This document shows positions 1 to 64,000 of a DNA stretch of 64,000 nucleotides, one piece after another (positions within the stretch are counted from its first letter, which is position 1; every line of letters starts with the position of its first letter). A program made the translations under genes and the position numbers. This stretch comes from Patescibacteria group bacterium (GTDB lineage: Bacteria > Patescibacteriota > UBA1384 > XYA2-FULL-43-10). The notes under the pieces are model-generated. The model saw nothing but the letters and a program-made list of their open reading frames with translations, did no database searches and had not been told where the DNA came from. The DNA is taken from assembly GCA_041674405.1 (NCBI GenBank), contig JBAYVT010000004.1, forward strand, positions 74,599 through 138,598, in the 5' to 3' direction.

Positions 1-823
1 TGGTGATGGCAAGATAAAAACATACGCCTGCAAAGAGGATAGATAAAAACGAAAGGCCTGGGTCTCCGTCCGTTAAAGGAGCTAGCCATCTGCCGCCCAC
101 CCAAAGCCAGAAGAGGGACACAACCGGCATAAATGTCCATTTCCAGAACATTTGCCACCATTGATTAAAAACGGACTTAGAGAGGGTTAAGACGCTGGCC
201 ATAAATGCGAGCGGTGCCAGTGCAACTAAGAAATATAGAACATAATTTCTAACGAAAAAGAAAAATGCCAGAACCAGCACCATTATCGCACCAGCGAATT
301 CAACCAAGGTCAAGACAAGAAAAAGGCCTATTTGTTTCCAATTGAGTGCCCCATTTGTTACCAGGGTGCTTTTATCGAAATTAGTAAGGAATGCCCCAGA
401 AATTCCATAATCATTATTACCTATTCCAGCTCCACCTGCAGGAGAATTTATCAGCATGCTCATCGCTGCGCTCGACAAGTCGACAATAAAGCGGCAAATC
501 AAGTAACTGAAGTTTGCAAGAACAACAGCCATCACCAGTGCGGGCAAGAATTTTTTGATCCCGTATGTATTTATGTTTAGCTGTAAAATGTTGGCAAATG
601 CGATAAAGATAAGAGCGGCAATCACAACATAATTTACCATGCTGCGGATAGATTCCCAGACCTCTTTGATTGTTGCCGAAGGACCGGTTGTGCCTTGAAG
701 TACCTGGTAGAGTAACTCAGCGTGAGCATGAGCTGGAAAAGCAAGCGTTATCACAAAAAGAATCAGGATGATCAAGTTTGCCATAGCCACGATTCGATAA
801 AATTTTTGCGATTTTGCACTCAT
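1..823 (-). CDS. Polytopic membrane protein, N-terminal part only (start at 823; the C-terminus runs off the window at position 1). It has a signal-like N-terminus followed by several TM helices. Possibly TrbL/VirB6-like; that call is very tentative.
   Basis: I translated the minus strand by hand from ATG 823..821 and it stays open to position 1: MSAKSQKFYRIVAMANLIILILFVITLAFPAHA... with repeated hydrophobic stretches. It is missing from the ORF track because no stop codon falls inside the window. The tabulated 332..580(+) ORF lies inside it on the opposite strand and is probably spurious. Confidence 0.5.
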   Translation of the reverse strand, partial: MSAKSQKFYRIVAMANLIILILFVITLAFPAHAHAELLYQVLQGTTGPSATIKEVWESIRSMVNYVVIAALIFIAFANILQLNINTYGIKKFLPALVMAVVLANFSYLICRFIVDLSSAAMSMLINSPAGGAGIGNNDYGISGAFLTNFDKSTLVTNGALNWKQIGLFLVLTLVEFAGAIMVLVLAFFFFVRNYVLYFLVALAPLAFMASVLTLSKSVFNQWWQMFWKWTFMPVVSLFWLWVGGRWLAPLTDGDPGLSFLSILFAGVCFYLAIT

Positions 824-838
824 TTGATTCTTGCCTAT

Positions 839-2731
839 TTAGTTGCTAGCCAAATTTTCATATTTTCCGGAATTAACCATGTTATTATAAACTTCTGAAA
901 ACAAAAGATAATTGTTCGCTCCTGTTCCCGCTAAGATGGCCTGGGAAGAGTAAATCGAGGGGACAAGATTCGCGGCTTTAAAAGTTGCAGTCAGCGTAGA
1001 AGTTAAGTCATCCCAGCCCTCAAAGGTAATAGTGGCCGATGAGTTATGTTGGCTATTTGGTATCCAATTTTTGGCTTGGTCTAAGGGTCCGATCTTTGCC
1101 CAAACACTGCCCCGTTGAGTCTGTGCTGCAGTCTTCAGTGCAGAGTACTTCGCAACATTTCTAAATTGAATTTTTGCTCGTAATACGTAGGCATAAGAGC
1201 TTCCTCCGCCTCCTGTTCCGCCTGCGGCGGTTCCGCTATCGGTTGTACCACCGCTAGGTGTACCACTAGTGGAATCCGTTCCAGTTCCGGAGGCTTCAGA
1301 GCTGGCAGGAGAGCTTTGTGGCTCACTGGCCTTGGCGCAGACATCAGTTTTGTTTGCCGAGGCTGATCCCGTTGCCTCGTCAGTGACTCCAAGCGATTTT
1401 TCCATTATTCCAAGTGACCAACAATAAAACGCGTTTGCCCAATTGTTTAGTATTATTGTCAGGCCGCAAAATGCACTAGCGATCATATTTACAATATATG
1501 ATTGGTCCGACACGTCGCATTCAGTTTTTCCGTCATTGGTCGAATTTAATCTTCCAGCATCCCAGAAACCCCTTGGGCCCATAACTAGCTGTAAACTGCA
1601 ATTTTTTGCTGCCGGGTCGCTAATACTTCCGTCAGCTCCAATCGTAACTTCATAATTCTGGTTCATAAAAATTTCCATATTGTTTTCTGTGGCTTGTCTT
1701 GCCTCTGACCAATCTTTGAAACCTCCTTGTGTGGGAGTATCGGGTCGGGTGACACTGTTCGGCTGGTCAGGGTTGTCATTTTTTAAGAAAAATTCCGGCA
1801 TAATTTTATAAGTTCCGGCCGGAAGGCCAGAGAGATCTGCGGACCACTGACCACTGGGTGTTCCCTCATTTGAAATCAAAACATATCCTTTGGAAATATT
1901 TCCCATCGAGGCATTTACATATGTATCAGTTGCAATTTTGAATTGGATGTAAACTGGCACATCTAGTGTCCTTGTGGCACCGGCGTCCATAAAATCCCCC
2001 GGCCATTGGACCTTGTCTTTTGGAGCCAGTTTTTTATCATTCTCAGAAAGTTTGTCCCAATAAACTGATTTCGAAAAATCAATCGCTGCAGTTCCACAGA
2101 TTTTAGTACCATTGGGGATTTTTTGGGTATAAAAATTGTTAACTTTTTGGAAAATTCCAGCCACATTGCTATTTTCAGCACCAACTCCACCGTTCATATA
2201 AAAGATATAATCTTTCATGCTTTGATCAAGAGTAGGGAGCTCTTTTGATGAAGTGCCCATGGTACTCGGAAGTACCTCATACGTTTTATTATCAGTCCCC
2301 CTGTGTAACCAGAGGTAAAAATCCTTACCCTGAAGGCTTTCCTTTTTGTACAACCCCAGGGTTTCGGCATTTTTAAAACGAACCCCCAGGTAGAATCCTG
2401 CTTGTCCTTGCATCTGATACATCAAGATGCCTTCGTCATCGGTGATACCCCCTACGGTTGCAACAACAGGTGGTAAACCATTAAATGGTTTACCTGCCTT
2501 CCATAGCTCACCAGAAATCTTTTGGGGAGATGAAAATTTGTGGCCCGTTTCTGTTGCCCCCAATTTTTCTGTAATAGTTGTGGAGGAAACGTCGAAGTAA
2601 TAATCATATTTTTGGCCTGGTGTGGGAATCATGGCTGCGCGCGCGCGGGGAGTTGTGTATGTAAACAACCCAAATAAGTTTGCTGATAGCAGCAAAACAG
2701 ATAAGGCCAAAGAATAAATTTTTTTAATCAC
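839..2731 (-). CDS. Secreted protein (630 aa) with an N-terminal signal peptide and a Ser/Thr/Gly/Pro-rich linker before the C-terminal domain. Function unknown.
   Basis: N-terminus MIKKIYSLALSVLLLSANLFG is signal-like. The low-complexity stretch SSPASSEASGTGTDSTSGTPSGGTTDSGTAAGGTGGGG is visible. I recognise no catalytic motif. Confidence 0.6.
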   Translation of the reverse strand: MIKKIYSLALSVLLLSANLFGLFTYTTPRARAAMIPTPGQKYDYYFDVSSTTITEKLGATETGHKFSSPQKISGELWKAGKPFNGLPPVVATVGGITDDEGILMYQMQGQAGFYLGVRFKNAETLGLYKKESLQGKDFYLWLHRGTDNKTYEVLPSTMGTSSKELPTLDQSMKDYIFYMNGGVGAENSNVAGIFQKVNNFYTQKIPNGTKICGTAAIDFSKSVYWDKLSENDKKLAPKDKVQWPGDFMDAGATRTLDVPVYIQFKIATDTYVNASMGNISKGYVLISNEGTPSGQWSADLSGLPAGTYKIMPEFFLKNDNPDQPNSVTRPDTPTQGGFKDWSEARQATENNMEIFMNQNYEVTIGADGSISDPAAKNCSLQLVMGPRGFWDAGRLNSTNDGKTECDVSDQSYIVNMIASAFCGLTIILNNWANAFYCWSLGIMEKSLGVTDEATGSASANKTDVCAKASEPQSSPASSEASGTGTDSTSGTPSGGTTDSGTAAGGTGGGGSSYAYVLRAKIQFRNVAKYSALKTAAQTQRGSVWAKIGPLDQAKNWIPNSQHNSSATITFEGWDDLTSTLTATFKAANLVPSIYSSQAILAGTGANNYLLFSEVYNNMVNSGKYENLASN

Positions 2732-2747
2732 ATCCCCTCCGAATACA

Positions 2748-3398
2748 CTATTTGTTCAGCTCGTCTAGATATTTTGTAACATTTTCATTGGTCGGCTCGG
2801 CTAATCTTGCTTTTTGCCAGGATTCTTCTGCTTTCCCCCTGTAAAATTCTCTTGATTCACCCGATATCTCTGCGTCCTTCATCATATAATAATTTGCAAG
2901 CCCCAGATATATCCACGCATCAGCGTAATTTTCGTCCATTTCGGTTGCGGTGGTCGCAACGAGTATTGCCAGGTCGGGTCGGCCGTTTTCAATGTAGGCT
3001 TTAGCATCTTTTACAGCTTCCGATTCATTTTGCGGAACCTTGTTGGCTTCTGAGAGATCGTTCAGCGCATCTATGTCATTAATCTCTCTGAAAAATGGCT
3101 CTAGTTTTGTAATGTCCTTTTCGCTTTCCCTGGCTATAATTGTCCGTTCGTTAGCCTTGCTGCTACCTGCCAGGAACGCTGCTTTGCGGTATTCGACTAA
3201 TGCAGATATAAATTTGCGATTTTTCAAAAAATCATCGCCCGAAGTTATATATTTATTTGTACCCGAAACTCTGGCGGGGCTTAAGGCGAAATACAAAATA
3301 ACAATCAGCAACAAGCCTATAACTGACCACAAAGCTGCTTTTTTCCATGATTTCTCCCCGAAATTATGCGGAGGTTTACGGGTGGCTACCTTTTTCAA
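2748..3398 (-). CDS. Membrane-anchored protein (216 aa) with a single N-terminal TM helix and a probable helical, TPR-like extracytoplasmic domain.
   Basis: N-terminal basic stretch followed by the hydrophobic segment WSVIGLLLIVILYFAL. The rest is helical, K/E/A-rich sequence. Confidence 0.5.
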   Translation of the reverse strand: MKKVATRKPPHNFGEKSWKKAALWSVIGLLLIVILYFALSPARVSGTNKYITSGDDFLKNRKFISALVEYRKAAFLAGSSKANERTIIARESEKDITKLEPFFREINDIDALNDLSEANKVPQNESEAVKDAKAYIENGRPDLAILVATTATEMDENYADAWIYLGLANYYMMKDAEISGESREFYRGKAEESWQKARLAEPTNENVTKYLDELNK

Positions 3399-3401
3399 GA
3401 A

Positions 3402-4223
3402 TTATCTCACAAAATAAACTATAACGACAACCAGCGCCACGATAACCCTATACCAAGTAAATATGGCGTAATTTCCCTTTTGCAAATATTGTAACAGATA
3501 TTTTATTGCAATAAAACCAAATATTGCTGAAGTTAAAATTCCGACAAAAAATCCGGCATCCAACATCCCGGCATCAATGTGGCGAAATTTAAATAGCGAG
3601 GTTCCTAGCATGATTGGGGCGGCCAGAAGGAATGAAAATCTGGCGCTATCTGGCCTGGTCAAGCCTATTGCCCTTCCTGCGGCCATCGTTGATCCGGCTC
3701 GTGATACTCCGGGTACAATCGCCAACATTTGGGCCAAACCAACTAGTAATCCGAGCTTATAGTTTACAGCTTTTAGCTGATAGCTTCTTTTTGCATATCG
3801 ATCAATCATCCAAATAATAATACCAAAGACGGCTAGATTGATAGCAACAAGAAGCGGATTACGAAAAATCGTTTCGGCATTTTTTTCCAAAAGCACTCCG
3901 GCAATAGATCCCGGAATTGTGGCAACAATGATGATCCAAAGAAGATTCTTTGGATAGCTGCTAGCTGTTAGCTGTAAGCTGTCAGCTTTTTCCGACCCGC
4001 TCTTACTTGAGAATGCCGATCGGAAAATATTCACCCAGTCTTTCCAAAAAAAGGCGATGATAGCGAGGAGTGTGCCGAAATGCAGCGCGACGTCAAATGT
4101 TAATCCGAAATCTTGCCAGTGAAAAAGCCATGGCGTAAGAACAAGGTGCGCGGACGAGGAAATCGGTAAAAACTCGGTGATTCCTTGAATAATTCCAAGG
4201 ATTGCAGGCTGAATTATGCTCAT
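3402..4223 (-). CDS. uppP: Undecaprenyl-diphosphatase (UppP/BacA).
   Basis: MSIIQPAILGIIQGITEFLPISSSAHLVL... is the canonical BacA N-terminal motif. It is polytopic. The start is taken at MSIIQ (4223), which overlaps the upstream PAP2 stop as ATGA. The protein carries an in-frame heptamer-repeat insert (SLQLTASSYP). Confidence 0.85.
   Translation of the reverse strand: MSIIQPAILGIIQGITEFLPISSSAHLVLTPWLFHWQDFGLTFDVALHFGTLLAIIAFFWKDWVNIFRSAFSSKSGSEKADSLQLTASSYPKNLLWIIIVATIPGSIAGVLLEKNAETIFRNPLLVAINLAVFGIIIWMIDRYAKRSYQLKAVNYKLGLLVGLAQMLAIVPGVSRAGSTMAAGRAIGLTRPDSARFSFLLAAPIMLGTSLFKFRHIDAGMLDAGFFVGILTSAIFGFIAIKYLLQYLQKGNYAIFTWYRVIVALVVVIVYFVR
3954..3987. repeat. (GCTGTNA)n heptamer repeat, in frame in uppP.
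   Basis: atagctgctagctgttagctgtaagctgtcagct. Confidence 0.75.
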
Positions 4224-4795
4224 GAAACGTCCTCCAGTTTCCAATATTTTTGAGATTTATGCACAAAAAGAAATGAAAAAATGCCCGATGCTATTCCGAG
4301 AAGTGCTCCCCCTATAACATCGGAGGGATAATGTAGCCCTACGCCAATTCGGGAAATTGCAACCAAAATTGCAACGGCAAATAAAAATACTCCCAGTTTC
4401 TTGTGTCCATACAAAAATATTGCCGTTGCAATTGCAAAGGCAATATAGGTGTGAGAAGACGAAAAAGATGAGGTATGAATGCTAATATTTACATTTTCAG
4501 GGAAAACAAGCTCGGGATGAGAGATAAACGGACGGGGACGGCTCCAGAATATTGAAATAATAATGTCCGTAATCAAGGCCACCCCTGTTGCTAGAGCGGC
4601 GCCTATCAGAGCATTGATCCTTCTTTGCCAGATTAAATATATTGTTGAGAGGACCGAGATTATTACCCCGTAAGCAGCAAAAAAATAGAACAAAAGGCCA
4701 AGTGCGGGGTAGTTCAAATTTGCCCTATGGAAATAAAGGTATAACGTAAAATCGTAATGTCTGATTGCATCAAATAAATTCTGCATTAAATTCAT
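4220..4795 (-). CDS. PAP2-family membrane phosphatase (type-2 phosphatidic acid / undecaprenyl-PP phosphatase-like).
   Basis: Polytopic, with PAP2 signature blocks (...SFSSSHT..., ...GLHYPSDVIGGALLG...). It is translationally coupled (ATGA) to the downstream uppP. Confidence 0.7.
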   Translation of the reverse strand: MNLMQNLFDAIRHYDFTLYLYFHRANLNYPALGLLFYFFAAYGVIISVLSTIYLIWQRRINALIGAALATGVALITDIIISIFWSRPRPFISHPELVFPENVNISIHTSSFSSSHTYIAFAIATAIFLYGHKKLGVFLFAVAILVAISRIGVGLHYPSDVIGGALLGIASGIFSFLFVHKSQKYWKLEDVS

Positions 4796-4806
4796 TCTAG
4801 CACAGA

Positions 4807-4815
4807 TGGTATAAT
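4807..4815 (+). promoter_or_regulatory. Extended -10 promoter (TGgTATAAT) placed so that transcription would begin at or beside the recombinase ATG, giving a leaderless mRNA.
   Basis: TGGTATAAT lies at 4807-4815. ATGs follow at 4814 and 4823. There is no room for a Shine-Dalgarno sequence. The divergent PAP2 start is only 18 bp away. Confidence 0.45.
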
Positions 4816-5884
4816 GGTGGCTATGAAAGACCTTTTTAGGTTGAAGCGAGAATTTTTAGAATACTGCGAGATTGAAAAGGGCCAATCTCTTTTGACGATT
4901 GAAAATTATGACAGATACCTGTCTCGTTTTTTAACTTGGCTAAAAACCGAGAAAACTCAAAACTCAATCCGCCAACCGGCGGGCAAAAGCCAAAACAAAG
5001 GGAGTGCACTACAGACTACAGACTACAGACTACGGACTTCTGATATTGACCAGGAGATTATTCGCAAATATCGTCTATACATCAATCGTTTGCAGGGGGC
5101 GGATGGCAGAGAACTTAAGGCAACGACACAGAATCACCATATTTTGGCCTTGAGGGCATTTTTGCGCTACCTTTCCTTTTCCGGTGAGAAGGTAATTTCG
5201 CCGGAAAAATTGACATTGGCCAAAACCGGAGATCGGGAAGTGAGTTTTCTGAACAAGGAGGAATATCTGCGCCTGCTTGATGCCCCGAATACCGCGAATT
5301 TGAATGGCCTACGTGATAAATCAATGCTTGAGCTTTTGTTTTCGACCGGTTTGCGCGTTTCTGAGCTTTGCGGCCTCAAGCTGGGGCAGATGAATTTTGA
5401 CAAAGGAGAAATTGCTGTTCTGGGAAAAGGGAAAAAACTGAGAGTAGTATTCTTGTCAGATGTTACGCTCAAATATTTGGCCGACTATCTTGTAAACCGC
5501 AAAGTTTTGAAAATTATCGCTGACGACAGCTCAAGTCAATTGCAATATTTTATTTCAGAAACTTATAAAGATGATCCAGTTTTTCTTTCAAATCGCAAGA
5601 ATCCAATCAAACCCAGAGCAGTGGAGCGCCTGGTACAGAAATATGCCAAAGTTGCCGGAATTACTAAAACAGTCACGCCCCACACTCTTCGCCACACTTT
5701 CGCAACTGACTTGCTCGGTGCTGGTGCTGACATTCGTAGCGTTCAATCGCTTTTAGGGCATTCTAATATTTCCACGACTCAAGTCTATACTCACGTCACC
5801 GACAAACACCTGAGGGAGATACACCAGAAATTCCACGATCGATCTCGTATAGAAGTAGATGAGGAACAAAAAAATTCGGGTTAA
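4814..5884 (+). CDS. Tyrosine site-specific recombinase of the XerC/XerD-like integrase family.
   Basis: C-terminal catalytic box HTLRHTFATDLLGAGADIRSVQSLLGHSNISTTQVYTHV (R..HxxR..Y). The N-terminal core-binding domain carries the in-frame insert ...ALQTTDYRLRTSD... from the (GACTACR)n repeat. An alternative start is ATG 4823. Confidence 0.85.
   Translation: MVAMKDLFRLKREFLEYCEIEKGQSLLTIENYDRYLSRFLTWLKTEKTQNSIRQPAGKSQNKGSALQTTDYRLRTSDIDQEIIRKYRLYINRLQGADGRELKATTQNHHILALRAFLRYLSFSGEKVISPEKLTLAKTGDREVSFLNKEEYLRLLDAPNTANLNGLRDKSMLELLFSTGLRVSELCGLKLGQMNFDKGEIAVLGKGKKLRVVFLSDVTLKYLADYLVNRKVLKIIADDSSSQLQYFISETYKDDPVFLSNRKNPIKPRAVERLVQKYAKVAGITKTVTPHTLRHTFATDLLGAGADIRSVQSLLGHSNISTTQVYTHVTDKHLREIHQKFHDRSRIEVDEEQKNSG
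5007..5032. repeat. (GACTACR)n heptamer tandem repeat inserted in frame into the recombinase gene.
   Basis: cactacagactacagactacggact encodes LQTTDYRLRT. Confidence 0.8.
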
Positions 5885-5911
5885 ACCGAATTTTTTAATA
5901 TCCAATATTGA

Positions 5912-6082
5912 TTAATTGTTATCTGGTATATCATTCCACATATCGAATACTTCTACCTGGCAAATCGCCACCTCTTTGGGGCAGTTGGCGATTTCTGTTT
6001 TGATCTGCTCGATACGATGAAAATTCGAATTCACAGGAATTTTTGTTTTTGTATCTTCAATTTTATTTACTTTGAGTTTCAT
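5912..6082 (-). CDS. Small hypothetical protein (56 aa). It is below the ORF-track length cutoff.
   Basis: Hand translation gives MKLKVNKIEDTKTKIPVNSNFHRIEQIKTEIANCPKEVAICQVEVFDMWNDIPDNN. I recognise no family. Confidence 0.3.
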   Translation of the reverse strand: MKLKVNKIEDTKTKIPVNSNFHRIEQIKTEIANCPKEVAICQVEVFDMWNDIPDNN

Positions 6083-6106
6083 TTTTGTTTTGCCTTCGGC
6101 AATTAC

Positions 6107-6187
6107 TTATGAACATAAGAACTTATGAACGGAAGAACAATTTTATGTTTCGGTTCTTCAGTCCTTCGGTTCTTCAGTTTCCGAAGG
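6107..6187. repeat. Intergenic block of direct and inverted short repeats (TTATGAAC..AAGAAC twice; CGGTTCTTCAGT twice). It shares the 11-mer GAAGAACCGAA / TTCGGTTCTTC with the ValRS in-frame insert.
   Basis: Read directly. GAAGAAC...GTTCTTC can form a 7-bp hairpin. Confidence 0.7.
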
Positions 6188-6202
6188 GATTAGATCATTA
6201 TA

Positions 6203-6240
6203 ACAAAAACGACACCCCGTGTCAACCAGTGACACGGGGT
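6203..6240 (-). terminator. Rho-independent terminator for the minus-strand GC-rich membrane-protein gene.
   Basis: 11-bp perfect stem accccgtgtca / tgacacggggt with loop accag. On the minus strand it is followed by cgtttttgtta. Confidence 0.7.
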
Positions 6241-6296
6241 ACAGCTCTCGTCTATTCCGTTGTGGCCCAGTCTTGAGCTTGGCGGTTGGTTGGGGG

Positions 6297-6791
6297 TTAT
6301 CCGGCACCCCCGTTCCAGTGTTTACCCAGCTCCGGAGGCTCCTCCGGCTGGATGTGCGGCTGTCCGGCGGGCGTCGGCGGATCAGCTCGTCTTGTTCGTT
6401 TGCGACAAGCAAGGACAACGATCGCCAGCCCAGCCAGAATAGCCAAGGTAACTCTGTAGTTCCCTGCCAGGCCCAGAGTGATCACCAGGGCCCCGATACA
6501 CCACAGCATTGCCTTAGCCGACATCTCCCTGCTCTGTTCCCTGCTATTGTCGATACCACGGCTACTGCCCATGGTCGCTCCTTTCCTCAATTTCGGAATT
6601 CGCTTCAGAAGTTGCGAGAGTGCCAGTGGCCAATTTGTCCGAAGGACAACAAATATGGCTGCTGCGCAGGCAAGGGCAAAAACGATCATTGCGAAGTAGG
6701 CAAGAATCCCGATCGAGTTGAGTGTCCCGATCGTGAATATTGCTGTGAACGTTCCGACAAGCAACCCACTCGACGATTTTTGTGGCAACAA
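6297..6791 (-). CDS. Hypothetical membrane protein (164 aa, about 4 TM) lying in GC-rich cassette A.
   Basis: Hydrophobic helices (LLVGTFTAIFTIGTLNSIGILAYFAMIVFALACAAAIFVVL; AMLWCIGALVITLGLAG; LAILAGLAIVVLAC). The opposite-strand ORFs are Arg/Ser-rich and implausible. The terminator orientation matches this strand. Confidence 0.5.
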   Translation of the reverse strand: MLPQKSSSGLLVGTFTAIFTIGTLNSIGILAYFAMIVFALACAAAIFVVLRTNWPLALSQLLKRIPKLRKGATMGSSRGIDNSREQSREMSAKAMLWCIGALVITLGLAGNYRVTLAILAGLAIVVLACRKRTRRADPPTPAGQPHIQPEEPPELGKHWNGGAG

Positions 6792-6880
6792 TTTCGACCT
6801 CCTGAGGGACGGGCTTGTTTGTTCGCAGAAACAAAAAACACAACGAGCAACAACTAGAAATCCAGGGTGTTACCGCTGTG

Positions 6881-8209
6881 TCACCTGTCTTCTCCAAACA
6901 AACGGATAAGTTCCTCACGTACGACCTTGCGGTCGGAGTAGGGAACGAACTCATGTAAGCCGACTGCCATCACTTCTTCTGCTCCTTTTCCAGTAACGAC
7001 AACAACATCATTTTTTTTTGCTTCCTTTATCGCTTTGTGAATAGCTTGTTTTCGATCGAGGACTTTCCAATAATTTCGATTCAACCGCCACTGATGTTTC
7101 TTGCCGCCGCGGAAAATACCCTCTGAAACCTGCTCGATAATATCGGCAGGATTCTCGTCATACGGATCTTCGTCGGTAAAAATCACCAGATCAGCATAGT
7201 GTCCGGCAAGCGCGCCCATGATCGGGCGCTTAGTCTTGTCTCTATGGCCGGTGGCACCAAGCACGGCGATCAATCGCCCACCAGTTTTTTGTATGCTATC
7301 AGTCACTGTTTCATAAACATTTTTCAGGGAATCGGCGTTGTGGGCATAGTCCACGATTACGGTAAAGTCTTGTTTTTTACTTACTTTAATCGATTCCATT
7401 CTCCCGGTAACTCCGGACATATTCTCAAGTCCCATCCTAGTCTTTTCTGTATCGAGTCCCAAGGCAAGACCGACAGAAAATGCGGCTAAAGCATTTAGAA
7501 CGTTAAAAATTCCTGGCATTTTCAAGTTGATTGTGGACTGGCCATTGTCGTATGCGGCAGTGAAAGTAACGCTCTCGGGAGAGGTCAATATTTTTCTTGC
7601 AACCGCTCCGTGATCAACCTGCTTCTTAACTGAGTACAAAAATTTTTCGGAGGCTGGGAGAGAGTAGAATTTATTCCATTCTGCGTCATCACTATTGATA
7701 ATAAATTTTGCTTTTGGGTGATCGCGGAAAAGTTTAAGTTTGGCGTTCAGATAGTTCTCTTTGGTTTTGTGATACTCCATGTGCTCGTGCGAAAGGTTGG
7801 TGTAAACCAACACATCGAAATCGATTCCATAAATCCTGTTTTGGTCGATCGCTTGTGAAGTCACCTCTAAAATTGCATATTCACACTTATTGGCCACCGC
7901 TCTTTTCAAAAATCTTTGAATCACATCGGAGGGAGGAGTTGTTACCCATCGATCTTTGGTTTTGTGCGCGGTTATTTCGTCGTTTATTTTCGTATTGATG
8001 GTTGTTTCCATCGCGTTTTTGATGCCATTGGCATCGAGAACAGAAGCGATCATATTACAAACGGTGGTTTTCCCTTTGGTACCGGTAACGCCGATTACTT
8101 TGAGTTTTTTCGCCGGGTGGCCATATTTAAAACCGGCCCATGAAGCCTCAGCTCTGTGGAGCTTGTTTTTCGTTTTCTGCGATAAAATTTTAGATATTAG
8201 TCGTTTCAT
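6881..8209 (-). CDS. murE: Mur ligase, most likely MurE (UDP-MurNAc-L-Ala-D-Glu:diamino-acid ligase), with a shortened N-terminal domain.
   Basis: P-loop VIGVTGTKGKTT, the Mur-ligase middle domain, and VDYAHNADSL, which matches the MurE DYAHTPDAL block. At 442 aa it is about 50 aa shorter than typical MurE. Confidence 0.7.
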   Translation of the reverse strand: MKRLISKILSQKTKNKLHRAEASWAGFKYGHPAKKLKVIGVTGTKGKTTVCNMIASVLDANGIKNAMETTINTKINDEITAHKTKDRWVTTPPSDVIQRFLKRAVANKCEYAILEVTSQAIDQNRIYGIDFDVLVYTNLSHEHMEYHKTKENYLNAKLKLFRDHPKAKFIINSDDAEWNKFYSLPASEKFLYSVKKQVDHGAVARKILTSPESVTFTAAYDNGQSTINLKMPGIFNVLNALAAFSVGLALGLDTEKTRMGLENMSGVTGRMESIKVSKKQDFTVIVDYAHNADSLKNVYETVTDSIQKTGGRLIAVLGATGHRDKTKRPIMGALAGHYADLVIFTDEDPYDENPADIIEQVSEGIFRGGKKHQWRLNRNYWKVLDRKQAIHKAIKEAKKNDVVVVTGKGAEEVMAVGLHEFVPYSDRKVVREELIRLFGEDR

Positions 8210-8214
8210 ATTTT

Positions 8215-8281
8215 ATTGCTAAATTGCTGTATTGCTAAATTGCTTACACAACAATTTGACAATTTAACCATTTAACAATTT
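8215..8281. repeat. Tandem 7-8 bp repeats in the murE upstream region (ATTGCTAAATTGCTGTATTGCTAAATTGCT; CAATTTGACAATTTAACCATTTAACAATTT).
   Basis: Read directly. They sit directly 5' of the murE ATG at 8209 on the minus strand. Confidence 0.6.
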
Positions 8282-9194
8282 ATCTTCGGATTTTTTCCGC
8301 AATTTTAAATAATTGGTATTCGAATGGTTTATAAACCTTGTCGTAACTGCCCATAATTTTAACTTCATCTCCACCGAACTGCTTTTTGAATCTGGTAACT
8401 CCTGCCCATAAGTGGCGCGGGTTGTCATCCGGCGCAATTCCGAAGAAGTCGTATATTTTGCAGCCGCGGCTTATGGCATTTTGAATCATTTCCCATTGTA
8501 ATTTGTATGGCGCCATTAGGTTCTTGAATTCGTCACTTGAGGCACCAAAAAGATAGATTGCTGAGCCCTGATAAATGCTGCAGATTGCCGCTGCTAAGAC
8601 GACTTCCTCACCTTCAATTTCGGCATAAGCTTCGAACAACTCACAATATCCCTTGGGTTCAAGAAAGTCAAGCAACTTCTGAAAATATTCCTCACCTCTA
8701 AATGTAATTCCATGTCTCTTGCCTGTCTTCTCGTAGAGCTTGTAAAAATTACTGGCATCTCTTGTTTTTCTCACCAGAATATTATTTTTTTCGGCAACCT
8801 TGATGTTATAGCGGCCTTTCTGTTTCATCTCACCAAGAAGGTCATCATTCGATTTGGAGAGGTCAAGAACTAGGGTGTGTTCCGGCTGCATCTCCTCGAA
8901 AGATTTAATTAGTCCATAGTCTGTAGTCTGTAGTTCATAGTCTGTGGGGATATCGAATTCAATCCGGTAGAAAATTGCATTTTCCTCTTTTGCTATTTGA
9001 AAGGTTTGGTTCCAGTAGCTTTGGTTTTTGACATTTGAAATTTGATCTTGACTCGCCATCGGCGAGTATAACATCGACCTTCCCATTGGCAGGTCTTTTT
9101 TGAGCACCAAAATATCCTCGACGCGAAAGGATTTCGAATAGCCTGTAGCGAGTTTAAATTTCTCCCATTCGGGAGATTGAAATATAGAACTCAT
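8280..9194 (-). CDS. FemAB-family peptidoglycan interpeptide-bridge aminoacyltransferase (FemX-like).
   Basis: The N-terminus ...FQSPEWEKFKLATGY... matches the FemAB SWEWAEFK block. The length is right. It sits next to murE. It carries the in-frame insert PTDYELQTTDYGLIKS from a reverse-orientation (GACTACR)n repeat at 8911-8948. Confidence 0.65.
   Translation of the reverse strand: MSSIFQSPEWEKFKLATGYSKSFRVEDILVLKKDLPMGRSMLYSPMASQDQISNVKNQSYWNQTFQIAKEENAIFYRIEFDIPTDYELQTTDYGLIKSFEEMQPEHTLVLDLSKSNDDLLGEMKQKGRYNIKVAEKNNILVRKTRDASNFYKLYEKTGKRHGITFRGEEYFQKLLDFLEPKGYCELFEAYAEIEGEEVVLAAAICSIYQGSAIYLFGASSDEFKNLMAPYKLQWEMIQNAISRGCKIYDFFGIAPDDNPRHLWAGVTRFKKQFGGDEVKIMGSYDKVYKPFEYQLFKIAEKIRR
8911..8948. 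repeat. (GACTACR)n heptamer repeat, reverse orientation, in frame within the FemAB-like gene.
   Basis: agtccatagtctgtagtctgtagttcatagtctgtgg. Confidence 0.8.
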
Positions 9195-9207
9195 TACCTA
9201 AATATTA

Positions 9208-9546
9208 TCACTCTTGCCTCTTGCTGCCAATAAAAAAGAGGGCCTCCTGACCCGGTGGGACTGGGTCGGAGGCGGTGCGGGTTGCGGCTATCCTGAGAGA
9301 ATATCGCATCCCCGGGGAGGCTCCTTGCGATGGCCATGGATTGCCTTCATTGCCGTCAGGCGGTAGCTCTGTCCATGTATCTTCGACATCGCTTCGTGGT
9401 GACGGATGCGCCACATAACGCGCTCCGTCATACCTGGCTTGGGTAAATCGGAATGGGCTCCGACCACCAAACCAAGCGTACATCCCAATCTCTGATTTGC
9501 TGTCTTTATCATGTCCACCACTCCTCCAGAAGTTCTGTGATTCCAA
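9208..9546 (-). CDS. Hypothetical protein (112 aa) in GC-rich cassette B.
   Basis: Open frame in a GC-rich block. I recognise no motifs. Confidence 0.3.
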   Translation of the reverse strand: MESQNFWRSGGHDKDSKSEIGMYAWFGGRSPFRFTQARYDGARYVAHPSPRSDVEDTWTELPPDGNEGNPWPSQGASPGMRYSLRIAATRTASDPVPPGQEALFFIGSKRQE

Positions 9547-9597
9547 GCTAGTGTAAAATTACTATAATGTCAAGCTCTGCATTAGATAATTTGGCAT

Positions 9598-9635
9598 ATA
9601 AAAAATTAAGCCCCCACCTAGCGTGTAGGTGGGGG
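9598..9635 (-). terminator. Rho-independent terminator on the minus strand.
   Basis: 10-bp stem cccccaccta / taggtggggg with loop gcgtg, preceded on the plus strand by aaaaaattaa (a U-tract on the minus strand). Confidence 0.6.
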
Positions 9636-9815
9636 TGCGACTTGCGGGACCATCTCGATGCTGTTGCGCGGCACTTCGTGCCGTCTCAGTGTACCGCCAT
9701 CGAGAGCGGCGCGGACGACAGCTTTGCCGCCTTTGTATTCGATGAGAGTACCACCAGTGTACTTGCCGTCTTTCTGCCTGATTCTCACGCGCGCGTTGAT
9801 GGGCATGCCTTTCAC
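9618..9815 (-). CDS. Small hypothetical protein (65 aa) in GC-rich cassette B. It might be a DUF2945/TUDOR-like small beta protein; that is a guess.
   Basis: MKGMPINARVRIRQKDGKYTGGTLIEYKGGKAVVRAALDGG... Its stop codon lies inside the terminator hairpin. Confidence 0.35.
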   Translation of the reverse strand: MKGMPINARVRIRQKDGKYTGGTLIEYKGGKAVVRAALDGGTLRRHEVPRNSIEMVPQVAPPPTR

Positions 9816-9898
9816 CTCGTGGCAGTATTTCAGTCCAACTCATTGTTAATATATCAAAAAAATATGCAGAGTAAACAGCAACACCGCAGGCGTGTTGC

Positions 9899-10270
9899 CT
9901 ACGGTGCGCGGTCGCTTCGAGGCGAAGTTGCCCAGTCTACACAGCCCAGGAGGCCTGCGTGGACGAGCGGGCGAATAGCCCCTGCCAACTTGGTCGTCGT
10001 CATCGGGTCGCGTGGAATTCCATCCCAGGAAATGATGGTTCCGTTTCTGAAGTAGCGGGGCGTTTCCTTACCATCCCTGTTATAGGTGGTGACTTTGACG
10101 ATCCCGCATGGCTCCAGATTGTAACCGCCATTGCCTGTGATTCTGTCCACATCTGCCAACATGGTTGCGATTAGGCGTCGCTCTTTGGAAGACAGACAGC
10201 TCCTTCGCTTTAGCACCATGAGGTGCAAGGTGATAACCTCCTTCTTCGACAGAATTCCAATCCTCTGCAT
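9899..10270 (-). CDS. Hypothetical protein (123 aa) in GC-rich cassette B.
   Basis: Open frame. LSSKERRLIATMLA faintly resembles a LuxR/sigma region-4 HTH. Confidence 0.3.
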   Translation of the reverse strand: MQRIGILSKKEVITLHLMVLKRRSCLSSKERRLIATMLADVDRITGNGGYNLEPCGIVKVTTYNRDGKETPRYFRNGTIISWDGIPRDPMTTTKLAGAIRPLVHAGLLGCVDWATSPRSDRAP

Positions 10271-10355
10271 TATGGTTTTAGATAATTGATTGAGTCAACC
10301 CAACAATTTTCCGAGTGGTAAAAAGTTTGGTTTTGTGCTAGAATTTTTCAGTTAA

Positions 10356-11570
10356 ATGACAAAGAAAAACCTAAAAATTTTAGCAATCGAAACAAGCTGT
10401 GATGAGACGGCTGCTGCTGTGATTTCTGAAAATCGAAATAAACCAGAAATACTATCGAACATTGTTTCTTCACAAATTGATCTTCATGCTAAGACCGGCG
10501 GAGTAGTGCCGGAAGTTGCATCGAGAGCGCATATGGAGGCGATATTGCCTGTCGTAAGTGAGGCGCTTGTACAGGCAAAACTCAAAAATCCAGAAAAACT
10601 ACGGACTACGGACTACAACCTACAAACTGGTCTGTCGGATATCACCCATATTGCCGTAACTGCTGGGCCAGGGCTGATCGGCTCACTCTTGGTTGGGTTC
10701 AACACGGCAAAATCGCTGGCTTATTCGCTGGATTTGCCAATCATTCCAATCAATCATATAGAAGGACATGTGTACTCCGCATTCGCGGAGCAATTTCCAA
10801 TTCCCAATTTCCAATTTCCAATTCTAGCATTGACTGTGTCTGGCGGCCATAGCTCGTTAACTTTGATGAAAGATCACGGAATCTATGAAAATTTGGGTCA
10901 GACTTTAGATGATGCGGCGGGAGAAGCTTTCGACAAGGTTGCGAAACTTCTCGATCTTGGTTATCCAGGAGGACCGGTGGTTTCTAAACTCGCGGACGAG
11001 TTAAGAAACAAAGTCAAAAATCAAAGATCACCCGTCTCGGCCGAGGCACGATCCGAGGTCGGAAAGATCAAAAATAATAAAGAAAAAAATAGCAATTTAA
11101 CAATGAAACAATTTAACAACGAGATTGTATTTCCCCGTCCGATTCTGAATGACGGCACATTCAATTTCTCATTTTCCGGATTAAAAACCGCGGTTTTGAC
11201 GGAGGTGGTCAAACTAAGGACTAAGGACTACGAACTACCGACTAGTGAAATCTGTGCGGCATTTGAAGATTCGCTTACCGATGTGCTTACGACAAAAACA
11301 ATGAGAGCGATTGATAAATTCAAACCAAAAGGTTTGATTCTTGCCGGAGGAGTAGCGGCCAACAGCTATCTGCAAGCCGAACTTCAACGGAAGGTTAATG
11401 AATACAATCAGACTTTAAAGAAAAGAGATCAGATTAATTTTTATATGCCTCCGCGGGATATGACAGGTGACAATGCGGCGATGATCGGTCTTGCAGCTTA
11501 CTATCATATATCGAGGGGAGATGTAAAAGGGTGGGACGAGATCGAAGTCGATTCAAATTTTAAGCTCTAA
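10356..11570 (+). CDS. tsaD: tRNA N6-adenosine threonylcarbamoyltransferase TsaD (Kae1/YgjD) carrying three in-frame low-complexity inserts.
   Basis: ILAIETSCDETAAAVI..., metal-binding His motifs (HIEGH), and C-terminal GGVAANSYL. At 404 aa it is longer than typical (about 340) because of the inserts KLRTTDYNLQTG, FPIPNFQFPIL and KLRTKDYELPTS. Confidence 0.85.
   Translation: MTKKNLKILAIETSCDETAAAVISENRNKPEILSNIVSSQIDLHAKTGGVVPEVASRAHMEAILPVVSEALVQAKLKNPEKLRTTDYNLQTGLSDITHIAVTAGPGLIGSLLVGFNTAKSLAYSLDLPIIPINHIEGHVYSAFAEQFPIPNFQFPILALTVSGGHSSLTLMKDHGIYENLGQTLDDAAGEAFDKVAKLLDLGYPGGPVVSKLADELRNKVKNQRSPVSAEARSEVGKIKNNKEKNSNLTMKQFNNEIVFPRPILNDGTFNFSFSGLKTAVLTEVVKLRTKDYELPTSEICAAFEDSLTDVLTTKTMRAIDKFKPKGLILAGGVAANSYLQAELQRKVNEYNQTLKKRDQINFYMPPRDMTGDNAAMIGLAAYYHISRGDVKGWDEIEVDSNFKL
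10598..10627. repeat. (GACTACR)n heptamer repeat, in frame in tsaD (first copy).
   Basis: aactacggactacggactacaacctacaaact. Confidence 0.8.
10791..10824. repeat. (TTCCAAT)n heptamer repeat, in frame in tsaD, encoding FPIPNFQFPIL.
   Basis: caatttccaattcccaatttccaatttccaattc. Confidence 0.8.
11211..11245. repeat. (GACTAMG)n heptamer repeat, in frame in tsaD (second copy).
   Basis: aaactaaggactaaggactacgaactaccgactag. Confidence 0.8.
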
Positions 11571-11578
11571 AACGGCGA

Positions 11579-11618
11579 ACGCCACCCCGATGTTCTGGGG
11601 TGGCGCGCTTTGTTCTTG
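11579..11618 (+). terminator. GC-rich hairpin terminator between tsaD and the convergent GC-rich gene. It may work in both directions.
   Basis: Stem gccacccc / ggggtggc with loop gatgttct, followed by gcgctttgttctt. Confidence 0.5.
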
Positions 11619-11631
11619 GTGGTGGCCGCTA

Positions 11632-12147
11632 CTAGGCGACCAACCGCAGGGTCGTGTCGAAGCCGGAAAGCCAGGTCGCGACCTGGTCGTAGGCCTCTCT
11701 GGCCCCGTTGTCGAAGTCCTCAGGCCGCAGGATCTGGTCGCTGGGGACCATTATCCGCGACTGCAGCTCCGCTTCCGGAACGCCGGTTGCCCGCTCTGTG
11801 GCCTCGAAGGGCGCTCCTGCTAGGAAGTCCTCGATGGTTAACGGGCCGCCGGAAGTGACATCCCCGAACTGCTTGGATGAGATGACCACATAGCCGCCAG
11901 TGGCGAGCGTGGCCATCATGTCGATGTGGGTCCGAGCAACGTTCCTCTCGGTGACGTAGTAGAGCTCGGCGACGCGGACGTCGCGGGCCATCACAAAGTT
12001 GGGAATGTTCCCCGGAACATGGCGCGGCGCCAGGCGGACCGGAGTGAACGGCGCGTCCTCAAGTGCCTTTGCGAGAAGGCGCCCATGGCCGGGGTTGCCG
12101 GCCACGATGAGCAATGTGGCTTGGTTTATCACAAGCATTACCTCCAT
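11632..12147 (-). CDS. Hypothetical protein (171 aa) in GC-rich cassette C, possibly a Rossmann-like or CoA-binding fold (weak call).
   Basis: MLVINQATLLIVAGNPGHGRLL... The sequence looks protein-like and third codon positions are GC-rich. Confidence 0.4.
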   Translation of the reverse strand: MEVMLVINQATLLIVAGNPGHGRLLAKALEDAPFTPVRLAPRHVPGNIPNFVMARDVRVAELYYVTERNVARTHIDMMATLATGGYVVISSKQFGDVTSGGPLTIEDFLAGAPFEATERATGVPEAELQSRIMVPSDQILRPEDFDNGAREAYDQVATWLSGFDTTLRLVA

Positions 12148-12299
12148 GGGTTTGTTCCGTCCTGCTCGAGCATTTTATATCATAAAATAAACAAATTGTC
12201 AATCGTAAATACGAATAATTGTTCATCTGGTGCGTTTTTATTGGATTCAGCCTCTTTTTGTGTTATTCTTAAGCACGAAACTGGTTAATTTCGGAAGTT

Positions 12300-14549
12300 A
12301 TGTCAAAAGAATTCGCCAAAACCTGGGACTCGAAGAAGTTTGAAGAGGATTTATACCAAAACTGGGAAAAATCCGGCTATTTCAAGCCTGAATTGAACAT
12401 GCCCGAAAATCCAAAATATGATCGGGCGCTCGAAGGCAAACCATTCGTCATCCCAATTCCGCCGCCGAATGTCACCGGCAAGCTTCACATCGGCCATTCG
12501 TTATTCATCACAATTCAGGATGTCATGATCCGCTTCCATCGCATGCTTGGCGAGCCCACGCTTTGGATCCCCGGCACCGATCACGCCGGTATCGCTACGC
12601 AGACGGTCGTGGACAAAGCCTTACAAAAAAAGGGAATTAAGCGCCACGAAATTGGCCGTGAGAAATTTGTCGAAGAAGTTTGGAAGTGGAAAGAAGAATA
12701 CGGCGGTATTATCACCTCACAACTCAAACGAATGGGTGCTTCCTGCGACTGGTCGCGCGAGCGTTTTACCCTCGACGAAGGTTTATCCAAAGCTGTGAAA
12801 GAGGCATTTGTCCACCTATACGAGAAGGGATTGATCTACCGCGGCGAATATATCGTCAATTGGTGCCCGAAATGCGGCACGGCGATCGCGGATGACGAGA
12901 TGGAGCACGAAGAACAAACCGCAAAATTGTACTATTTCAAATACGACAAAAACTTTCCGATCACCATAGCAACTACCCGGCCAGAAACCAAACTTGGAGA
13001 TACGGCTGTGGCGGTCAATCCAACCGACAAGCGTTATGAGCAGTACATTGGCAAAGAATTCGATGTTGATATCGATGGCGTTAAGCGCAAGATCAAAATT
13101 GTTGCCGATCGCTCTATTGATATGAAATTCGGTACCGGCGCAGTCGGAATTACGCCTGCACACTCGGCTATCGACTGGAAAATCGGTGAAGTTAATGATC
13201 TTCCGATTGTCAAAGTCATCGACGAACGAGCAAAAATGACCGCCGAGGCCGGCAAATACGAGGGAATGAAGGTGCTCGAAGCCCGAGAAAAACTAGTTGA
13301 ATATCTGAAAGGCGAAACACTCCTGGAAAAAGAGGAGCCGATCACAAATAATTTGAGCGTCTGCTACCGCTGCAACACGGCTATAGAGCCGATTCCGTCT
13401 CTACAGTGGTTTGTGAGTATGCGCCCACTGGCAGAAAAAGCTAAAGCGGCCGTAACCTCCGGCGCTATCAAAATTATCCCGAAAAGATTTGAGAAGAATT
13501 ACAATCAGTGGATGGACAATATCCGCGACTGGTGCATCTCCCGCCAGCTTTGGTGGGGACACAGAATCCCGGTTTGGTATCGCAAACAGGAAAATCTCAA
13601 ACCTCAAACCTCAAATCTCAAACCCGAAGACATCTATGTCGGAAAAGAACCGCCAGCTGATATTGAGAGTTGGATTCAAGACGAAGATGTGCTCGATACC
13701 TGGTTTTCCTCGGCGCTTTGGCCGTTTTCTTCACTTGGTTGGCCAGAGAAAACCAAAGATCTGCAGTATTTCTATCCGGCAACCGTTCTCGAAACCGGAT
13801 ATGACATTCTCTTTTTCTGGGTCGCCCGAATGGTAATGATGGGACTTGAGCTTACTGATTCGATTCCATTTGAGAATATTTACCTCCACGGCTTGGTTCG
13901 CGATGAGAAAAATAGAAAGATGTCCAAGTCTCTCGGCAATGCGCTCGATCCGCTCGATATGATCGATAAATACGGCACAGATGCTGTCCGGATGGGTCTT
14001 GTGGTCGGCACTACCCCCGGGCTTGATATTCCTGTGGGTGAGCACAAGCTTAAGAATTATCGCAATTTCTCGAACAAAATCTGGAATGCCTCGCGCTTCG
14101 TTTCTCTTCGAGTTTCCGAAGGTGATCTGGCCTCGGGAGAAATTGGAGATGAGAAAATCGAGAACTTAAATATCGACCAATCAATTTTAACCGACGCCGA
14201 CAAAAAAATTCTCGAAGCACACGAGGAAATCAAAAAGCGCGTGACAAAAGACCTCAAGGAGTTCAAATTCTCTGGCGCCGGCGAAGGGCTATATGAGTAT
14301 TTCTGGCACAATTTCTGCGATATCTACATAGAAGCTGCTAAAGGGCAGCTCCAAACTGAAGAACCGAAGAACCGAAGAACCGAAGAACATTCAGAAAACA
14401 CAAAAAAAATCCTGCTCAAAGTTCTGTCTGAATCTTTACAGATGCTGCATCCGTTCGTTCCTTATGTCACCGAAGCTGTCTGGCAGGAACTACGCGAAAT
14501 TTATCCAAAACTTTCCGAATCGATCATGATCTCCAAGTGGCCTATGTAA
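12300..14549 (+). CDS. valS: Valine--tRNA ligase (ValRS), a short form lacking the C-terminal coiled-coil, carrying two in-frame repeat inserts.
   Basis: Class I HIGH region PPPNVTGKLHIGHS, the KMSKS motif KMSKSLGN, a CP1 editing domain and zinc-knuckle cysteines. The inserts are ENLKPQTSNLKPED and EEPKNRRTEEH. Confidence 0.8.
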   Translation: MSKEFAKTWDSKKFEEDLYQNWEKSGYFKPELNMPENPKYDRALEGKPFVIPIPPPNVTGKLHIGHSLFITIQDVMIRFHRMLGEPTLWIPGTDHAGIATQTVVDKALQKKGIKRHEIGREKFVEEVWKWKEEYGGIITSQLKRMGASCDWSRERFTLDEGLSKAVKEAFVHLYEKGLIYRGEYIVNWCPKCGTAIADDEMEHEEQTAKLYYFKYDKNFPITIATTRPETKLGDTAVAVNPTDKRYEQYIGKEFDVDIDGVKRKIKIVADRSIDMKFGTGAVGITPAHSAIDWKIGEVNDLPIVKVIDERAKMTAEAGKYEGMKVLEAREKLVEYLKGETLLEKEEPITNNLSVCYRCNTAIEPIPSLQWFVSMRPLAEKAKAAVTSGAIKIIPKRFEKNYNQWMDNIRDWCISRQLWWGHRIPVWYRKQENLKPQTSNLKPEDIYVGKEPPADIESWIQDEDVLDTWFSSALWPFSSLGWPEKTKDLQYFYPATVLETGYDILFFWVARMVMMGLELTDSIPFENIYLHGLVRDEKNRKMSKSLGNALDPLDMIDKYGTDAVRMGLVVGTTPGLDIPVGEHKLKNYRNFSNKIWNASRFVSLRVSEGDLASGEIGDEKIENLNIDQSILTDADKKILEAHEEIKKRVTKDLKEFKFSGAGEGLYEYFWHNFCDIYIEAAKGQLQTEEPKNRRTEEHSENTKKILLKVLSESLQMLHPFVPYVTEAVWQELREIYPKLSESIMISKWPM
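13592..13625. repeat. Heptamer repeat (ACCTCAA-like), in frame in valS.
   Basis: aatctcaaacctcaaacctcaaatctcaaaccc. Confidence 0.8.
14358..14388. repeat. Octamer repeat (GAAGAACC) x about 3.5, in frame in valS.
   Basis: gaagaaccgaagaaccgaagaaccgaagaac. Its reverse complement also occurs in the intergenic repeat block at 6151-6187. Confidence 0.8.
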
Positions 14550-14590
14550 CATATGTTGCATTGACAAATTAATGTAACATATGTTACAAT
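14545..14590 (+). promoter_or_regulatory. Promoter (TTGACA, 17-18 nt spacer, TACAAT) sandwiched between and overlapped by two palindromic operator sites (TGTAACATATGTTrCA). This is the likely autoregulation site of the HTH-Doc operon.
   Basis: Palindrome 1 at 14545-14560 (15 of 16 bases symmetric; it overlaps the valS stop). Palindrome 2 at 14573-14588 is a perfect 16-bp palindrome and overlaps the -10 element. The centres are 28 bp apart. The -35 element TTGACA is at 14561-14566. Confidence 0.6.
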
Positions 14591-14599
14591 AAAATCGAA

Positions 14600-14851
14600 A
14601 TGCAACACGATTATGTTTCGACAATTGAAGCGGCAAAAATCACAGGTTTGAACAGAACCCAGATTTTTCGCTTGATCAAGGTGGGCAAACTCCCAGCCGC
14701 TCGTATTGGGCGCAATTATATCATCAAAAAAGATGATCTCGGAATTTTGACTGCAGAAATTACGCCAAAAGAGAAGAAAAACATCGAACACTCGGTAGAT
14801 AAGGTTTTTGAAGAGTATGGCGATGTGCTTAAAAAACTGGGGGAGGAATGA
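14600..14851 (+). CDS. Excisionase/MerR-family HTH DNA-binding protein, the putative antitoxin of the Doc toxin.
   Basis: ISTIEAAKITGLNRTQIFRLIKVGKLPAARIGRNYIIKKDDL matches the excisionase-family HTH pattern. Its stop overlaps the doc start as ATGA at 14848-14851. Confidence 0.65.
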   Translation: MQHDYVSTIEAAKITGLNRTQIFRLIKVGKLPAARIGRNYIIKKDDLGILTAEITPKEKKNIEHSVDKVFEEYGDVLKKLGEE

Positions 14852-15267
14852 TATTCCCAATCTCATTAAACGAGGTTGAGCTTATTTCTCACCGAATGGC
14901 AAAAGAAATGCTTCGCTGGAATGAACCAATTCCTGATTTCTCCACCCGCTATCCCAATGTGCTTGAATCTTGCCTATCTACACCATTTCAAACCTATAAT
15001 AAGCGAAATCTTTACCGCGGCCTTGTGCCACAAGCTGCAGCTTTGTTTTATCTGATGATTAAAAACCACCCGTTTCAGAATGGGAATAAAAGGGTGGCGA
15101 TCACGACTTTGTTCGTATTTTTATCGAAAAATGGCAAATGGATCCGCGTCGATTCGCAAGAACTATACAATCTCGCTGTCTGGGTAGCCGGCTCTCCGCC
15201 TGCTTTTCGTGAAGAAGTAGTTGCCGCAATTGAAAAATTCCTTAAGAAAAATATTGTTGATAAATAG
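14848..15267 (+). CDS. doc: Doc (death-on-curing) / Fic-family toxin.
   Basis: NHPFQNGNKRVAITTLFVF matches the Doc signature HxFx(D/N)GNKR. At 139 aa the size is right. Confidence 0.75.
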   Translation: MIFPISLNEVELISHRMAKEMLRWNEPIPDFSTRYPNVLESCLSTPFQTYNKRNLYRGLVPQAAALFYLMIKNHPFQNGNKRVAITTLFVFLSKNGKWIRVDSQELYNLAVWVAGSPPAFREEVVAAIEKFLKKNIVDK

Positions 15268-15430
15268 AAATTTCAGTATGTGCAAAAAATGCACATATAG
15301 ATTAGTCAATTCTACAATGGATAATATCTTAGTTATTTCCATTTTGAAAAACACCTGAAATATCAAACGTAAAACTTGACAAAATTTTATCAGCTGTTAA
15401 AGTATGAACAATTTAGTCTCTGGAATTATC

Positions 15431-15505
15431 ATGATTAAGAAAAGCAACAATCAGGTGCGTCGTCATCATTACCCGTTTCTCTCGAGCTGCTTTTTTGTTG
15501 TGTAA
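15431..15505 (+). CDS. Putative 24-codon leader peptide ORF (MIKKSNNQVRRHHYPFLSSCFFVV) overlapping the upstream arm of an antiterminator/terminator pair. Speculative.
   Basis: ATG at 15431 and stop TAA at 15503. Its 3' end covers the segment (15478-15490) that is complementary to the terminator's 5' half. Confidence 0.2.
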   Translation: MIKKSNNQVRRHHYPFLSSCFFVV

Positions 15506-15560
15506 AACTTTATAAAATCTCATAGACATCAAGGTTGGCAGCTCGAGAGAGCTGTTTTTT
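15478..15560 (+). promoter_or_regulatory. Candidate transcription attenuator upstream of the tandem-GNAT gene. A 13-bp long-range helix (15478-15490 with 15538-15550) is mutually exclusive with a terminator hairpin (CAGCTC-GAGA-GAGCTG followed by TTTTTT, 15539-15560).
   Basis: tctctcgagctgc is the exact reverse complement of gcagctcgagaga. The downstream copy doubles as the 5' arm of a 6-bp/GAGA-loop hairpin followed by T6. Confidence 0.4.
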
Positions 15561-15616
15561 CGTACCTTGAAATCTTGTCTGTAATAAAATCAATCTGGAA
15601 AAGGAGATGGTAGAAG

Positions 15617-16639
15617 GTGGTAAACACGAGTGAGGTTGTCGGTAAGTCCGAGTGTGCGCGGATCATTTCAGAAATGATCCGGCCCGAGTCAGCGTCTGGA
15701 AAGATGCTGTACCGCGATCAAGACGAGATTCTCTCAATGCTCGAATCCGGACATAGCACGTTCATCCGAGATGGCGCCGGTATGCCGGTGTCATTCTGCG
15801 GCTTCTATGAGTTCGACCAATACATCGAGGTCGGCTCTACGATCACGAATCCGGAATTTCGCGGGCGTGGGCTTGCCACCGAGTGCCTTTACCGGGTGCT
15901 GGATGCCATTCAGTGTTCCGGGAAGGAGATAGTGGCATTCTGCAACGATGGCTCAGCTGGTCTCTTTGCGAAAGCCGGATTCAGCGAACGGCCAAAGGCC
16001 GAGATGCCGGACGAAGCGCTAGCTTTTTGCGCAGACTGTGCGGAGAGCCAAACATTCCCAGGATGTCACTGCCGCTACATGGTATTTGGGCATCGAGTTG
16101 TGCAGGGAAGGGGCGTCTGGCACACGATCATCGAAGACCCGGCAGGCGGCCAGCTTAAAAAGGTGGCAGAGCTTTACTGCCAAGTCTGGGCGGAGCCGCC
16201 TTGGGACGAGTACGACTGGGATCTGGCCGAGGTTGAGACCGAACTTAGTGAAGCGTCAAGTGATCCAGCAACGGCATTCTTTGTGAGTATGGTCCGTGGA
16301 GAAGTCAACGGCTTCACCATAGGCTACCCGATGGACAAGACGGCGCTTGCGGCGAAAGCCGGAGGAGAACAACTTGGCCATCTGTGCGAAGATCGCAGGC
16401 AGGTCTTCTATGTGGCCGAACTGGGAGTGGCGAAAGAATCCCGGTGCCATGGCACGGGAATCATGCTATCAGAGCTACTCTCTGCCAGGGCAAGGTCTCT
16501 CGGGTACAGCCGGCTGATCCTGCGTACTCACATAAAGGCCGCCCCCGCCAGGGCGTTGTATGCCAGGCTGGGGTTTGTCGATACCGGCATTCCTGACGCA
16601 AACTACCCCGATCGCACATACTGGGTTTACGACGAATAG
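15617..16639 (+). CDS. Tandem-GNAT N-acetyltransferase (two GNAT domains joined by a Cys/His-containing linker), in GC-rich cassette D.
   Basis: GNAT motif-A-like blocks in both halves (EFRGRGLATECL...; ESRCHGTGIMLSELL...). The linker contains CADCAESQTFPGCHC. The sequence is strongly GC-rich compared with its flanks. Confidence 0.65.
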   Translation: MVNTSEVVGKSECARIISEMIRPESASGKMLYRDQDEILSMLESGHSTFIRDGAGMPVSFCGFYEFDQYIEVGSTITNPEFRGRGLATECLYRVLDAIQCSGKEIVAFCNDGSAGLFAKAGFSERPKAEMPDEALAFCADCAESQTFPGCHCRYMVFGHRVVQGRGVWHTIIEDPAGGQLKKVAELYCQVWAEPPWDEYDWDLAEVETELSEASSDPATAFFVSMVRGEVNGFTIGYPMDKTALAAKAGGEQLGHLCEDRRQVFYVAELGVAKESRCHGTGIMLSELLSARARSLGYSRLILRTHIKAAPARALYARLGFVDTGIPDANYPDRTYWVYDE

Positions 16640-16709
16640 CGCAAGGTACGAACATCCAGCCGAGCGGGCAAAAACCCGCTCGGCCAGCATTCATAAATTA
16701 AGGAGAAAA

Positions 16710-17777
16710 ATGGATCTGGAAATCTTAAAAAAGTTAGTAGAGTTTGACACAAGATCGGAAAATACGAATTTGCCGCTAATTTATTATTGCCAAAAGAAAT
16801 TTGAAGAGTATGGTTTTGAAACGCGAATATGGGGAAAGGACAACAAAGCAAATTTATTTGCATTCAAGCCTGCTTATGGCAGTAGAATTGTACTTTCGGC
16901 GCATACCGACACCGTCCCGCCCGGCGAAGGTTGGAATTCGGACCCATTCAAGCTTGAACAAAATGAAGATTCGATAATTGGGTTGGGTATTGCCGACATG
17001 AAAATTTTTATTGCGATCATGCTTAAATTGGCTCAAGCTAATTTAGCCAAAAATTTAGCCTTTCTTCTAACTTACAACGAAGAAACCGATTTCGAAGGGG
17101 CAAAATTAATTGATAGAAAAATTATCGGCAAAAGCGATTATTTAATCATTGGAGAACCGACTGGCGGGAAGATTATTACAAATTCTAAGGGTCTTGTCGC
17201 ATATGAGCTGGAATTGACCGGAAAAGGAGGCCACGGAAGCGAACCGGAAAATGGAGTCTCCAGCATATTAGACTCATCAAAATTTATTTTAGAATTGTCG
17301 AAAGGATTTAAAGAAATTCAAGAAAAAAACAAAGATGATTCATTTGTAAATCCACTGCCTACTTTGAATTTTGGCACAATTTCTGGCGGAGAAGCTATAA
17401 ACAGCATACCGGTTGGGACAAATTTGTCGTTTGAAATCAGAACCACAAATGCAGCAGTTGAAAAAATATTTAATGAACTAATCAAAAAGACATCCAAATC
17501 TTTAAAATCCTCAGTAAGTTTCACGAAAAAAATATCGCTGAATCCGTTCGTGTCTTCTGGTAAAGTGGTAAAAATTATCAAAAAATCTGGGTTGCCTGTC
17601 GAAAAAGGGCCATCATACGCCACAGAGGCTAATATTTTGGCGGATATATGTCCAAATGCTGTTATCTTTGGGCCAGGGGAGATTAAATACGCACATAAAG
17701 AGAATGAGAAAATCAGTTTCAAAGGGATTGTTAAATACAAAAAAGATTTGACATATCTGATTAGTGTGTTAAAGTAA
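16710..17777 (+). CDS. M20-family metallopeptidase/deacylase (ArgE/DapE/acetylornithine-deacetylase-like).
   Basis: LSAHTDTVPPGEGW, GIADMKIFIAIML (the GxADxK region) and NEETDFEGAKL (catalytic Glu-Glu/Asp) are visible. The start is taken at MDLEIL, preceded by the RBS AAGGAG. The tabulated ORF start at 16560 lies inside the previous gene. Confidence 0.7.
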   Translation: MDLEILKKLVEFDTRSENTNLPLIYYCQKKFEEYGFETRIWGKDNKANLFAFKPAYGSRIVLSAHTDTVPPGEGWNSDPFKLEQNEDSIIGLGIADMKIFIAIMLKLAQANLAKNLAFLLTYNEETDFEGAKLIDRKIIGKSDYLIIGEPTGGKIITNSKGLVAYELELTGKGGHGSEPENGVSSILDSSKFILELSKGFKEIQEKNKDDSFVNPLPTLNFGTISGGEAINSIPVGTNLSFEIRTTNAAVEKIFNELIKKTSKSLKSSVSFTKKISLNPFVSSGKVVKIIKKSGLPVEKGPSYATEANILADICPNAVIFGPGEIKYAHKENEKISFKGIVKYKKDLTYLISVLK

Positions 17778-17926
17778 GATCAAACTTAGCAGTTAAGTTT
17801 AAATTTATGGAATCACAAATGCACAAAATTTATTTTACTTGCGGTACCGATCGAGTTAAGACCTGCGGCATTTTTGATGGTTCCAAATTATTGATCTAAT
17901 AATTTTCTAAAACTATACATCAAAAA

Positions 17927-17951
17927 GCCGCCGGTCCATGGGCGGTTTTTT
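17927..17951 (+). terminator. Weak hairpin followed by T6. Possible terminator after the M20 gene.
   Basis: ccgcc-ggtccatg-ggcgg followed by tttttt. Confidence 0.35.
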
Positions 17952-18031
17952 GATTTTCTTGTGCTCTTAAAGTCGAGAAGGGCACAAGCGCAGTCAAACT
18001 AATTGCCCCATGGGGCAGAAAGGAAAGAAAA

Positions 18032-18703
18032 ATGTACGGTCCGAAAATCAAATTCGCGTACGATCGAGGGGAAAAGAGCGGGGGAAGAGTTGAGGTCGAG
18101 CTTGGCTCGCCGGCTGACGAGGTCGTTGCTGCCAAACAATTCACTGAGTGGATCAACGACAATCGGATTCGCCTATACCTGGCGACTCCGGCGCCGTGCA
18201 CGGAAAGTGCTGAGATGGATTGGGTGAAGAACCAAAACAACCGGCCAGACGACCTGTCGTGGAATATCATGATTGAAGGCGAGATGGTCGGCAATATCGG
18301 TTTGCATCGTATTGACCGAACGCATCGCCGTGCCGAACTCGGTATTATGATCGGCGACAAGAAACGCTGGGGGAAGGGATTAGCCCAGGCGTTGGAGGCG
18401 GTAATTCTCGACTACGCCTTTTCAAACATTGTCGCCGGAGGCCTGAATAAGGTCGCAGCCGAGGTCCTTGACGGCAACGAACCGAGCCGTGCAGCAATCA
18501 AGAAATGCGGCTTCCGCGATGTAGCAGTGCGCCGAGAGCATTTCTGGTTCTTCGGTCGATGGTACGATGCCTGGGAAGGCGAGATCTTGGCCTCCGAGTG
18601 GTCAAAAAATCGCGCCAAGGTGATGAAAGCCGTGGGGATCAAGTATCTTGACCTCTACTGCGGCTGCGCTTCAGAAGGCTTCACGCCCGAGAAATTCGAC
18701 TAG
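18032..18703 (+). CDS. GNAT-family N-acetyltransferase of RimJ/RimL type, in GC-rich cassette E.
   Basis: NIGLHRIDRTHRRAELGIMIGDKKRWGKGLAQAL... and a conserved RimL-like C-terminal half. A 12-bp perfect palindrome GCCCCATGGGGC lies immediately upstream of the RBS. Confidence 0.65.
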   Translation: MYGPKIKFAYDRGEKSGGRVEVELGSPADEVVAAKQFTEWINDNRIRLYLATPAPCTESAEMDWVKNQNNRPDDLSWNIMIEGEMVGNIGLHRIDRTHRRAELGIMIGDKKRWGKGLAQALEAVILDYAFSNIVAGGLNKVAAEVLDGNEPSRAAIKKCGFRDVAVRREHFWFFGRWYDAWEGEILASEWSKNRAKVMKAVGIKYLDLYCGCASEGFTPEKFD

Positions 18704-18708
18704 GACAA

Positions 18709-18745
18709 ATCCCTCACCCTTGCAAGGGTGAGGGATTCTAATTAT
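18709..18745 (+). terminator. Hairpin with an 11-bp perfect stem after the GNAT gene. The downstream T-tract is weak.
   Basis: atccctcaccc-ttgcaa-gggtgagggat, then tctaatt. Confidence 0.45.
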
Positions 18746-18773
18746 TGGCACAACATGTTAAGATAGCGATGTC

Positions 18774-19397
18774 ATGATAACTGCACTTATCGATATTCTT
18801 GCAAATTTTGTTGTGAATACTATTCATGTTCTGGGCGCTCCAGGACTATTTTTCTTAATGTTTATCGAATCCTGTGGGATTCCGATGCCCTCCGAGGTTA
18901 TAATGCCATTCTCGGGCTTTCTGGTGGCCGACCATGTGATGAACTTCTGGCTTGTTGTCGTTGTTGGCGCACTCGGGAACCTTGCAGGTTCTTTATTGGC
19001 CTACTGGATTGGTTGGCGAGGCGGCCGTCCACTTATCGAAAAATATGGCAAATATATCTTGATCTCCAAGCATGATCTTGATCGCGCTGACGTCTGGTTT
19101 CAAAAATACGGCGATGCAACAACTTTTGTCGGGAGGATTTTGCCTATCGTTCGCACCTACATTTCATTTCCTGCGGGGATTTCGAAAATGGAGATCAAAA
19201 AATTTTCATTTTACACATTTATCGGAGCTCTTATTTGGAGTGCGGCGCTTACTTGGGGAGGGGTTATTCTTGGCGAGAATTGGGAATTGATTCGGGCAAA
19301 ATTGCACACTTTCGATACGGCAATATTGATCATAATTATTGTCCTGATTGCACTTTATATATATCGGCATATTCGCAATATCAAAAAGGCAAATTAG
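18774..19397 (+). CDS. DedA/SNARE-associated (TVP38-like) family membrane protein.
   Basis: LFFLMFIESCGIPMPSEVIMPFSGFLV... plus the rest of the DedA core and TM helices. Confidence 0.7.
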   Translation: MITALIDILANFVVNTIHVLGAPGLFFLMFIESCGIPMPSEVIMPFSGFLVADHVMNFWLVVVVGALGNLAGSLLAYWIGWRGGRPLIEKYGKYILISKHDLDRADVWFQKYGDATTFVGRILPIVRTYISFPAGISKMEIKKFSFYTFIGALIWSAALTWGGVILGENWELIRAKLHTFDTAILIIIIVLIALYIYRHIRNIKKAN

Positions 19398-19535
19398 TTT
19401 TTTTCTATTGACATAAAATATAATTTGTACTATTGTAATGCTCCACAATATTATTGTGTGCCCATGTTTATACAGGGGGATGCAGTATATGGGCGTTAAT
19501 GCCTTGCCCACCTTTGCTGTAGTATAGACATCTTA

Positions 19536-19577
19536 TGGAGAAAACCGGCGATGGCCCCCTTTCTAGGGGGCCATCGC
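19536..19577 (-). terminator. Rho-independent terminator for the minus-strand sensor-like membrane-protein gene.
   Basis: 12-bp stem gcgatggccccc / gggggccatcgc with loop tttcta. On the minus strand it is followed by ggttttctcc. Confidence 0.65.
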
Positions 19578-19622
19578 TGTGTCTGATAGATCTATTTTAA
19601 TTAAAAAGTCCAAATTCCAAGT

Positions 19623-20894
19623 TTAGTTTGCTTCGGATTTGGTTTCTTTGGCCTTGTCCAATGGAATTTTGATATTTAGGAAGCTGTCTGCTGCAGACTC
19701 AACCTTGATTTTTTCTCCTATATAGCCATTTTCAGCCTTTGATGGAAATGAATAGCCCTCTTTGGTTACGGTAATCTTGTATTCGCCCTCAGTAACAATA
19801 AAACCAAACCTGCCATCTTTGTCGGTGGCACGCGTCTCAATAATTCTTTCATCGGAAGCATCATGCAAGCGAACTAGTGCAAGATCCACCGGCTTTTTTG
19901 TTTCTGATTCGTAAACTATTCCCCAGGGCAGCGGAGTTTGGTTGATCATCACGATAAAGCCCGGTTCATTTTTCCTAAGTTCTATTCTGGCAATGCTGAT
20001 ATCGTAAATGTTTTTTAGTTCATCTTGGGCCTTGAAGGAGAACCTCTTGGTGTTATTCGATTTGAAATCTTCAAGATAAATGACAAGTTTTGGTGCAAAG
20101 AAAATTGGTAGTTCGCGAACTGGAAAATTGGTTAAATCTTTTTTGTTTTTCAACATTTCGGAAAGCGCTTCATTGATCTGAACAATTCTTAAGTGATTAT
20201 CAAGTACAATCAATCCTTCCCGCATATTTTTCAAAATTTCATCGGAAGTCGTTTTCGATTGTTGATAGAGCTTCTTGTTTTCCATTGCCAATTTAGCAAT
20301 TTTATCTCGACTTTTGCGAATCATATTGTTGAAGTAAATAGTCATTAATCCAACAAGAATAATAAAAAGAAGGCTGAAAATTGTCCCGACTTTCCAGGCA
20401 ACGCTTTCACCGCGTATATCATATGGTTCTGCCAAAAATCTTATACCCGAATATTCTATGGCAAACATTGCGCTTATGGATGCAAGGACAGTTAAGAGCG
20501 TAGTAATGCCGAAGGATAAGCTTTGCGAGGCGGCAAAAATGACTGAAGGTAAAAAAGCAAGTAAAAATGATGATCGTCCGACAGGGTAGTAATGCACAAA
20601 TATCGCCAGGCTCAAAATGATAGAAGTTCCCATAATCAACAGAACAATTTCTTGCGCAAGCCTGCTAGCTTTAAAAACAATAAAAAGATTGAGTGCGACA
20701 TTGGTTACTAGCGTCACAATGATTGCTTGCAACGCAAGCCAAAGTGGAATTGCATGAAAATAATAAACGAAAAACAAACCAAAAAATCCCTCGATCACAA
20801 TAAGGGCATAGTTTGTTTCGACAAGCTTTAAAATATCCTGGGATTTTATCCCGAATAAAGTTTTTCCCTGGGACTCGACGAGATCTTCTGGCAT
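19623..20894 (-). CDS. Membrane sensor-like protein (423 aa). It has an N-terminal polytopic domain of about 7 TM, a cytoplasmic PAS-like region, and a C-terminal prealbumin/CarboxypepD_reg-like beta domain. No kinase or other output domain is present.
   Basis: TM helices over about the first 200 aa. ...LKNMREGLIVLDNHLRIVQINEALSEML... is PAS-like. ...ETRATDKDGRFGFIVTEGEYKITVTKEGY... resembles a carboxypeptidase-regulatory-like fold. Confidence 0.5.
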   Translation of the reverse strand: MPEDLVESQGKTLFGIKSQDILKLVETNYALIVIEGFFGLFFVYYFHAIPLWLALQAIIVTLVTNVALNLFIVFKASRLAQEIVLLIMGTSIILSLAIFVHYYPVGRSSFLLAFLPSVIFAASQSLSFGITTLLTVLASISAMFAIEYSGIRFLAEPYDIRGESVAWKVGTIFSLLFIILVGLMTIYFNNMIRKSRDKIAKLAMENKKLYQQSKTTSDEILKNMREGLIVLDNHLRIVQINEALSEMLKNKKDLTNFPVRELPIFFAPKLVIYLEDFKSNNTKRFSFKAQDELKNIYDISIARIELRKNEPGFIVMINQTPLPWGIVYESETKKPVDLALVRLHDASDERIIETRATDKDGRFGFIVTEGEYKITVTKEGYSFPSKAENGYIGEKIKVESAADSFLNIKIPLDKAKETKSEAN

Positions 20895-20912
20895 TGTCCC
20901 CTTGTTTTAAGG

Positions 20913-21533
20913 CTAATTTGCCGGGGTATTTGGCGGAATAAATGTGTTTGTAGCGTCGTCGTTTGGCGTATCAGAAGCAACTGGCGGAGTTGGTTCTGGC
21001 ATACTTACTTCCGGTATAGCCGGTTGTTCAGCGGGGGGAAGATTGGGCAGAACGGCATTCTCCTCAGCACCTGTATTTAGAGGAGCCGCAGTATTGTTGC
21101 TATCTGAAATTACCGGAGCAGGTTCCACTGGGGCCGGTTCAGGCACGGAGGAAGTGGGTGTGGCCGGCACAGATTCCTGCGGCAGGGGTGCTTCGGGGGC
21201 CGGAATGGTTTCAGCAGGAGCGGCCGGAACCGGCTCCTGAACCTCTGGCATAGGAGTTGAATCGGTTCCCACAAACGGCTCTACTGGTTGTGTGCTTTCA
21301 GGGCTATCAGAAGCCATATCAGAAATTTTTGCCATAACTTTAGCACCTTCGGTCCCTGTAAGTTTTTCCAAATGATTTACGCCGACAAGAACAGCAGATG
21401 GTTTGCCGTTTTTGGTGAGAACATACATATTGTCAGTACCCTCAACTTCATCAACAATCTTATTAAACATATCTCGCGCTTCGGTAACGGGAATTATTTT
21501 TTCAATATCAACTTGCAACATCTCCTCCTCCAT
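20913..21533 (-). CDS. Phd/YefM-family antitoxin domain (N-terminal, about 60 aa) fused to a long Pro/Ala/Glu/Val-rich low-complexity tail. It is the first gene of an operon with the sensor-like membrane protein.
   Basis: IPVTEARDMFNKIVDEVEGTDNMYVLTKNGKPSAVLVGVNHLEKL is the Phd/YefM signature. The tail is PEVQEPVPAAPAETIPAPEAPLPQESVPATPTSSVPEPAPVEPAPV... Confidence 0.55.
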   Translation of the reverse strand: MEEEMLQVDIEKIIPVTEARDMFNKIVDEVEGTDNMYVLTKNGKPSAVLVGVNHLEKLTGTEGAKVMAKISDMASDSPESTQPVEPFVGTDSTPMPEVQEPVPAAPAETIPAPEAPLPQESVPATPTSSVPEPAPVEPAPVISDSNNTAAPLNTGAEENAVLPNLPPAEQPAIPEVSMPEPTPPVASDTPNDDATNTFIPPNTPAN

Positions 21534-21671
21534 AACTTAACTAACTGATCAATTTTTATTAGGTTTAATCTGACATAATGATACGTTGGAAAAGAGATCT
21601 CGTCAAATTTCTGCTCGTAAAACAAACAGCGCATTTAAGGCTTGTAATGAAATATTTTCTGAGCAAGTATA

Positions 21672-22409
21672 CTATTTTTGTTTACGATAATAATCCAGGA
21701 TTTTAGCACGATAGAAAATTGCCATTGTATCCGTAACCATTTTCTTAATTGCTTTAAAATTAATTCCACTCCCAGCCGCATTGAAGTCTAGTTCTACCGG
21801 TGCCTCAAATATTCTTCGATATCCCAGTTGGTGCGCAATCACCAACATCTCGAGATCAAAAGCGTATTGTTTAACTAAAACTCGCGGCATAATGTCTTTT
21901 GCCACATTCCTTTTTATAAATTTTAGCCCTGCCTGGGTATCGGTAACATTGAGCCCGAAAAGAAAGCGAATCATTTTGTGGTAAATCCAAGAATAAACCC
22001 TTCTTTTTTTAGGGTAATTCACTTTTGATGCCGGATGCCTTTTGGATCCTATCACGAAATCGGCATCGAAAATTTCCAGAAGTTTTACAAATTTATCGAA
22101 TTGCGCAGGATCAAAATCTCCGCCGGCATCTGTAAAGGTTACAATGTCACCTTTTGCCATTTTGGTCCCGTATTTTAACGCGTGCCCCTTCCCATGGTTT
22201 TTTTCGTAACTGAATATTCTCACATTCTTGTTCTTAATTTTTTTGGCTTCTTTCAATGTGTTATCAGGTGATCCGTCTACAACTACGACCACCTCGTAGC
22301 TATATTCAAGTACATCATGCGTATCAACGATGTTTTTTAATGTTTTATAGATATTTTTTTCCTCTTTGTAGGCAGGAATTACAATAGAAAGTTTAGGATT
22401 CATTTTCAC
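21672..22409 (-). CDS. GT2-family glycosyltransferase (dolichyl/polyprenyl-phosphate sugar synthase-like).
   Basis: LSIVIPAYKEEKNI..., ...VVVVDGSPDNT..., a DxD region and a short GT-A fold (245 aa). Confidence 0.7.
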   Translation of the reverse strand: MKMNPKLSIVIPAYKEEKNIYKTLKNIVDTHDVLEYSYEVVVVVDGSPDNTLKEAKKIKNKNVRIFSYEKNHGKGHALKYGTKMAKGDIVTFTDAGGDFDPAQFDKFVKLLEIFDADFVIGSKRHPASKVNYPKKRRVYSWIYHKMIRFLFGLNVTDTQAGLKFIKRNVAKDIMPRVLVKQYAFDLEMLVIAHQLGYRRIFEAPVELDFNAAGSGINFKAIKKMVTDTMAIFYRAKILDYYRKQK

Positions 22410-23676
22410 TCTTAAATATTGCTAGCAGCGCTTCTTTCTTCGTGTAAACATAATACCCCATAAGCAAAGCGAATAAAACACCATTCATCAAGATAAATGT
22501 ACGAATTACCGCAAGAATGCTTGGGTGCCAATACGAAACCATGACAATCTGAGCTACAAGCACGATGAAATAAAGAATTAAGAAAAAGAAGTTTTTGATG
22601 ACCATATAGTAATTTGCCATAAGATTAACCATGGAATAGAACAAAACAAACAAACCAACCTCGGGAAGAAGCGTGTATGCAGAAACATAATCAGGCCCAT
22701 ATAAAATTGATACCACCTTGCCTGGCATTATCATATAAATGGCAAGCACAGCAAATGCCCCGATTAGCGTGATTATGATCGAAAAAAGAAAGATCTGATA
22801 ATGTTTGTCACCTTTGACTTTTCGCTCTGATACCATTGGGAACATGACGCTCGCAATCGGTGCTGTTACATAAAGAATAATCTTGGCAACCGTCGAGATG
22901 GCAGCGTATAAGCCAGCGCTTTGCGGATCAAAATAATGTTTAACCAGAATAATATCGATATTGAGCGAAGCAACAAGAAATAAAGACGCAATCAGTGTTG
23001 GCCAAGTGTAGGATATTATTTCCTTTTTATCGAATTTAAAAGAGTGCCCATCATGGAATTTTATTTTATTAAACATTCGCTTTATCGGCAAAAACGAAAT
23101 GGAATATGCAATTATGGTGGCTAGTACTATGGCACTGACCGCTCCGTTTAATTTTAAACCTGCCATCACCAGTGCTAAGCCCAATCCAAGCCGGAGGGCC
23201 ATTTCTAAGATGTTGATTGAAGCCAGGCTTCTAAATTTTTGGAGGCCCTGAAAATATCCTTTGTTAATTACAATAAGCAGAGAGAATATTACTCCTGATA
23301 ACACAATTGAAATTGGCATGAGTGAATTGATAGAAAAGAAATTCGCGATAGGCTTTAGAAACAAAAGGCAAACCAAAAATATTCCAACACCGATCAAAAG
23401 TAGATATTTTGTGAGAAACAAAAACAATTTTTTTAATGCATCAAAATATCGTTCGTTGAATAATTCTCCGGAGTATCTCATCGAGATGGTCAAAATTGCG
23501 CCGCTAGCTACGGCAATAATAGTTTGCAATGACATTAGGGCTGTCATCTCGCCATATTCCGTCGGACCCAAAAGCCGCCCCATCATCATATTGAACAGGT
23601 AGGAAAATAAACTGGCAATCAATGTCCCGATAAAGACAATTGAACTGCTTTTAAGTAATTTTTTGGCTTCATTCAT
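22393..23676 (-). CDS. Wzx-like polysaccharide flippase of the MOP superfamily (polysaccharide biosynthesis protein).
   Basis: 427 aa with about 12-14 TM helices and a Wzx-like N-terminus (...SSIVFIGTLIASLFSYLFNMMMGRLLGPTEYGE...). Confidence 0.65.
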   Translation of the reverse strand: MNEAKKLLKSSSIVFIGTLIASLFSYLFNMMMGRLLGPTEYGEMTALMSLQTIIAVASGAILTISMRYSGELFNERYFDALKKLFLFLTKYLLLIGVGIFLVCLLFLKPIANFFSINSLMPISIVLSGVIFSLLIVINKGYFQGLQKFRSLASINILEMALRLGLGLALVMAGLKLNGAVSAIVLATIIAYSISFLPIKRMFNKIKFHDGHSFKFDKKEIISYTWPTLIASLFLVASLNIDIILVKHYFDPQSAGLYAAISTVAKIILYVTAPIASVMFPMVSERKVKGDKHYQIFLFSIIITLIGAFAVLAIYMIMPGKVVSILYGPDYVSAYTLLPEVGLFVLFYSMVNLMANYYMVIKNFFFLILYFIVLVAQIVMVSYWHPSILAVIRTFILMNGVLFALLMGYYVYTKKEALLAIFKSENES

Positions 23677-23801
23677 ACGGGTTAAACTATAGCAGGTTGA
23701 TTAAGCTTCGAAAAGGCTGTTTCAAAATTAGCAAATTATCTGATAACATCGAAATGCTTGACCAACTTTTTGCAATCTCAATTTCAATAATCGAATTATA
23801 A

Positions 23802-24827
23802 ATGCCAGATAAAGAAATAATTAAAACCAGTGTTTTTGCCAGGATCGGATTTTTAGGCAACCCCTCAGATGGATTCGGCGGCAAAACAATTAGCCTGCCC
23901 TTAAAAAATTTTCAAGCCGAGACATTGGTCTGGCAATCACCAACTTTCAAATTGCTCTCAAACAGCGAAGATCAGGACGAATATGAGCATGTCGGCGACA
24001 TGGCTCGATATGTCAGGGCAAATGGCTATTATGGTGGAATCAGGCTTGTCAAGGCGGCGATTGTCAGCCTTAAGAAATATTGCGAGCAACATTCGATAGA
24101 ATTTCCTGGTGGCAATTTTACTATCAGTTATCGTTCAAATATTCCGCGCCAGAGCGGTCTTGCCGGTTCGAGTGCAATCATTGTCTCGACTATCAAATCG
24201 GTAATGAAATTCTACAAACTCCCCGAAGCCAGTTTGCCACCGGAAATCCTTGCTAACATTGCAATTGCCGCTGAAACTGAGGAACTGGGCATTACTGCTG
24301 GGCTTCAAGACCGAGTGGTCCAATCTTTTGATGCCCCGGTCTATATGGATTTTGGTCCGGCAGCATTTAAAAGGCATGGAGGGATTTTTGGTGAATACAA
24401 AAAAATAAATCCGAACTTATTTCCTGAAATGTACATAGCCTGGAACGACAAACCTTCTGAATCGGGCAAAATTCACTCGGATGTTAAATCTCGCTTCCTG
24501 GATGGTGATCAAAAAGTAGTTAATGCAATGGCAAGATTTGCCGAAATTGCCGAATCTGGGATGAGCGCCTTGCTTAAACGCGACCATGCCAAGCTTTGTG
24601 ATCTTGCAGACCAGAATTTTGATCTGCGTAGAAAAATCTACGGTGATTCTGTAATTGGGGCCGACAATCTAGCGATGATTAAATTGGCTAGAAAATTTGG
24701 CGCTGCCGCCAAGTTCCCAGGTTCAGGCGGGGCGATCATCATTATTCCACGAAATAAAGGACAGGCTGATATAATTTTAGAAGAGTTTGCGCGAAGAAAA
24801 TATAACATTGAAAGAGTAGTCGTATGA
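23802..24827 (+). CDS. GHMP-family sugar kinase, probably a sugar-1-kinase feeding the downstream nucleotidyltransferase.
   Basis: The GHMP ATP-binding motif IPRQSGLAGSSAIIVSTIKS (PxGSGLGSSAA-like). It overlaps the next gene as ATGA at 24824. Confidence 0.65.
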   Translation: MPDKEIIKTSVFARIGFLGNPSDGFGGKTISLPLKNFQAETLVWQSPTFKLLSNSEDQDEYEHVGDMARYVRANGYYGGIRLVKAAIVSLKKYCEQHSIEFPGGNFTISYRSNIPRQSGLAGSSAIIVSTIKSVMKFYKLPEASLPPEILANIAIAAETEELGITAGLQDRVVQSFDAPVYMDFGPAAFKRHGGIFGEYKKINPNLFPEMYIAWNDKPSESGKIHSDVKSRFLDGDQKVVNAMARFAEIAESGMSALLKRDHAKLCDLADQNFDLRRKIYGDSVIGADNLAMIKLARKFGAAAKFPGSGGAIIIIPRNKGQADIILEEFARRKYNIERVVV

Positions 24828-25711
24828 TGAGAAAGATAACAAAAGCGGTCATTCCGGCGGCTGGTCTTGGTACCCGTTTTTTGCCGGCCACCATTGCGCA
24901 ACCGAAAGAAATGCTGACAATTGTTGACAAGCCAGTGATTCAATTTGTGGTCGAAGAAGCGGTCGAAAGCGGAATTAAAGATATCCTCATTATCACCGGC
25001 CGAAGCAAGAGAGCAATCGAGGACCATTTCGATCCATCGTATGAGCTCGAAGAAATGCTTCAAAGGAAAAACAATGAAGAGCTTCTTTTGACACTTGATC
25101 GAATTTCAAATCTCGCCAATATCCATTTTATTCGCCAAAGGCGCCAGAGAGGTCTAGCAGATGCAATATATCAAGCCAAAACTTTTATTGGCGACGAGCC
25201 ATTTGCCGTCCTCTTAGGGGATACAATCATTGATTCGAGTGATGAAAAAACCCACAATCTATCAAAAATGGCTTCGCTTTATGAAGAAACAGGGAAATCC
25301 GTAGTTGCTCTCGAGCGAGTTTCGAAGGCACAAATTTCGCGTTATGGAATAGCTGGCGGAAAAATGCTCGACAAACAGGTGATGGAGATTGACGAACTGG
25401 TCGAAAAGCCGGACCTGGTTGATGCTCCGTCGAATCTAGCGATCGCCTCACGCTATATTTTTGCAACTGGCATTTTTAGCCTGGTCGAGAAAACTAAACC
25501 CGGTGTCAATGGGGAGATTCAGATTACCGATAGTATGAAATTTCTCGCCGAAGCGGGAGAAATACTTGGTTATATCATCAGCGGCCGCCGGCATGACATC
25601 GGCAATAAGGTTGATTTCGTCAAAACAAATCTTGATTTTGCCTTAAAGCGCAAAGATACAAAAGCAGAGATCAAAAAATATATTAGAGAAATTTTGAAAG
25701 GTGAAAAATGA
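24824..25711 (+). CDS. galU: UTP--glucose-1-phosphate uridylyltransferase (GalU family).
   Basis: The N-terminus KAVIPAAGLGTRFLPATIAQPKEMLTIVDKPVIQFVVEEAVESGI is essentially the canonical GalU motif. Confidence 0.8.
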   Translation: MMRKITKAVIPAAGLGTRFLPATIAQPKEMLTIVDKPVIQFVVEEAVESGIKDILIITGRSKRAIEDHFDPSYELEEMLQRKNNEELLLTLDRISNLANIHFIRQRRQRGLADAIYQAKTFIGDEPFAVLLGDTIIDSSDEKTHNLSKMASLYEETGKSVVALERVSKAQISRYGIAGGKMLDKQVMEIDELVEKPDLVDAPSNLAIASRYIFATGIFSLVEKTKPGVNGEIQITDSMKFLAEAGEILGYIISGRRHDIGNKVDFVKTNLDFALKRKDTKAEIKKYIREILKGEK

Positions 25712-26640
25712 AAACATATCTAATCACCGGTGGCGCTGGCTTTCTTGGGTCCAACCTGGCAATTCGTCTTATTAAGAACGGGCAGAAAGTTATTGTAGTC
25801 GACGATTTGTTTACTGGCCGATTAAAAAATCTGGCTGAAATCAAAGAAAATCCCAATTTTAGATTTATTAAGCACGACGTCAGAAAACCTCTAAAAATTG
25901 ATGGCAATGTTGATTATGTCTGCCATTTAGCTTGCCCGGCTTCGCCGCCAGTTTATTTGATTGATCCTATACATACCCTTGAAACATCGGCAATCGGCAC
26001 CCAGAATATGCTTGAATTTGCACTCTCCAAGGGGGCAAGGTTTTTTTATACTTCTACAAGTGAAATTTATGGCGACCCTTTGGTGCACCCGCAGAAAGAG
26101 AGCTATTTTGGTAATGTAAACCCATATTGCAAGCGCTCCTGCTATGATGAGGGAAAGCGCTATGCAGAGGCCCTTATTTATGAATACCGGCGCGAAAGAG
26201 GGCTAAACACGGGAATCATTCGCATTTTCAATACTTATGGTCCCAAAATGGACCCTGATGATGGTAGGGTAGTTACAAACTTCATCAAACAGGCCCTGCG
26301 GGGCGAAGATATTACCGTGCAGGGCGACGGTAAACAGACGCGTTCTTTTTGTTATGTTGACGATCAAATCGACGGTATGATAAAAATGATAAAATCCAAT
26401 GAGGAAGGCCCTATCAACATTGGCAACCCAAATGAGTTTACAATCCTTGAACTTGCAAAAATTGTCATAGATTTGACAAAGACAAACTCAAAAATTGTGT
26501 ACACCGCTCCAGTTGAATCTGATCCTAAACAGAGAAGGCCGGATATCAAATTAGCCAAGGAAAAACTAAATTGGAAGCCCAAAATCAATCTTCGTGAAGG
26601 GATCAAAAAAACGATGGAATATCTAAAGGCAGAAATTTGA
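25708..26640 (+). CDS. UDP-glucuronate decarboxylase (UDP-xylose synthase) of the short-chain dehydrogenase/reductase (SDR) family.
   Basis: ITGGAGFLGSNL, the catalytic region YDEGKRYAEAL (UXS-typical YDEGKR), and a length of about 310 aa. Confidence 0.7.
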   Translation: MKTYLITGGAGFLGSNLAIRLIKNGQKVIVVDDLFTGRLKNLAEIKENPNFRFIKHDVRKPLKIDGNVDYVCHLACPASPPVYLIDPIHTLETSAIGTQNMLEFALSKGARFFYTSTSEIYGDPLVHPQKESYFGNVNPYCKRSCYDEGKRYAEALIYEYRRERGLNTGIIRIFNTYGPKMDPDDGRVVTNFIKQALRGEDITVQGDGKQTRSFCYVDDQIDGMIKMIKSNEEGPINIGNPNEFTILELAKIVIDLTKTNSKIVYTAPVESDPKQRRPDIKLAKEKLNWKPKINLREGIKKTMEYLKAEI

Positions 26641-26668
26641 TAATTAATATGATTGCTAAGGAAAGAAA

Positions 26669-27958
26669 ATGAAAATTGTTGTCATTGGTACTGGTTATGT
26701 TGGCTTGGTACAAGGTGTAGCATTGGCAGAATTGGGCAATGAGGTTACCTGCATTGATGTAGACGAGGATAAAATTGCAAAACTCAAAGAGGGAATTTCC
26801 CCAATATACGAGCCGGGAATCGAAGAGCTAATTAAGAAAAATCTAAAACAAGGCCGGATTACTTTCGAAACATCGCTTAAAAGATACTTGAATAAATCCG
26901 ATATCGTATTTATCGCGGTGGGGACGCCGTCGGACGAAAATGGAAAAGCCGATTTGAAATATATTATCGCTGCAGCGGAAGAAATCGGAAAAAATATCAA
27001 GAAACCTCTTGTTATCGTAAATAAAAGCACAGTGCCGATTGGGACAGGAGAAATGGTAAAAAGTACCATCAAGAAGCACTACAAGGGAAGCTTTGACGTC
27101 ATCTCCAACCCGGAATTTTTAAGAGAAGGTTCGGCAATCGACGACTTTTTTCATCCGGATCGAGTGGTAATAGGGTGCAATGGGGACCGAGAAGCAGCAG
27201 AAAAAGTCGCTGAAGTTTACAAGGTCTTAACTTGCCCAATTGTCATAACGAACCTAGAAACCGCAGAAATGATCAAATATGCCTCAAATTCTTATCTGGC
27301 AACCCAGATTTCATTCATCAATTCAATTGCTAATATATGCGAAAAAGTCGGTGCCGATGTAGCCGATGTCTCGCGCGGCATGAAACTGGACAAACGAATT
27401 GGCGAGCGGGCATTCCTGAGTGCCGGCATCGGCTACGGGGGATCATGTTTTCCAAAAGATGTAAGCGCAATGGTAGAAATCGCCAAAGAAACCGGAGAGG
27501 ACTTTAGGATATTGGAGGAAGTCGAGGCAGTAAACAAATCCCAAAGGCAAAGATTCGTTAAAAAAATTGTTGAGAAACTAGGCAAATTAAAAGGAAAGAG
27601 AATCGCGATCTGGGGAGTAGCTTTCAAGGCAAAAACGGATGATATCAGGGAAGCGCCGGCGATTACAATAATGGAAGCATTAATTGATTTGGGTGCAGAA
27701 GTTTTAGCATATGACCCAGTCGCCGTGGAAAATGCGAGTAAAATTATTCCCGATGCAATCTATGTTAATCGACCAACAGACGCTTGCAAGCGTGCAGACG
27801 CGTTGCTTATTGTCACTGATTGGGACGAATTTAAACAAGTAAATCTTGATGAACTTGGCAACTCAATGAAATCAAAAGTCATTTTTGACGGCAGAAATAT
27901 CTATAACCCCGAAGATGCAAAGAAAGCTGGGTTCACATATTTTGGGATAGGTAGATAA
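26669..27958 (+). CDS. ugd: UDP-glucose 6-dehydrogenase, or a related UDP-sugar 6-dehydrogenase.
   Basis: MKIVVIGTGYVGLV (Rossmann fold), catalytic ...GGSCFPKDV..., and a length of 429 aa. Confidence 0.8.
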   Translation: MKIVVIGTGYVGLVQGVALAELGNEVTCIDVDEDKIAKLKEGISPIYEPGIEELIKKNLKQGRITFETSLKRYLNKSDIVFIAVGTPSDENGKADLKYIIAAAEEIGKNIKKPLVIVNKSTVPIGTGEMVKSTIKKHYKGSFDVISNPEFLREGSAIDDFFHPDRVVIGCNGDREAAEKVAEVYKVLTCPIVITNLETAEMIKYASNSYLATQISFINSIANICEKVGADVADVSRGMKLDKRIGERAFLSAGIGYGGSCFPKDVSAMVEIAKETGEDFRILEEVEAVNKSQRQRFVKKIVEKLGKLKGKRIAIWGVAFKAKTDDIREAPAITIMEALIDLGAEVLAYDPVAVENASKIIPDAIYVNRPTDACKRADALLIVTDWDEFKQVNLDELGNSMKSKVIFDGRNIYNPEDAKKAGFTYFGIGR

Positions 27959-27991
27959 TAGAAAGAAATATCATTATTTAAGATTAAAATT

Positions 27992-28975
27992 ATGAAAAAT
28001 CAGCCCAAGGTTTCCATCATCATTCCTGTTATTGCCGTAAATGATTACATTCGCGAGTCCATCCCTGAGATTCTGAAGTTAGATTGGCCGGATTATGAGA
28101 TTTTTATTTTTCCTGATCAACCTGACAAAAAACATAAATGGCCGAAAACCAAAATTATCGCATCGGGCAAAGTCGGGCCGGCAGAGAAACGCGATCTGGC
28201 AATTAAATATGCCCAAGGCGAGATCATTGCATTTTTAGACGATGATGCATTTCCGAGAGCCGATTGGCTCAAAAAGTCGATCAAATTATTTTCTGACAAA
28301 AAAGTCGGCGCTGTCGGCGGGCCTGCGATGACACCGAAGCATGACGATACCCTACAAAAAGTTTCTGGCGCTGTTTTTGAATCTTATCTTGGCGGTGGCG
28401 GAGCGAGAAACCGCTATTTGCCGATCGGCAAAGAGTGTGAATGTGACGATTGGCCAACAGTGAATCTGCTTGTCCGCAAGGATGTTTTTGCAAAAATAGG
28501 TGGCTTCGATAATACTTACTGGCCAGGGGAAGACACCAAACTTTGCCTTGATATTTTAAGTGCCGGTTACAAAATCATGTATACGCCGGAGGCGGTCGTC
28601 TACCACCATCGCCGATCCGACCTTGTGAAGCACTTCAAACAGATTGGAAATTATGCCCTGCATCGCGGTTTCTTTGCCAAGATCTATCCGAAAACTTCGC
28701 TTAAACTATTCTATTTCATGCCGAGTATTTTCGATCTATATCTGTTGGCGTTGATAATAATTACCCTCATTCCTCATTCCTCATCTCTTGTAATGATTGC
28801 CTCAATTCCAATTGCGCTATATGCCGTTGGGCTTATTTTGGATGCCCTTGTTATCTCATTTCGTTGGAAAAATCCATTGGTAGGATTAATCACGATACCC
28901 ATGGTCCTCTTCACTCATGTCTGGTACGGCATCCGCTTCGTTTGGGGGCTGATTATTCCAAAACTTGCTAGATAG
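27992..28975 (+). CDS. GT2 glycosyltransferase with C-terminal TM helices.
   Basis: VSIIIPV..., ...AFLDDDA... (DxD), and a C-terminal hydrophobic region. It contains the in-frame repeat insert at 28765-28787. Confidence 0.65.
   Translation: MKNQPKVSIIIPVIAVNDYIRESIPEILKLDWPDYEIFIFPDQPDKKHKWPKTKIIASGKVGPAEKRDLAIKYAQGEIIAFLDDDAFPRADWLKKSIKLFSDKKVGAVGGPAMTPKHDDTLQKVSGAVFESYLGGGGARNRYLPIGKECECDDWPTVNLLVRKDVFAKIGGFDNTYWPGEDTKLCLDILSAGYKIMYTPEAVVYHHRRSDLVKHFKQIGNYALHRGFFAKIYPKTSLKLFYFMPSIFDLYLLALIIITLIPHSSSLVMIASIPIALYAVGLILDALVISFRWKNPLVGLITIPMVLFTHVWYGIRFVWGLIIPKLAR
28765..28787. repeat. (CCTCATT)n heptamer repeat, in frame in a GT2 gene.
   Basis: cctcattcctcattcctcatctc. Confidence 0.7.
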
Positions 28976-28977
28976 AT

Positions 28978-29871
28978 CTATCTAGCAAATCTCAAAATAA
29001 GTAGAACAGCAGCTATCAAAACAGCACATCCAGTCAACCTGATGATGTATGTTTTTGATGAATTTTTTTCGAGCCAGGTAGGGTAATATCTGGAGGTGAT
29101 GCCAGTAATTAGTAGGGTGAAAAATGACCCGAACATTGCAAGGGCTTGTGAAACTGCCACATTCGTCAAAAATGCGATGAAAACCAATACTTGTGCGCTT
29201 ACGATAAATAAGTTGCTTAGGAAAAGTGGAAAAATCTGGATTGCGGTGACCCTGATTTCTTTTTTTGCTAGAAAATATGTTGGGCTCAAAAGAACTGCGA
29301 CTCCCAATAAAGACCAGGCCTGAAAATTGAAAGGATCAAGCCCGGTATTGAGTGAAAGTTTCACGAAAATATCAGTTGCCGCATAAAGCAAAACAGCAAG
29401 GAGCATCAGTAAAATGTTTTTGTTGAAAATTGATCCCAGTCGTTGTTTGTCGTTGTAGGAAACAAGAATTCCACCAAGCACCGTCAAGGCAATTGAAAGA
29501 TAGATCAGGACAGGGAATCTTTCGCCTAAAACAATAAATGACAGCAGCGTTACAAAAATGGTCTGTATGTTAAATAGCGATTGATAGACTGATACGTCGA
29601 TGGAATATAAGGCTTTCCATGTCAGAAGCGTTGCAACCGCGGTGGTAGCAATATAGGCAAAATAAGGCCAACTTAGCGGATTCTGAATGTGCCCTGCCTT
29701 GGCCCAAAGAAACGGCAGAAAAATTAGTGCTGTCACATTCAACCAAAAAATCAAGGAATATAGATTCTTAATTTTGTACTTTGTTGTAATTTTGCCGGCA
29801 ATGCCGGAAAGCGAGTAGAAAAAAGCTGCTGTTAAGGACAGAAATATATACATAATGCGATTGTAGCACAA
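28978..29871 (-). CDS. EamA/DMT-superfamily transporter (10 TM).
   Basis: Two five-TM repeats with EamA-like topology. The real start is probably at MYIFLSL (29853). Confidence 0.55.
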   Translation of the reverse strand: MCYNRIMYIFLSLTAAFFYSLSGIAGKITTKYKIKNLYSLIFWLNVTALIFLPFLWAKAGHIQNPLSWPYFAYIATTAVATLLTWKALYSIDVSVYQSLFNIQTIFVTLLSFIVLGERFPVLIYLSIALTVLGGILVSYNDKQRLGSIFNKNILLMLLAVLLYAATDIFVKLSLNTGLDPFNFQAWSLLGVAVLLSPTYFLAKKEIRVTAIQIFPLFLSNLFIVSAQVLVFIAFLTNVAVSQALAMFGSFFTLLITGITSRYYPTWLEKNSSKTYIIRLTGCAVLIAAVLLILRFAR

Positions 29872-29912
29872 GAATTGTTAGTCCTCACCCAAAATAATTG
29901 TTTTTAAACGCA

Positions 29913-29950
29913 AGACCGCCGCCCACGTTGGGGCGGCGGCGGTCTGCTTT
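29913..29950 (-). terminator. Very GC-rich hairpin (about 11-bp stem) with short T-tracts on both sides. Probable terminator for the minus-strand GC-rich gene; it may work in both directions.
   Basis: agaccgccgcc ... ggcggcggtct followed by gctttt on the plus strand; the minus strand has guuuaaaaac. Confidence 0.5.
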
Positions 29951-29964
29951 TGGGAATCCGGGCG

Positions 29965-30819
29965 CTACGCATAGCGCTCGACCATCATCTTCATGTTGGC
30001 GAGGAACCACGCCATGTGGTCCTGCACGGCCGAGGGCGTGCCCAGCTTGGGCTTGTACTCGGCAACGAAGTTGATCTCGGCCGGCCGGTTGGCCGCCGAG
30101 AGAAGGTTCTCCACGATCGTGTGTGACCCGCTGTCCGTCACCGATTTCACGTGCACGGCGGCGACGTACGGCGCGAGGACCTTCACGGCCTCGTGTCGCT
30201 CGGTGCGAGTGGCGCCCAAGACAGAGCTGTCTTCGGCGGCGTTGCGATCGGCGCGAAGGAGATGCTCTGTGTCGATGACCAGCCTGCATCCCTCGTCCCG
30301 GCAGTACCGAGCAATCGTGTTGGCGGCCAGTCGATCATCAGGGTTCACCTCGTAGAGGCCGTTGGCCGCAAGGTGGTGGCTGATGTTCTCGCCGGGAAGA
30401 AGTGCCTCCACCTTTCGGCACTCGGCGATCTTCGGGAAGAACGCCCAGTCGATCGGTGTGGAAGGCATGCCCTCACCGCCGATCTGGTGGCGGAGACCCT
30501 GGAGAAGCCCGTTCACCGGGTTCCAGGCGCCTTCGTGGTACTTGACCGGCAGCGGCCAGTTCTCCCTTCCGGTTACCCCACGAAGGGGGAGAACCTGCAG
30601 GAATTCGTAGCCAGCCTTCTGGGCCCACTTGGCCGCCATCATCGGCGAGCCATGCGCCCAGAGTGCCGTCCTCATAGCATACGGCAACAGAGACGCGATC
30701 GAAATACCGTAACCGAACACATTGGGAGTCCGTCGCAAGCTAATCACCCGTTTCTTGCCCCCATGGGACATATTTGATATTCTTGGGTCATGCCCCACGG
30801 CACCGTAACAATATAACAC
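29965..30819 (-). CDS. Hypothetical protein (284 aa) in GC-rich cassette F, possibly TIM-barrel-like. Function not identified.
   Basis: Long open frame with a plausible composition. The real start may be MSHGG (30768). The plus-strand ORFs overlapping it are Arg-rich and look like artefacts. Confidence 0.4.
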   Translation of the reverse strand: MLYCYGAVGHDPRISNMSHGGKKRVISLRRTPNVFGYGISIASLLPYAMRTALWAHGSPMMAAKWAQKAGYEFLQVLPLRGVTGRENWPLPVKYHEGAWNPVNGLLQGLRHQIGGEGMPSTPIDWAFFPKIAECRKVEALLPGENISHHLAANGLYEVNPDDRLAANTIARYCRDEGCRLVIDTEHLLRADRNAAEDSSVLGATRTERHEAVKVLAPYVAAVHVKSVTDSGSHTIVENLLSAANRPAEINFVAEYKPKLGTPSAVQDHMAWFLANMKMMVERYA

Positions 30820-30846
30820 AAATCACTAATAAAGTCAAGGACATTT

Positions 30847-32406
30847 ATGCCAGAACTTAAGCGTGTGAGCAAGCCTACCAAGGATCAAAAAGCTAAAAAT
30901 GCCAAATTTAAGATCTCAATCTCGTATCCGCCTCTTCCTAGTGAGAAAGGCATCCCTCTTCTTACCCAGAATCGCCAATTTCAATGGTTCAACAACCCAA
31001 CGTATATCTATCCGATGGTGCCTTCGTATGCAGCCTCACTTCTGGCCGATCAAGGCTATGACGTGCTCTGGGACGATGCCATTGCCGAGGAGCTCACGCC
31101 GGAATCCTGGCTTCTTAGAATCAAGAAATCCAATCCCAACCTGATAGTGTTTGAATCTAAAACCCCGGTAATTAAGCGACACTGGAAACTTATTGAAGTT
31201 ATGAAAAAAGAGCTTCCCAAGGCGACTATCGCCCTGATCGGCGATCATGTGACTGCGATGCCGGAAGAATCGATGAAAAACTCGAAGGTTGATTATGTTC
31301 TTACGGGCGGAGATTATGATTTTCTGGCATTAAACCTAGCGAATCATCTAAATCATGGTGAGAAACTCGAGGCAGGGATTTGGTACCGTGAAGGGAAAAC
31401 CATTAAAAATACCGGGCATTTTGAGCTTAATCATGATCTTGACGATCTTCCGATGATCGATCGTGATCTCACCAAATGGCAGCTGTACGCTTACAAGAAT
31501 GGTAATTACAAAAGAACACCAGGCACATACACATATGCTGCACGTGACTGCTGGTGGGGCAAATGTGCATTTTGTTCCTGGACGACTCTCTATCCGGGTA
31601 AGGATTATCGCAAACATTCGGCCAGGAGGATGCTCGACGAGATCGGCATCTTGATTGAGAAATATCATGTCAAGGAGATCATGGATGATTCGGGCTCTTT
31701 TCCGATCGGCACATGGCTAACGGAGTTCTGCAATGGCATGATCGAGCGTGGCTACAACAAGAAAATCCGTCTTGATATAAATATGAGGCTAAAGGGGCTT
31801 AAACAAGAAGATTACGATCTTATGGGCAAGGCCGGGATCAGGTTTATCCTGTACGGACTTGAGTCGGCAAACCAGAATACGCTTGATCGAATCCAGAAAA
31901 ATTTGAAGGTAGAGGAAATCGAAAAAGGCGTTAGAATGGCGAAAAAGGGTGGACTGGAGCCTCATATCACTACCATGATGGGTTATCCGTGGGAAACGCG
32001 TGAAGACGCCGAACGAACTGTGGCTCTTGCGAGACATCTATTCAATAAAGGTTATGTTGACACTCTGCAAGCCACTATAGTGATCCCGTATCCAGGCACG
32101 CCACTCTATCGCGAATGCAAGGAAAACGGCTGGTTGGCGACTGAGGATTGGGATAATTTCGATCAGCGCATGGCGGTGATGAAATCACCCTTGACCGAGA
32201 AAGATATCAAAGAACTGACCCAAGAGCTATATAAGTCATTCATGACTCCCCGGTTTGTCATGCGAAAGATTGCTTCGGTGCGAAGCTGGTCTGATGTTAC
32301 TTTCCTTTTCCGTGCTGCTGGCAAGGTAATCGGCCACCTCATTGACTTCTCTCCCAAGAATAAACAAAATTGCGAGTGCGAGGAAAAGGCAGAACACGAA
32401 GCATAG
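30847..32406 (+). CDS. B12-binding-domain radical SAM enzyme (class B-like) with a non-canonical Cx4Cx2C cluster motif.
   Basis: N-terminal B12-binding-like Rossmann region (...LIVFESKTPVIKRHWKLIEVMKKELPKATIALIGDHVTA...). The radical SAM core is ARDCWWGKCAFCSW; the codons were checked and the spacing is C-x4-C-x2-C. A TIM-barrel region follows (...FILYGLESANQNTL...). Confidence 0.65.
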   Translation: MPELKRVSKPTKDQKAKNAKFKISISYPPLPSEKGIPLLTQNRQFQWFNNPTYIYPMVPSYAASLLADQGYDVLWDDAIAEELTPESWLLRIKKSNPNLIVFESKTPVIKRHWKLIEVMKKELPKATIALIGDHVTAMPEESMKNSKVDYVLTGGDYDFLALNLANHLNHGEKLEAGIWYREGKTIKNTGHFELNHDLDDLPMIDRDLTKWQLYAYKNGNYKRTPGTYTYAARDCWWGKCAFCSWTTLYPGKDYRKHSARRMLDEIGILIEKYHVKEIMDDSGSFPIGTWLTEFCNGMIERGYNKKIRLDINMRLKGLKQEDYDLMGKAGIRFILYGLESANQNTLDRIQKNLKVEEIEKGVRMAKKGGLEPHITTMMGYPWETREDAERTVALARHLFNKGYVDTLQATIVIPYPGTPLYRECKENGWLATEDWDNFDQRMAVMKSPLTEKDIKELTQELYKSFMTPRFVMRKIASVRSWSDVTFLFRAAGKVIGHLIDFSPKNKQNCECEEKAEHEA

Positions 32407-32418
32407 GCGGTTTGCATT

Positions 32419-32865
32419 ATGATCGTTGATGAAATATTCCATTTTCTAATATCTTCTGCCGCAGGCCTAGCCGTCGGTTATTTTTCTGGCAACTACTGGG
32501 CAGTGCTTTTTGCGCTTATTTCCGGTTTTTTCATAGATGCCGACCATTTAATTGATTATTTTCTGTACACAAAGTTTAAAAAATTCTCTCTGGCCGAATT
32601 CAAATCAGGATTGTTTTTTGATTATGCCGGCAAGGTCTACGTGTTTGCCCATGGTTTCGAGTACGCGATCATCTTTATTGCACTGGGGATCGTTTTTTCC
32701 CAATACGGCTGGATATTTTACTCGCTCGGGGTATCAAATTTGCTGCATCTTCTGTATGACACGATTTACAATGGGGCTGTTTGGCCGACATATTTTTTAA
32801 TTTTTCGCATCGTGCATAATTTCCGCCATAAAGATTTTAATTTCCCTAAATGTTCTGAAAGATGA
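32419..32865 (+). CDS. Small membrane protein (148 aa, about 4 TM), possibly a YdjM/DUF457-like membrane-bound metal-dependent hydrolase.
   Basis: TM helices plus His/Asp-containing loops (IDADHLIDYF, AHGFEY, LHLLYD). Confidence 0.4.
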   Translation: MIVDEIFHFLISSAAGLAVGYFSGNYWAVLFALISGFFIDADHLIDYFLYTKFKKFSLAEFKSGLFFDYAGKVYVFAHGFEYAIIFIALGIVFSQYGWIFYSLGVSNLLHLLYDTIYNGAVWPTYFLIFRIVHNFRHKDFNFPKCSER

Positions 32866-32981
32866 CAATTCATTGCCTTGCTAATTCAGCATGACCAGAC
32901 TAAAATTGGGATGGTTTGCGGAAAACTTCTTTTTTAGCTATATGTATAAATGCCATTTAATTAAGTTTATCGGATGAAATA

Positions 32982-34091
32982 ATGATTAATGTATCAAAAC
33001 CGGTTATCGAGCAAGACGAGATAGATGTGGTCGTGGAAGTCTTAAAGAGCGGAATGATAGTGCAGGGCCCGAAAACGGCGGAGCTTGAGGAAAAGTTTGC
33101 AAAGTACTGCGGGACTAAGTACGCAGTGGCATTCAATAGCGGCACAGCGGCAATCCATGCTGGCCTATATGCAATGGGGATCGGCGAAGAGGATGAGGTA
33201 ATTACGACCCCTTTTACCTTTGTCGCAACCGCTAATCCGATCCTGATGCAGGGCGCAAAAGTGGTTTTCGCCGATATTTCTGAAGATGATTTTAATCTTG
33301 ATCCGGCCGAAGTTGAAAAGAAAATTACCGATACAACTAAGGCAATTATCCCCGTTGATCTCTACGGTCAAGTTTATGATTATGAAAAAATTTCAAAGAT
33401 AGCTGAAAAGCATAGCCTCAAGATTTTAGAAGATGCCTGCCAAGCAGTCGGCGCAGAGCAAAATGATAAGCGGGCAGGTAATTTTGGTGATGTGGCGGCC
33501 TTTTCCCTGTATGCTACAAAAAATATGATGTCCGGTGAAGGTGGGCTTATTACTACCAACGATGAAAAGCTGGCTGAAAAGTGCAAGATGTTCAGGCATC
33601 ATGGCCAATCTGAAACATTGAGGTACGAATACGTTGATTTGGGCTACAATTACCGCCTGACGGATATGGCAGCCGCGATTGCTCTAGTCCAGCTTGGCAA
33701 AATCGATGAATTCAATAAAAGGCGCAATGCGAATGCAACTAGATTGGAAGAAGGGCTCAAAAATATTAAAGGGCTTATTTTGCCCAAGAGAAAAGAAGGA
33801 AATTTTCACGTTTACCATCAGTTTACAATCAGAATAACCAAGGATTTTGCATTGTCCCGGGATGAACTCATCGAGGAGATGAAAAACCGCGGAGTAGGGG
33901 CCGGAGTGTATTATCCTAAACCTTTGCACCTGCATTCTCATTTCCAAAAGCTTGGCTACAAAGAGGGTGATTTTCCAATAGCAGAAAAGATGTCGAAAGA
34001 AGTTGTGTCTTTGCCGGTCCATCCGTCATTGGCAAATGAAGAAGTCGAGAAAATTATTAAGGCTATAAAGGATATTGCAAATGGAAACTAG
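32982..34091 (+). CDS. DegT/DnrJ/EryC1/StrS-family PLP-dependent sugar aminotransferase.
   Basis: N-terminus ...SKPVIEQDEIDVVVEVLKSGMIVQGPKTAELEEKFAKYCGTKYAVAFNSGTAAIHAGL... A PLP lysine context is present (...LYATKNMMSGEGG...). Confidence 0.8.
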   Translation: MINVSKPVIEQDEIDVVVEVLKSGMIVQGPKTAELEEKFAKYCGTKYAVAFNSGTAAIHAGLYAMGIGEEDEVITTPFTFVATANPILMQGAKVVFADISEDDFNLDPAEVEKKITDTTKAIIPVDLYGQVYDYEKISKIAEKHSLKILEDACQAVGAEQNDKRAGNFGDVAAFSLYATKNMMSGEGGLITTNDEKLAEKCKMFRHHGQSETLRYEYVDLGYNYRLTDMAAAIALVQLGKIDEFNKRRNANATRLEEGLKNIKGLILPKRKEGNFHVYHQFTIRITKDFALSRDELIEEMKNRGVGAGVYYPKPLHLHSHFQKLGYKEGDFPIAEKMSKEVVSLPVHPSLANEEVEKIIKAIKDIANGN

Positions 34092-34278
34092 GGCAGCTGC
34101 TTGCAAGTATTTAATTTCCGGATGTATCGGGTGCCGAATCTGCATAGAAAATAACCCCAAGATATTTAAGCTAAATAACGAAGGGGAGGCTGAGATAGAT
34201 TTGGAAAGGGCAGATAAAAATAGTATCTGTGAGACCGCTAAATTGTGTCCAGTTGGCGCCATTAAAATCATAAATTAG
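34075..34278 (+). CDS. Small mono-cluster ferredoxin ([4Fe-4S]/[3Fe-4S] type) whose start overlaps the 3' end of the aminotransferase gene.
   Basis: The pattern CxxCxxC ... CP (GCIGCRIC ... LCPVGAI) is typical of single-cluster ferredoxins. AAGGA lies 11 nt upstream. Confidence 0.55.
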   Translation: MQMETRAAACKYLISGCIGCRICIENNPKIFKLNNEGEAEIDLERADKNSICETAKLCPVGAIKIIN

Positions 34279-34285
34279 GAGGCAA

Positions 34286-35311
34286 ATGCCAAATAAGAAG
34301 AAGCGCAAAGTTGGCTTGATCGGCTGCGGGATGATTTACACCCGCCACATGGAAGCCATTACATCAAATCCTGAAGATTTTGAGCTAGTTGCTCTGTGTG
34401 ATATAGATGACAAAAAATTAGAAAATCGTGCAACGGAGAATCAAGTTCCCGGATTTACTGACTACAAGAAAATGTTGAAAGATATGAAGGGTAAGATGGA
34501 TTTTGTTTCGATTGCTACGCCGAACAGCCTGCATTACGAAATGGCTATCGAAGCTTTATCAAACGGATACGACATCCTAATTGAAAAGCCCATTGATTTT
34601 AAACACGACAGGGTCCAGGAGATCTCAAAGCTGGCGAAGAAATTAAAAAGGAATGCGTTTGCAGTCCTGCAGGTAAGATATAATCCCACCGTGAATATGG
34701 TGAAAGAAGCCCTGGATAAAGGGTATTTAGGCAATATCAGATCGGTAAGTTTGATTCAGCGTTGGCAGCGCCCGGAAACCTATTTTGATTCTTGGCGGGC
34801 TGATCTCAAAACAGGTGGACGCACTTTGTACGAAGTAGGAATTCACTACCTAGATATTGTCCAATTGCTCTTTGGTGTGCCTGAAGTAAAAGCTTCTGCT
34901 ACCTTCAACAACAAGCACAAAAATGTAAAATTTGAAGATACGGTCTTTTCAATTTATCAATTTCCGCAAGGCGCGTCTGGTTCTTGCGAGGTGACCATAG
35001 CTTCGGAACCGTCAAATCTTGAGTGTTCGGTCTCGATCATGGGATCCGAGGGATTCATCAAAATCGGAGGGCGTGCCCTCGATGCAATAGACCGGGCAAT
35101 GTTCGAAAGCCAAATTTTCGAAAAAAAGTGGGATAATCTTGTCGAAAGATACGGAGAATCATTGGAACCGAATTCTTATGGAACCCATGCTGGTTCTTGT
35201 CCCAACCACCCCACTCTTTATGCGGAAATCGCGAAAGGGAAAGGCATTTCGATAGATGAGGCAATTAATTCTATTAAATTTATCGAGAGAATTTATGGCA
35301 AAGAGGTATAA
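34286..35311 (+). CDS. Gfo/Idh/MocA-family NAD(P)-dependent oxidoreductase (sugar dehydrogenase, WbpB-like role).
   Basis: KVGLIGCGMIYTRHMEAI (Rossmann fold) and EKP in the core, with a typical length of about 340 aa. Confidence 0.7.
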   Translation: MPNKKKRKVGLIGCGMIYTRHMEAITSNPEDFELVALCDIDDKKLENRATENQVPGFTDYKKMLKDMKGKMDFVSIATPNSLHYEMAIEALSNGYDILIEKPIDFKHDRVQEISKLAKKLKRNAFAVLQVRYNPTVNMVKEALDKGYLGNIRSVSLIQRWQRPETYFDSWRADLKTGGRTLYEVGIHYLDIVQLLFGVPEVKASATFNNKHKNVKFEDTVFSIYQFPQGASGSCEVTIASEPSNLECSVSIMGSEGFIKIGGRALDAIDRAMFESQIFEKKWDNLVERYGESLEPNSYGTHAGSCPNHPTLYAEIAKGKGISIDEAINSIKFIERIYGKEV

Positions 35312-35320
35312 GGAGCTATA

Positions 35321-35875
35321 ATGGATTATTTTAAACATGAGACTGCCGATGTTTCAGACAAAGCGAAAATCGGCAAGGGCACGAAAATCTGGAATTGGTG
35401 CCAGGTGAGAGAAAATGCCACAATAGGTGAAAATTGCATTATCGGAAAAAATGCATACGTCGATACGGGTGCTATCGTTGGCAACAATGTAAAAATTCAA
35501 AATAATGCCTCTGTCTATGACGGCGTGACTTTGGAAGACGGCGTTTTTGTCGGGCCTCATGTTTGTTTTACGAATGATAAGATTCCTCGTGCAATAAATG
35601 AAGACGGATCACTAAAAGGCGGCGCTGAAACCGGCGACTGGGAAATTTCCAAAATTCTTGTAAAGCGGGGTGCTTCCATCGGTGCAAACTCTACAATCTT
35701 GCCCGGAGTGACGATCGGAGAATTTGCGATGGTTGGCGCTGGATCAGTCGTGACCAGGAATGTTCCAGACTATACACTGGTACTCGGCAATCCGGCAAGG
35801 GCGTATGGAATTGTCGACAAGTCTGGCAAAATTGTCAGCAAGGAACTTGTCGATGAACCGGCAAGCGTCAATTAA
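35321..35875 (+). CDS. Left-handed beta-helix (hexapeptide-repeat) acetyltransferase, a sugar N-acetyltransferase with a WbpD/PglD-like role.
   Basis: Repeated [LIV]G-x4 hexapeptides (IGENCIIGKNAYVDTGAIVGNNVKIQNNASV...). Confidence 0.7.
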   Translation: MDYFKHETADVSDKAKIGKGTKIWNWCQVRENATIGENCIIGKNAYVDTGAIVGNNVKIQNNASVYDGVTLEDGVFVGPHVCFTNDKIPRAINEDGSLKGGAETGDWEISKILVKRGASIGANSTILPGVTIGEFAMVGAGSVVTRNVPDYTLVLGNPARAYGIVDKSGKIVSKELVDEPASVN

Positions 35876-35888
35876 ATTGAAGGATTTT

Positions 35889-36743
35889 ATGGAGAAAAAA
35901 CCGCTAGTTTCAATCGTTCTATTTACATACAATGTGGAGAGATGGATTGAGAATAATCTCAAATCGATGAATGCCCAGAAATTCAAAGATTTTGAAATTG
36001 TCATGGTGGACAAATATAGCACCGACAAAACTCAAGAAATTGCCAGAAAGTTTAAAAATGTGAAAATATATAACGCGCCAATCGAGCGTTCGACCCAGGC
36101 TAATTATGGTGTTAAAAAAGCTCGCGGTAAATATGTGTTTTTGACGGGTGCTGATTTCGAGTATCACCCTCTTTATCTGAAAAAATGCGTCGAGCTGTGC
36201 GAAAAGAAGGGCTATGACGCAGTTTATACATCAGTCGTTACGAAGAACAATACTTTCTTTGGTAGATGCAAGGCTCTTGAGAGGCTTTGCTATGTTGGTG
36301 ATGATGAACATGAGTCGGCGAGATTTGTGAAAAGAGATGTTTTTTTGAAATTAGGTGGCTACGATGAAAATTTAGTTGCGGCCGAGGATTATGATTTTCA
36401 ACGCAGGCTAAACAAACAGGGTTACAAAACTGGCAGGGTAGATGTGATCGCAGAATATCATCTTGGGGAAGAAGAGACTTTGCGCCATATTGTCCGCCGA
36501 TCATTCTACTATGGAAAAACTCTGTATCAATTTCTGCAGAAATATAAGGGATCCAGCGTCGTACAGATGTCACCGGTACGGACAACTTACTTCAAACACT
36601 GGAGAATTTGGCTCAAAGACCCACTCCATACATTAGGTTTTATTTTCTTCAAGATCACCCAATATTTCTTTGGAAGCCTTGGTATGCTGACGGCAATCAT
36701 TGTAAATTATAAAGGAATAAATTCCGAGAAGGGGAGCAAGTGA
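35889..36743 (+). CDS. GT2 glycosyltransferase.
   Basis: VSIVLFTYNVERWIENNL... (GT-A N-terminus) and a DxD-like ...GADFEY... The start is taken at MEKKPL; the tabulated start at 35760 lies inside the previous gene. Confidence 0.65.
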   Translation: MEKKPLVSIVLFTYNVERWIENNLKSMNAQKFKDFEIVMVDKYSTDKTQEIARKFKNVKIYNAPIERSTQANYGVKKARGKYVFLTGADFEYHPLYLKKCVELCEKKGYDAVYTSVVTKNNTFFGRCKALERLCYVGDDEHESARFVKRDVFLKLGGYDENLVAAEDYDFQRRLNKQGYKTGRVDVIAEYHLGEEETLRHIVRRSFYYGKTLYQFLQKYKGSSVVQMSPVRTTYFKHWRIWLKDPLHTLGFIFFKITQYFFGSLGMLTAIIVNYKGINSEKGSK

Positions 36744-37126
36744 AAAAAATCAGACATAATATTCTTGATGGTTGGGCTAATCTTTCCGTTTTTATTCGCA
36801 ATAATCTCGTTGGCTTTATTGTATTGATTGCGTTTATGTTTGTTTTTCTTATGCTTAAAAATTACTTTCCGGTACTACAAAATTACATGCGCATAAGATT
36901 GATTTATGCCTATGTAGGGATGTTAGCTATCTTGATTCTAAATCTGGAAACGAAATTTTTTCTGAAGCTCTCTATTGCATTTTTAGGGCTTGTTGTGCTT
37001 GCCCTGATATTCAATAATACAAACGCAGCCGATCTTATCTCTACTTACTTTCTAATTACCTTTGCACTAGGAATTGTCGCTTCACCAATTCTCCTTGGCC
37101 TAAAAAATAAATGGCTAGGGGTTTAG
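36740..37126 (+). CDS. Small membrane protein (128 aa, 3-4 TM). Unknown function.
   Basis: Hydrophobic helices. It overlaps the GT2 stop. Confidence 0.4.
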   Translation: MKKIRHNILDGWANLSVFIRNNLVGFIVLIAFMFVFLMLKNYFPVLQNYMRIRLIYAYVGMLAILILNLETKFFLKLSIAFLGLVVLALIFNNTNAADLISTYFLITFALGIVASPILLGLKNKWLGV

Positions 37127-39229
37127 TTTTCTTACTTTATTTAAATAGAAAATTGTTCCCAATAATGCCAGAGCCGAAATTGCGATAGACACATATTGAG
37201 TTCTCTGCAGTTTATATTCAATTGTTACGGTATCAACATTTTTGGATATTGCCCACGAATTGGCAAATCCGTTGTATAGATGATGATCTATCTCCTCTCT
37301 GTCCGAAGTTTTTGCTTTCCAGTTTCCATTAAAATTCTGGTTTAAAATGAGCGTGAAAGGCGCAACTAAGCCTTTCGTATTAATCTTAAATTCCACGGGA
37401 TTAATTTCTTCAAAAGAGATCGGAACCAAGCTTCCGTCTTTTTCTACTGAAATAATTTGGCTGTTAGGGTCTGTACCCTTGATCTTATAAATCAAAAGAT
37501 CGCCGAATGTTTGTACCAGCTCGAGCTTACCGGAGTTCCTGATGGAATCCGAAATCATCTGGGCATTTTTTTGCACCGGCTCAGCCGTTCTATTGTAGGT
37601 GGAATAATTGTAATCAACCGACTTATCGTATAAAACATATTTAATATTGAACTTATTGGCATATTCAATAAGTTTTTCAGGGTGATCGATGGTATCCATA
37701 TACATTTCATCAATCAATTGGTCTGCTTTGGTTGTCGGGAATGAAGTATATTTAATTGTTCTATTGTTGATAAGCACAAGAGCCGGGTTATCACCGGCGA
37801 AAAATCCGTGTTCCCATTTATGGCCGACAGCATAACCGGTTGGCGGAATTAGCATCACTCTCTCATCTTGGCTGGTGTTAGAACTGAACCAAGAATTGGC
37901 ATCATTCCAATAGCCCGGAATGCTCACGTAATTAGACCGCATAAGCCCCGTATTGGTGTTCCAGATAATTTTTCCAGTAAGAAGTGGAAATGCCACCACC
38001 AACACCAAACAAAGGCCTAAAGGAGGGATCAGAAAGGCCAGAAGAGGTGCTTTGCGCCTGAAATAGTCAAATAGATATGCAATGCTACAGCCGAAAAGAA
38101 TGCTGATAGAAAACAAGTGGATCGGAGTAAATTTGGCCCAGGGTTCGCGGTATATCCAAAGAATTTTGATATGAGTATATAAATAATTGTACATTTCCCC
38201 GAAAGGAGGAGTGGATCCTTTGGCCAAGAACAAGCCGACGAGAGCCATTATTGCAAAAAAACGCACATGTTTATTTTTGTAGTTTAAAAGCAGGGCTAAA
38301 AGTGCGATTGCAGTAATGCCATAGCTTAAAATTAAGAAGAGAGGTTGGTCGAAATTGGTCCAGTATGAGAAATAAAACGACCCGTTATGGTTGTCATACC
38401 ATCCCCATGATCCCAAGAAGCGGAAAAAATTATGGAACTGCCCCGTATCAATTTTTTGAAACGTAAACACACCGCTCACTTGGTTGAACTGAAGGCTATT
38501 TATGACAAATGGCAGAAACCACCAGACGTTCAGAAGGACCCATATGCCGGCAAAAATTAAAGCATATAATACCGACTGGCGGATTTTTTTTGGGTTGATA
38601 GCGATGAAAAAAATTAAGTAAGCCAAAAGCATGATGGGAATCACGCTTGTGACAGCGAGATTCACATTGGCAGAAATTGATATTAATAATACAAAATTTG
38701 CATAAATCGCATATTTAACCCTGTTTTTGAGATCATATTGTTCAAGTCCCAGCTTAAAAAACAGAAGAACCAACGGCAAAGCAATCATCATCAGTTTTGT
38801 ATTTGTCTGATAGGCCCCTATCTGAACGACATATAGATTAAATGTGTACAAAAGCCCGGCGAAAAATCCTGCCATTCTTGAATATTTAAAATCTTTAAAA
38901 ATATTTCTGGCAAACAGGTACATTGCTATACCGGGCATGCCAAAAAGAATGATGATCCAAATCTTTTCAATAAATATCATTGAAAATCCCACCTTCGAGA
39001 GAATCAACCAGAATGGGAGAAGCGGAAAAAGATATGGCAAATAAATATTCGGCCCACCCATATTAAATGCCTTTGCGTTCCAAGAATAGAAATAATCAGG
39101 CAAGAAGCTTAAGGGGCGGATAATCCAAGACTCGTCACCCCCAGCAATCATAAGGTCTTTTTTGAACCAAAAAAGAGGCAGAAGGCTTAAAACCACTAAT
39201 AGTATTAGATATTTATCTAGTTTTTTCAT
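37115..39229 (-). CDS. Large polytopic membrane protein (about 704 aa) with an N-terminal multi-TM domain, a large extracytoplasmic C-terminal domain and a C-terminal TM anchor. It is a GT-C-like putative glycosyltransferase (YfhO/ArnT/PMT-like); family assignment uncertain. Paralog 1 of 3.
   Basis: More than 10 TM helices in the first 430 aa. The C-terminus has ...NGNWKAK...NGFANSWAI... and a final TM helix YVSIAISALALLGTIFYL. It shares architecture and the GxANxW motif with the genes at 39213..41447 and 42644..44818. Confidence 0.5.
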   Translation of the reverse strand: MKKLDKYLILLVVLSLLPLFWFKKDLMIAGGDESWIIRPLSFLPDYFYSWNAKAFNMGGPNIYLPYLFPLLPFWLILSKVGFSMIFIEKIWIIILFGMPGIAMYLFARNIFKDFKYSRMAGFFAGLLYTFNLYVVQIGAYQTNTKLMMIALPLVLLFFKLGLEQYDLKNRVKYAIYANFVLLISISANVNLAVTSVIPIMLLAYLIFFIAINPKKIRQSVLYALIFAGIWVLLNVWWFLPFVINSLQFNQVSGVFTFQKIDTGQFHNFFRFLGSWGWYDNHNGSFYFSYWTNFDQPLFLILSYGITAIALLALLLNYKNKHVRFFAIMALVGLFLAKGSTPPFGEMYNYLYTHIKILWIYREPWAKFTPIHLFSISILFGCSIAYLFDYFRRKAPLLAFLIPPLGLCLVLVVAFPLLTGKIIWNTNTGLMRSNYVSIPGYWNDANSWFSSNTSQDERVMLIPPTGYAVGHKWEHGFFAGDNPALVLINNRTIKYTSFPTTKADQLIDEMYMDTIDHPEKLIEYANKFNIKYVLYDKSVDYNYSTYNRTAEPVQKNAQMISDSIRNSGKLELVQTFGDLLIYKIKGTDPNSQIISVEKDGSLVPISFEEINPVEFKINTKGLVAPFTLILNQNFNGNWKAKTSDREEIDHHLYNGFANSWAISKNVDTVTIEYKLQRTQYVSIAISALALLGTIFYLNKVRKLNP

Positions 39230-41447
39230 AGAAAAATTTGAAATAAATGAATGAACCAGCGGCAATTAATATGCTGCAAATTGCTAAAATGCTGAATACT
39301 TTCTGTGCCGAATATTCAATTGTCATTGTATAATCCCCCTGTTCGCGAACATACCAGCCATTGGCATAACCATTTGCAAGGTAATGTTGGCCTTCATCAA
39401 TTTTCTGGGTTTTTCCATTTTTATTGATCGTGACTTTCCAATTTTTATTATAACTTGCAAGGAAGGTCAGTATATAAGGCGAATTTGCGTTCTTAACTTG
39501 AACGGAATATTTAGTAGGGCTAATTTTTGAAAAGATTGTTTCGGGCGATTTTCCAGAAATATTTAAATCTGCAAGCGAAGACGGCATATTAAAATCTTTG
39601 GCTTCTGGCGTGAAAAATATTACAGGTTGTTTTGTAAAATCAATATTACCCAAGTAACCATCAAGGCTCTCGGTTTGCCCGCCTTGGCGATCGATATTAA
39701 TATCACTCATATGAATGTCAGTAGTAGTGTAGATTTGAGGTAGGTTTGTGCCTGACTTATAAAAATCCAATCCTCCGATTTTTCTTTCCAGCCCAATATT
39801 TTCTTGGGTGGACAGGTTTTTTTCAATTGTTTCTTTTGAATTGATTGTGCGGAGAAACGACTCAGAATCACCGCGCACCATGAGTGTATCTACGCCCATA
39901 AGAGCAAGGATGCGATCGAGATGGACACCAAGACCGGCGTGATTAATTTCGTCATAAGCGATCGTCATCATATCAACAGAATGAGAAAAGGCCAGCCTGT
40001 TTTCAGGATAATCTCGCACAATAGGTTTGTTAAATAAATAACGGGTGAAATCAGGCATATCATAATATGCCCAAGTGAATTTTGACAGCCATTCTTCCTG
40101 GGGTAATATTAATATTCTGCCTTCTCCCTGATTTTTGAGCCAATCGGCGGCTTCATAATATTCCTGAGGAATTGTTACTGGTTTAATGCTTTGTTTCATA
40201 TCTCCTGTGATCATCGGATATTCGCCAATGAAAACCAATGCCAACATTAAGGAGACAAAGATTATTTTTGCATAAGATTTCTTAAAAAATGCAAGAATTT
40301 CGTCCGCGGCAAAGGAAAAAAGAACGCAGTAAGAAAAAATAGTCCAGATAGCAAACCTATATGGGTTTCTGAACATTTGCAGAATGGGAATCTTCATCAT
40401 AAAAAACTGGATAGGCTTACCAAAAACACTATTGCGCCCAGCAGCAAGAACGAAAGAGACAATCAGCAGGATAAGTAAAAACCAAATCATTTTTTTGCGT
40501 TCTGGGCTGGTATTTCTTCCGATAATTCTTATGATTGAATAAATCAAAGTGATCGAAACTAAAATTGCGATTGCACAGAGGGGCCCGGAGGTTGGTGCCG
40601 GAACACCCCTAACTAACAAGAGGTTAATCGGAGTTGCTGCTTGGGATATTAGCTTCCAAGTAAATAACCATAGGCGATTAATGTCCCCGATTTGCGAGCT
40701 TCCGCCCAGTCCAAGAACTGCCGGAACAAGCCACCAGATATTTAAAACAACCACATAAACAATTGAAAGAATCGTAAATTTGGCAACATTCTTGCGGTTT
40801 TTGCCCGTTGCTATCTCGTACAGTAACCAGAAATACAAAGGCAGCATATGCACCACAAATGAAGGCATGTTGGTAATTGCCATAAAAACGCTGACTATCC
40901 CAATATACAAAGCGTAAATGGGCTTTTTGTTCTCCACGCCCAATTTTCCCAGTAGAAATACGAGTGGAATGAAAGCATAAGAAAAAATTGCTATATGCTC
41001 TCCCTGAGAGACATAGAGCCCCATAATCGGGTTAAAAATATAAAACAACCCAGCCAATAATGATGCGAAATGATGTTTGCCGCGCAAGATATTTCTTGTA
41101 AGAAGGTACATCGAAAGCCCAGCTAAAAATATTCCGGCAACATACCAAATTCTCTCAATCGCACCGATTGATAAACCAAGAGTATTAAGGCTGGCTAGGA
41201 TTCCATAAAAAGGAATTTGGGACAAAAATGCAGATGAGATATCGTAACCCATCGTTACTTTGTCGTACCATACGGATAGGGAAGAGTGCAGGTTTGAGAG
41301 AGGGGCCAAGGGAAAATCCGCATCGGTTCCGTCAATAATTCCCAAGATCCCTGTCTTCCAAATGGGTAAGATTGCAGAAAACAAAAGAATCGGCAGATCG
41401 ATGAGCAAAGGGTTTATGCGCGTAAACCAATTTTTGAGTCTATTCAT
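39213..41447 (-). CDS. Large polytopic GT-C-like membrane protein. Paralog 2 of 3.
   Basis: Same architecture. The C-terminus has ...NKNWKVTINKNGK...NGYANGWYV... and the TM anchor FSILAICSILIAAGSFIYF. Confidence 0.5.
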   Translation of the reverse strand: MNRLKNWFTRINPLLIDLPILLFSAILPIWKTGILGIIDGTDADFPLAPLSNLHSSLSVWYDKVTMGYDISSAFLSQIPFYGILASLNTLGLSIGAIERIWYVAGIFLAGLSMYLLTRNILRGKHHFASLLAGLFYIFNPIMGLYVSQGEHIAIFSYAFIPLVFLLGKLGVENKKPIYALYIGIVSVFMAITNMPSFVVHMLPLYFWLLYEIATGKNRKNVAKFTILSIVYVVVLNIWWLVPAVLGLGGSSQIGDINRLWLFTWKLISQAATPINLLLVRGVPAPTSGPLCAIAILVSITLIYSIIRIIGRNTSPERKKMIWFLLILLIVSFVLAAGRNSVFGKPIQFFMMKIPILQMFRNPYRFAIWTIFSYCVLFSFAADEILAFFKKSYAKIIFVSLMLALVFIGEYPMITGDMKQSIKPVTIPQEYYEAADWLKNQGEGRILILPQEEWLSKFTWAYYDMPDFTRYLFNKPIVRDYPENRLAFSHSVDMMTIAYDEINHAGLGVHLDRILALMGVDTLMVRGDSESFLRTINSKETIEKNLSTQENIGLERKIGGLDFYKSGTNLPQIYTTTDIHMSDINIDRQGGQTESLDGYLGNIDFTKQPVIFFTPEAKDFNMPSSLADLNISGKSPETIFSKISPTKYSVQVKNANSPYILTFLASYNKNWKVTINKNGKTQKIDEGQHYLANGYANGWYVREQGDYTMTIEYSAQKVFSILAICSILIAAGSFIYFKFFYEKTR

Positions 41448-41547
41448 AAATATAAAGCTTAGGTTACTTTAGAAAAATACCAGAAGCACTTCTAAAAAGC
41501 AATTGCAGGTCAGCAGCATCTTAAGCTGTGATATAATTTTTTAAGCC

Positions 41548-42660
41548 ATGAAAAAAAATTGGATCAAAGAGATAGACTATTTAAGAGCTGTCGCCATACT
41601 AGCTGTAATTTTAATTCATGCAACAGACCCCTGGGATTCTATTACTCCACTTACGTCTGTCGGTATCATTGCCCTGACACTAAATGAACTATCAATTTTT
41701 GGGGTTTCCTTCTTCTTTGTAATAAGCGGCATGGTTTTATTCCGGAGCATGCAAAAAAAAGATGCGATCATTCCATTCTACCTGCGGCGCATCCAGTCAA
41801 TTCTGATTCCATATCTTTTTTTCACGATAATTTATGAGATTTTCAAAAAATTCTATTTAGGCATACCCTTGTCGCAGGCCACAGTTTTTCATGATTTGTA
41901 TACGGGCCAAGGTTATTTCCATTTCTGGTTCCTTGTCGTGCTATTTTATTATTATCTAATTTATCCTTTTCTTTACCGAATTTTTATAAAGTTTAAGCAG
42001 TTAAACCCCTTTTTAAACGGGATTGTCTTTATTGTTTTTCTGGTTCTTCCTTTTTTGTGGCAAATAACATCAAGTAAATTTGGATTAGCAAAGATCGATG
42101 GACAAGTTAGAATCACTGAGTTTTTCCGCTATTTACCATTTCTGTATGGCGGTATCGCGATCTCAGCAAATTATGAAAGAATAAAACAAAATTTGCACCT
42201 TACAAAAACTTTAATATTGGCATCAGTTTCTTTGGTTGCCATTTTTACATTGATATTTTCAATCTATCTTGCGGTGAATCACCCTGGAATTTTTGTTCAT
42301 ATTCAGGGTATCTATCACTATTACAGCCTCATATTTCTCCCATTTTATGTGTTTCCTTTATTTTTTATTCTTATTAAATTTTTTTCTTCAGTAAATATAA
42401 ATCAATCCGTTTTGAATCTACTTAAAAAGATCGGTGATTATTCTTTGGGTATATATTTGATTCACATAATGTATAATATTCTTATATTTGGTGAGCTGAT
42501 ATACAAATATCTCAATCTGACATGGAATAATATCCTGGCTTATATTTTACTTTTTATCGGTTCCTCTTTAGCGAGCATTTTAACCATCTGGATAATCTCT
42601 AAAATACCGTATTCCGGATGGATATTAGGAAATAGGGTACGTAATGCAAAAACAATCTAG
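41548..42660 (+). CDS. Acyltransferase-3 (OatA/OafA-like) family membrane O-acyltransferase.
   Basis: The N-terminus EIDYLRAVAILAVILIHATDP matches the Acyl_transf_3 signature. It has 10-11 TM helices. Confidence 0.7.
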   Translation: MKKNWIKEIDYLRAVAILAVILIHATDPWDSITPLTSVGIIALTLNELSIFGVSFFFVISGMVLFRSMQKKDAIIPFYLRRIQSILIPYLFFTIIYEIFKKFYLGIPLSQATVFHDLYTGQGYFHFWFLVVLFYYYLIYPFLYRIFIKFKQLNPFLNGIVFIVFLVLPFLWQITSSKFGLAKIDGQVRITEFFRYLPFLYGGIAISANYERIKQNLHLTKTLILASVSLVAIFTLIFSIYLAVNHPGIFVHIQGIYHYYSLIFLPFYVFPLFFILIKFFSSVNINQSVLNLLKKIGDYSLGIYLIHIMYNILIFGELIYKYLNLTWNNILAYILLFIGSSLASILTIWIISKIPYSGWILGNRVRNAKTI

Positions 42661-44818
42661 AGTACGAATAATGCTTCTGCCGCTTTCTGTGCTTGCTTTT
42701 ATGTTGCTGCTTTTTTGGCCGTACCGACATGGTATTGGCAACTATTGGGATTGGACTGTCCCATATTTCAATTTGAATTTTTGGGATGCTATTCTTGGCA
42801 AGCTGTTGATATGGCAAGGCATTACATTTGGCCAGTCGCTGCCATACAATTCTGGCATGTATTGGCAACTTGTACTGAGCGCAATATATTCAATACGGAT
42901 TCCGACCGAATATCTTGTCTACCTCGGCCTTTCGTTTTTTGGTTTTTTTACGATCTGGATCGTTTGGAAGACATGCAAACCCAAGAAGGAAAAGATCAAT
43001 TTTCTCTATTTGCTCATCGCAATGGCCTCATTCCTTAATCCGGCCATTTACTACAAGCTATTGGCCGGCCATATGAACTATTATTTTTCTTTTCTTTTGT
43101 TTGTTGTTTTAATTTACTATCTTCTTAAAAAATTTAAACCGACATTAAAACATTATCTTGTGTTGGCAATTATTCTGGCATTTGTCGGAGCCCAGATTCA
43201 ATTCTTTCTTTTTGCCATTCTGGCCCTGCTGGTTTATTTTATTGTTTATCGCGAGAGATTCCGTTGGAAGTTCGCCATATGGACTGCTGTGATTGCTTTT
43301 TTCATAAACTTGCCATGGATGGTGAATATTTTTTTTGGCGTGAATAATGTAAGCCAAATTTCCGGTATCGCTGGGAGTGAATCTTTTTCTGCAGCAATGT
43401 TTACGAACCCTGCTAGAATTTTTGCGATGGTTTTTGCCCCCGCCACAAACATTCAATACGCTTTCCCCAAAATTGCATTTGGTTTTTTTGCCGTATTTAG
43501 TTTGGTTTTAGTATCATCAATTATTATTTTCTTCGCAAAAAGAAAATATGTTGGCCAAAGGGGGAAAGACGCGATTTTCATCATCATTCTTTGGGCAATT
43601 TTTGTTTTTCTCTGTACTGGATTATTTAACTATTTGAAAATTCCATACGTGCAGGATTTGTATCCGCTTTTACGCGAGTCTGGCCATTTTGCCCCACTCA
43701 TTCTTCTAACCGGTTTGCTTGCCTTGGCGTTTATTTGGGATGAATTGAGGCCTGCTAAATTGATAAAAAGCTTGCTTATTGTGTATATGGCGCTGTTTAT
43801 TATTATTAATTTTTATACTTTTTATCGCTATCTTCCAAAGGTCAATTATGCCTTGGCGCGTGAGAGTTTTTCCCAAACCAAAACTTATCTGGATGATGAG
43901 GTTGGCGCATTTAACGTTGCTGAATACCCATTTTGGAATCAGTACGGATTTGTGGGCCAAGAAATTGATGTTGTGCAAGAAAAACAGATCAACCAGAGCG
44001 GCTGGGATAGTTTTATCCTCTATTCCGGGCAAGATTTCTTGTCGAATTATCATGATGGTGGAAAAAATATCAATGATTCTTTTCAATACGCCATTTTAAA
44101 AAATAATGCCCTGGAGAAACTTCGAAGCCATAATATTAAATATCTTCTTGATTTTTCCTCCATTTATAAGAGCAATTATGGTTTTTATACCTCGCCTGAT
44201 AGATATGAGAGCAACCCAAGCTTACTCAATAATCCCAATTTTGTTCCCTCGCTTCTGGCTGAAAACCAGCAGGAAATTAATAAAGTTTCGGAAAACGTTT
44301 ATGAAATCAAAAATAGTCTTCCTAGAATTTATGGCGACGGGGTAACATTCAAACGTGTCAACTCCACAGAATACAAAATTCAAATCAAAAATCTCAAAGA
44401 TTCAACACCCCTGTATTTTTTGGATAATTACAATAATGGATGGAAGATATATTTAAGTGAAAGCAAAGGTTCTCTTTGTTCAAATCCAACTAATTTTTCC
44501 GCCCAGAAAACGAGTGAATGCCAGTCAAAAGATCAAATTGATTTAACTGCCCTCGGTTACCTTCGATCGCCTTCGTTTGCAAACAGCACGCACAAAATGA
44601 TTTCCGGATATGCAAATAGTTGGAATTTCAGCATCTCTGAATTGAAAAATAATCCCGATTATAAAAAATATGCCACAGAAAATTCTGATGGCACTATCGA
44701 TCTAACACTTACTTTGTTGTTTTTGCCACAGGTTTACTACTATGTTGGAATGGCCGTAAGCCTAATGGCAATTCTAGCCGTGGTTTTTATGGTAGTTTTT
44801 CTCAAGCCCCAGGATTAG
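42644..44818 (+). CDS. Large polytopic GT-C-like membrane protein. Paralog 3 of 3.
   Basis: Same architecture. The C-terminus has ...NNGWKIYLSESKG...SGYANSWNF... and the TM anchor YYYVGMAVSLMAILAVVFMVVF. Confidence 0.5.
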   Translation: MQKQSRVRIMLLPLSVLAFMLLLFWPYRHGIGNYWDWTVPYFNLNFWDAILGKLLIWQGITFGQSLPYNSGMYWQLVLSAIYSIRIPTEYLVYLGLSFFGFFTIWIVWKTCKPKKEKINFLYLLIAMASFLNPAIYYKLLAGHMNYYFSFLLFVVLIYYLLKKFKPTLKHYLVLAIILAFVGAQIQFFLFAILALLVYFIVYRERFRWKFAIWTAVIAFFINLPWMVNIFFGVNNVSQISGIAGSESFSAAMFTNPARIFAMVFAPATNIQYAFPKIAFGFFAVFSLVLVSSIIIFFAKRKYVGQRGKDAIFIIILWAIFVFLCTGLFNYLKIPYVQDLYPLLRESGHFAPLILLTGLLALAFIWDELRPAKLIKSLLIVYMALFIIINFYTFYRYLPKVNYALARESFSQTKTYLDDEVGAFNVAEYPFWNQYGFVGQEIDVVQEKQINQSGWDSFILYSGQDFLSNYHDGGKNINDSFQYAILKNNALEKLRSHNIKYLLDFSSIYKSNYGFYTSPDRYESNPSLLNNPNFVPSLLAENQQEINKVSENVYEIKNSLPRIYGDGVTFKRVNSTEYKIQIKNLKDSTPLYFLDNYNNGWKIYLSESKGSLCSNPTNFSAQKTSECQSKDQIDLTALGYLRSPSFANSTHKMISGYANSWNFSISELKNNPDYKKYATENSDGTIDLTLTLLFLPQVYYYVGMAVSLMAILAVVFMVVFLKPQD

Positions 44819-46052
44819 TAGCTTTGGCGATGGAATTTAGTGTTTTTGGATAGATATAGAATTTTGTCTTGGCTTTGTTCTTTTTGCTTGCATAATTTAT
44901 TGCGTCATTGATATCGGAGAAGCACTTAAACGGGGTATTTTCAAAAAGTTTCTGGTTGCCCGAAACAAAGACAATATCGTATTTACGAAGATGTTTTAAA
45001 ACCATGTATGTTCTGTGCCCACCCGCTTTGAAGCCCACCTTTTTGATATGGGATAAAAATTCCGCTGGATCCTTGATGGACCTAAGGTCTTTGTAAAACC
45101 GAATTTCGCCAATTCCGTTCCCGGCACCCTCTGATAGCTCCGCAGCTATAATCAAACAACCGCCGGTTTTTATAATCGGATTTTCAACGTCGAGTAAATA
45201 ATTTATTACCCTAGAGGCCTGATACAGGTTTGAATCCTTGGGAAACCCCAAACCGCAAATGGCCGCATCGGCCACACCATCTACTGATAATATAAAATTC
45301 TCTTTTACAAACTTGATCCCATCCTTGTAAACCTTTTCAAGCTGGCCGGAAAAGCACTTTAGAAGATTTCCCTGGGCATCATTCACCAAATTAATTGAGT
45401 AATCGATTTTTATTGGTTTGATAATTTCCCAAAGAGTTTGATGAAAAGGATTCGACTCGGTCTCGCAAAGTTTTGTGTTCTCATCTCCAAGAAATTTAAG
45501 GCTATGGGTTGCATTTATTGTCGGTTCTCCGGCGCAACCTATCGCGATTGTTTTTGGGCCGCCGCTAAAGCCGGCATATAGATGAGGCTCAATTACCCCT
45601 ATCGTCATAATAAAATCATGGTTTAACAACAATTTGTTTAAAACAATTGGGACCCCCAAGGATGTAACACCCAGATTTTTGTGTGTTTTTTTGTCTTGTG
45701 TATGAGAAATAATCCGATATCTCTCTGCAATTTCTTGCCCGAACATCTCGTTTATTTGCTCTTTGTCCTGGGCTTTATGCAGGCCCGTTGCAATCAATAT
45801 CTCTACTTCACAACCAGTTTTTTCAAACATCGGCAAAACTGCTTCCAAAATTTCATTAAGATGGGCCTTGCGCGTAATGTCAGGCACTACAATCAGTGCT
45901 TTTTTCCTGCCCTGGATTATATTTTCCAAATCGGTAAAATCGGTTTTTGTATCCGCGATTTTTGATGGGCCCAGAGGCTTGATTATGCCAAGGAGATTTT
46001 TGCCTGAAAGGTTTACAGAAACTTGTTTTTTACCATAAGAAATATAGTGCAT
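44802..46052 (-). CDS. LarA-like protein (DUF2088; lactate-racemase family of nickel-pincer-nucleotide-dependent racemases/epimerases).
   Basis: ...ALIVVPDITRKAHLNEILEAV... (D.TR motif) and ...IEPHLYAGFSGGPKTIAIG... (the LarA HxxAGFSGG.K block), with a length of about 416 aa. No larB/C/E is present in the window. Confidence 0.55.
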   Translation of the reverse strand: MHYISYGKKQVSVNLSGKNLLGIIKPLGPSKIADTKTDFTDLENIIQGRKKALIVVPDITRKAHLNEILEAVLPMFEKTGCEVEILIATGLHKAQDKEQINEMFGQEIAERYRIISHTQDKKTHKNLGVTSLGVPIVLNKLLLNHDFIMTIGVIEPHLYAGFSGGPKTIAIGCAGEPTINATHSLKFLGDENTKLCETESNPFHQTLWEIIKPIKIDYSINLVNDAQGNLLKCFSGQLEKVYKDGIKFVKENFILSVDGVADAAICGLGFPKDSNLYQASRVINYLLDVENPIIKTGGCLIIAAELSEGAGNGIGEIRFYKDLRSIKDPAEFLSHIKKVGFKAGGHRTYMVLKHLRKYDIVFVSGNQKLFENTPFKCFSDINDAINYASKKNKAKTKFYIYPKTLNSIAKATNPGA

Positions 46053-46074
46053 TTATAACTCTAGTGTTAAATAT

Positions 46075-46881
46075 TTACAGGGTTTTGAATAATTTATATG
46101 GCCAACGGATGATGCGCATTATCAGTGTGGCCAGCCTTCCATTGTGTTTATACCAAAAATACGTTTGTGATCTGTAATAATATTTCTTGCGGGCGCTGCT
46201 AGTTTTTATGCTTCTTCCTTCTAAGTGAATAATCTTGGCAGAATTCAAAACTGCGTTTTGGTACCCAACGTCCGAGAGGCGTTTGCAAAGATCATCATCT
46301 TCTAAATACATAAATATGTTTCTGTCGAAACCACCTACGTCCTCAAATTTCTTACGTTCAAGCATCATGGCGGCACCAACTACGATATCAGCAGTAAAGT
46401 ACTCTTTTGAAAAATCAATCTTATGGTCGTTGTAACGGCGGATAGTTACGGAACCGAGATTTTGAAATGATGCAAAAAAGTTTTTTTGAATTATTCCGTC
46501 CTCATGATATAGGAGCGGCGATAGGGCACCAATTTTGGGATGTTTATCTAGAAAAGAAACCATTTTTGATGGAGAGTCATCCGTCAGAAGAGTGTCCGAG
46601 TTCAAAAACCACAGATATTTTCCTTTAGCATCTTTTGCGCCTAAGTTATTCCCCTTACCAAAACCAAGATTGGTTTTTGAAAAAATGACCTTGATTTTTT
46701 CAGGAGGCAGTAATTTGCGGAGTTTTACTGAATCTATCTTTGACTTGTCGCCGGATCCGTTGTCGACAACTATTACCTCGTAATTTAGCCGGACATATTT
46801 TGCAATTGTTCGCAAAGAATCCTGTACCAGATCAGGCGTGTTGTAATTTATCATGACAATTGAGAGTTCCGGCGTTTTCAT
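46075..46881 (-). CDS. GT2 glycosyltransferase.
   Basis: LSIVMINYNTPDL... and ...VVDNGSGD...; GT-A fold. Confidence 0.65.
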   Translation of the reverse strand: MKTPELSIVMINYNTPDLVQDSLRTIAKYVRLNYEVIVVDNGSGDKSKIDSVKLRKLLPPEKIKVIFSKTNLGFGKGNNLGAKDAKGKYLWFLNSDTLLTDDSPSKMVSFLDKHPKIGALSPLLYHEDGIIQKNFFASFQNLGSVTIRRYNDHKIDFSKEYFTADIVVGAAMMLERKKFEDVGGFDRNIFMYLEDDDLCKRLSDVGYQNAVLNSAKIIHLEGRSIKTSSARKKYYYRSQTYFWYKHNGRLATLIMRIIRWPYKLFKTL

Positions 46882-46901
46882 AACGTTTGTTGGGGATTCG
46901 A

Positions 46902-47852
46902 TTAGAAAAAACCCATTAATTTATCCATATAACGAAAAGATACCTTGCGTTCGCGCAGAATTTTCTTTCGCTTTTCAATCATTTTTCCATGCTCGCTGAT
47001 ACATGTTTTGACGGCCCAGATATATTCAGTGAAATATCCTTTTACGATTGCTGCTGCTAAAAATCGGAGCTCAGAAAGCAGAATCAGGGGGGAATAAATA
47101 ATTATTCTGCTCAAAGGAAAATTTTTGTACATCACATGCCAGCGGTTTTTATTGATGTATTTAAACACAAACCCAGATTTTTTGCCTGCAGAAGCAGACC
47201 CCATGTGATAGATTATGGCACCTGGCACAAAGAGGCATTTAAATCCTGCATATTGGGCCCTTAAGCTGATATCAACGTCCTCTAGATACATAAAGAAATC
47301 TTCGTCAAATAAACCGATTTTTTCAAATAGCGCTTTTCTGTATACGGAAGCTCCTGCGCAGGCACCAAAAACATATTTTTCAGAATCAAAGTTTTCGTTG
47401 TTTTTTTCGTATTTTCCGATATTATACGCCCGCCCCCACCAGTTCATCGCATCTCCGGCGGCGGCGATAATTTCGCGGTGATAATAATCAATCATTTTAG
47501 AAGCAAAAAACCCCGCTTCGGGATGATTTTTGGCTGCCACATACATCTCTGAAACCCAATTTTCATCAACTTCGGTGTCGTTATTTATGAGCCCGATTAA
47601 TTCTGAATTTGCAGCCTTAATTCCCACGTTGACTGCTATTGAAAAACCGCAATTTTCTTTAAGTTTGATGAGTTTTACTTGTTTGTATTTTTTGATTATT
47701 GTTTCAGATTGGTCGCCGGATCCATTGTCCACGACAATAATTTCAATATTGTTTTCCGACTGATGGAGCAATGAATCCAGGCATTTTGATAGAAATTTCT
47801 CTCCGTTCCAATTGGGAATAACAATGCTTAGTTTTACTTTTTGAGTTTGCAA
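46902..47852 (-). CDS. GT2 glycosyltransferase.
   Basis: LSIVIPNWNGEKFL... and ...VVDNGSGDQS... DxD. Confidence 0.65.
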   Translation of the reverse strand: MQTQKVKLSIVIPNWNGEKFLSKCLDSLLHQSENNIEIIVVDNGSGDQSETIIKKYKQVKLIKLKENCGFSIAVNVGIKAANSELIGLINNDTEVDENWVSEMYVAAKNHPEAGFFASKMIDYYHREIIAAAGDAMNWWGRAYNIGKYEKNNENFDSEKYVFGACAGASVYRKALFEKIGLFDEDFFMYLEDVDISLRAQYAGFKCLFVPGAIIYHMGSASAGKKSGFVFKYINKNRWHVMYKNFPLSRIIIYSPLILLSELRFLAAAIVKGYFTEYIWAVKTCISEHGKMIEKRKKILRERKVSFRYMDKLMGFF

Positions 47853-47867
47853 TCTGTTTGTTCCGTA

Positions 47868-49286
47868 TTACGACTTTAATATTTCTCGAAAGGTCTGTGG
47901 CTTGACAACATTAAATAGGTATAACAACAGAAAATATAAGGCGACTACGACTGGAATGAGTATGAGAAAATTCAAGTGGCTCTGTTTGCTTAGAAATCCG
48001 ACAACCAAAGCAAGGAAAGCCGCCAAGAGCACCTTGAAAATTAATCGGAAATTAAATCGATATCCGACAATTTTCTGGGTGTAGTGAGCATTGATCAAGA
48101 GGAGCAACAACTCGGAAACAACGGTGGTAACGGCGGCGCCAATAAATGAGAAGAGGGGAATAAAAATCAGGTTAGCTATAAGATTAAACGATAAAATAAA
48201 AATCGAAATTTTTATCAACAATTTTCTCTCATCATTGGCAAGGAGAATTTCGCCAAGCAAATTATCAAAATATATTAAGGGCAAAGCAAAGGACAAAATC
48301 ATCAAAGCCCAACTTCCAGATAGAAAATCTGCATTACTGAGAAACAATATTATTTCCTTGGAAAACACAACGCAGGTTATTGTCAGAGGCATAGCAACTG
48401 CCAGCATAATAGTAATTGATTTCTCAATAATGTTCCCAACCGATGCTTTGTTACTCTGGATGTTTTGAGAAATGGCTGGTTTGAGCGCTGAGGAAAAATA
48501 TGACCCGATAAAAGCTGTGACTTCCAAAACTTTGTAAGCAACTGTGTAGATACCGACAGCAACACTGCCCTTGATAGCAAAAAGTAGCAAGGTGTCCAGT
48601 TTGAAATAAAGATTATTAATGATAAATACAATTCCTAGCGGCCAAGAGAGCGATAGTATCCAATTTGAAATTTGCCGATCATATTTTGGCACAAAGCTAG
48701 TAAATTTTATTGAGAACAGCCATTTAAAGATATAAATAAGCACGCCGGTAAGAGCGACAGTCGAGACAACCCAAAGGAAGCTGCCATGCATTCGTATAAT
48801 CACATACAAAGCGATAATTGCGGCAAGTTTACTCAAAAATTCGGCTGTAGCCGAATATTGCATCTTGAGGCGATATTGCAAAACAATATCATAAATGCTT
48901 CCTAGTAAATTGAAAAGCAAAAAACCCGTCGCGATCAAAACGCCCAATTTTATATTGAAATTGTATTTTGTAGCAAATACGAGCGCTGACGCAATAATAC
49001 AGGCAAGAAGCGCAGATACGAGCCTGATTAAAAAAACATTTGATAAGATTTTCTTTTCGTTATTGGGATTTTTAGCGATTTCCCTAACCGCTACAGAGAA
49101 CAAACCCAGATCGGCAATTACAATAAAAAAATTGATATAAGTCGTTATTGTGTTATATTCACCAACACCGGCTGTGCCCAGATAATTGGTTAAAAGCTTG
49201 ATCGAAACCAACGTAAAAACCAAAGTAACCAACCTTACGGTCACTTGGGATACGGTATTTATAAATACGGCTTTTTTATCAAACAT
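47868..49286 (-). CDS. Wzx-like flippase of the MOP superfamily (second copy in the locus).
   Basis: About 12-14 TM helices, polysaccharide-biosynthesis-protein-like. The start is taken at MFDKKAVF; the tabulated start at 49340 overlaps the upstream gene. Confidence 0.6.
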   Translation of the reverse strand: MFDKKAVFINTVSQVTVRLVTLVFTLVSIKLLTNYLGTAGVGEYNTITTYINFFIVIADLGLFSVAVREIAKNPNNEKKILSNVFLIRLVSALLACIIASALVFATKYNFNIKLGVLIATGFLLFNLLGSIYDIVLQYRLKMQYSATAEFLSKLAAIIALYVIIRMHGSFLWVVSTVALTGVLIYIFKWLFSIKFTSFVPKYDRQISNWILSLSWPLGIVFIINNLYFKLDTLLLFAIKGSVAVGIYTVAYKVLEVTAFIGSYFSSALKPAISQNIQSNKASVGNIIEKSITIMLAVAMPLTITCVVFSKEIILFLSNADFLSGSWALMILSFALPLIYFDNLLGEILLANDERKLLIKISIFILSFNLIANLIFIPLFSFIGAAVTTVVSELLLLLINAHYTQKIVGYRFNFRLIFKVLLAAFLALVVGFLSKQSHLNFLILIPVVVALYFLLLYLFNVVKPQTFREILKS

Positions 49287-49294
49287 TAAATCCC

Positions 49295-51157
49295 TTAACG
49301 AGCCTCTGTATAAACGTGGCCAGTTCCAACAAACTCCCAAATCTTAGTAAGTGCCCCATTGTATCCGTAAAAGGTGAAGGCATTTTCTGATCCATCTCCA
49401 TCAAGATCTAGAAACGCAACATTGTTATTATTGGTTGGGCACCAGTTGCCCTTACCGCTATCAAACCATCTTTCGGAAGTGAGAGTTGCGCCATCCTCGT
49501 GGAATATCCATAATTTCATATATGAATTTCCATAATTATACACTACAGCAATTTCATCCTTACTATCACCATCGATATTTCCTGCGGAAAGCTCATTTCC
49601 AGAACTAAAGGCCCAGCTACCCTTACCGCTATCAAATTTTGAGCTTAAAACAAAAGTCGAACCAGATAGCTTAAAATTCCAGATTCTTGCTTGGGAATTT
49701 CCATAATCATACATTGCTGCGATTTCGGTCTTGCCGTCTCCATCAAAATCACCCGATGTCAGGTTGCCGGTTCGGCCAAATGCCCAATTCCAAATTCCGC
49801 TATCATATTTAACTGATGGAGTTAGCGAACCATCACCATTTGCCTTAAATACCCAAACTTTCATCTGTCCCAAACCATAATCATACATTGCTGCGATTTC
49901 GGTCTTGCCGTCTCCATCAAAATCACCCGCAACAATATTGCTCATACTTGAAAATGACCAATTACCCGGTCCACTATCGAAAAGTTTTTGGGGGCTTAAA
50001 TTTGAGCCGGATTTGACATATGCCCAAATTGCAGTTTGCAGATTGCCGTAATTGTAAGGAATTGCCAATGCGGGATTGCTACCGACGGTGTAGGGCACCG
50101 ACTTTCCTTTGGAACTAAAGAGCCAATTACCGGCACCAGAATCGTATTTTGGCGAAAGGGAAAGAGATTGATAAAAGTTTGCCTCTACGATCGCTCCGTC
50201 TGCCATGGTTTTTTTGCATACGCCGTTATCAATGGTATTGCATCCCGACCAATTGGCGAATTCAGATGCTGGATTATTGACTGCTGTGATAGAAATCGAA
50301 GTATCTTCTGGAATTTGATAATTACAATTTGTGCTCTCGCAATTTGCAGTTGTTCCGCCATAAGAAATATTAACTGATCCCCCGGGAGATACGCGAATCG
50401 TAATTATACTTTCAAAATAGATTTTGTATAGCTTCCAAAAGTTATAATTTCCATTAAAAACATGGGGCGTGTATCTATAAAGCGAAGCTGTTGCCCTGTT
50501 GGCCGGAGTTACGTTATAAGTTCCACTCCAGTCTGAAAAAGCCGTAGTTTGGCCAACTTGATAATCCGAAAATCCGTAATCTTGCGCTCGATACCAATTG
50601 TACCGGAATTGCCATGCTGCCCAGTCAACCTGTTTTGTAAACCCTAGTTTTGTAGGATCGCAACCACCCGAATCAGGACAACCGTAACCCATTGCGTGGG
50701 TAAGAGCGTAATTTACATCTCCATACCCTCCGGAAATTAAACTCTGTTCTTTCTGGAGAGTTGCCAGGATAATGTGAGGACTGACCGTGCCTGTCGTCTG
50801 ATTGATATCCGGAAAATCGGGATACCCATATGGTTTCCAGCCATTTGACCTTGAGTCATATGAATTTCCTTGGGCAGCATCCCAAATTATCTGGGCAGCA
50901 GATCTGCCATTCTCAAAATAGCCGGCAAGATATGATCCTTTCTCATTCAAGAAACGCTGAATTTCTTCAACGCTCATTGAGTCCTTGGCAATGAAAGCGT
51001 CATCCGAAATTAGATTGTTATAATAATGCCCATTTAAAAAATACGATGAAGATGTATCGGAAGCATAGGCATTTTTACTCCCGACATAAAAGATGCCTCC
51101 GATGGTAATAAGGGCCAAAAGGGCAATATTTACAAATTTTTTTCTATTGAACCACAT
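49295..51157 (-). CDS. Secreted FG-GAP/VCBS-like repeat protein.
   Basis: Signal-like MWFNRKKFVNIALLALITIGGIFYVGSKNAYA. Repeated Ca-binding-like blocks: GDFDGDGKTEIAAMYDYG appears twice, NIDGDSKDEIAVVYNYG once, and LDLDGDGSENAF once. The start is uncertain; alternatives are 51193 and 51211. Confidence 0.55.
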   Translation of the reverse strand: MWFNRKKFVNIALLALITIGGIFYVGSKNAYASDTSSSYFLNGHYYNNLISDDAFIAKDSMSVEEIQRFLNEKGSYLAGYFENGRSAAQIIWDAAQGNSYDSRSNGWKPYGYPDFPDINQTTGTVSPHIILATLQKEQSLISGGYGDVNYALTHAMGYGCPDSGGCDPTKLGFTKQVDWAAWQFRYNWYRAQDYGFSDYQVGQTTAFSDWSGTYNVTPANRATASLYRYTPHVFNGNYNFWKLYKIYFESIITIRVSPGGSVNISYGGTTANCESTNCNYQIPEDTSISITAVNNPASEFANWSGCNTIDNGVCKKTMADGAIVEANFYQSLSLSPKYDSGAGNWLFSSKGKSVPYTVGSNPALAIPYNYGNLQTAIWAYVKSGSNLSPQKLFDSGPGNWSFSSMSNIVAGDFDGDGKTEIAAMYDYGLGQMKVWVFKANGDGSLTPSVKYDSGIWNWAFGRTGNLTSGDFDGDGKTEIAAMYDYGNSQARIWNFKLSGSTFVLSSKFDSGKGSWAFSSGNELSAGNIDGDSKDEIAVVYNYGNSYMKLWIFHEDGATLTSERWFDSGKGNWCPTNNNNVAFLDLDGDGSENAFTFYGYNGALTKIWEFVGTGHVYTEAR

Positions 51158-51602
51158 TTTGTAAAATATCCAATTGTGTTTTAAGATCCTCATTGTTTGG
51201 CAATACATCAAGCCCTTGTTCTATCACCTTGATTGCATCCTGTTTTCTTTGAAGGCCAGCCAAAGCTTGTGATTTTCCAATATAAAATTTTGCATCATCT
51301 TGTCTTAATAAAAGCGCTTTATCAAAGTAATCCAGCGCCTGGACATAATTTTTTTGGTTTAAATTTTTCTCTCCCGCTTCGTAAAGAGAATATGGGTCAG
51401 ACTGGTCAATGTTATTTGAACTCTTGGTCTCCTCGGATGTCGCTTGCCCTTTGTTGTCGAAATTGTCGGTTGTGCCAGAATTAGAGTCAATATTCTCACT
51501 GGTTAGATTTTCCTCTTGAGTGCTGGCTGGTGAACTTTCTTCAACCCTAGAATAACGCCAATATCCGATTACGATACCGCACAATACAACAACCAAAATC
51601 AT
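51144..51602 (-). CDS. Membrane-anchored TPR-repeat protein.
   Basis: N-terminal TM helix. TPR-like helices (YVQALDYFDKALLLRQDDAKFYIGKSQALAGL...). Confidence 0.5.
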   Translation of the reverse strand: MILVVVLCGIVIGYWRYSRVEESSPASTQEENLTSENIDSNSGTTDNFDNKGQATSEETKSSNNIDQSDPYSLYEAGEKNLNQKNYVQALDYFDKALLLRQDDAKFYIGKSQALAGLQRKQDAIKVIEQGLDVLPNNEDLKTQLDILQNVVQ

Positions 51603-51735
51603 ACCGACAAATATGATCGTTCTTTTTCTGTTTTGAAAATTAATACTTACTCCTCAATCCCCGTAAAACTGATTCCTACGAAAATATTATACCACAGGTG
51701 TTAAATGCTCGTGAAATCTATGATAAACTTAATTC

Positions 51736-53022
51736 GTGGATAGTAATGTACTAAAAAATAAGATCCTTCCAGTGATAATTTCATCGCTTTTTTTCTTTAT
51801 GCCATTCGAGAGAATTCCCACGATAGAAATCGCCGGCTTTACGGTTAAAATCAGTTATCTGATCGGAGTTGTTTTCATTTTGATTGCAGCTACCGCCGGA
51901 ATTGGCAAACTTTTTTTAAGGCACAGGCTTTCGGCCATTGACTGGTCGCTTCTAATTCTCTGGATTTTTGGTGCGCTTAGCCTTGTTAGGGCAGAAAATT
52001 TGATGCGCAGCCTGGCCACAATCATAATGTGGACATTTGTATTTATCATCTTTTTATTATTATCACGGTATCTAAAAAACAAAAAAATTCTTGCGCAAGC
52101 TGAAAATTGGTTACTTGTCGCAACACTGATCGCTTGTATTTTTGGTATTTATCAATTCGTAGGAGATTCATTGGGCCTCTCGGCAGCATACACCGGGCTT
52201 CGCCTCCGTTATACAAAAGAAATATTGGGTTTTCCTCGGATACAATCATTTGCTCTTGAACCATTGTATTTTGCTAATTTCTTATTTGTGCCGTTGTTTA
52301 TTACAATTCGAAATCATATCCAGTCGGGAGAAAAAGTATTTGGAAAATATTTTTGGTTGGCAACACTTATTTTTGTGAATATAATTTTGTCTGTTTCCCG
52401 GGGTGCATACTTTGCCCTCGCGATCACCATGTTATCTGCCTTGCTGATTTTTTGTTTTAGTTGTGGTCGTAAATATTTAAAACGATTTAGCCATATTATA
52501 ATTGCCGCAGTTTTTGCCCTCGCAATTTCGATCTCTCTTATCGGCATTTTCGATGGAAAAGAACAAATTCTTAGTTTTAAAAACCACGCTTTTATTGATG
52601 ATTCCACAAATGCTGCTTCAGTGGTTGGGAGGCAAAAGGGATATGTTATTGCCTGGAATCAATTTAAGGCAAGCCCTGTTTTTGGCATTGGTATTGGCAA
52701 CTCCGGCATTCTTTCAACGCCGGTGGTAGAGCATGGCGAGACATTTACTTACGGCTCTCTCAATAATGAATATTTAGAAATTCTGTCGGAAACGGGAATA
52801 TTGGGATTTGCCGCATTTATAGGATTCCTCGTTTTTATGTTAGTGCTTATTTTCCGTAGCATAAAGTCAGCAAATGATGATAATAAAACCGATATTGCGT
52901 TGGTCGCTTTAGGTTGTCTGGCAATTTTTATTCAATATAATTTCTTTTCCACCCTTTACATTATTTATATCTGGGCATTCCTTGCGCTCTTAAGGGCCAA
53001 GGCAGAGGAGGCTATGGCATGA
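51736..53022 (+). CDS. O-antigen ligase / Wzy-like polytopic membrane protein (1 of 3 in tandem).
   Basis: About 10-12 TM helices with an O-antigen-ligase-type periplasmic loop region (...SRGAYFALAITML...). Confidence 0.5.
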   Translation: MDSNVLKNKILPVIISSLFFFMPFERIPTIEIAGFTVKISYLIGVVFILIAATAGIGKLFLRHRLSAIDWSLLILWIFGALSLVRAENLMRSLATIIMWTFVFIIFLLLSRYLKNKKILAQAENWLLVATLIACIFGIYQFVGDSLGLSAAYTGLRLRYTKEILGFPRIQSFALEPLYFANFLFVPLFITIRNHIQSGEKVFGKYFWLATLIFVNIILSVSRGAYFALAITMLSALLIFCFSCGRKYLKRFSHIIIAAVFALAISISLIGIFDGKEQILSFKNHAFIDDSTNAASVVGRQKGYVIAWNQFKASPVFGIGIGNSGILSTPVVEHGETFTYGSLNNEYLEILSETGILGFAAFIGFLVFMLVLIFRSIKSANDDNKTDIALVALGCLAIFIQYNFFSTLYIIYIWAFLALLRAKAEEAMA

Positions 53023-54230
53023 ATTATTTGATCTATCTTAATGTTCTCTTGATCCCATCCTACATATTCCGGTTCGAATTATGCGGCATTCCAACCAATG
53101 TTTTTGAGATTGCTGTTGCTATAACTTTTATTGCGTTTCTCGCAGTTCAAATTGCCAAGAAGAAAAAAATAAAAATCAACAATGTCGATTGGGCGATCAT
53201 ATTTTTCCTGTTTTTTGCCTTTTTGGCAATTCTGATTTCACCTGACAAAAGGGCAGCGTTAGGGATTTTTAAAAGCTGGTTTATAGCTCCATCATTACTA
53301 TATTTTATTACGAAGGAAACTATAGCCAAAAAAGACGCTTATAAACTTGCAATTCCGGTTTTCATTTCACTTATGCTAGTGACAGCTTGGGCGATTTTGC
53401 AAAAACTTGGTATCATTTCAACTCTTTTCTATCAGGTAAACGATCTTACCTTCAATCAATATCTTCATGGCAATGTTCGTCTCTTTGGCCCGTTTGGTTC
53501 ACCAAATTATCTGGCCATGTTCATTGTGCCGTCATTTTTTCTTTCGTTAGCACTTTTTTCGAAAATAAAGAATGTAGCTCTGAAAATTCTTTTTTTACTG
53601 CTTGAGGTTGCACCACTAGTAGTCCTATACTACACGAAATCCCGCGGTGGGGTTCTCGCTTTGGGATTTGGAATGGTAATCTATGTTCTCGTTTATTCGT
53701 TGCACAAATTCAATATTTACAAATCGTTGAATCTAAGAGCGATCATTACTTCGATCATGGCGGTCCTAACTTTTCTTGTATATGCCTTTGGGTTTTATTC
53801 TCCAAATGATCATGCCAGGCGCGAAATATACCGATATGCTTGGCAAATGATTAAATCCCATCCGGTAACCGGTATTGGCCTCGATAATTTCCAGGGTGAG
53901 ATTCTTAAACTCTCGGCTGGGAATATAAGCTTTCAACAAAATATTTTGTCCTATGCTCTGCACCCACACAATCTTTTTCTAGCGATGTGGCTTTATGTCG
54001 GTCTCGGCGGGTTGATCGCTTTTCTCATTCTCATTTTGCAATTTTTTGGCCGGGCATTTCATTCTTTGCATGATAAAATGGCTATCTTTCCGATTGCAGC
54101 GATGACTGCCATGCTTGCCCACGGGTTGGTCGACACGACATTTTTCAAGAATGACCTATCAGCATTATTTTTTATCACCCTCGCCTTTGTAATTATTATC
54201 AACCAAAATGCCGAAAAAAATCCTCGATAA
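53019..54230 (+). CDS. O-antigen ligase-family (Wzy_C domain) membrane protein (2 of 3).
   Basis: ...YTKSRGGVLALGFGMVIYVL... and ...LHPHNLFLAMWLYVGLGGLIAFL... match the Wzy_C / O-antigen ligase motif region. Confidence 0.6.
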   Translation: MNYLIYLNVLLIPSYIFRFELCGIPTNVFEIAVAITFIAFLAVQIAKKKKIKINNVDWAIIFFLFFAFLAILISPDKRAALGIFKSWFIAPSLLYFITKETIAKKDAYKLAIPVFISLMLVTAWAILQKLGIISTLFYQVNDLTFNQYLHGNVRLFGPFGSPNYLAMFIVPSFFLSLALFSKIKNVALKILFLLLEVAPLVVLYYTKSRGGVLALGFGMVIYVLVYSLHKFNIYKSLNLRAIITSIMAVLTFLVYAFGFYSPNDHARREIYRYAWQMIKSHPVTGIGLDNFQGEILKLSAGNISFQQNILSYALHPHNLFLAMWLYVGLGGLIAFLILILQFFGRAFHSLHDKMAIFPIAAMTAMLAHGLVDTTFFKNDLSALFFITLAFVIIINQNAEKNPR

Positions 54231-55452
54231 AATCACTTACTATTTTGCCCTTATCGTAATTGTCTTTATTCCATTTCAGACCCCGATTCAAAATTTTCTT
54301 GAAAAGAGGCTTTCTCCAAGCCTGTCTTTTTGGCTAACACATTTTTATGAGCCAGTAATTATTTTCCTGCTAATTTTTGCCATCATATCAAATGTCGCCA
54401 GGAAAGATTTCTCAAACTGGAAAGCCAAAATTCCGCCTATTCTTTTGGTTTTTTTAGGGCTTGCATCAGTTTTTTTTATTGCAACTGGTTTTAGCCGTGG
54501 CCTGCAGGGATTTCGGTTTGATTTTATCGGGGTCCTGTTTTTTCTCATATGTTCAGTTGCATTGATGCAAAAAGCAGAGAAAAAAACGTTAATTTCAGCC
54601 TATATATTCGTTGCTCTCATAGCTTCCGTCTGGGCAATCATTGAGCGGTTTCTTCCCTTAAACTACTGGCAGTTGCTTGGGGTGCCAAGCTTTGGCTGGG
54701 GGACATTTACCGTCGTTTCTGTCTATCAAAGCTCGGCTTTCCTACCTGGACCAAATCAGCTTGGAAGCTACTTATTGCCTGCAGTTTTCTTGCTTATCTT
54801 AAACAAGCCGGAATTTTTCAAAGAGGGGATTTTGTCAAAAATCACAAGAGCCGTTGGATCAATCTTGCTCATATCGGCGATTGTTCTTACATTCTCAAGG
54901 GCTGCTCTTGTCGGATTAATTCTTGGGGTGGTTGCTTATATTATATTTATTGAAAAAAGCAGAAAAAGGCAGGCCTTATATGCAGTAATTCTGCTTGCGG
55001 TAGTGGCAATTATGGCTAGTTATTATCTTTCAGGAGGCAGAGAAGCCAGAGATCTCTTTACCCACGGGAGTTCCCAAGCAGAGCATGAGACTGCGCTTTC
55101 GTCTTCACTTACTGAAATAGGCCGCCGATTTTCCGAACCTTTCAAATTGACATTTGGTTCGGGAATCGGAGATGCTGGGCCTGCGGCTTTAAAGTATGCT
55201 GATGGTTTTATCTCTGAGTCTTGGTATATCCAGCTTCTTCTCGAGCTTGGAATCATCGGCCTCGCCTTGTGGCTATATTTCATTTTTGTTACACTGATCA
55301 GGCTTTATCGCGACAAGAATGCAGGATTGTTTTTAGGCTTAATATCAGTTTCTGGCGTGGCAATTTTTCTTCACACCTGGGCTGACAATCCGGCAGTAGC
55401 GATTACGATTTTTATTTTAATCGGGAGTTATCTATATGAGAATTCTAATTGA
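54208..55452 (+). CDS. O-antigen ligase / polymerase-like membrane protein (3 of 3).
   Basis: Polytopic, with ...FSRAALVGLILGVVAYIIF... and ...YIQLLLELGIIGLALWLYFIF... of Wzy_C type. Confidence 0.55.
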   Translation: MPKKILDKITYYFALIVIVFIPFQTPIQNFLEKRLSPSLSFWLTHFYEPVIIFLLIFAIISNVARKDFSNWKAKIPPILLVFLGLASVFFIATGFSRGLQGFRFDFIGVLFFLICSVALMQKAEKKTLISAYIFVALIASVWAIIERFLPLNYWQLLGVPSFGWGTFTVVSVYQSSAFLPGPNQLGSYLLPAVFLLILNKPEFFKEGILSKITRAVGSILLISAIVLTFSRAALVGLILGVVAYIIFIEKSRKRQALYAVILLAVVAIMASYYLSGGREARDLFTHGSSQAEHETALSSSLTEIGRRFSEPFKLTFGSGIGDAGPAALKYADGFISESWYIQLLLELGIIGLALWLYFIFVTLIRLYRDKNAGLFLGLISVSGVAIFLHTWADNPAVAITIFILIGSYLYENSN

Positions 55453-56569
55453 TGGGCGCTTTATTGGCGTGGGCGAATCTATCTCCCGCTACACGCTTGA
55501 AATAGTTCAAGGCATCTTAAAATTGGATCAAGAGCACGAATACACTCTCTTAATCCGCCCGCAAGGCGAAAAGTTTATAGCTGACAACTTACAGCTGAAA
55601 GCTAAAAATTTTCGTACAAAAGTTTTAGATATTCCTCACTACAGCTTCAAAGAGCAAACAGAGCTTCTCAAATATTTAAATTCTGAAAAATTTGATCTTG
55701 TGCACTTTACCCAATTTAACCATCCGATTCGTTACAAAGGAAATTATGTGATCTCGGTGCATGACCTAACCCTTCTTGGGCATCTGCATCGCATGAATAT
55801 TGTAAAAAGGCTGGGGTTTCGGGCTGTTATGAAGTCGGCAATAATGGATTCAAGAAAAATTATTACAATTTCGAACACAACCAAGGACGATCTTGTTGAA
55901 ACATATAGGATTGATCCGGACAAAATTGCTATTACATACCTCGGCGTTGACAACAAGTATAATTCAAATTTCAAATCTCAATCCGCCAGCTGGCGGACAA
56001 AAATTAGGGATTTTAAAGAAAAGTATAAGACGGGAGAGAAATACATTCTCTATACAGGAATGTGGAAGCGGCACAAGAATCTTCTGCGTATGTTCGATGC
56101 TTTCGAGCGAGCGAAACTTTCTGATGTAAAGCTTGTGCTGGTCGGCAAAATTGATAAAGAAGAGCCGGAAATCTTGAAACGAATTGATGAAATCAATTCC
56201 AAGCAAAAAATTATTGTAACGACCGGATTTGTTGAGGAGGAGGAACTTCCCATTGCTTATGCTGGGGCAGTAGCTTATTGCATTCCCTCGCTCTCCGAGG
56301 GGTTCGGCCTTCCACCACTCGAGGCAATGGCTTGTGGTACGCCTGTAATTTCTTCAGCAGTATCGGCGATGCCGGAAATTCTCGGCAAGGCGGCGTTCTA
56401 CTTCGACCCGTACGATATTGAAGATATGTCGATGGCGATGAAAACAATCGTCGAAGATGAAAAATTGCAAAAAGAACTATCGCAAAAGGGGTTGAAGTGG
56501 GTAGCGCGCTACGATTGGGAGAAGACCGCAAAAGAAACTCTGGATGTGTACAAAAGTTTATTGAAATAA
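55436..56569 (+). CDS. GT4 (GT-B fold) glycosyltransferase.
   Basis: C-terminal [20 protein letters not shown], the E-x7-E region of retaining GT4 enzymes. Confidence 0.75.
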
Positions 56570-56574
56570 TTGTT

Positions 56575-56618
56575 CTCATAAACGCGAAAACGCCGCAGAT
56601 CGTACTGATCCGCGGCGT
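56575..56618 (-). terminator. Terminator for the minus-strand lipoprotein gene.
   Basis: 12-bp stem with one mismatch (acgccgcagatc / gatccgcggcgt) and loop gtact. On the minus strand it is followed by uuucgcguuu. Confidence 0.55.
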
Positions 56619-56644
56619 CCTCGGTGATACCCTCCATGGCGTGT

Positions 56645-57394
56645 CTACTTCTTGGGGCTTGTCCTCGCCAAGTCCGCGTTGTAGACCCGTTCGATGGCTT
56701 GGCTGTCCGCTTCGCCGTCTCGGATGTTGATTTCCTTCGGCCAGGGCTTTATCTTCCAGTGATTGCCCTGGTAGCCGTCGGAGATGGCCAGCCAAAGGTG
56801 CTCGCCCTGGCGAATGCCCATCGGGTAGTTGGGTCCAGCCAGCGCCAGGTCCTCCCATACAGCATCCGAGAGCTTCTGCTCGACTTCCAGCTTGATGCCG
56901 TCGAGAGTTCCCGAACCGATGACCAGACTTTGCTGCCTCCCGAGATGATGTAGCACAACGGTGACTTGGCCTTCTGGATTGTTGGGGGGCGGCAGCGGAG
57001 TGCCGGGCGCTACCCCGGGGACCGCCGTGTTGCTGACCGGAGTGATGGTGATTTCGGTGTACTGCACGCCATCACTCGAGGTGGTGCCCACGGGGTAAAT
57101 CTTGACCGAAGGCACATTCCAGATCTCCATGAGCCCCTGCATCACAGGGCCAAGGTTCGTCCAGTTCGGGTCTCTGGTGGCGAATAGCGCCATTCCTTCG
57201 TTGTAGTCAAGGAGACCGCTTGCCCCGTGATGCGTGACGTCGTTCAGGTTCTCGATCTTGTGCAAGGACGATGCCGACATCGCTGTGGTAGACGCGGTGT
57301 TGCTGCCGGTATTGGTGCAGCCGGCAATCAACAACGCTAGCAGCAGAATCACGAGCAAAGACAACGGAACGTTTCTCACAAGAATCCCTCCCAA
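56645..57394 (-). CDS. Lipoprotein (249 aa) in GC-rich cassette G. It is a paralog of the next gene.
   Basis: Lipobox LLALLIAGC. It shares ...TLDG[IL]... and the overall pattern with the 285-aa neighbour. Confidence 0.55.
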   Translation of the reverse strand: MGGILVRNVPLSLLVILLLALLIAGCTNTGSNTASTTAMSASSLHKIENLNDVTHHGASGLLDYNEGMALFATRDPNWTNLGPVMQGLMEIWNVPSVKIYPVGTTSSDGVQYTEITITPVSNTAVPGVAPGTPLPPPNNPEGQVTVVLHHLGRQQSLVIGSGTLDGIKLEVEQKLSDAVWEDLALAGPNYPMGIRQGEHLWLAISDGYQGNHWKIKPWPKEINIRDGEADSQAIERVYNADLARTSPKK

Positions 57395-57536
57395 AGTTTC
57401 AGCCCCGCCTTGGAGGCGGGCTGTATGGCTGCGGAATCAGAATATCCGAGCGGGCTGCCCCGCACCACATGAGTGGGGGACGGCACCGCTTGGTGCTAGC
57501 CTCAATGAGACTAACCAAGCACAAGTTGTAGGGTTC

Positions 57537-58394
57537 CTAGTCCGGCTGGCCCTTGGGGTCGTACCGCGGCGTCGACGGGGGTTGTGCCGCGAACTGGACC
57601 TCGGCGTGCTCAGTTGCGAGCTTGTTGCCTTTGGTATCCAGATTCGACCAGGTGATCTTGGCGTAGACCGCCTTGACACCCCAGTACGCCTTGAGGTCTC
57701 TGACGGCATCCCCGAAACCCGCAAGCTGGGGATCCTGGGAGACCCAGTCAGCAAAGCGCGTACTGAGCGTCTTGCCGTCTACGAAGCTGAATCCGCCCTG
57801 GGACAAGCTCTTGTCTGCGATCAGCGCTTGCCGATCATGGGTTGCGAGCTTGGATTCCAGGTTGGACTCGGCCACTGATGCCAGAAAGGCCCTCTCGATA
57901 GCCTCGGGGTACGTCTCGGTCAGGCCGACCTTGACCTTCTCTGGCCACGAGCAGAGGTTCCAGGTGGGATCGCCCATCCGCCAGACGGAAACCTCGGCGA
58001 ACCAGAACTGGTCACCCCTAACGATCCCAAGACCCGAGTACGCCCAGTGTTCCATGTCCTTGTTGACCTTCGCCAAGATCGACTTGTCGCCGATCGTGAG
58101 CGAAAGGCCGTCCAGCGTGGCCGGGGAATTCATGGTTTCCCTGGTGCCAAACTTGTACAGCACCAGAGTCACCGGACCATCGGGGTTGTCAGCCGGCCGA
58201 GTGCTTGCCGGCATCTCGGGGACGACCTTGAGGGTCACTTCGGGAGCCTCAGCCTTTTCGGTCGTGCAGCCGGGCATCCAGACTACCATCATGACAGCGA
58301 TCGCGGTCATGATGAACTTCAGAATATGCTTCACGGGAATCCCTCCATGGTAGTCAGTCACGCTTGGGGGCGTGCTGTTGTTGTCGGATAGCAA
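57537..58394 (-). CDS. Lipoprotein (about 257-285 aa) in GC-rich cassette G.
   Basis: Lipobox VVWMPGC. The start may be the internal MTAIAV (58310). Confidence 0.5.
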   Translation of the reverse strand: MLSDNNSTPPSVTDYHGGIPVKHILKFIMTAIAVMMVVWMPGCTTEKAEAPEVTLKVVPEMPASTRPADNPDGPVTLVLYKFGTRETMNSPATLDGLSLTIGDKSILAKVNKDMEHWAYSGLGIVRGDQFWFAEVSVWRMGDPTWNLCSWPEKVKVGLTETYPEAIERAFLASVAESNLESKLATHDRQALIADKSLSQGGFSFVDGKTLSTRFADWVSQDPQLAGFGDAVRDLKAYWGVKAVYAKITWSNLDTKGNKLATEHAEVQFAAQPPSTPRYDPKGQPD

Positions 58395-58684
58395 TCTCCG
58401 AGCGGGATGGCGCCAATCGCGAAGATTGAAGCGCCGACTCCGCTTGGGCCGACCAAAGTCGGTTTGGGCTCAATTCTACTTGTGGCTAAGCATCATGTGG
58501 CAAATCGCTCCGATGAAGAGGAGTAGGCCACCGGTGCCAGCAACCAGCAGGTCATTTATTACATGCATTACTGCGTCCATGTGTGTGCTCCTCCTGTACT
58601 GTAATCATTCGAGCAGTCTCGCTCGGCACCCTTGTGGGATGCTGAGCGGGAACTGCGCAAGTGAATGCGCGTGATGGCCAAGGG

Positions 58685-59098
58685 CTAGCCCCAGCCGTCC
58701 AAAACCGGGAAAGTGTAGGTCGCGATGACCTTGCCATCCTTGTGTGCGATGGCAGTGCACATGCCAGGCGCCTGGAAGACCCAGTTCTTGCCTGTTGGGA
58801 GGATGATGGCCCCCTTGCCATCCGTCCCCTCGGTGACCGTGATCTGCGCATCGACGCCCCCCTGGGGGCTCGGCGTGCCGATCTCCCTTGAGGCGACTAC
58901 GTAGAAGTCGGTAGGGACTGTGATGGCCGTCTCGGTCGCCGGGCGCCAGACGTGATCTGTGGAGGCCCAGATCTGCATCTGGATGTGATACTGGGGAGCT
59001 GTCGGCATGGGGCTGCCGCCACCGGCGCAGCCGGCGAGCACGACAGTCAGGAGTACGGCAATCACGAACCAGCAAAACGACGAAATCTGCTTCAACAT
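58685..59098 (-). CDS. Lipoprotein (about 137 aa) in GC-rich cassette G.
   Basis: The start is taken at MLKQISSFCWFVIAVLLTVVLAGC (lipobox LAGC). Confidence 0.5.
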   Translation of the reverse strand: MLKQISSFCWFVIAVLLTVVLAGCAGGGSPMPTAPQYHIQMQIWASTDHVWRPATETAITVPTDFYVVASREIGTPSPQGGVDAQITVTEGTDGKGAIILPTGKNWVFQAPGMCTAIAHKDGKVIATYTFPVLDGWG

Positions 59099-59261
59099 TT
59101 GAAACCCTCCCGGGGTAGTGGTATGGCGCGCGCAAGCGCAGCGCCTATTGTTACTCAAGGTAACCGAACAATATAACATAAAATATAAGAAATGTCAATA
59201 TTGTTGAGCGTGGTTAGATGTGCTAATCTTACGCTGTAACAGCTAGATTGATAGGAGAATT

Positions 59262-60965
59262 ATGAACATGATCCTCGTTTTTGCGCCAATAGCGGCAGCT
59301 TTGATCTCGGTACTATTCGGGCTTGTCACGCTTATCCGTGCAGGCAACTCTCATGTTAGTAACAAAAAAATCCTCGATGCCGGAAAAGATGTCGAAAAAA
59401 AGGTTCGCTCCTATATCAGCCGTGAATTTAATGTACTTGCGGTTTCGGTGGTGATTTTATTCGTAATATTGCTCTATTTGCTCGGTTGGAAGATCAGCCT
59501 TACTTTTCTCGCAGGTGCCGTCATCACGATTGCGGTCAATCTTACAAATTCAATTCTATTTGCACGGGCTTATTCACGCATTGTTGAGGATACGCGCTCA
59601 AACCAAATCAACGCTGCAAATATTATATTTACTCTTTCCGGAGCTTCGTCTTTGTTTGCATTCGGAGCGGCTCTTGTTGCAAGTGTTATAACTTATGTAT
59701 TATCTGGAGACTTTGTTTTTCTGCTTTCACTCACTTTGGGCGCGATTTTGGTTGAAATTATCTCAAAACTGCGATTTCACGGGATTTCAGATAAAAACAC
59801 CGAAAAAATCGAGATAAATGAGAACGATCACACCTCCGGAGGACTTATCGGCGCGGTTGCCGGAGTATCCGCGGCAGGCGTTTATTTTATCTCAAACTTA
59901 TATTCAGGAACTGAAAACTCGGTGTATTTATCTTTCCTTATTCTGGGGTTGGGGGCCATTGCAATGCTAATAGGCGTACTTATCACAAGATTCCGAACCG
60001 ACATGAAGCTGGGCCGGCTTATGCTCACATTCCTTATAATTCCCTCGGTGTTGATTCTGGTAGGATCATATTTTGCTGTATCTTGGTTGATTTATGGAGA
60101 AGGCTTACATGCCACGATCAATCTATCGGTTTCTGCACTCGCTGGCCTGATCGCAGCATTCATGCTGTATATATCCGGCTATTTCATCTCTCAAAAATAT
60201 CGCCTTCACGGCGAAAATTATATCCTAATTTCAAATGTAATCTCGATTGTTCTCGCCATCGCTGCAATTTTGGGCATCTATACCCTAAATGGATATGCTG
60301 GAGTTTCAGTATTCGCGCTGGCCCTGTCAGCTTTTCTTATCCCAATGATGTCGCAATCACGTATGCTTTCAACAAGTAGTAATGCCGAGTTTGTAAGAGC
60401 CATTTCTGGCATTGAAATGGAGACAGACAAGATCAAGGGTGCGTATGACTCAACAAATGTCTTTCGCAGAAGTTTGGCAGACTACCCGTTTTATCTAGCT
60501 ATCATTGTAAATTTACTCCTCTTTTGGGTGTTTATTGGTAGAATGGGGAGCAGTATGCTTTCCGCAAATTTATCCGATCCTTACCTTATTGCCGGAATCG
60601 TCCTCGGGGGATTGGCTGCATATGTACTTGCTATGAATCTATCTGGTTGGGTAAAACAGGGAATAATCGTGCCGATCGCTATCCTTTTAGCCCTTCCGGC
60701 TCTATCTGGACTACTTTTGGGTGCCAGCATGTCATTCGGGGCAGTGATTGGCTATGTTGTCGTAGCGTTGATTTTGGCGGCGATCAATGATCGGGTCTCG
60801 ATCAGTGTGAGTTCCATCGGGTTGATTCTGGGTGCGACATTATTTTCATCGCTAATTAAAATGGCTCCAAGTTTGCGTTTGAAACTCATAATCGGAATTG
60901 CTCTAGTCGTATTGATCCTGGTCTATGTTGTAATGTCTCGAATGACAAAAAAGGAAGCTAAATGA
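59262..60965 (+). CDS. Large polytopic membrane protein (567 aa). Unknown function.
   Basis: About 14 hydrophobic helices. I recognise no catalytic motif; H+-PPase motifs are absent. Confidence 0.5.
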   Translation: MNMILVFAPIAAALISVLFGLVTLIRAGNSHVSNKKILDAGKDVEKKVRSYISREFNVLAVSVVILFVILLYLLGWKISLTFLAGAVITIAVNLTNSILFARAYSRIVEDTRSNQINAANIIFTLSGASSLFAFGAALVASVITYVLSGDFVFLLSLTLGAILVEIISKLRFHGISDKNTEKIEINENDHTSGGLIGAVAGVSAAGVYFISNLYSGTENSVYLSFLILGLGAIAMLIGVLITRFRTDMKLGRLMLTFLIIPSVLILVGSYFAVSWLIYGEGLHATINLSVSALAGLIAAFMLYISGYFISQKYRLHGENYILISNVISIVLAIAAILGIYTLNGYAGVSVFALALSAFLIPMMSQSRMLSTSSNAEFVRAISGIEMETDKIKGAYDSTNVFRRSLADYPFYLAIIVNLLLFWVFIGRMGSSMLSANLSDPYLIAGIVLGGLAAYVLAMNLSGWVKQGIIVPIAILLALPALSGLLLGASMSFGAVIGYVVVALILAAINDRVSISVSSIGLILGATLFSSLIKMAPSLRLKLIIGIALVVLILVYVVMSRMTKKEAK

Positions 60966-61195
60966 GTATGCCAGAAGAATCAAAAACGACAACATTTACC
61001 CTTGATCGCTTCGAGGGAAGCAAAGCGATCTTGATCGGCGAACATGAGGAGGTCATTGTTCCCAAGAAAATTGTTCCCAAAGGTGTAGGCGAGGGTGATA
61101 TAGTGCATCTCACCTTGTCGTCCGATGAATTCGAGACCAAAAAACGCGAGAAAACCGCCAAAGAAATTTTGAATGAGATACTGAACCAAAAATAA
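60962..61195 (+). CDS. Small conserved-looking protein (77 aa), possibly DUF3006-like.
   Basis: MSMPEESKTTTFTLDRFEGSKAILIGEHEEVIVPKKIVPKGVGEGDIVHL... ATGA-coupled to the upstream membrane-protein gene. Confidence 0.4.
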   Translation: MSMPEESKTTTFTLDRFEGSKAILIGEHEEVIVPKKIVPKGVGEGDIVHLTLSSDEFETKKREKTAKEILNEILNQK

Positions 61196-61305
61196 CCATG
61201 GCTTACTGGTAAATAATTTAGTATTATCGGAATAGAAAACAAAAACAGAACTACACTATTGATAGAGATTGCTTCGTTGCAAGCTCCTCGACCCAGGGGG
61301 TCCCC

Positions 61306-63273
61306 TTGGGGGCAATGACAAAAAGGGTTCTCAACGGGCTCGAACTAAAGGGTATTTTAAGCTATATGGCAAAGGGCAAAGAAAAGAAAAAATTACAAAT
61401 TAAAATCAATTTTGATTTTTTAAAGAGTAAATATTTGCGTTATGTGGCACTAGGAATTGCTGCAATTCTTATTTTGCTTTTGATCACATTTGGTATTTAT
61501 TCAATCTCGTATGCGCATAAATCTTACAAGAATATCAAGATCGGGGATATTGCCTTGGGTGGCAAAACTGAGGGAGAAATAAAAGATATTTTACAGACGA
61601 ATTCAAATCAATTTTTGGCAAAAAATATCATTCTTTCTTATCAGGGAGACAATCCAAAAGATTATCAAGTTGCCCCTGCTGATATCGGATTGGCTTATGA
61701 TGTCGATGGGAGTATGAAGAGAGTGATGGGGATCGGGCGTGATAGAGGTATTTTCCGTGACTTCTGGGAACAGCTAAAATCCGTATTTTCTGAACAAAAT
61801 GTGCCAATGCTTTATAGCGTGAATGATTCAGCCCTTTCGGACAAAATTGCCGCAATTGCAAAAGAAGTTGATATACCGGAAAAAGATTATTCGATTTCGT
61901 ACCAAGGTGGGGAATTTGTTCTCTCTACCGAAAGAGCGGAGGGCAAAAGGATCGATCAATTGGGATTGATCAATAATGTCAAATATCAAATTTCAAATGT
62001 CAAAAGTAATCCGATTGCATTCAACGCACAGAAATATGTGCCGCAGGTAGATGAAGTGAAGGCGCAAAAACGGCTTTCTGAGGCGCAGAATATTCTTTCT
62101 GGCGGTGATTTGGTTCTAAATTATAAAGATTTTGAATTTACCTTGGGCGGCGATGATATTGGGAAATTGATTTTATCCAAGACTGATGGAGATGATCTGA
62201 AACTATATGTGTCTTCCGAACAAGCCACGAATCAAATCAAAAACATGGCGACAACTATCAATTCCGAGCCTGTCAATGCACAATTTTCGGTTGTTGGGGG
62301 AAGCGTTACAGCTTTTGCAGTGTCGAAAGACGGATTAAAGTTGGACGAAAACCAGACCAAAGTGGATATCGAAAATGCACTACTTGGCAGGGTTTACAAA
62401 GTAGCCGAGGGAATTGATACAAAAAAAATCAGCCTGAAAGTTGCTGTCACTAAACCGGCCGTTTCTTCGGATGATGCAGGAAAATATGGCTTAAAAGAAT
62501 TGGTATCTACCGGTGTCACAACGTTTACCGGTTCGCCCTCAAATCGAATTCACAATATCAATGTGGGTGCAGCTGCTATCAATGGTGCTCTCTTGGCACC
62601 AGGAGAAACTTTCTCGACCCTAGGACGCTTAGGAAAAATTGATGCATCCACAGGTTATCTTCCGGAATTAGTAATAAAGAACGATAAGACAGTGCCGGAT
62701 TATGGCGGAGGGCTGTGCCAGGTTTCAACCACCCTTTTTCGTGCAGCATTGAATTCGGGAATGGAAATAGTCGAGCGGCAGAATCACTCTTATCGCGTAT
62801 CCTATTACGAACCGCCGGTTGGGATGGACGCGACAATTTTTGATCCAGCCCCTGATTTTAAATTCAAAAATAATTACAATTCATACATTCTGATCCAAGC
62901 CCAAGTCGTCGGGACTAAGATTACTTTTCAGTTTTATGGCACAAAAGATTCAAGGATTATCTCAATTGGGACTCCGTCGGTTTACGATGTGATAAGCCCA
63001 CCTACTCCTCTTGAGATACCGACAGACACTCTTAAGGTTGGTGAAAAGAAAAAAATCGACTCCGGCCATCCGGGGGCGACAGCGAGCTTTCATTATAAAG
63101 TCACCCGTGACGGAGCGATTTTACAGGAAAAAGATTTTGTATCGAAATATGTTCCTTGGCAGGAAAAATGGCTGGTTGGAACGGTTCAGCCGGAACCTGT
63201 CCCTGAGCCCGCACCTGAACCCACTCCCGAGCCGGCTACGCCAACGGCTGATCCTGCAACTCCAACAACATAA
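61306..63273 (+). CDS. VanW-family protein with an N-terminal TM anchor and a Pro/Glu/Thr-rich C-terminal tail.
   Basis: The VanW-domain block GGGLCQVSTTLFRAALNSGMEIVERQNHSYRVSYYEPPVGMDATIF. The tail is PEPVPEPAPEPTPEPATPTADPATPTT. The start may be 61369 (MAKGKEKKK). Confidence 0.7.
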   Translation: MGAMTKRVLNGLELKGILSYMAKGKEKKKLQIKINFDFLKSKYLRYVALGIAAILILLLITFGIYSISYAHKSYKNIKIGDIALGGKTEGEIKDILQTNSNQFLAKNIILSYQGDNPKDYQVAPADIGLAYDVDGSMKRVMGIGRDRGIFRDFWEQLKSVFSEQNVPMLYSVNDSALSDKIAAIAKEVDIPEKDYSISYQGGEFVLSTERAEGKRIDQLGLINNVKYQISNVKSNPIAFNAQKYVPQVDEVKAQKRLSEAQNILSGGDLVLNYKDFEFTLGGDDIGKLILSKTDGDDLKLYVSSEQATNQIKNMATTINSEPVNAQFSVVGGSVTAFAVSKDGLKLDENQTKVDIENALLGRVYKVAEGIDTKKISLKVAVTKPAVSSDDAGKYGLKELVSTGVTTFTGSPSNRIHNINVGAAAINGALLAPGETFSTLGRLGKIDASTGYLPELVIKNDKTVPDYGGGLCQVSTTLFRAALNSGMEIVERQNHSYRVSYYEPPVGMDATIFDPAPDFKFKNNYNSYILIQAQVVGTKITFQFYGTKDSRIISIGTPSVYDVISPPTPLEIPTDTLKVGEKKKIDSGHPGATASFHYKVTRDGAILQEKDFVSKYVPWQEKWLVGTVQPEPVPEPAPEPTPEPATPTADPATPTT

Positions 63274-63284
63274 ACTATATTTGT

Positions 63285-63850
63285 GCTCTAAGACGCAATT
63301 TCGGCCCAGGTGAACACACCGGGCCGAAAGGTTAACCATGCCCGAAACGGGCAGGAGAGATTGGGGGTTACCCGGGAACTCTGCTCGGCAACCGTCACCG
63401 ACACCATCACCGACAACTGGCAACGACACCGAACTCTGAGCAGTAATAGTACAGCGCTCATCAACCACAGAACCATCCGTGGTCGGGGAACGACTCTGAC
63501 GCCGTGCGCGCTGACATCGGGTAACCGAAACTGGAATATCTTGACCCCGCCACTCGGCGGAGATTGGCTACGAAAGCCTGGTCGATCGAGGCATCGGTTT
63601 CACCCTTCCGGCGGAAAGCTGAACAAGCGATGCATAGCGCTATCTCCAGGCAGTCGACAGGGGAGCCACCTCCCAGCAAACAGCATACACATGCTACGCG
63701 TTTTGCGTTTGTGGTGGCGCTACGTGGGGAGAATCTCACAGCTAACATACGTACTAGCTGATCGAAACCCCTATAGGCAGTGGTTGCACCCATTTTCCAT
63801 GCATGCTGCGCCTCTCTGTATCTGTAAACTATCAAACACAGCTTCCTAAG
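63285..63850. other. GC-rich island H whose content I could not resolve. Both strands carry long ORFs with implausible Arg/Cys/Trp-rich translations. It is either a degenerate or mis-framed gene cassette, or a structured RNA.
   Basis: There is an abrupt composition shift. The ORFs 63310..63849(+) and 63461..63835(-) have unprotein-like composition. I checked by eye for RNase P, tmRNA and group II intron signatures and found no convincing match. Confidence 0.3.
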
Positions 63851-63880
63851 TCAAGTTTGTGTTGGATGAAAGAAAGTAAT

Positions 63881-63946
63881 CCGTAGTCTGTGACCTGTGA
63901 AGTAAAAGAATTTTTTAAGGACTACGAAGACAGACTACAGACTAAT
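63881..63946. repeat. Two intergenic copies of the (GACTACR)n heptamer repeat family, in opposite orientations.
   Basis: ccgtagtctgtgacctgtgaag ... ggactacgaagacagactacagactaat. Confidence 0.7.
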
Positions 63947-63974
63947 AATTTTAGCTATGCTAAAATAAAATTGA

Positions 63975-64000
63975 TGAAAGAATTTGCCTATCATCAGTGG
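63975..64000 (+). CDS. 5' end of a plus-strand gene (MKEFAYHQW...) that runs off the window.
   Basis: ATG at 63975 with an open frame to the window end. Confidence 0.3.

What the first reader, a model, noticed from the sequence alone, without database searches (positions are those of the whole stretch)
3954..28787. Heptamer/octamer tandem repeats are spliced in frame into essential genes across the genome (uppP, tsaD, valS, GT2)
Beyond the GACTACR family, other 7-8 bp units repeated about three times sit inside coding sequence without breaking the frame. They are (GCTGTNA)n in uppP (3954-3987), (TTCCAAT)n in tsaD (10791-10824, FPIPNFQFPIL), an ACCTCAA-like repeat (13592-13625, NLKPQTSNLKP) and (GAAGAACC)n (14358-14388, EEPKNRRTEEH) in valS, and (CCTCATT)n in a GT2 gene (28765-28787). 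The valS GAAGAACCGAAG motif recurs as its reverse complement in the intergenic repeat block at 6107-6187, and the murE promoter region (8215-8281) is built from similar 7-8 bp repeats. This looks like a genome-wide repeat-seeding process that tolerates only multiples of three nucleotides within genes. It could drive slipped-strand length variation of surface loops.
Basis: seen in the sequence. Interest (0 to 1): 0.6.

Follow-up and report, generated by a model that had tools for sequence, protein, structure and literature searches.

The report
In-frame 7-base repeat arrays in genes
A tiny uncultured bacterium of the Berkelbacteria type carries many short arrays of about four copies of a 7- or 8-base unit inside intact housekeeping genes, where they survive only as stop-free, three-unit (21 or 24 base) additions in surface loops; this is a real and unusual variant of a known bacterial repeat class, not a switchable or new genetic system.

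Summary
All five tracts exist at the stated coordinates, inside intact uppP, tsaD, valS and GT2 genes. Period-7 tandem arrays are far above chance: 9 in 64 kb against 0.04 in shuffles. Their density is about 22 times that of non-CPR genomes at the same locus.

The window comes from a Berkelbacteria-like CPR bacterium. Its relatives carry the same kind of arrays, often at the same protein loops.

Arrays in genes are typically about 4.3-4.7 units long (30-33 nt). Two clean comparisons show length changes of exactly three units: +7 aa in TsaD and +8 aa in ValRS. The sense strand is nearly always the stop-free orientation (25 against 2). The arrays map to coils or low-confidence loops.

Four independent samples show no copy-number variation, and several arrays predate species splits. 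They are therefore fixed insertion scars, not phase-variable loci. The GT2 array is not an indel relative to 120 homologues.

Best reading: these are heptanucleotide long simple-sequence repeats, made by replication or repair slippage and then sieved by selection for frame, absence of stops and loop tolerance.

One open point remains. Units recur as families with the same register and length in different genes, which hints at templated copying of roughly 30-nt blocks.

The parts
3955..3987 (-). Array in uppP. Sense strand reads AGCTGAC AGCTTAC AGCTAAC AGCTAGC AGCTA (4.7 units, 33 nt) and encodes ADSLQLTASSY. The variable positions keep TGA, TAA and TAG out of frame.
   Evidence: Window is +9 aa relative to L001 and +8 aa relative to E. 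coli UppP 6CB2. The orthologous array in L084 is decayed.
5008..5038 (+). Array in the XerC-like recombinase gene: (ACTACAG)x3, ACTACGG, ACT (31 nt). It encodes LQTTDYRLRT and begins at codon position 3.
   Evidence: An orthologous array with the same unit is present in L084. L086 lacks it; the window is +15 aa relative to L086 there.
6085..6196 (-). Intergenic block made of two mutually inverted 8-mer arrays (6105-6138 and 6149-6179). It folds as a long hairpin. It lies downstream of a consensus sigma-70-type promoter at 6225-6197(-) and upstream of a conserved 56-aa ORF at 5912-6082(-). One arm shares a 32-nt block with the valS array.
   Evidence: Folding energy is -30.7 kcal/mol with z = -4.6. 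Promoter match is 12/12. The 32-nt block is 94% identical to valS 14353-14384.
8214..8282 (-). The femAB-murE intergenic spacer, built from two 8-mer arrays: ATTGCTAA/ATTGCTGT x3.8 and AACAATTT x4.1.
   Evidence: The same spacer in L084 and L085 is also made of arrays, but with unrelated units. A weak promoter-like site lies at 8238-8210(-).
8917..8945 (-). Array in femAB. Sense strand reads ACTATGA ACTACAG ACTACAG ACTATGG ACT and encodes TDYELQTTDYGL.
   Evidence: L084 has an array of the same length but a different unit family (AAGCTAC) at the same site.
10598..10628 (+). tsaD site 1 array: ACTACGG ACTACGG ACTACAA CCTACAA ACT (31 nt, partly decayed). It encodes LRTTDYNLQT and begins at codon position 3.
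   Evidence: It is an insertion relative to L001, L018, L044 and PDB 8IEY. In the structure model the pLDDT of residues 81-90 is 71.
10791..10823 (+). tsaD site 2 array: CAATTTC x4.7, encoding QFPIPNFQFPI. It overlaps the invariant F-P motif.
   Evidence: The same unit sits at the same site in L084, L085 and L208. P0095 and P0027 differ by exactly 7 aa here. The model shows coil at residues 142-155.
11093..11119 (+). 8-mer array CAATTTAA x3.4 inside the long, low-confidence TsaD insertion at aa 217-258.
   Evidence: pLDDT is 44-51. The region does not align to solved TsaD structures.
11213..11243 (+). tsaD site 4 array: ACTAAGG ACTAAGG ACTACGA ACTACCG ACT (31 nt). It encodes LRTKDYELPT and begins at codon position 3.
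   Evidence: An orthologous array is present in L084. L086 has a perfect ACTTACA x3.7 array at the same site. The site is a helix-coil boundary at aa 287-296.
13592..13624 (+). valS array 1: AAATCTC AAACCTC AAACCTC AAATCTC AAACC (33 nt), encoding NLKPQTSNLKP.
   Evidence: It aligns to the loop that carries the Cys knuckle in T. thermophilus ValRS 1GAX. L001 and L086 have array-like NLK/KLK sequence there, and L002 and L018 have none.
14354..14388 (+). valS array 2: AACTGAAG, (AACCGAAG)x3, AAC (35 nt), encoding TEEPKNRRTEE.
   Evidence: The window is exactly +8 aa (24 nt, three units) relative to L086. It lies in a loop between helices of the anticodon-binding domain, by alignment to 1GAX.
28765..28784 (+). 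GT2 array: CCTCATT x2.9, encoding LIPHSSS, between two hydrophobic segments.
   Evidence: It is not an indel relative to 120 homologues. Many of them read IIHNSLFII at that position, which I read as heptamer-type coding, though I did not fetch their DNA. The array is identical in a fourth sample.
61975..62004 (+). Array AATGTCA AATATCA AATTTCA AATGTCA AA (30 nt) in a VanW/PG_binding_4 protein gene. It encodes NVKYQISNVK.
63876..63945 (.). Intergenic pair of GACTACR arrays in inverted orientation: 63876-63895 on the minus strand and 63920-63945 on the plus strand.
   Evidence: Folding signal is weak (z = -2.0). Similar inverted pairs occur in several metagenome loci.

Best explanation
**What they are.** These are heptanucleotide, and some octanucleotide, long simple-sequence repeats. 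This repeat class is known to be over-represented in many bacteria. Here it occurs at high density in a Berkelbacteria-like CPR lineage, mostly inside genes.

**Inferred step.** Arrays arise and turn over at the DNA level by slipped-strand or template-switch copying during replication or repair. This starts from short native seeds: one unit plus 2-5 nt of direct-repeat microhomology.

**Shown step.** Selection then sieves the products. Inside essential genes, only changes of three units (21 or 24 nt) persist. The usual result is an array of about 4.3-4.7 units (30-33 nt), rarely about 7. Surviving arrays sit in the stop-free orientation and at loops that tolerate 7-10 extra hydrophilic residues.

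**Evolutionary behaviour.** Once fixed, arrays act as ordinary insertions. They are inherited across species splits and decay by point substitution. Occasionally they are deleted or replaced by a fresh array of the same length at the same site. They are not contingency loci.

**Outside genes.** The same process builds spacers and 5' leaders there. Units containing stop codons are allowed, and inverted array pairs can form hairpins.
For: **Shown**
- Period-7 excess: 9 arrays against 0.04 expected.
- Clade-wide pattern: period 7 gives 20 arrays, against 0/2/0 for periods 6/9/12. The 73 non-CPR loci show the opposite pattern at 0.0065 arrays per kb.
- Three-unit quantum: P0095 and P0027 TsaD are 89% identical and their only indel is the 7-aa SNFQFPI. 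The DNA of the longer form is a perfect (AATTTCC)x4.6.
- ValRS carries +8 aa relative to L086 from an 8-mer array.
- 28 of 29 in-gene arrays with at least 3.9 copies fall at 3.9-4.7 copies, and one falls at 7.1.
- A native seed is visible. The TsaD site 2 array overlaps the invariant F-P-(I) codons TTT CCA ATT.
- Stop-codon sieve: in 25 arrays only the sense orientation is stop-free, against 2 of the opposite kind (p = 5.6e-6). Arrays whose consensus unit carries a stop are imperfect exactly where needed. 11 of 13 intergenic arrays have units containing stops.
- Loop location: AlphaFold model of TsaD and alignments to 1GAX, 6CB2 and 8IEY.
- Age and stability: orthologous arrays in L084 at xerC, tsaD sites 2 and 4 and uppP, and no variation in four samples.

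**From the literature**
- Heptanucleotide repeats are the most abundant class of long simple-sequence repeat in most prokaryotic genomes, and polymerase slippage was proposed as the cause (Mrazek et al. 2007, as summarised in PMC4679880 and PMC4692102).
Against: - Simple one-unit slippage cannot take an essential gene from 1.x to 4.x units without frameshifted intermediates. No +1 or +2 states were seen, so how arrays are gained is not explained. The P0095/P0027 pair could equally be a loss of three units.
- Unit families recur within a genome far more often than independent local seeds predict. GACTACR occurs at 5 loci here. Three of its in-gene arrays share the same unit register, codon phase and 31-nt length (about 1/441 by chance).
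- L046 has identical 30-nt blocks in different genes, and these share an internal variant.
- valS and an intergenic hairpin arm share a 32-nt block.
- At two sites (femAB and tsaD site 1), the window and L084 carry arrays of equal length but different families. Point mutation cannot easily produce that.
- Several intergenic arrays also have about 4 units, although no frame constraint applies there. The sample is small.
Confidence: 0.6

Rival explanations
1. The arrays are copies of very small dispersed cassettes of about 30-33 nt (four units plus a partial unit). These spread or overwrite one another by templated copying, such as ectopic gene conversion or template switching between arrays, or by an unknown tiny mobile element. 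On this view, local slippage from native seeds is not their origin.
For: - L046 carries the block (AATTTTC)4AA at least three times identically, plus a fourth copy with one extra T.
- L046 also carries AATTTCT-AATTTCA-AATTTCT-AATTTCT-AA three times (one exact, two each with one further difference), with the same internal variant unit, in tsaD, valS, murE and femAB.
- In the window, the xerC, tsaD site 1 and tsaD site 4 arrays share start register, codon phase and 31-nt length.
- A 32-nt valS block recurs at 94% identity in an intergenic hairpin, including the same variant first unit AACTGAAG.
- Arrays switch unit family at constant length between the window and L084 at femAB and tsaD site 1.
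- Intergenic arrays also tend to have about 4 units.
Against: - TsaD site 2 arrays are in register with invariant native codons, and the same unit sits at that site in five genomes.
- No conserved flanks, terminal inverted repeats or target duplications surround the arrays.
- GACTACR arrays in other organisms have a broad, continuous range of copy numbers.
- GACTAC is not enriched as a single copy.
- A 31-nt cassette is not a multiple of three, so overlap with the target would still be needed.
Confidence: 0.22
2. The arrays are contingency loci. Frequent slippage would change loop length or switch genes on and off, as in the phase-variable repeats of pathogens.
For: - Tandem repeats are intrinsically prone to slippage.
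- Loop lengths at these sites vary widely across the family; TsaD ranges from 348 to 546 aa.
Against: - Four independent samples carry identical arrays.
- Array length is conserved between species whose TsaD is 68% identical.
- The genes are single-copy core genes (tsaD, valS, uppP), where off states would be lethal.
- Arrays are short, about 4 units, and many are imperfect.
Confidence: 0.05
3. The repeats are kept by selection on the encoded peptides. Examples would be LQTTDY- or FPISNFQ-type loop motifs with a role in protein interaction or host attachment, with the DNA periodicity only a by-product.
For: - Similar peptides recur at the same loops in relatives: FPISNFQFP in seven TsaDs, and L(Q/R)TTDY-like motifs at TsaD sites 1 and 4.
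Against: - The periodicity is 7 nt, not 21 nt.
- Each array encodes only about 1.5 copies of a 7-aa motif.
- The same sites carry unrelated units in other relatives.
- The same units occur in non-coding DNA.
- The model gives low confidence or coil at these sites.
Confidence: 0.08
4. The tracts are assembly or sequencing artefacts, or chance products of base composition.
For: None beyond the fact that the source is a metagenome assembly.
Against: - Independent assemblies from ENA, Logan (two runs) and JGI are identical.
- Shuffles give 0.04 arrays against 9 observed.
- Relatives carry arrays at orthologous sites.
Confidence: 0.01

Closest known systems
Long simple-sequence repeats with heptanucleotide units in prokaryotes (Mrazek, Guo and Shah 2007, PNAS 104:8472; cited here through PMC4679880 and PMC4692102)
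   Same: - Head-to-tail arrays of a 7-nt unit, longer than chance allows.
- Period 7 is favoured over neighbouring periods.
- The distribution is specific to certain lineages.
- Polymerase slippage has been proposed as the origin.
   Different: - That survey found non-triplet units mostly outside genes and triplet multiples inside them.
- Here most arrays lie inside core genes, are capped at about 4.5 units, and change by three units at a time.
- The host is a CPR bacterium. The two library searches aimed at this found no such report for that group.
STRR heptamer repeats of heterocystous cyanobacteria (Mazel et al. 1990, from my own knowledge; the Calothrix heptanucleotides are mentioned in PMC4692102), together with the GGGAATC / GGGGA(T/C)T arrays of Xanthomonas and Nostoc (PMC4692102) and the TAACTGA arrays of Beggiatoaceae (PMC4679880)
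   Same: - A small vocabulary of heptamer units is reused at many loci in one genome.
- Inverted pairs of arrays occur in spacers.
- In the Beggiatoaceae arrays, orientation is constrained by stop codons.
   Different: - Those arrays are mainly intergenic and often much longer (up to 26 units).
- Their units are different.
- No three-unit in-frame rule in essential genes has been described for them.
Rickettsia palindromic elements and other intragenic MITEs (PMC10969869)
   Same: - Selfish or neutral repeats are inserted in frame into unrelated housekeeping genes, at positions compatible with the protein fold.
- Relatives of this genome also carry peptides derived from palindromic elements at the same loops.
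   Different: - Rickettsia palindromic elements are about 150-bp palindromic mobile elements with a conserved ORF.
- The arrays here are 30-35-nt direct tandem repeats without inverted termini.
Small dispersed repeats (21-27 nt) of Nostoc punctiforme (Elhai et al. 2008, Genome Res 18:1484; from my own knowledge, with the reference confirmed in PMC3116915)
   Same: - Very small dispersed repeat families are associated with heptamer arrays, and mobility without an encoded protein has been suspected.
- This is the closest precedent for the cassette reading.
   Different: - Those repeats insert into heptamer arrays rather than being the arrays themselves.
- The host is a cyanobacterium.
- Mobility is not shown here.
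Phase-variable repeat loci of host-adapted pathogens such as Haemophilus and Neisseria
   Same: Tandem short repeats lie within or near genes.
   Different: Those loci vary rapidly by single units and switch non-essential surface genes. Here there is no variation, and the genes are essential.

Membership tests
Heptanucleotide long simple-sequence repeats (prokaryotic) | Head-to-tail copies of a 7-nt unit | tested here: met
   TRF and my own scan: 9 strong period-7 arrays with 72-100% matches.
Heptanucleotide long simple-sequence repeats (prokaryotic) | Arrays longer or more frequent than expected for the genome's composition | tested here: met
   9 observed against 0.04 expected in triplet-block shuffles, with a maximum of 1 in 100 shuffles.
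Heptanucleotide long simple-sequence repeats (prokaryotic) | Period 7 favoured over other periods, as a trait of the lineage | tested here: met
   Clade loci have 20 period-7 arrays against 0/0/0/4/2/1/1/0 for periods 4, 5, 6, 8, 9, 10, 11 and 12. Non-CPR loci are dominated by periods 6, 9 and 12.
Cyanobacterial STRR | The canonical units (CCCCAGT, TTGGTCA, CAACAGT) in a cyanobacterial host, mainly intergenic | tested here: not met
   Units here are ACTACRG, AGCTNAC, TTCCAAT, AAACCTC and CCTCATT. The host is Berkelbacteria-like. Most arrays are intragenic.
Phase-variable contingency repeat loci | Copy-number polymorphism among closely related strains or samples | tested here: not met
   L081, L082 and L083 are 100% identical. 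L207 is identical at the GT2 array. This is assembly-level evidence only; reads were not examined.
Phase-variable contingency repeat loci | Changes in unit number switch expression of dispensable genes, usually surface genes | tested here: not met
   Arrays lie in tsaD, valS, uppP, femAB and xerC. The observed states differ only by in-frame triples of units.
Intragenic MITE / Rickettsia palindromic element-like insertions | Terminal inverted repeats or a palindromic structure in a dispersed element of conserved sequence | tested here: not met
   Coding arrays are direct repeats without conserved flanks. Only the intergenic block at 6085-6196 is hairpin-forming.
Intragenic MITE / Rickettsia palindromic element-like insertions | In-frame insertion at surface positions of unrelated housekeeping proteins | tested here: met
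Small dispersed repeats / tiny mobile cassettes | Multiple copies with identical boundaries and shared internal variants at unrelated loci | tested here: inconclusive
   Met in L046. Met in part in the window, where three GACTACR arrays share register, phase and length, and a 32-nt block is shared between valS and an intergenic site. The native seed at TsaD site 2 argues the other way.
Protein-level tandem repeats | A DNA period that is a multiple of three, with the repeat maintained by selection on the peptide | tested here: not met
   The period is 7 or 8 nt. Each array spans only about 1.5 copies of the 7-aa reading cycle.

The most novel reading that the evidence does not exclude
The arrays are not independent slippage products. 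They are copies of roughly 30-nt blocks of four units that the genome writes into, or overwrites at, tolerant sites by a templated process. That process could be gene conversion or template switching between dispersed arrays, or repair synthesis that repeatedly copies 7-8 nt. On this reading they would be among the smallest self-propagating sequence families known, and a routine source of new surface loops in CPR core proteins.
Probability: 0.2. Interest if true: 0.65.

Novelty: new variant of a known kind. Interest (0 to 1): 0.42.

Why it matters
CPR bacteria have tiny genomes, yet their core proteins are studded with lineage-specific loop insertions. TsaD in this clade ranges from 348 to 546 aa. 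This analysis traces part of those insertions to one DNA-level source, non-triplet tandem arrays. It also gives simple, testable rules for which arrays survive: changes of three units, a stop-free strand and a tolerant loop.

There are three practical consequences:
- Peptides such as FPISNFQFP, LQTTDY and IIHNSLFII in CPR proteomes are repeat scars, not functional motifs.
- Such sites mark loops where insertions are tolerated.
- Alignments and phylogenies of CPR marker genes should mask them.

If the cassette reading holds, it would add a new and extremely small class of propagating sequence, and a mechanism for concerted remodelling of loops.

Tried and rejected
- **RNA genes.** Rfam at gathering thresholds found nothing in the whole window, and ARAGORN found no tRNA. 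No RNA gene explains the arrays.
- **Singleton motif.** I tested whether GACTAC is an over-represented single-copy motif, like the cyanobacterial HIP1 motif (an over-represented palindromic octamer, from my own knowledge). It is not: about 12 copies lie outside arrays, against 9.4 expected.
- **Strain variants.** I looked for variants with different copy numbers. TsaD has no relative between 68% and 100% identity. All exact-protein contigs are identical at the DNA level. The only close variant found, GT2 P0121 on L207, differs by a 33-nt deletion elsewhere in the gene, not at the array.
- **Copy-number spectrum from the metagenome scan.** I scanned for GACTACR x2.9, hoping for a clean spectrum. 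The hits span GC 0.3-0.7 and many organisms, with broad copy numbers. The scan shows the unit is widespread but does not test the four-unit rule in this clade.
- **DNA of the base-state TsaD (P0095).** It could not be fetched, so the native seed there is inferred from the protein sequence and from L208.
- **Papers not held.** Mrazek 2007 and Elhai 2008 are not in the library. They are cited second-hand or from memory.
- **Literature on CPR repeats.** Searches for in-frame or simple-sequence repeats in CPR or Patescibacteria returned nothing relevant.
- **Periodicity of loop lengths.** I considered a 7-aa periodicity in the TsaD site 2 loop-length histogram. It is not clean, and the peaks are inflated by near-identical sequences.
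- **RNA-level removal.** I rejected splicing or recoding, because the frames are intact and the arrays are translated in all relatives.

Full report

- 3955-3987, TAGCTGT x4.7
- 10791-10823, CAATTTC x4.7
- 13592-13624, AAACCTC x4.7
- 14354-14388, AACCGAAG x4.4
- 28765-28784, CCTCATT x2.9

The raw sequence agrees. Pfam confirms the genes: UppP/BacA at 3402-4244(-), TsaD at 10356-11570(+), ValRS at 12300-14549(+) and a GT2 at 27992-28975(+). It also identifies a XerC-like recombinase at 4814-5884, a Mur ligase at 6881-8209(-) and FemAB at 8280-9194(-). ValRS is short (749 aa) but complete, and it reads through the 8-mer array in frame.

A period scan of my own finds 9 period-7 arrays, 2 period-8 arrays and essentially nothing at other periods from 4 to 15. 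Triplet-block shuffles give 0.04 and 0.06.

The reverse-complement recurrence of the valS motif is real. There is an exact 12-mer at 6164-6175 and a 32-nt block at 94% identity. The femAB-murE spacer at 8214-8282 is indeed made of two 8-mer arrays.

**2. Where does the window come from, and is it an artefact?**

A ValRS-guided scan of species-representative genomes places the window next to a Candidatus Berkelbacteria genome bin (L001, 69% ValRS identity, same gene order). Two further CPR bins follow (L003 at 65%, L002 at 60%).

The exact TsaD protein is encoded on three independently assembled contigs: ENA, 158 kb, and two Logan runs. All three are 100% identical to the window over 21.2, 13.2 and 1.7 kb, arrays included. 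A fourth sample (JGI, L207) is 99.9% identical across the GT2 array. The arrays are therefore not assembly artefacts. They also show no copy-number polymorphism at the assembly level.

**3. Is it more than comparable genomes show?**

Using one detector throughout, the period-7 densities are as follows:

| Sequence set | Period-7 arrays per kb |
|---|---|
| Window | 0.14 |
| Three nearest relatives | 0.15 |
| Four further syntenic clade contigs (L084, L085, L086, L208) | 0.36 |
| Other CPR-labelled loci | 0.11 |
| 73 non-CPR valS neighbourhoods (1.23 Mb) | 0.0065 |

In the non-CPR loci, periods 6, 9 and 12 dominate (17, 20 and 23 arrays), as expected for coding DNA. In the clade, period 7 dominates: 20 arrays, against 0, 2 and 0 for periods 6, 9 and 12. 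Not all CPR share the trait, since L018 and L079 have almost none.

Within the window the arrays are uneven: 9 of 11 lie in the first 15 kb (p = 7e-5). The array-poor 20-56 kb stretch is a low-GC surface-polysaccharide gene cluster.

**4. Anatomy of the arrays in genes**

*Length.* TRF over 213 kb of CPR loci gives 29 in-gene period-7 arrays with at least 3.9 copies. Of these, 28 have 3.9-4.7 copies (about 29-33 nt), none has 4.8-7.0 copies, and one has 7.1. Compared with non-ORF arrays from a mixed metagenome set, Fisher's p is 3e-6; that set comes from different organisms, so the comparison is only rough. Arrays scored at 2.6-2.9 copies are often decayed four-unit arrays. Examples are tsaD 10598-10628 and 11213-11243.

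*Quantum of change.*
- TsaD proteins P0095 and P0027 are 89% identical. Their only indel is the 7-aa SNFQFPI.
- The DNA of the longer form is a perfect (AATTTCC)x4.6, in register with the invariant F-P-I codons TTT CCA ATT.
- The window's site 2 has the same 23-residue spacer, against 16 residues in the base state.
- At ValRS site 2, the window is exactly 8 aa longer than L086, which equals three 8-mers.

*Strand.* Among 53 in-gene arrays, 25 have a stop-free sense unit and an antisense unit containing stops. Only 2 show the reverse (p = 5.6e-6). Arrays whose consensus unit would carry a stop are imperfect exactly where needed. For example, uppP reads AGCT-GAC/TTAC/AAC/AGC, which keeps TGA, TAA and TAG out of frame. 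Of 13 intergenic arrays, 11 have units containing stops.

*Place in the protein.*
- In an AlphaFold model of TsaD (mean pLDDT 85.7), the arrays fall in coil or reduced-confidence segments. These are residues 81-90 (pLDDT 71), residues 142-155 (coil), the 217-258 insertion (pLDDT 44-51) and the coil at 290-295.
- Against solved structures the array sites are gaps or unaligned loops. This holds for TsaD 8IEY and for UppP 6CB2 (+8 aa).
- In ValRS 1GAX, array 1 replaces the loop that carries a Cys knuckle in Thermus. Array 2 sits between two helices of the anticodon-binding domain.

*The GT2 exception.* The GT2 array lies between two hydrophobic segments and is not an indel relative to 120 homologues. 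Many homologues read IIHNSLFII at that position. I read that as heptamer-type coding, but I did not fetch their DNA.

**5. Age and turnover**

The nearest syntenic relative, L084 (TsaD 68% identical), has arrays at the same codons with the same unit family at four sites: xerC (CTA CAG ACT ACG GAC TAC...), tsaD site 4, tsaD site 2 and, in decayed form, uppP. These arrays therefore predate the split of the two species.

At femAB and tsaD site 1, the two genomes carry arrays of the same length but different families: ACTACAG against AAGCTAC/AGCTNAN. At tsaD site 4, L086 has a perfect ACTTACA x3.7.

Across 120 TsaD homologues, the same five or six loops hold unrelated repeat-derived peptides, and protein length runs from 348 to 546 aa. 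Relatives also carry peptides derived from palindromic elements in frame at these loops, such as VIASEA...LAMT and CHSELVSES...KFGMT.

The picture is of long-lived insertion scars that decay by substitution and are occasionally lost or replaced. It is not one of rapid length switching.

**6. Intergenic arrays**

The block at 6085-6196 consists of two inverted 8-mer arrays. Read on the minus strand, it folds into a long hairpin (-30.7 kcal/mol, z = -4.6). It lies just downstream of a 12/12 sigma-70-type promoter at 6225-6197(-) and upstream of a 56-aa ORF that is conserved in relatives.

The femAB-murE spacer is made of arrays in the window, L084 and L085, with unrelated units in each. A GACTACR inverted pair sits at 63876-63945, with only a weak folding signal.

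**7. Mechanism**

*What is shown.* Arrays have a DNA-level origin, since the period is 7 or 8 nt and not a multiple of three. Selection on frame, stop codons and loop tolerance shapes what survives. Changes come in triples of units. At least one site has a native seed.

*What is inferred.* Generation is by slippage or template switching. This is the explanation offered for the general excess of heptanucleotide repeats in prokaryotes by Mrazek et al. 2007, as summarised in PMC4679880 and PMC4692102. Losing three units from a 4.6-unit array is mechanistically easy. Gaining three units from a 1.6-unit seed in an essential gene is not explained by single-unit slippage, and I saw no +1 or +2 intermediates.

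*Unresolved features that point to templated copying of whole arrays.*
- GACTACR arrays occur at five loci in the window.
- Three of them (xerC, tsaD site 1, tsaD site 4) start at the same unit position and at codon position 3, and all are 31 nt long. That is about 1/441 by chance.
- L046 has identical 30-nt blocks in different genes, and these share an internal variant unit.
- The valS array and an intergenic hairpin arm share a 32-nt block with the same variant first unit.

*Points against a clade-private mobile element.*
- GACTAC is not enriched as a single copy.
- The arrays have no conserved flanks.
- A metagenome scan finds GACTACR arrays in at least 120 contigs, with GC from 0.3 to 0.7 and a broad range of copy numbers.

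**8. Comparison with what is known**

- The closest class is the heptanucleotide long simple-sequence repeats of prokaryotes. Next come the STRR, GGGAATC and TAACTGA heptamer arrays of cyanobacteria, Xanthomonas and Beggiatoaceae. Those are mainly intergenic and often long.
- In-frame colonisation of housekeeping genes is best known from Rickettsia palindromic elements, which are about 150-bp palindromic elements (PMC10969869).
- The small dispersed repeats of Nostoc (Elhai 2008, from my own knowledge) are the nearest precedent for the cassette idea.
- The library searches I ran found no description of in-frame heptamer arrays in CPR core genes. The library is incomplete, so this is weak evidence of novelty.

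**9. Verdict**

The suggestion of ongoing slipped-strand variation finds no support.

I classify this as a new variant of a known kind. It is of moderate interest for CPR genome and protein evolution, and it has a practical use in recognising repeat-scar peptides.

Noticed in passing
window 56600-59200: A 2.6-kb block with GC 0.52-0.55, against 0.38-0.45 on either side. It contains only overlapping ORFs on both strands, none with a Pfam match. There is no Rfam match even at E <= 0.1, and no tRNA. It lies between a GT1 gene and a 567-aa membrane protein with a weak match to the N-terminus of H+-pyrophosphatase. Unexplained.
   Followed up: partly
window 28423-28455 (GT2 gene), compared with L207: A conspecific sample (JGI 3300037067, 99.9% identical) lacks 33 nt (11 aa, LPIGKECECDD) of a segment conserved in all 120 homologues. 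The deletion lies between imperfect 7-nt direct repeats, ATTTGCC and ATTGGCC. It is an in-frame deletion polymorphism in the catalytic domain.
   Followed up: partly
window 6085-6225, minus strand: A perfect sigma-70-type promoter (TTGACA, 17 nt, TG-TATAAT) at 6225-6197 is followed by a roughly 95-nt hairpin made of two inverted 8-mer arrays (z = -4.6). Next comes a 56-aa ORF (5912-6082) conserved in L084 and L086. This may be a structured 5' leader. L086 also has an 8-mer array at the equivalent position.
   Followed up: partly
L001, L084, and TsaD homologues P0020, P0021, P0035, P0045 and P0047: Relatives carry peptides that look like translations of palindromic repeat elements, inserted in frame at the same loops as the arrays. 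Examples are VIASEA...DLAMT, SVIARKNDEAI...LAMT, CHSELVSES...KFGMT, CHSREGGNL...DPRVKPEDD and LRFAQNDK.
   Followed up: no
L046 8555-18158: Identical 30-nt blocks occur in tsaD, valS, murE, femAB and an upstream spacer of a distant CPR genome. One is (AATTTTC)4AA. The other is AATTTCT-AATTTCA-AATTTCT-AATTTCT-AA, with a shared internal variant. They behave like dispersed cassettes.
   Followed up: partly
window 20000-56500: A large low-GC surface-polysaccharide gene cluster with very few arrays. It contains five GT2 genes, one GT1, two Wzx-type flippases, three tandem Wzy_C paralogues (51736-55452), two AftD-like GT-C genes (37115-41447), a DegT aminotransferase, UDP-glucose dehydrogenase, an epimerase, a radical-SAM/B12 enzyme and a LarA-like gene.
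   Followed up: no
window 12300-14549 (ValRS): This ValRS lacks the C-terminal coiled-coil extension and the Cys knuckle present in Thermus ValRS. Repeat-derived sequence occupies the place of the knuckle.
   Followed up: no
window about 9200-10350: Gene orientation switches here, from the minus strand to the left to the plus strand to the right. Cumulative GC skew reaches its minimum near 8-10 kb. The array-dense region is centred on this divergence point. I did not test whether it is a replication origin.
   Followed up: no
window 14600-15267 and window start: An HTH_17 plus Fic gene pair follows valS. The first gene of the contig is a TrbL_3-like gene for a conjugation or type IV secretion protein. 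A PhdYeFM antitoxin-domain protein lies at about 20913-21533.
   Followed up: no

What the first reader, a model, noticed from the sequence alone, without database searches (positions are those of the whole stretch)
5007..11245. One heptamer-repeat module, (GACTACR)n, is inserted in frame into four unrelated conserved proteins, always yielding L-[QR]-T-[TK]-D-Y-x-L-x-T
The same repeat family occurs in four genes and once between genes. It is in the recombinase (5007-5032, ALQTTDYRLRTSD), in TsaD twice (10598-10627, KLRTTDYNLQTG; 11211-11245, KLRTKDYELPTS) and in the FemAB-like gene in reverse genomic orientation but the same coding frame (8911-8948, PTDYELQTTDYGLIKS). Intergenic copies lie at 63881-63946. 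Three 7-bp units make 21 bp, so the frame is preserved. The insert is always read in the same frame, which implies either selection for a tolerated peptide module or a frame-aware insertion or expansion mechanism. It behaves like a tiny mobile in-frame insert. I do not recognise it as a described element.
Basis: seen in the sequence. Interest (0 to 1): 0.75.

Follow-up and report, generated by a model that had tools for sequence, protein, structure and literature searches.

The report
Heptamer tandem repeats inside housekeeping genes
Short runs of a 7-base repeat (GACTACR) sit inside three housekeeping genes of an uncultured Patescibacteria genome; they belong to a known kind of bacterial simple repeat, and the "same reading frame" follows from 7 not being divisible by 3 rather than from a frame-aware mobile element.

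Summary
The (GACTACR)n runs are real and far beyond chance: 12 hits against 0.03 expected. They lie at four sites in three genes (Xer-like recombinase, FemAB-like, TsaD twice), not four genes, plus a weak inverted pair between genes.

The "same frame" argument carries no information. All three sense frames of a 7-bp repeat encode the same cyclic heptapeptide (DYRLQTT). The antisense strand has TAG in every frame.

GACTACR is one of several heptamer families here. The window holds 12–18 period-7 arrays, depending on the match threshold, against about 0.1 expected at the stricter one. All lie in ORFs and most are 3–5 units long.

Syntenic relatives carry arrays at the same codon positions, with the same length and register. 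The unit changes genome by genome: CTACAGA, CTACAAG, CTAGAAA, CTACAAC. So these are old arrays evolving in concert, not recent insertions. At the Fem site, 118 orthologues show 7-residue periodicity (z = 15).

The same unit occurs in at least 120 loci across many phyla, often as inverted hairpin arrays.

Verdict: these are heptanucleotide simple-sequence arrays, like cyanobacterial STRR, LSSR and TAACTGA repeats, and unusual mainly in being intragenic. Slippage in permissive loops is the inferred mechanism. How one unit comes to occupy many loci remains unexplained.

The parts
5006..5040 (+). (GACTACR) array, about 4.5 units, in the Xer-like tyrosine recombinase gene (4814-5884); encodes ALQTTDYRLRTS
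   Evidence: the orthologue in L124 has LQTTDYKL at the same codons
8910..8944 (-). (GACTAYR) array, about 5 units, in the FemAB-like gene (8280-9194, minus strand); encodes TDYELQTTDYGL
   Evidence: orthologous arrays with other units in L124, L125, L126, L199 and L200; lag-7 periodicity in 118 orthologues; in the AF2 model it is the segment connecting strands E73-83 and E106-111
10596..10625 (+). (GACTACR) array, about 4 units, TsaD site 1 (gene 10356-11570); encodes KLRTTDYNLQT
   Evidence: lies in an insertion of about 15 residues relative to solved TsaD structures and in a hypervariable loop among orthologues; lower-confidence loop in the AF2 model, block mean pLDDT 58 for residues 81-90
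11212..11239 (+). (GACTAMG) array, 4 units, TsaD site 2; encodes KLRTKDYELP
   Evidence: L124 has KLRTMDYKLPT at the same codons with no indel; end of helix 274-289 plus the following loop in the AF2 model
63876..63945 (.). intergenic pair of two-unit GACTACR copies in inverted orientation (63876-63888 minus, 63933-63945 plus), 57 bp apart, downstream of ORF 63310-63849
   Evidence: only a weak hairpin (-15.5 kcal/mol, z = -1.85); the same inverted layout forms strong hairpins in other phyla
3953..3987 (-). different heptamer family (ACAGCTN) x5 in the UppP/BacA gene; encodes ADSLQLTASSY
   Evidence: L124 has ADSYKLEASSY at the same codons
10789..10826 (+). heptamer family (CAATTTC) x5 in TsaD; encodes QFPIPNFQFPI
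   Evidence: FPISNFQFPI recurs in many TsaD orthologues
13590..13625 (+). heptamer family (AAACCTC) x5 in ValRS (12300-14549); encodes ENLKPQTSNLKP
   Evidence: the orthologous array in L125 carries a frameshift equal to one unit
9025..9049 (-). heptamer family (AAATNTC) in the FemAB-like gene; encodes QDQISNVK. Related arrays are at 11009-11031 (TsaD), 55959-55984 and 61974-62009
14352..14391 (+). 8-bp array (GAACCGAA) x4.7 in ValRS; encodes TEEPKNRRTEEH. A reverse-orientation copy lies between genes at 6149-6180

Best explanation
The GACTACR runs are heptanucleotide simple-sequence repeat arrays, the same kind as cyanobacterial STRR, Mrazek's LSSR and the TAACTGA repeats. They are one of several unit families in this Patescibacteria genome.

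Shown:
- They are DNA-level 7-bp tandem arrays, and their peptide is a by-product.
- A 7-bp unit cycles through all three codon phases every 21 bp, so every sense register encodes the same heptapeptide.
- The antisense orientation is removed from genes because it carries TAG in every frame.
- The arrays occupy variable connecting segments of conserved enzymes.
- They are positionally orthologous across related genomes, and their unit sequence changes in all copies together.

Inferred:
- The arrays are expanded and homogenised by replication slippage or unequal or ectopic exchange between units.
- In essential genes only net changes of three units (21 bp) or length-neutral conversions survive. 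This would explain why most arrays stay at about 3-5 units.
- Permissive loops retain arrays for long periods.

Not explained by my data or by the literature I read: why the period is 7 (and sometimes 8), and how one unit comes to occupy many loci.
For: Arithmetic: (GACTACA)3 reads DYRLQTT, TTDYRLQ or LQTTDYR in the three sense frames. The antisense strand has a stop in each frame.

Period specificity: 12 period-7 arrays against 0.1 expected and 3 period-8 arrays against 0. There are none at periods 6 or 9-15. At a slightly looser threshold there are 18 arrays, all inside ORFs in a stop-free reading and most 3-5 units long.

Several unit families occur in the window and in relatives.

Orthology and concerted change: the Fem-site units in register are W CTACAGA, L124 CTACAAG, L125 CTGAAAG, L126 CTAGAAA, L199 CTACAAC and L200 TTATTCA. 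W and L124-L126 have no indel at this site. The same holds at TsaD-1, TsaD-2, Xer and BacA. Four-fold degenerate sites are only 39% identical between W and L124, while units within an array are 76-93% identical. That argues for ongoing homogenisation.

Clade-wide signal: in 118 Fem orthologues lag-7 residue identity is 18.2%, against 3-8% at other lags (z = 15). Segment length ranges from 11 to 29 residues with a mode of 14, which is the window's value. The 120 TsaD orthologues contain 86 exact runs with 7-residue period.

Slippage signature: the ValRS gene of L125 changes frame by the equivalent of one lost unit inside the orthologous array.

Structure: the array-encoded residues lie in loops or at helix ends.

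The same unit lies inside RecG, UvrA and an NRPS gene in other phyla.

Literature: heptanucleotides are the commonest long SSR class, with polymerase slippage proposed as the cause. The orientation-and-stop logic and 7-nt indels between strains are described in PMC4679880 and PMC4692102.
Against: No copy-number variation was seen. Three assemblies from different samples are identical over 1.7-21 kb, and the 90%-identity protein clusters have single members. Slippage is therefore inferred, not observed, apart from the unverified L125 frameshift.

Simple slippage does not predict a sharp preference for period 7. It also does not predict the same unit at four loci in one genome.

The Fem and TsaD-1 arrays change unit together within a genome: both GACTAC in W, both AAGCTA in L124 and L125. 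That hints at inter-locus homogenisation or a genome-specific unit preference. Only three genomes support this.

In essential genes, single-unit slips are lethal intermediates. Homogenisation must therefore go through 21-bp steps or conversion, and neither was demonstrated.
Confidence: 0.7

Rival explanations
1. The arrays are functional nucleic-acid elements. Their 7-nt periodicity would be maintained by selection because a trans-acting factor reads tandem heptamers in DNA or mRNA. Candidates include an OB-fold or cold-shock type protein that binds one heptamer per monomer, or a nucleoid protein exploiting 3 units = 2 helical turns. The peptide would be incidental.
For: Arrays persist at orthologous positions although synonymous sites are saturated. 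Unit number is narrow, mostly 3-5; Rehm 2015 reports a four-unit preference for GGGNATC repeats. The same unit recurs at several loci in one genome and in many phyla, often as inverted hairpin-forming arrays. Fem and TsaD-1 units co-vary within genomes. MacGregor 2015 cites CspB binding to heptamer repeats.
Against: Unit sequences differ widely between sites and between close genomes, so no conserved recognition sequence exists. In viral contigs GACTACR arrays (13 loci) are no commoner than composition-matched control heptamers (22 and 29 loci). Arrays sit at arbitrary positions inside unrelated genes. A one-unit frameshift in L125 ValRS looks like instability rather than function. The intergenic copy in the window folds weakly.
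Confidence: 0.12
2. A tiny mobile module, possibly frame-aware, has inserted itself into several genes, in the way Rickettsia palindromic elements or MITEs do.
For: The same sequence family lies at four intragenic sites and one intergenic site. TsaD site 1 lies in a lineage-specific insertion. The same unit is scattered across many phyla, which could suggest horizontal spread. A real mini-element with flanking 7-8-bp duplications does exist in this gene set.
Against: There is no indel relative to the closest syntenic genome at three of the four sites. Units change in register, which shows in-place evolution. The arrays have no inverted termini, no target duplication, and no fixed length or boundary. 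The frame argument is void. The Fem site carries periodic sequence in most of 118 orthologues.
Confidence: 0.05
3. The arrays are accumulated footprints, or preferred landing pads, of small hairpin elements that duplicate a 7-bp (sometimes 8-bp) target. Repeated insertion and excision would leave tandem copies of the target. This would explain why only periods 7 and 8 occur.
For: A GC-rich hairpin element of about 32 bp sits in the window's TsaD at 11031-11062, flanked by AAGATCA/AAAGATCA, inside an (AAANATC)n array. A near-identical element sits in L125's FemAB flanked by AATGTCA units, and the window's FemAB has the empty array. Periods are restricted to 7 and 8.
Against: Only two copies of the element were found in all held Patescibacteria loci. 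GACTACR arrays show no such insert. Heptamer arrays are common in phyla and viruses where this element was not seen. Targeting of pre-existing arrays explains the two cases equally well.
Confidence: 0.06
4. The peptide L-Q/R-T-T-D-Y is a selected protein module, such as a binding or modification motif, acquired convergently by several enzymes.
For: A similar polar peptide is found in three enzymes and in proteins of other phyla.
Against: Orthologues carry entirely different peptides at the same positions: SYKLEAE, NYKLETS, TTYNLQP, IHNSSLI. DNA periodicity extends over positions that are synonymous in one phase or another. The same DNA unit also lies between genes. The peptide phase differs between sites.
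Confidence: 0.03
5. The arrays are an assembly or contamination artefact. One candidate source is the 16S primer 806R, which begins GGACTAC.
For: GGACTAC is the 5' end of a widely used primer (my own knowledge).
Against: Three assemblies from different samples give identical sequence. The arrays keep long ORFs of conserved enzymes open. Orthologous arrays exist in independent metagenomes.
Confidence: 0.01

Closest known systems
Long simple sequence repeats (LSSR) with 7-bp units (Mrazek, Guo & Shah 2007, as summarised in PMC4679880 and PMC4692102)
   Same: Tandem heptanucleotide units are over-represented relative to other periods, and the distribution across genomes is sporadic. Polymerase slippage was proposed as the source. 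The period-7 excess is reproduced here.
   Different: That survey reported that units not divisible by three are rarely found in coding regions. Here all 18 arrays lie in ORFs of a genome that is about 89% coding, many of them in housekeeping enzymes.
Cyanobacterial STRR (short tandemly repeated repetitive) heptanucleotides, Mazel et al. 1990 (own knowledge; mentioned in PMC4692102)
   Same: 7-bp units, a few unit families per genome, each dispersed over many loci, with unknown function and unknown dispersal mechanism.
   Different: STRR arrays are mostly intergenic, often longer, and have other units (CCCCAGT, TTGGTCA, CAACAGT). The organism here is a small-genome Patescibacterium.
TAACTGA direct repeats of marine Beggiatoaceae, cyanobacteria and Bacteroidetes (MacGregor 2015, PMC4679880)
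   Same: One favoured heptamer recurs at many loci and in distant phyla. One orientation has stops in all frames and the other encodes a repeating heptapeptide (LSVISYQ). A minority lie inside ORFs in the open orientation. Indels between strains come in 7-nt increments.
   Different: TAACTGA sets are mainly just upstream of start codons, and intragenic ones are at protein peripheries. Here the arrays are internal to conserved enzymes and positionally conserved among orthologues.
GGGNATC G-quadruplex-forming heptamer repeats of Xanthomonas and Nostoc (Rehm 2015, PMC4692102)
   Same: Heptamer arrays with a preferred small unit number (four), dispersed genome-wide.
   Different: Those are G-rich, G4-forming and under-represented in coding regions. 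GACTACR has no G-tracts and is intragenic here.
Rickettsia palindromic elements (RPE) and intragenic REPs (own knowledge; REPs inside genes in PMC3733652)
   Same: Repetitive DNA tolerated in frame inside conserved protein genes, in segments that accept extra residues.
   Different: RPE and REP are palindromic, of defined length and (putatively) mobile. The intragenic arrays here are direct tandem repeats with no palindrome or target duplication, and they show no presence/absence polymorphism against relatives.
Phase-variable contingency loci with 7-bp units (for example Haemophilus hmw1A promoter repeats, PMC8262952)
   Same: Heptanucleotide tandem repeats whose unit number changes by slippage.
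   Different: Those are long perfect tracts in promoters or 5' ends of surface-protein genes and vary between isolates. Here the arrays are short and imperfect, sit in essential genes, and are identical in three samples.
Tandem repeats of Borg elements that create disordered protein regions (PMC9879509)
   Same: DNA-level tandem repeats arise inside ORFs and add polar low-complexity peptide segments.
   Different: I recall that Borg repeat units inside ORFs are divisible by three, but I did not read the paper here. The present units are 7 bp, so only three-unit steps keep the frame.

Membership tests
Heptanucleotide SSR arrays (LSSR / STRR-like) | Head-to-tail copies of a 7-bp unit, three or more units | tested here: met
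   TRF and my own scan find 2.7-4.4 copies at the four sites; units listed.
Heptanucleotide SSR arrays (LSSR / STRR-like) | Longer or more frequent than composition predicts, and specific to period 7 | tested here: met
   12 arrays against 0.1 expected at period 7; none at periods 6 or 9-15. The same bias holds in relatives and in 120 loci from other phyla: 431 period-7 arrays against 9-26 at periods 6, 8 and 9.
Heptanucleotide SSR arrays (LSSR / STRR-like) | One unit family dispersed over several unlinked loci of a genome | tested here: met
   GACTACR at five places in 64 kb; several contigs per genome in other MAGs.
Heptanucleotide SSR arrays (LSSR / STRR-like) | Unit-number change by slippage (indels in 7-nt increments) | tested here: inconclusive
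   No variation among three samples. One orthologous array in L125 has a frameshift equal to minus one unit. Segment lengths vary among orthologues.
Cyanobacterial STRR / TAACTGA-type repeats specifically | Predominantly intergenic location | tested here: not met
   18 of 18 arrays in the window lie in ORFs.
Mobile in-frame mini-element (RPE / MITE-like) | Terminal inverted repeats or palindromic body, and a defined length | tested here: not met
   The intragenic copies are pure direct repeats of variable length, 3-5 units.
Mobile in-frame mini-element (RPE / MITE-like) | Target-site duplication flanking the element | tested here: not met
   None at the four sites.
Mobile in-frame mini-element (RPE / MITE-like) | Presence/absence polymorphism at orthologous sites | tested here: not met
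   No indel against L124 at the Xer, Fem and TsaD-2 sites. Only TsaD-1 is absent in some distant orthologues.
Phase-variable contingency locus | Repeat tract whose length differs between isolates and switches a surface or virulence gene | tested here: not met
   Identical in three samples. The hosts are TsaD, a Xer-like recombinase and a FemAB-like enzyme.
GTAG-tagged REP / RAYT system (PMC3733652) | Palindromic unit tagged by GTAG, associated with a RAYT transposase gene | tested here: inconclusive
   Inverted (GTAGTCC)n...(GGACTAC)n hairpins exist in other phyla. The window's intergenic pair folds weakly. The intragenic arrays are not palindromic. I did not search for a RAYT gene.

The most novel reading that the evidence does not exclude
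In Patescibacteria, and possibly more widely, families of heptamer arrays would be kept alive inside essential genes by an active genome-wide DNA-level process. That process could be inter-locus conversion or a factor that templates or recognises a genome-specific heptamer. It would homogenise units across unlinked loci, which would explain why four loci in this genome share GACTACR while the Fem and TsaD-1 arrays of relatives share AAGCTA. The arrays would also serve as landing pads, or be the footprints, of hairpin mini-elements of about 32 bp with 7-bp target duplications. That would make them a new class of self-maintaining intragenic repeat rather than passive slippage products.
Probability: 0.12. 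Interest if true: 0.7.

Novelty: new variant of a known kind. Interest (0 to 1): 0.4.

Why it matters
Heptanucleotide repeats have been known in bacteria since 1990, and known to be over-represented since 2007. Neither the preference for 7 bp nor the spread of one unit to many loci has an accepted explanation.

Here the arrays lie inside conserved enzymes, so the flanking codons give exact positional orthology. That makes it possible to follow the same array through dozens of genomes. Doing so shows that all its units change together while length and register stay fixed. This turns an old descriptive puzzle into something measurable: rates of homogenisation, 7-bp versus 21-bp steps, and intra-locus versus inter-locus exchange.

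There is also a practical consequence. Many lineage-specific "insertions" and odd low-complexity peptides in Patescibacteria proteins (NPKSEIR, FPISNFQ, ISNSKFL, LRTTDYG and others) are translations of such arrays. They should not be read as functional motifs, and arrays can cause apparent gene splits such as ValRS in L125.

Tried and rejected
1. Frame bias as evidence. Rejected because all sense frames are equivalent.

2. Rfam and tRNA scans of the window found nothing.

3. Solved-structure alignments for the Xer-like and FemAB-like proteins. The alignments start downstream of the arrays, so they say nothing about insertion.

4. Metagenome scan for close TsaD relatives. Only 8 loci came back and none was close enough to add to the synteny set. 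I used the look-up of encoding contigs instead; one of those look-ups returned no DNA.

5. Whether GACTACR is special among heptamers. In viral contigs it is not: 13 loci against 22 and 29 for two composition-matched controls. The figure of at least 120 bacterial loci therefore has no control.

6. Intergenic copy as a terminator-like hairpin. Weak: z = -1.85.

7. Scan for more hairpin mini-elements flanked by heptamer duplications. Only the two known cases turned up, plus one doubtful hit at 28299-28362.

8. Strain-level copy-number variation. The three available assemblies are identical and the protein clusters have single members.

9. Elhai 2008 (small dispersed repeats in Nostoc) could not be retrieved. 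The comparison with it rests on memory.

10. Primer or assembly artefact. Rejected.

11. One literature query failed on term length.

Full report
**1. The observation**

The window comes from a Patescibacteria MAG. TsaD is found with 100% identity on a 158-kb ENA contig and on two Logan contigs, and NCBI names it as a Patescibacteria protein.

GACTACRGACTAC with up to one mismatch occurs 12 times against 0.03 expected; none of 100 shuffles reaches 12. The hits form arrays at these positions:
- 5006-5040 in a Xer-like recombinase
- 8910-8944 on the minus strand in a FemAB-like gene
- 10596-10625 and 11212-11239 in TsaD
- two two-unit copies in inverted orientation between genes at 63876-63888 and 63933-63945

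The quoted peptides are correct. That makes four intragenic sites in three genes, not four genes.

**2. The frame argument**

7 is not a multiple of 3, so a heptamer array passes through all three codon phases every 21 bp.
- (GACTACA)3 translates to DYRLQTT, TTDYRLQ or LQTTDYR in the three sense frames. These are one cyclic peptide.
- The reverse complement contains TAG in each frame.

Any copy that survives inside a gene must therefore be in the sense orientation, and it must encode this peptide whatever its register. No frame-aware mechanism is implied. MacGregor (2015, PMC4679880) set out the same logic for TAACTGA repeats.

**3. One family among many**

- At 85% match over three units, the window has 12 period-7 arrays against 0.1 expected. 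It has 3 period-8 arrays against 0, and none at periods 6 or 9-15.
- At a slightly looser threshold there are 18 period-7 arrays. All lie inside ORFs in a stop-free reading, and most are 3-5 units long.
- The crude coding fraction is 0.89, so this is neither enrichment nor depletion in genes (p = 0.13).
- Other heptamer units in the window:
  - ACAGCTN in UppP (ADSLQLTASSY)
  - CAATTTC in TsaD (QFPIPNFQFPI)
  - AAACCTC in ValRS (ENLKPQTSNLKP)
  - AAATNTC in FemAB, TsaD, a GT4 glycosyltransferase and a VanW-domain protein
- There is also an 8-bp unit GAACCGAA, in ValRS and between genes.

**4. Insertions or ancestral?**

Syntenic loci from relatives were recovered: L124, L125 and L126, then L199 and L200.

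Between the window (W) and L124 there is no indel at the Xer, Fem, TsaD-2 or BacA arrays; TsaD is 73% identical over aligned positions. L124 has the same unit at Xer (LQTTDYKL) and at TsaD-2 (KLRTMDYKLPT). It has a different unit at Fem (TSYKLEAESWG), TsaD-1 (KLGANSLKLEA) and BacA (ADSYKLEASSY).

Written in register, the Fem-site units are as follows:

| Genome | Unit |
|---|---|
| W | CTACAGA |
| L124 | CTACAAG |
| L125 | CTGAAAG |
| L126 | CTAGAAA |
| L199 | CTACAAC |
| L200 | TTATTCA |

Each genome carries its own substitution in all units. Consecutive units are read in different codon phases, so one nucleotide change gives different amino-acid changes in each unit. Protein-level selection cannot explain the parallelism. 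This is DNA-level concerted evolution.

Four-fold degenerate sites of the four host genes are only 39% identical between W and L124, which is near saturation. Units within an array are 76-93% identical. The arrays are therefore not decaying relics of one old expansion.

Only TsaD site 1 is a true insertion. It is about 15 residues longer than solved TsaD structures, and the segment is absent from some Patescibacteria orthologues.

**5. Clade-wide picture**

- In 118 FemAB-like orthologues the segment between the conserved FYRxExD and FEEMQP motifs is hypervariable in sequence but periodic.
- Residue identity there is 18.2% at lag 7 against 3-8% at other lags, z = 15.
- Segment lengths run from 11 to 29 residues with a mode of 14, which is the window's value.
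- Typical segments are TTYNLQPTTYGF, IHNSSLIIHNS, IPNTKYQIPNT and KELSTFHFPLSTRNF.
- DNA from L199 and L200 confirms 7-bp units.
- The 120 TsaD orthologues contain 86 exact runs with 7-residue period, for example NPKSEIR, FPISNFQ, ISNSKFL and NLKFKIS. Their lengths range from 348 to 546 residues because of inserts at a few variable loops.

**6. Structure**

AF2 models place the array-encoded residues in connecting segments:
- TsaD 82-92 lies in a lower-confidence loop between helix 52-75 and strand 98-103.
- TsaD 286-296 covers the end of helix 274-289 and the following loop.
- TsaD 146-156 lies in a loop (mean pLDDT 79.5).
- Fem 84-97 lies between strands 73-83 and 106-111 (mean pLDDT 92.9).

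**7. Distribution beyond this lineage**

The hits come from Acidobacteriota, Planctomycetota, Bacteroidota, Chloroflexota, Actinomycetota, Verrucomicrobiota, Wolfebacteria, Rodentibacter and others, with several contigs per genome in some MAGs.

Those loci hold 431 period-7 arrays against 18, 26 and 9 at periods 6, 8 and 9.

Many copies are inverted arrays, (GTAGTCC)n-loop-(GGACTAC)n, about 57 bp apart. They form strong hairpins: L013 folds at -63.6 kcal/mol with z = -9.3. The window's intergenic pair has the same layout but folds weakly, z = -1.85.

Intragenic examples elsewhere include RecG (Wolfebacteria), UvrA (Caldilineaceae) and an NRPS adenylation domain.

In viral contigs GACTACR arrays occur in 13 loci. 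Two composition-matched control heptamers occur in 22 and 29 loci. The unit is therefore not special there. The same control could not be run on bacterial genomes.

**8. Stability**

Three assemblies from different samples are identical to the window over 21.2, 13.2 and 1.7 kb, so no copy-number variation was seen.

In L125, however, ValRS is called as two genes. The frame changes by the equivalent of one lost unit inside an (AAATCCG)n array that is orthologous to the window's (AAACCTC)n array. This could be a real slip, population heterogeneity or an assembly error. In any case the frame is not protected by any mechanism.

**9. Explanation and comparison with known systems**

The arrays fit the known class of over-represented heptanucleotide tandem repeats:
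- LSSR, from Mrazek 2007 as reported in PMC4679880 and PMC4692102
- cyanobacterial STRR (own knowledge)
- TAACTGA repeats
- GGGNATC repeats

They share several features with that class: a 7-bp unit, genome-specific unit families, many loci per family, recurrence of the same unit in distant phyla, and an unknown dispersal route.

They differ in three ways. They are overwhelmingly intragenic. They sit inside essential enzymes rather than at gene ends or upstream of start codons. They are positionally orthologous and evolve in concert.

The membership features of mobile mini-elements were tested and not met: inverted termini, target duplication, and presence/absence polymorphism. The same is true of the features of contingency loci.

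The mechanism I favour is slippage or unit exchange, filtered by frame, stop codons and loop tolerance. It is inferred rather than shown.

The period-7 preference remains unexplained. So does the sharing of one unit by several loci, including the co-variation of the Fem and TsaD-1 units within genomes. This leaves about 10-15% for a more active, possibly novel process.

**10. Verdict**

- Novelty: a new variant of a known kind.
- Interest is moderate (0.4). The main value is that in-gene orthologous arrays offer a tractable way to study how heptamer repeat families evolve.

Noticed in passing
L125:7560-7960 (orthologous to window 13590-13625): ValRS in this relative is called as two ORFs (6374-7681 and 7915-8676). 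The reading frame switches by the equivalent of one lost 7-bp unit inside an (AAATCCG)n array, at the position of the window's (AAACCTC)n array. It could be a real slip, population heterogeneity or an assembly error.
   Followed up: partly
window 11023-11070; L125:3448-3504: A GC-rich hairpin element of about 32 bp (CCCGTCTCGGCCGAGGCACGATCCGAGGTCGGA) is inserted in frame in TsaD (peptide RSPVSAEARSEVGK). It is flanked by AAGATCA/AAAGATCA direct repeats and lies inside a heptamer array. A near-identical element sits in the FemAB gene of L125, flanked by AATGTCA units, while the window's FemAB (9025-9049) has the empty array. This looks like a genuinely mobile mini-element with a 7-bp target duplication that lands in heptamer arrays. 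Only two copies were found.
   Followed up: partly
window 4952-4995: In the Xer-like gene, an (AAAACTC)2 array is followed by a small GC-rich palindrome (CCGCCAACCGGCGG). Together they encode KTQNSIRQPAGK, just upstream of the GACTACR array. L124 has different palindromic inserts at this place (DCHSEFISESNETLKQVQGDN).
   Followed up: no
L124:7576-8907 and 2020-3327; L199:1255-2817: Relatives carry longer in-frame GC-rich palindromic inserts in TsaD and in the recombinase. The peptides are of the type CHPRPDRGSNIVDSRLRGND and EYHPRPEAEGYPLGSGSNIVPDNPLVDSRLDARGPFQGGNDK. This is a second kind of repetitive DNA tolerated in the same variable loops.
   Followed up: no
window 6149-6180 and 14353-14390; also 8223-8285: 8-bp tandem arrays. 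TTCGGTTC lies between genes, and its reverse complement GAACCGAA lies inside ValRS (TEEPKNRRTEEH); the two match at 94% over 32 bp. Two more 8-bp arrays (ATTGCTNA, AACAATTT) lie in the MurE-FemAB spacer.
   Followed up: partly
window 9195-10355 and 11571-12299 (also about 30000-31000 and 56000-59000): GC-rich islands (0.51-0.60 against about 0.40 elsewhere) lie between conserved syntenic genes. They hold ORFs with no Pfam hit and show no similarity to the corresponding spacers of L124-L126. They appear to be genome-specific insertions.
   Followed up: partly
L013:845-945, L047:4995-5120, L061:885-1010, L042:3570-3740, L050:7690-7830: In Planctomycetota and Acidobacteriota the same heptamer forms inverted arrays, (GTAGTCC)n-loop-(GGACTAC)n. 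These fold into very stable hairpins (L013 at -63.6 kcal/mol, z = -9.3). They begin with GTAG, the tag of RAYT-associated REPs. I did not search for a RAYT gene.
   Followed up: partly
window Fem and TsaD-1 arrays compared with L124 and L125: The arrays at two unlinked sites change unit together. Both are GACTAC-type in the window, and both are AAGCTA-type in L124 and L125. Xer and TsaD-2 stay GACTAC-type in L124. This hints at inter-locus homogenisation or a genome-specific unit preference, but rests on three genomes only.
   Followed up: partly
window 5006-5040 and other GACTACR arrays: GGACTAC is the 5' end of the common 16S primer 806R, and its complement GTAGTCC lies in helix 24 of 16S rRNA (own knowledge). 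This is probably coincidence, since a 7-mer has roughly an 18% chance of occurring somewhere in a 1.5-kb RNA on either strand.
   Followed up: no
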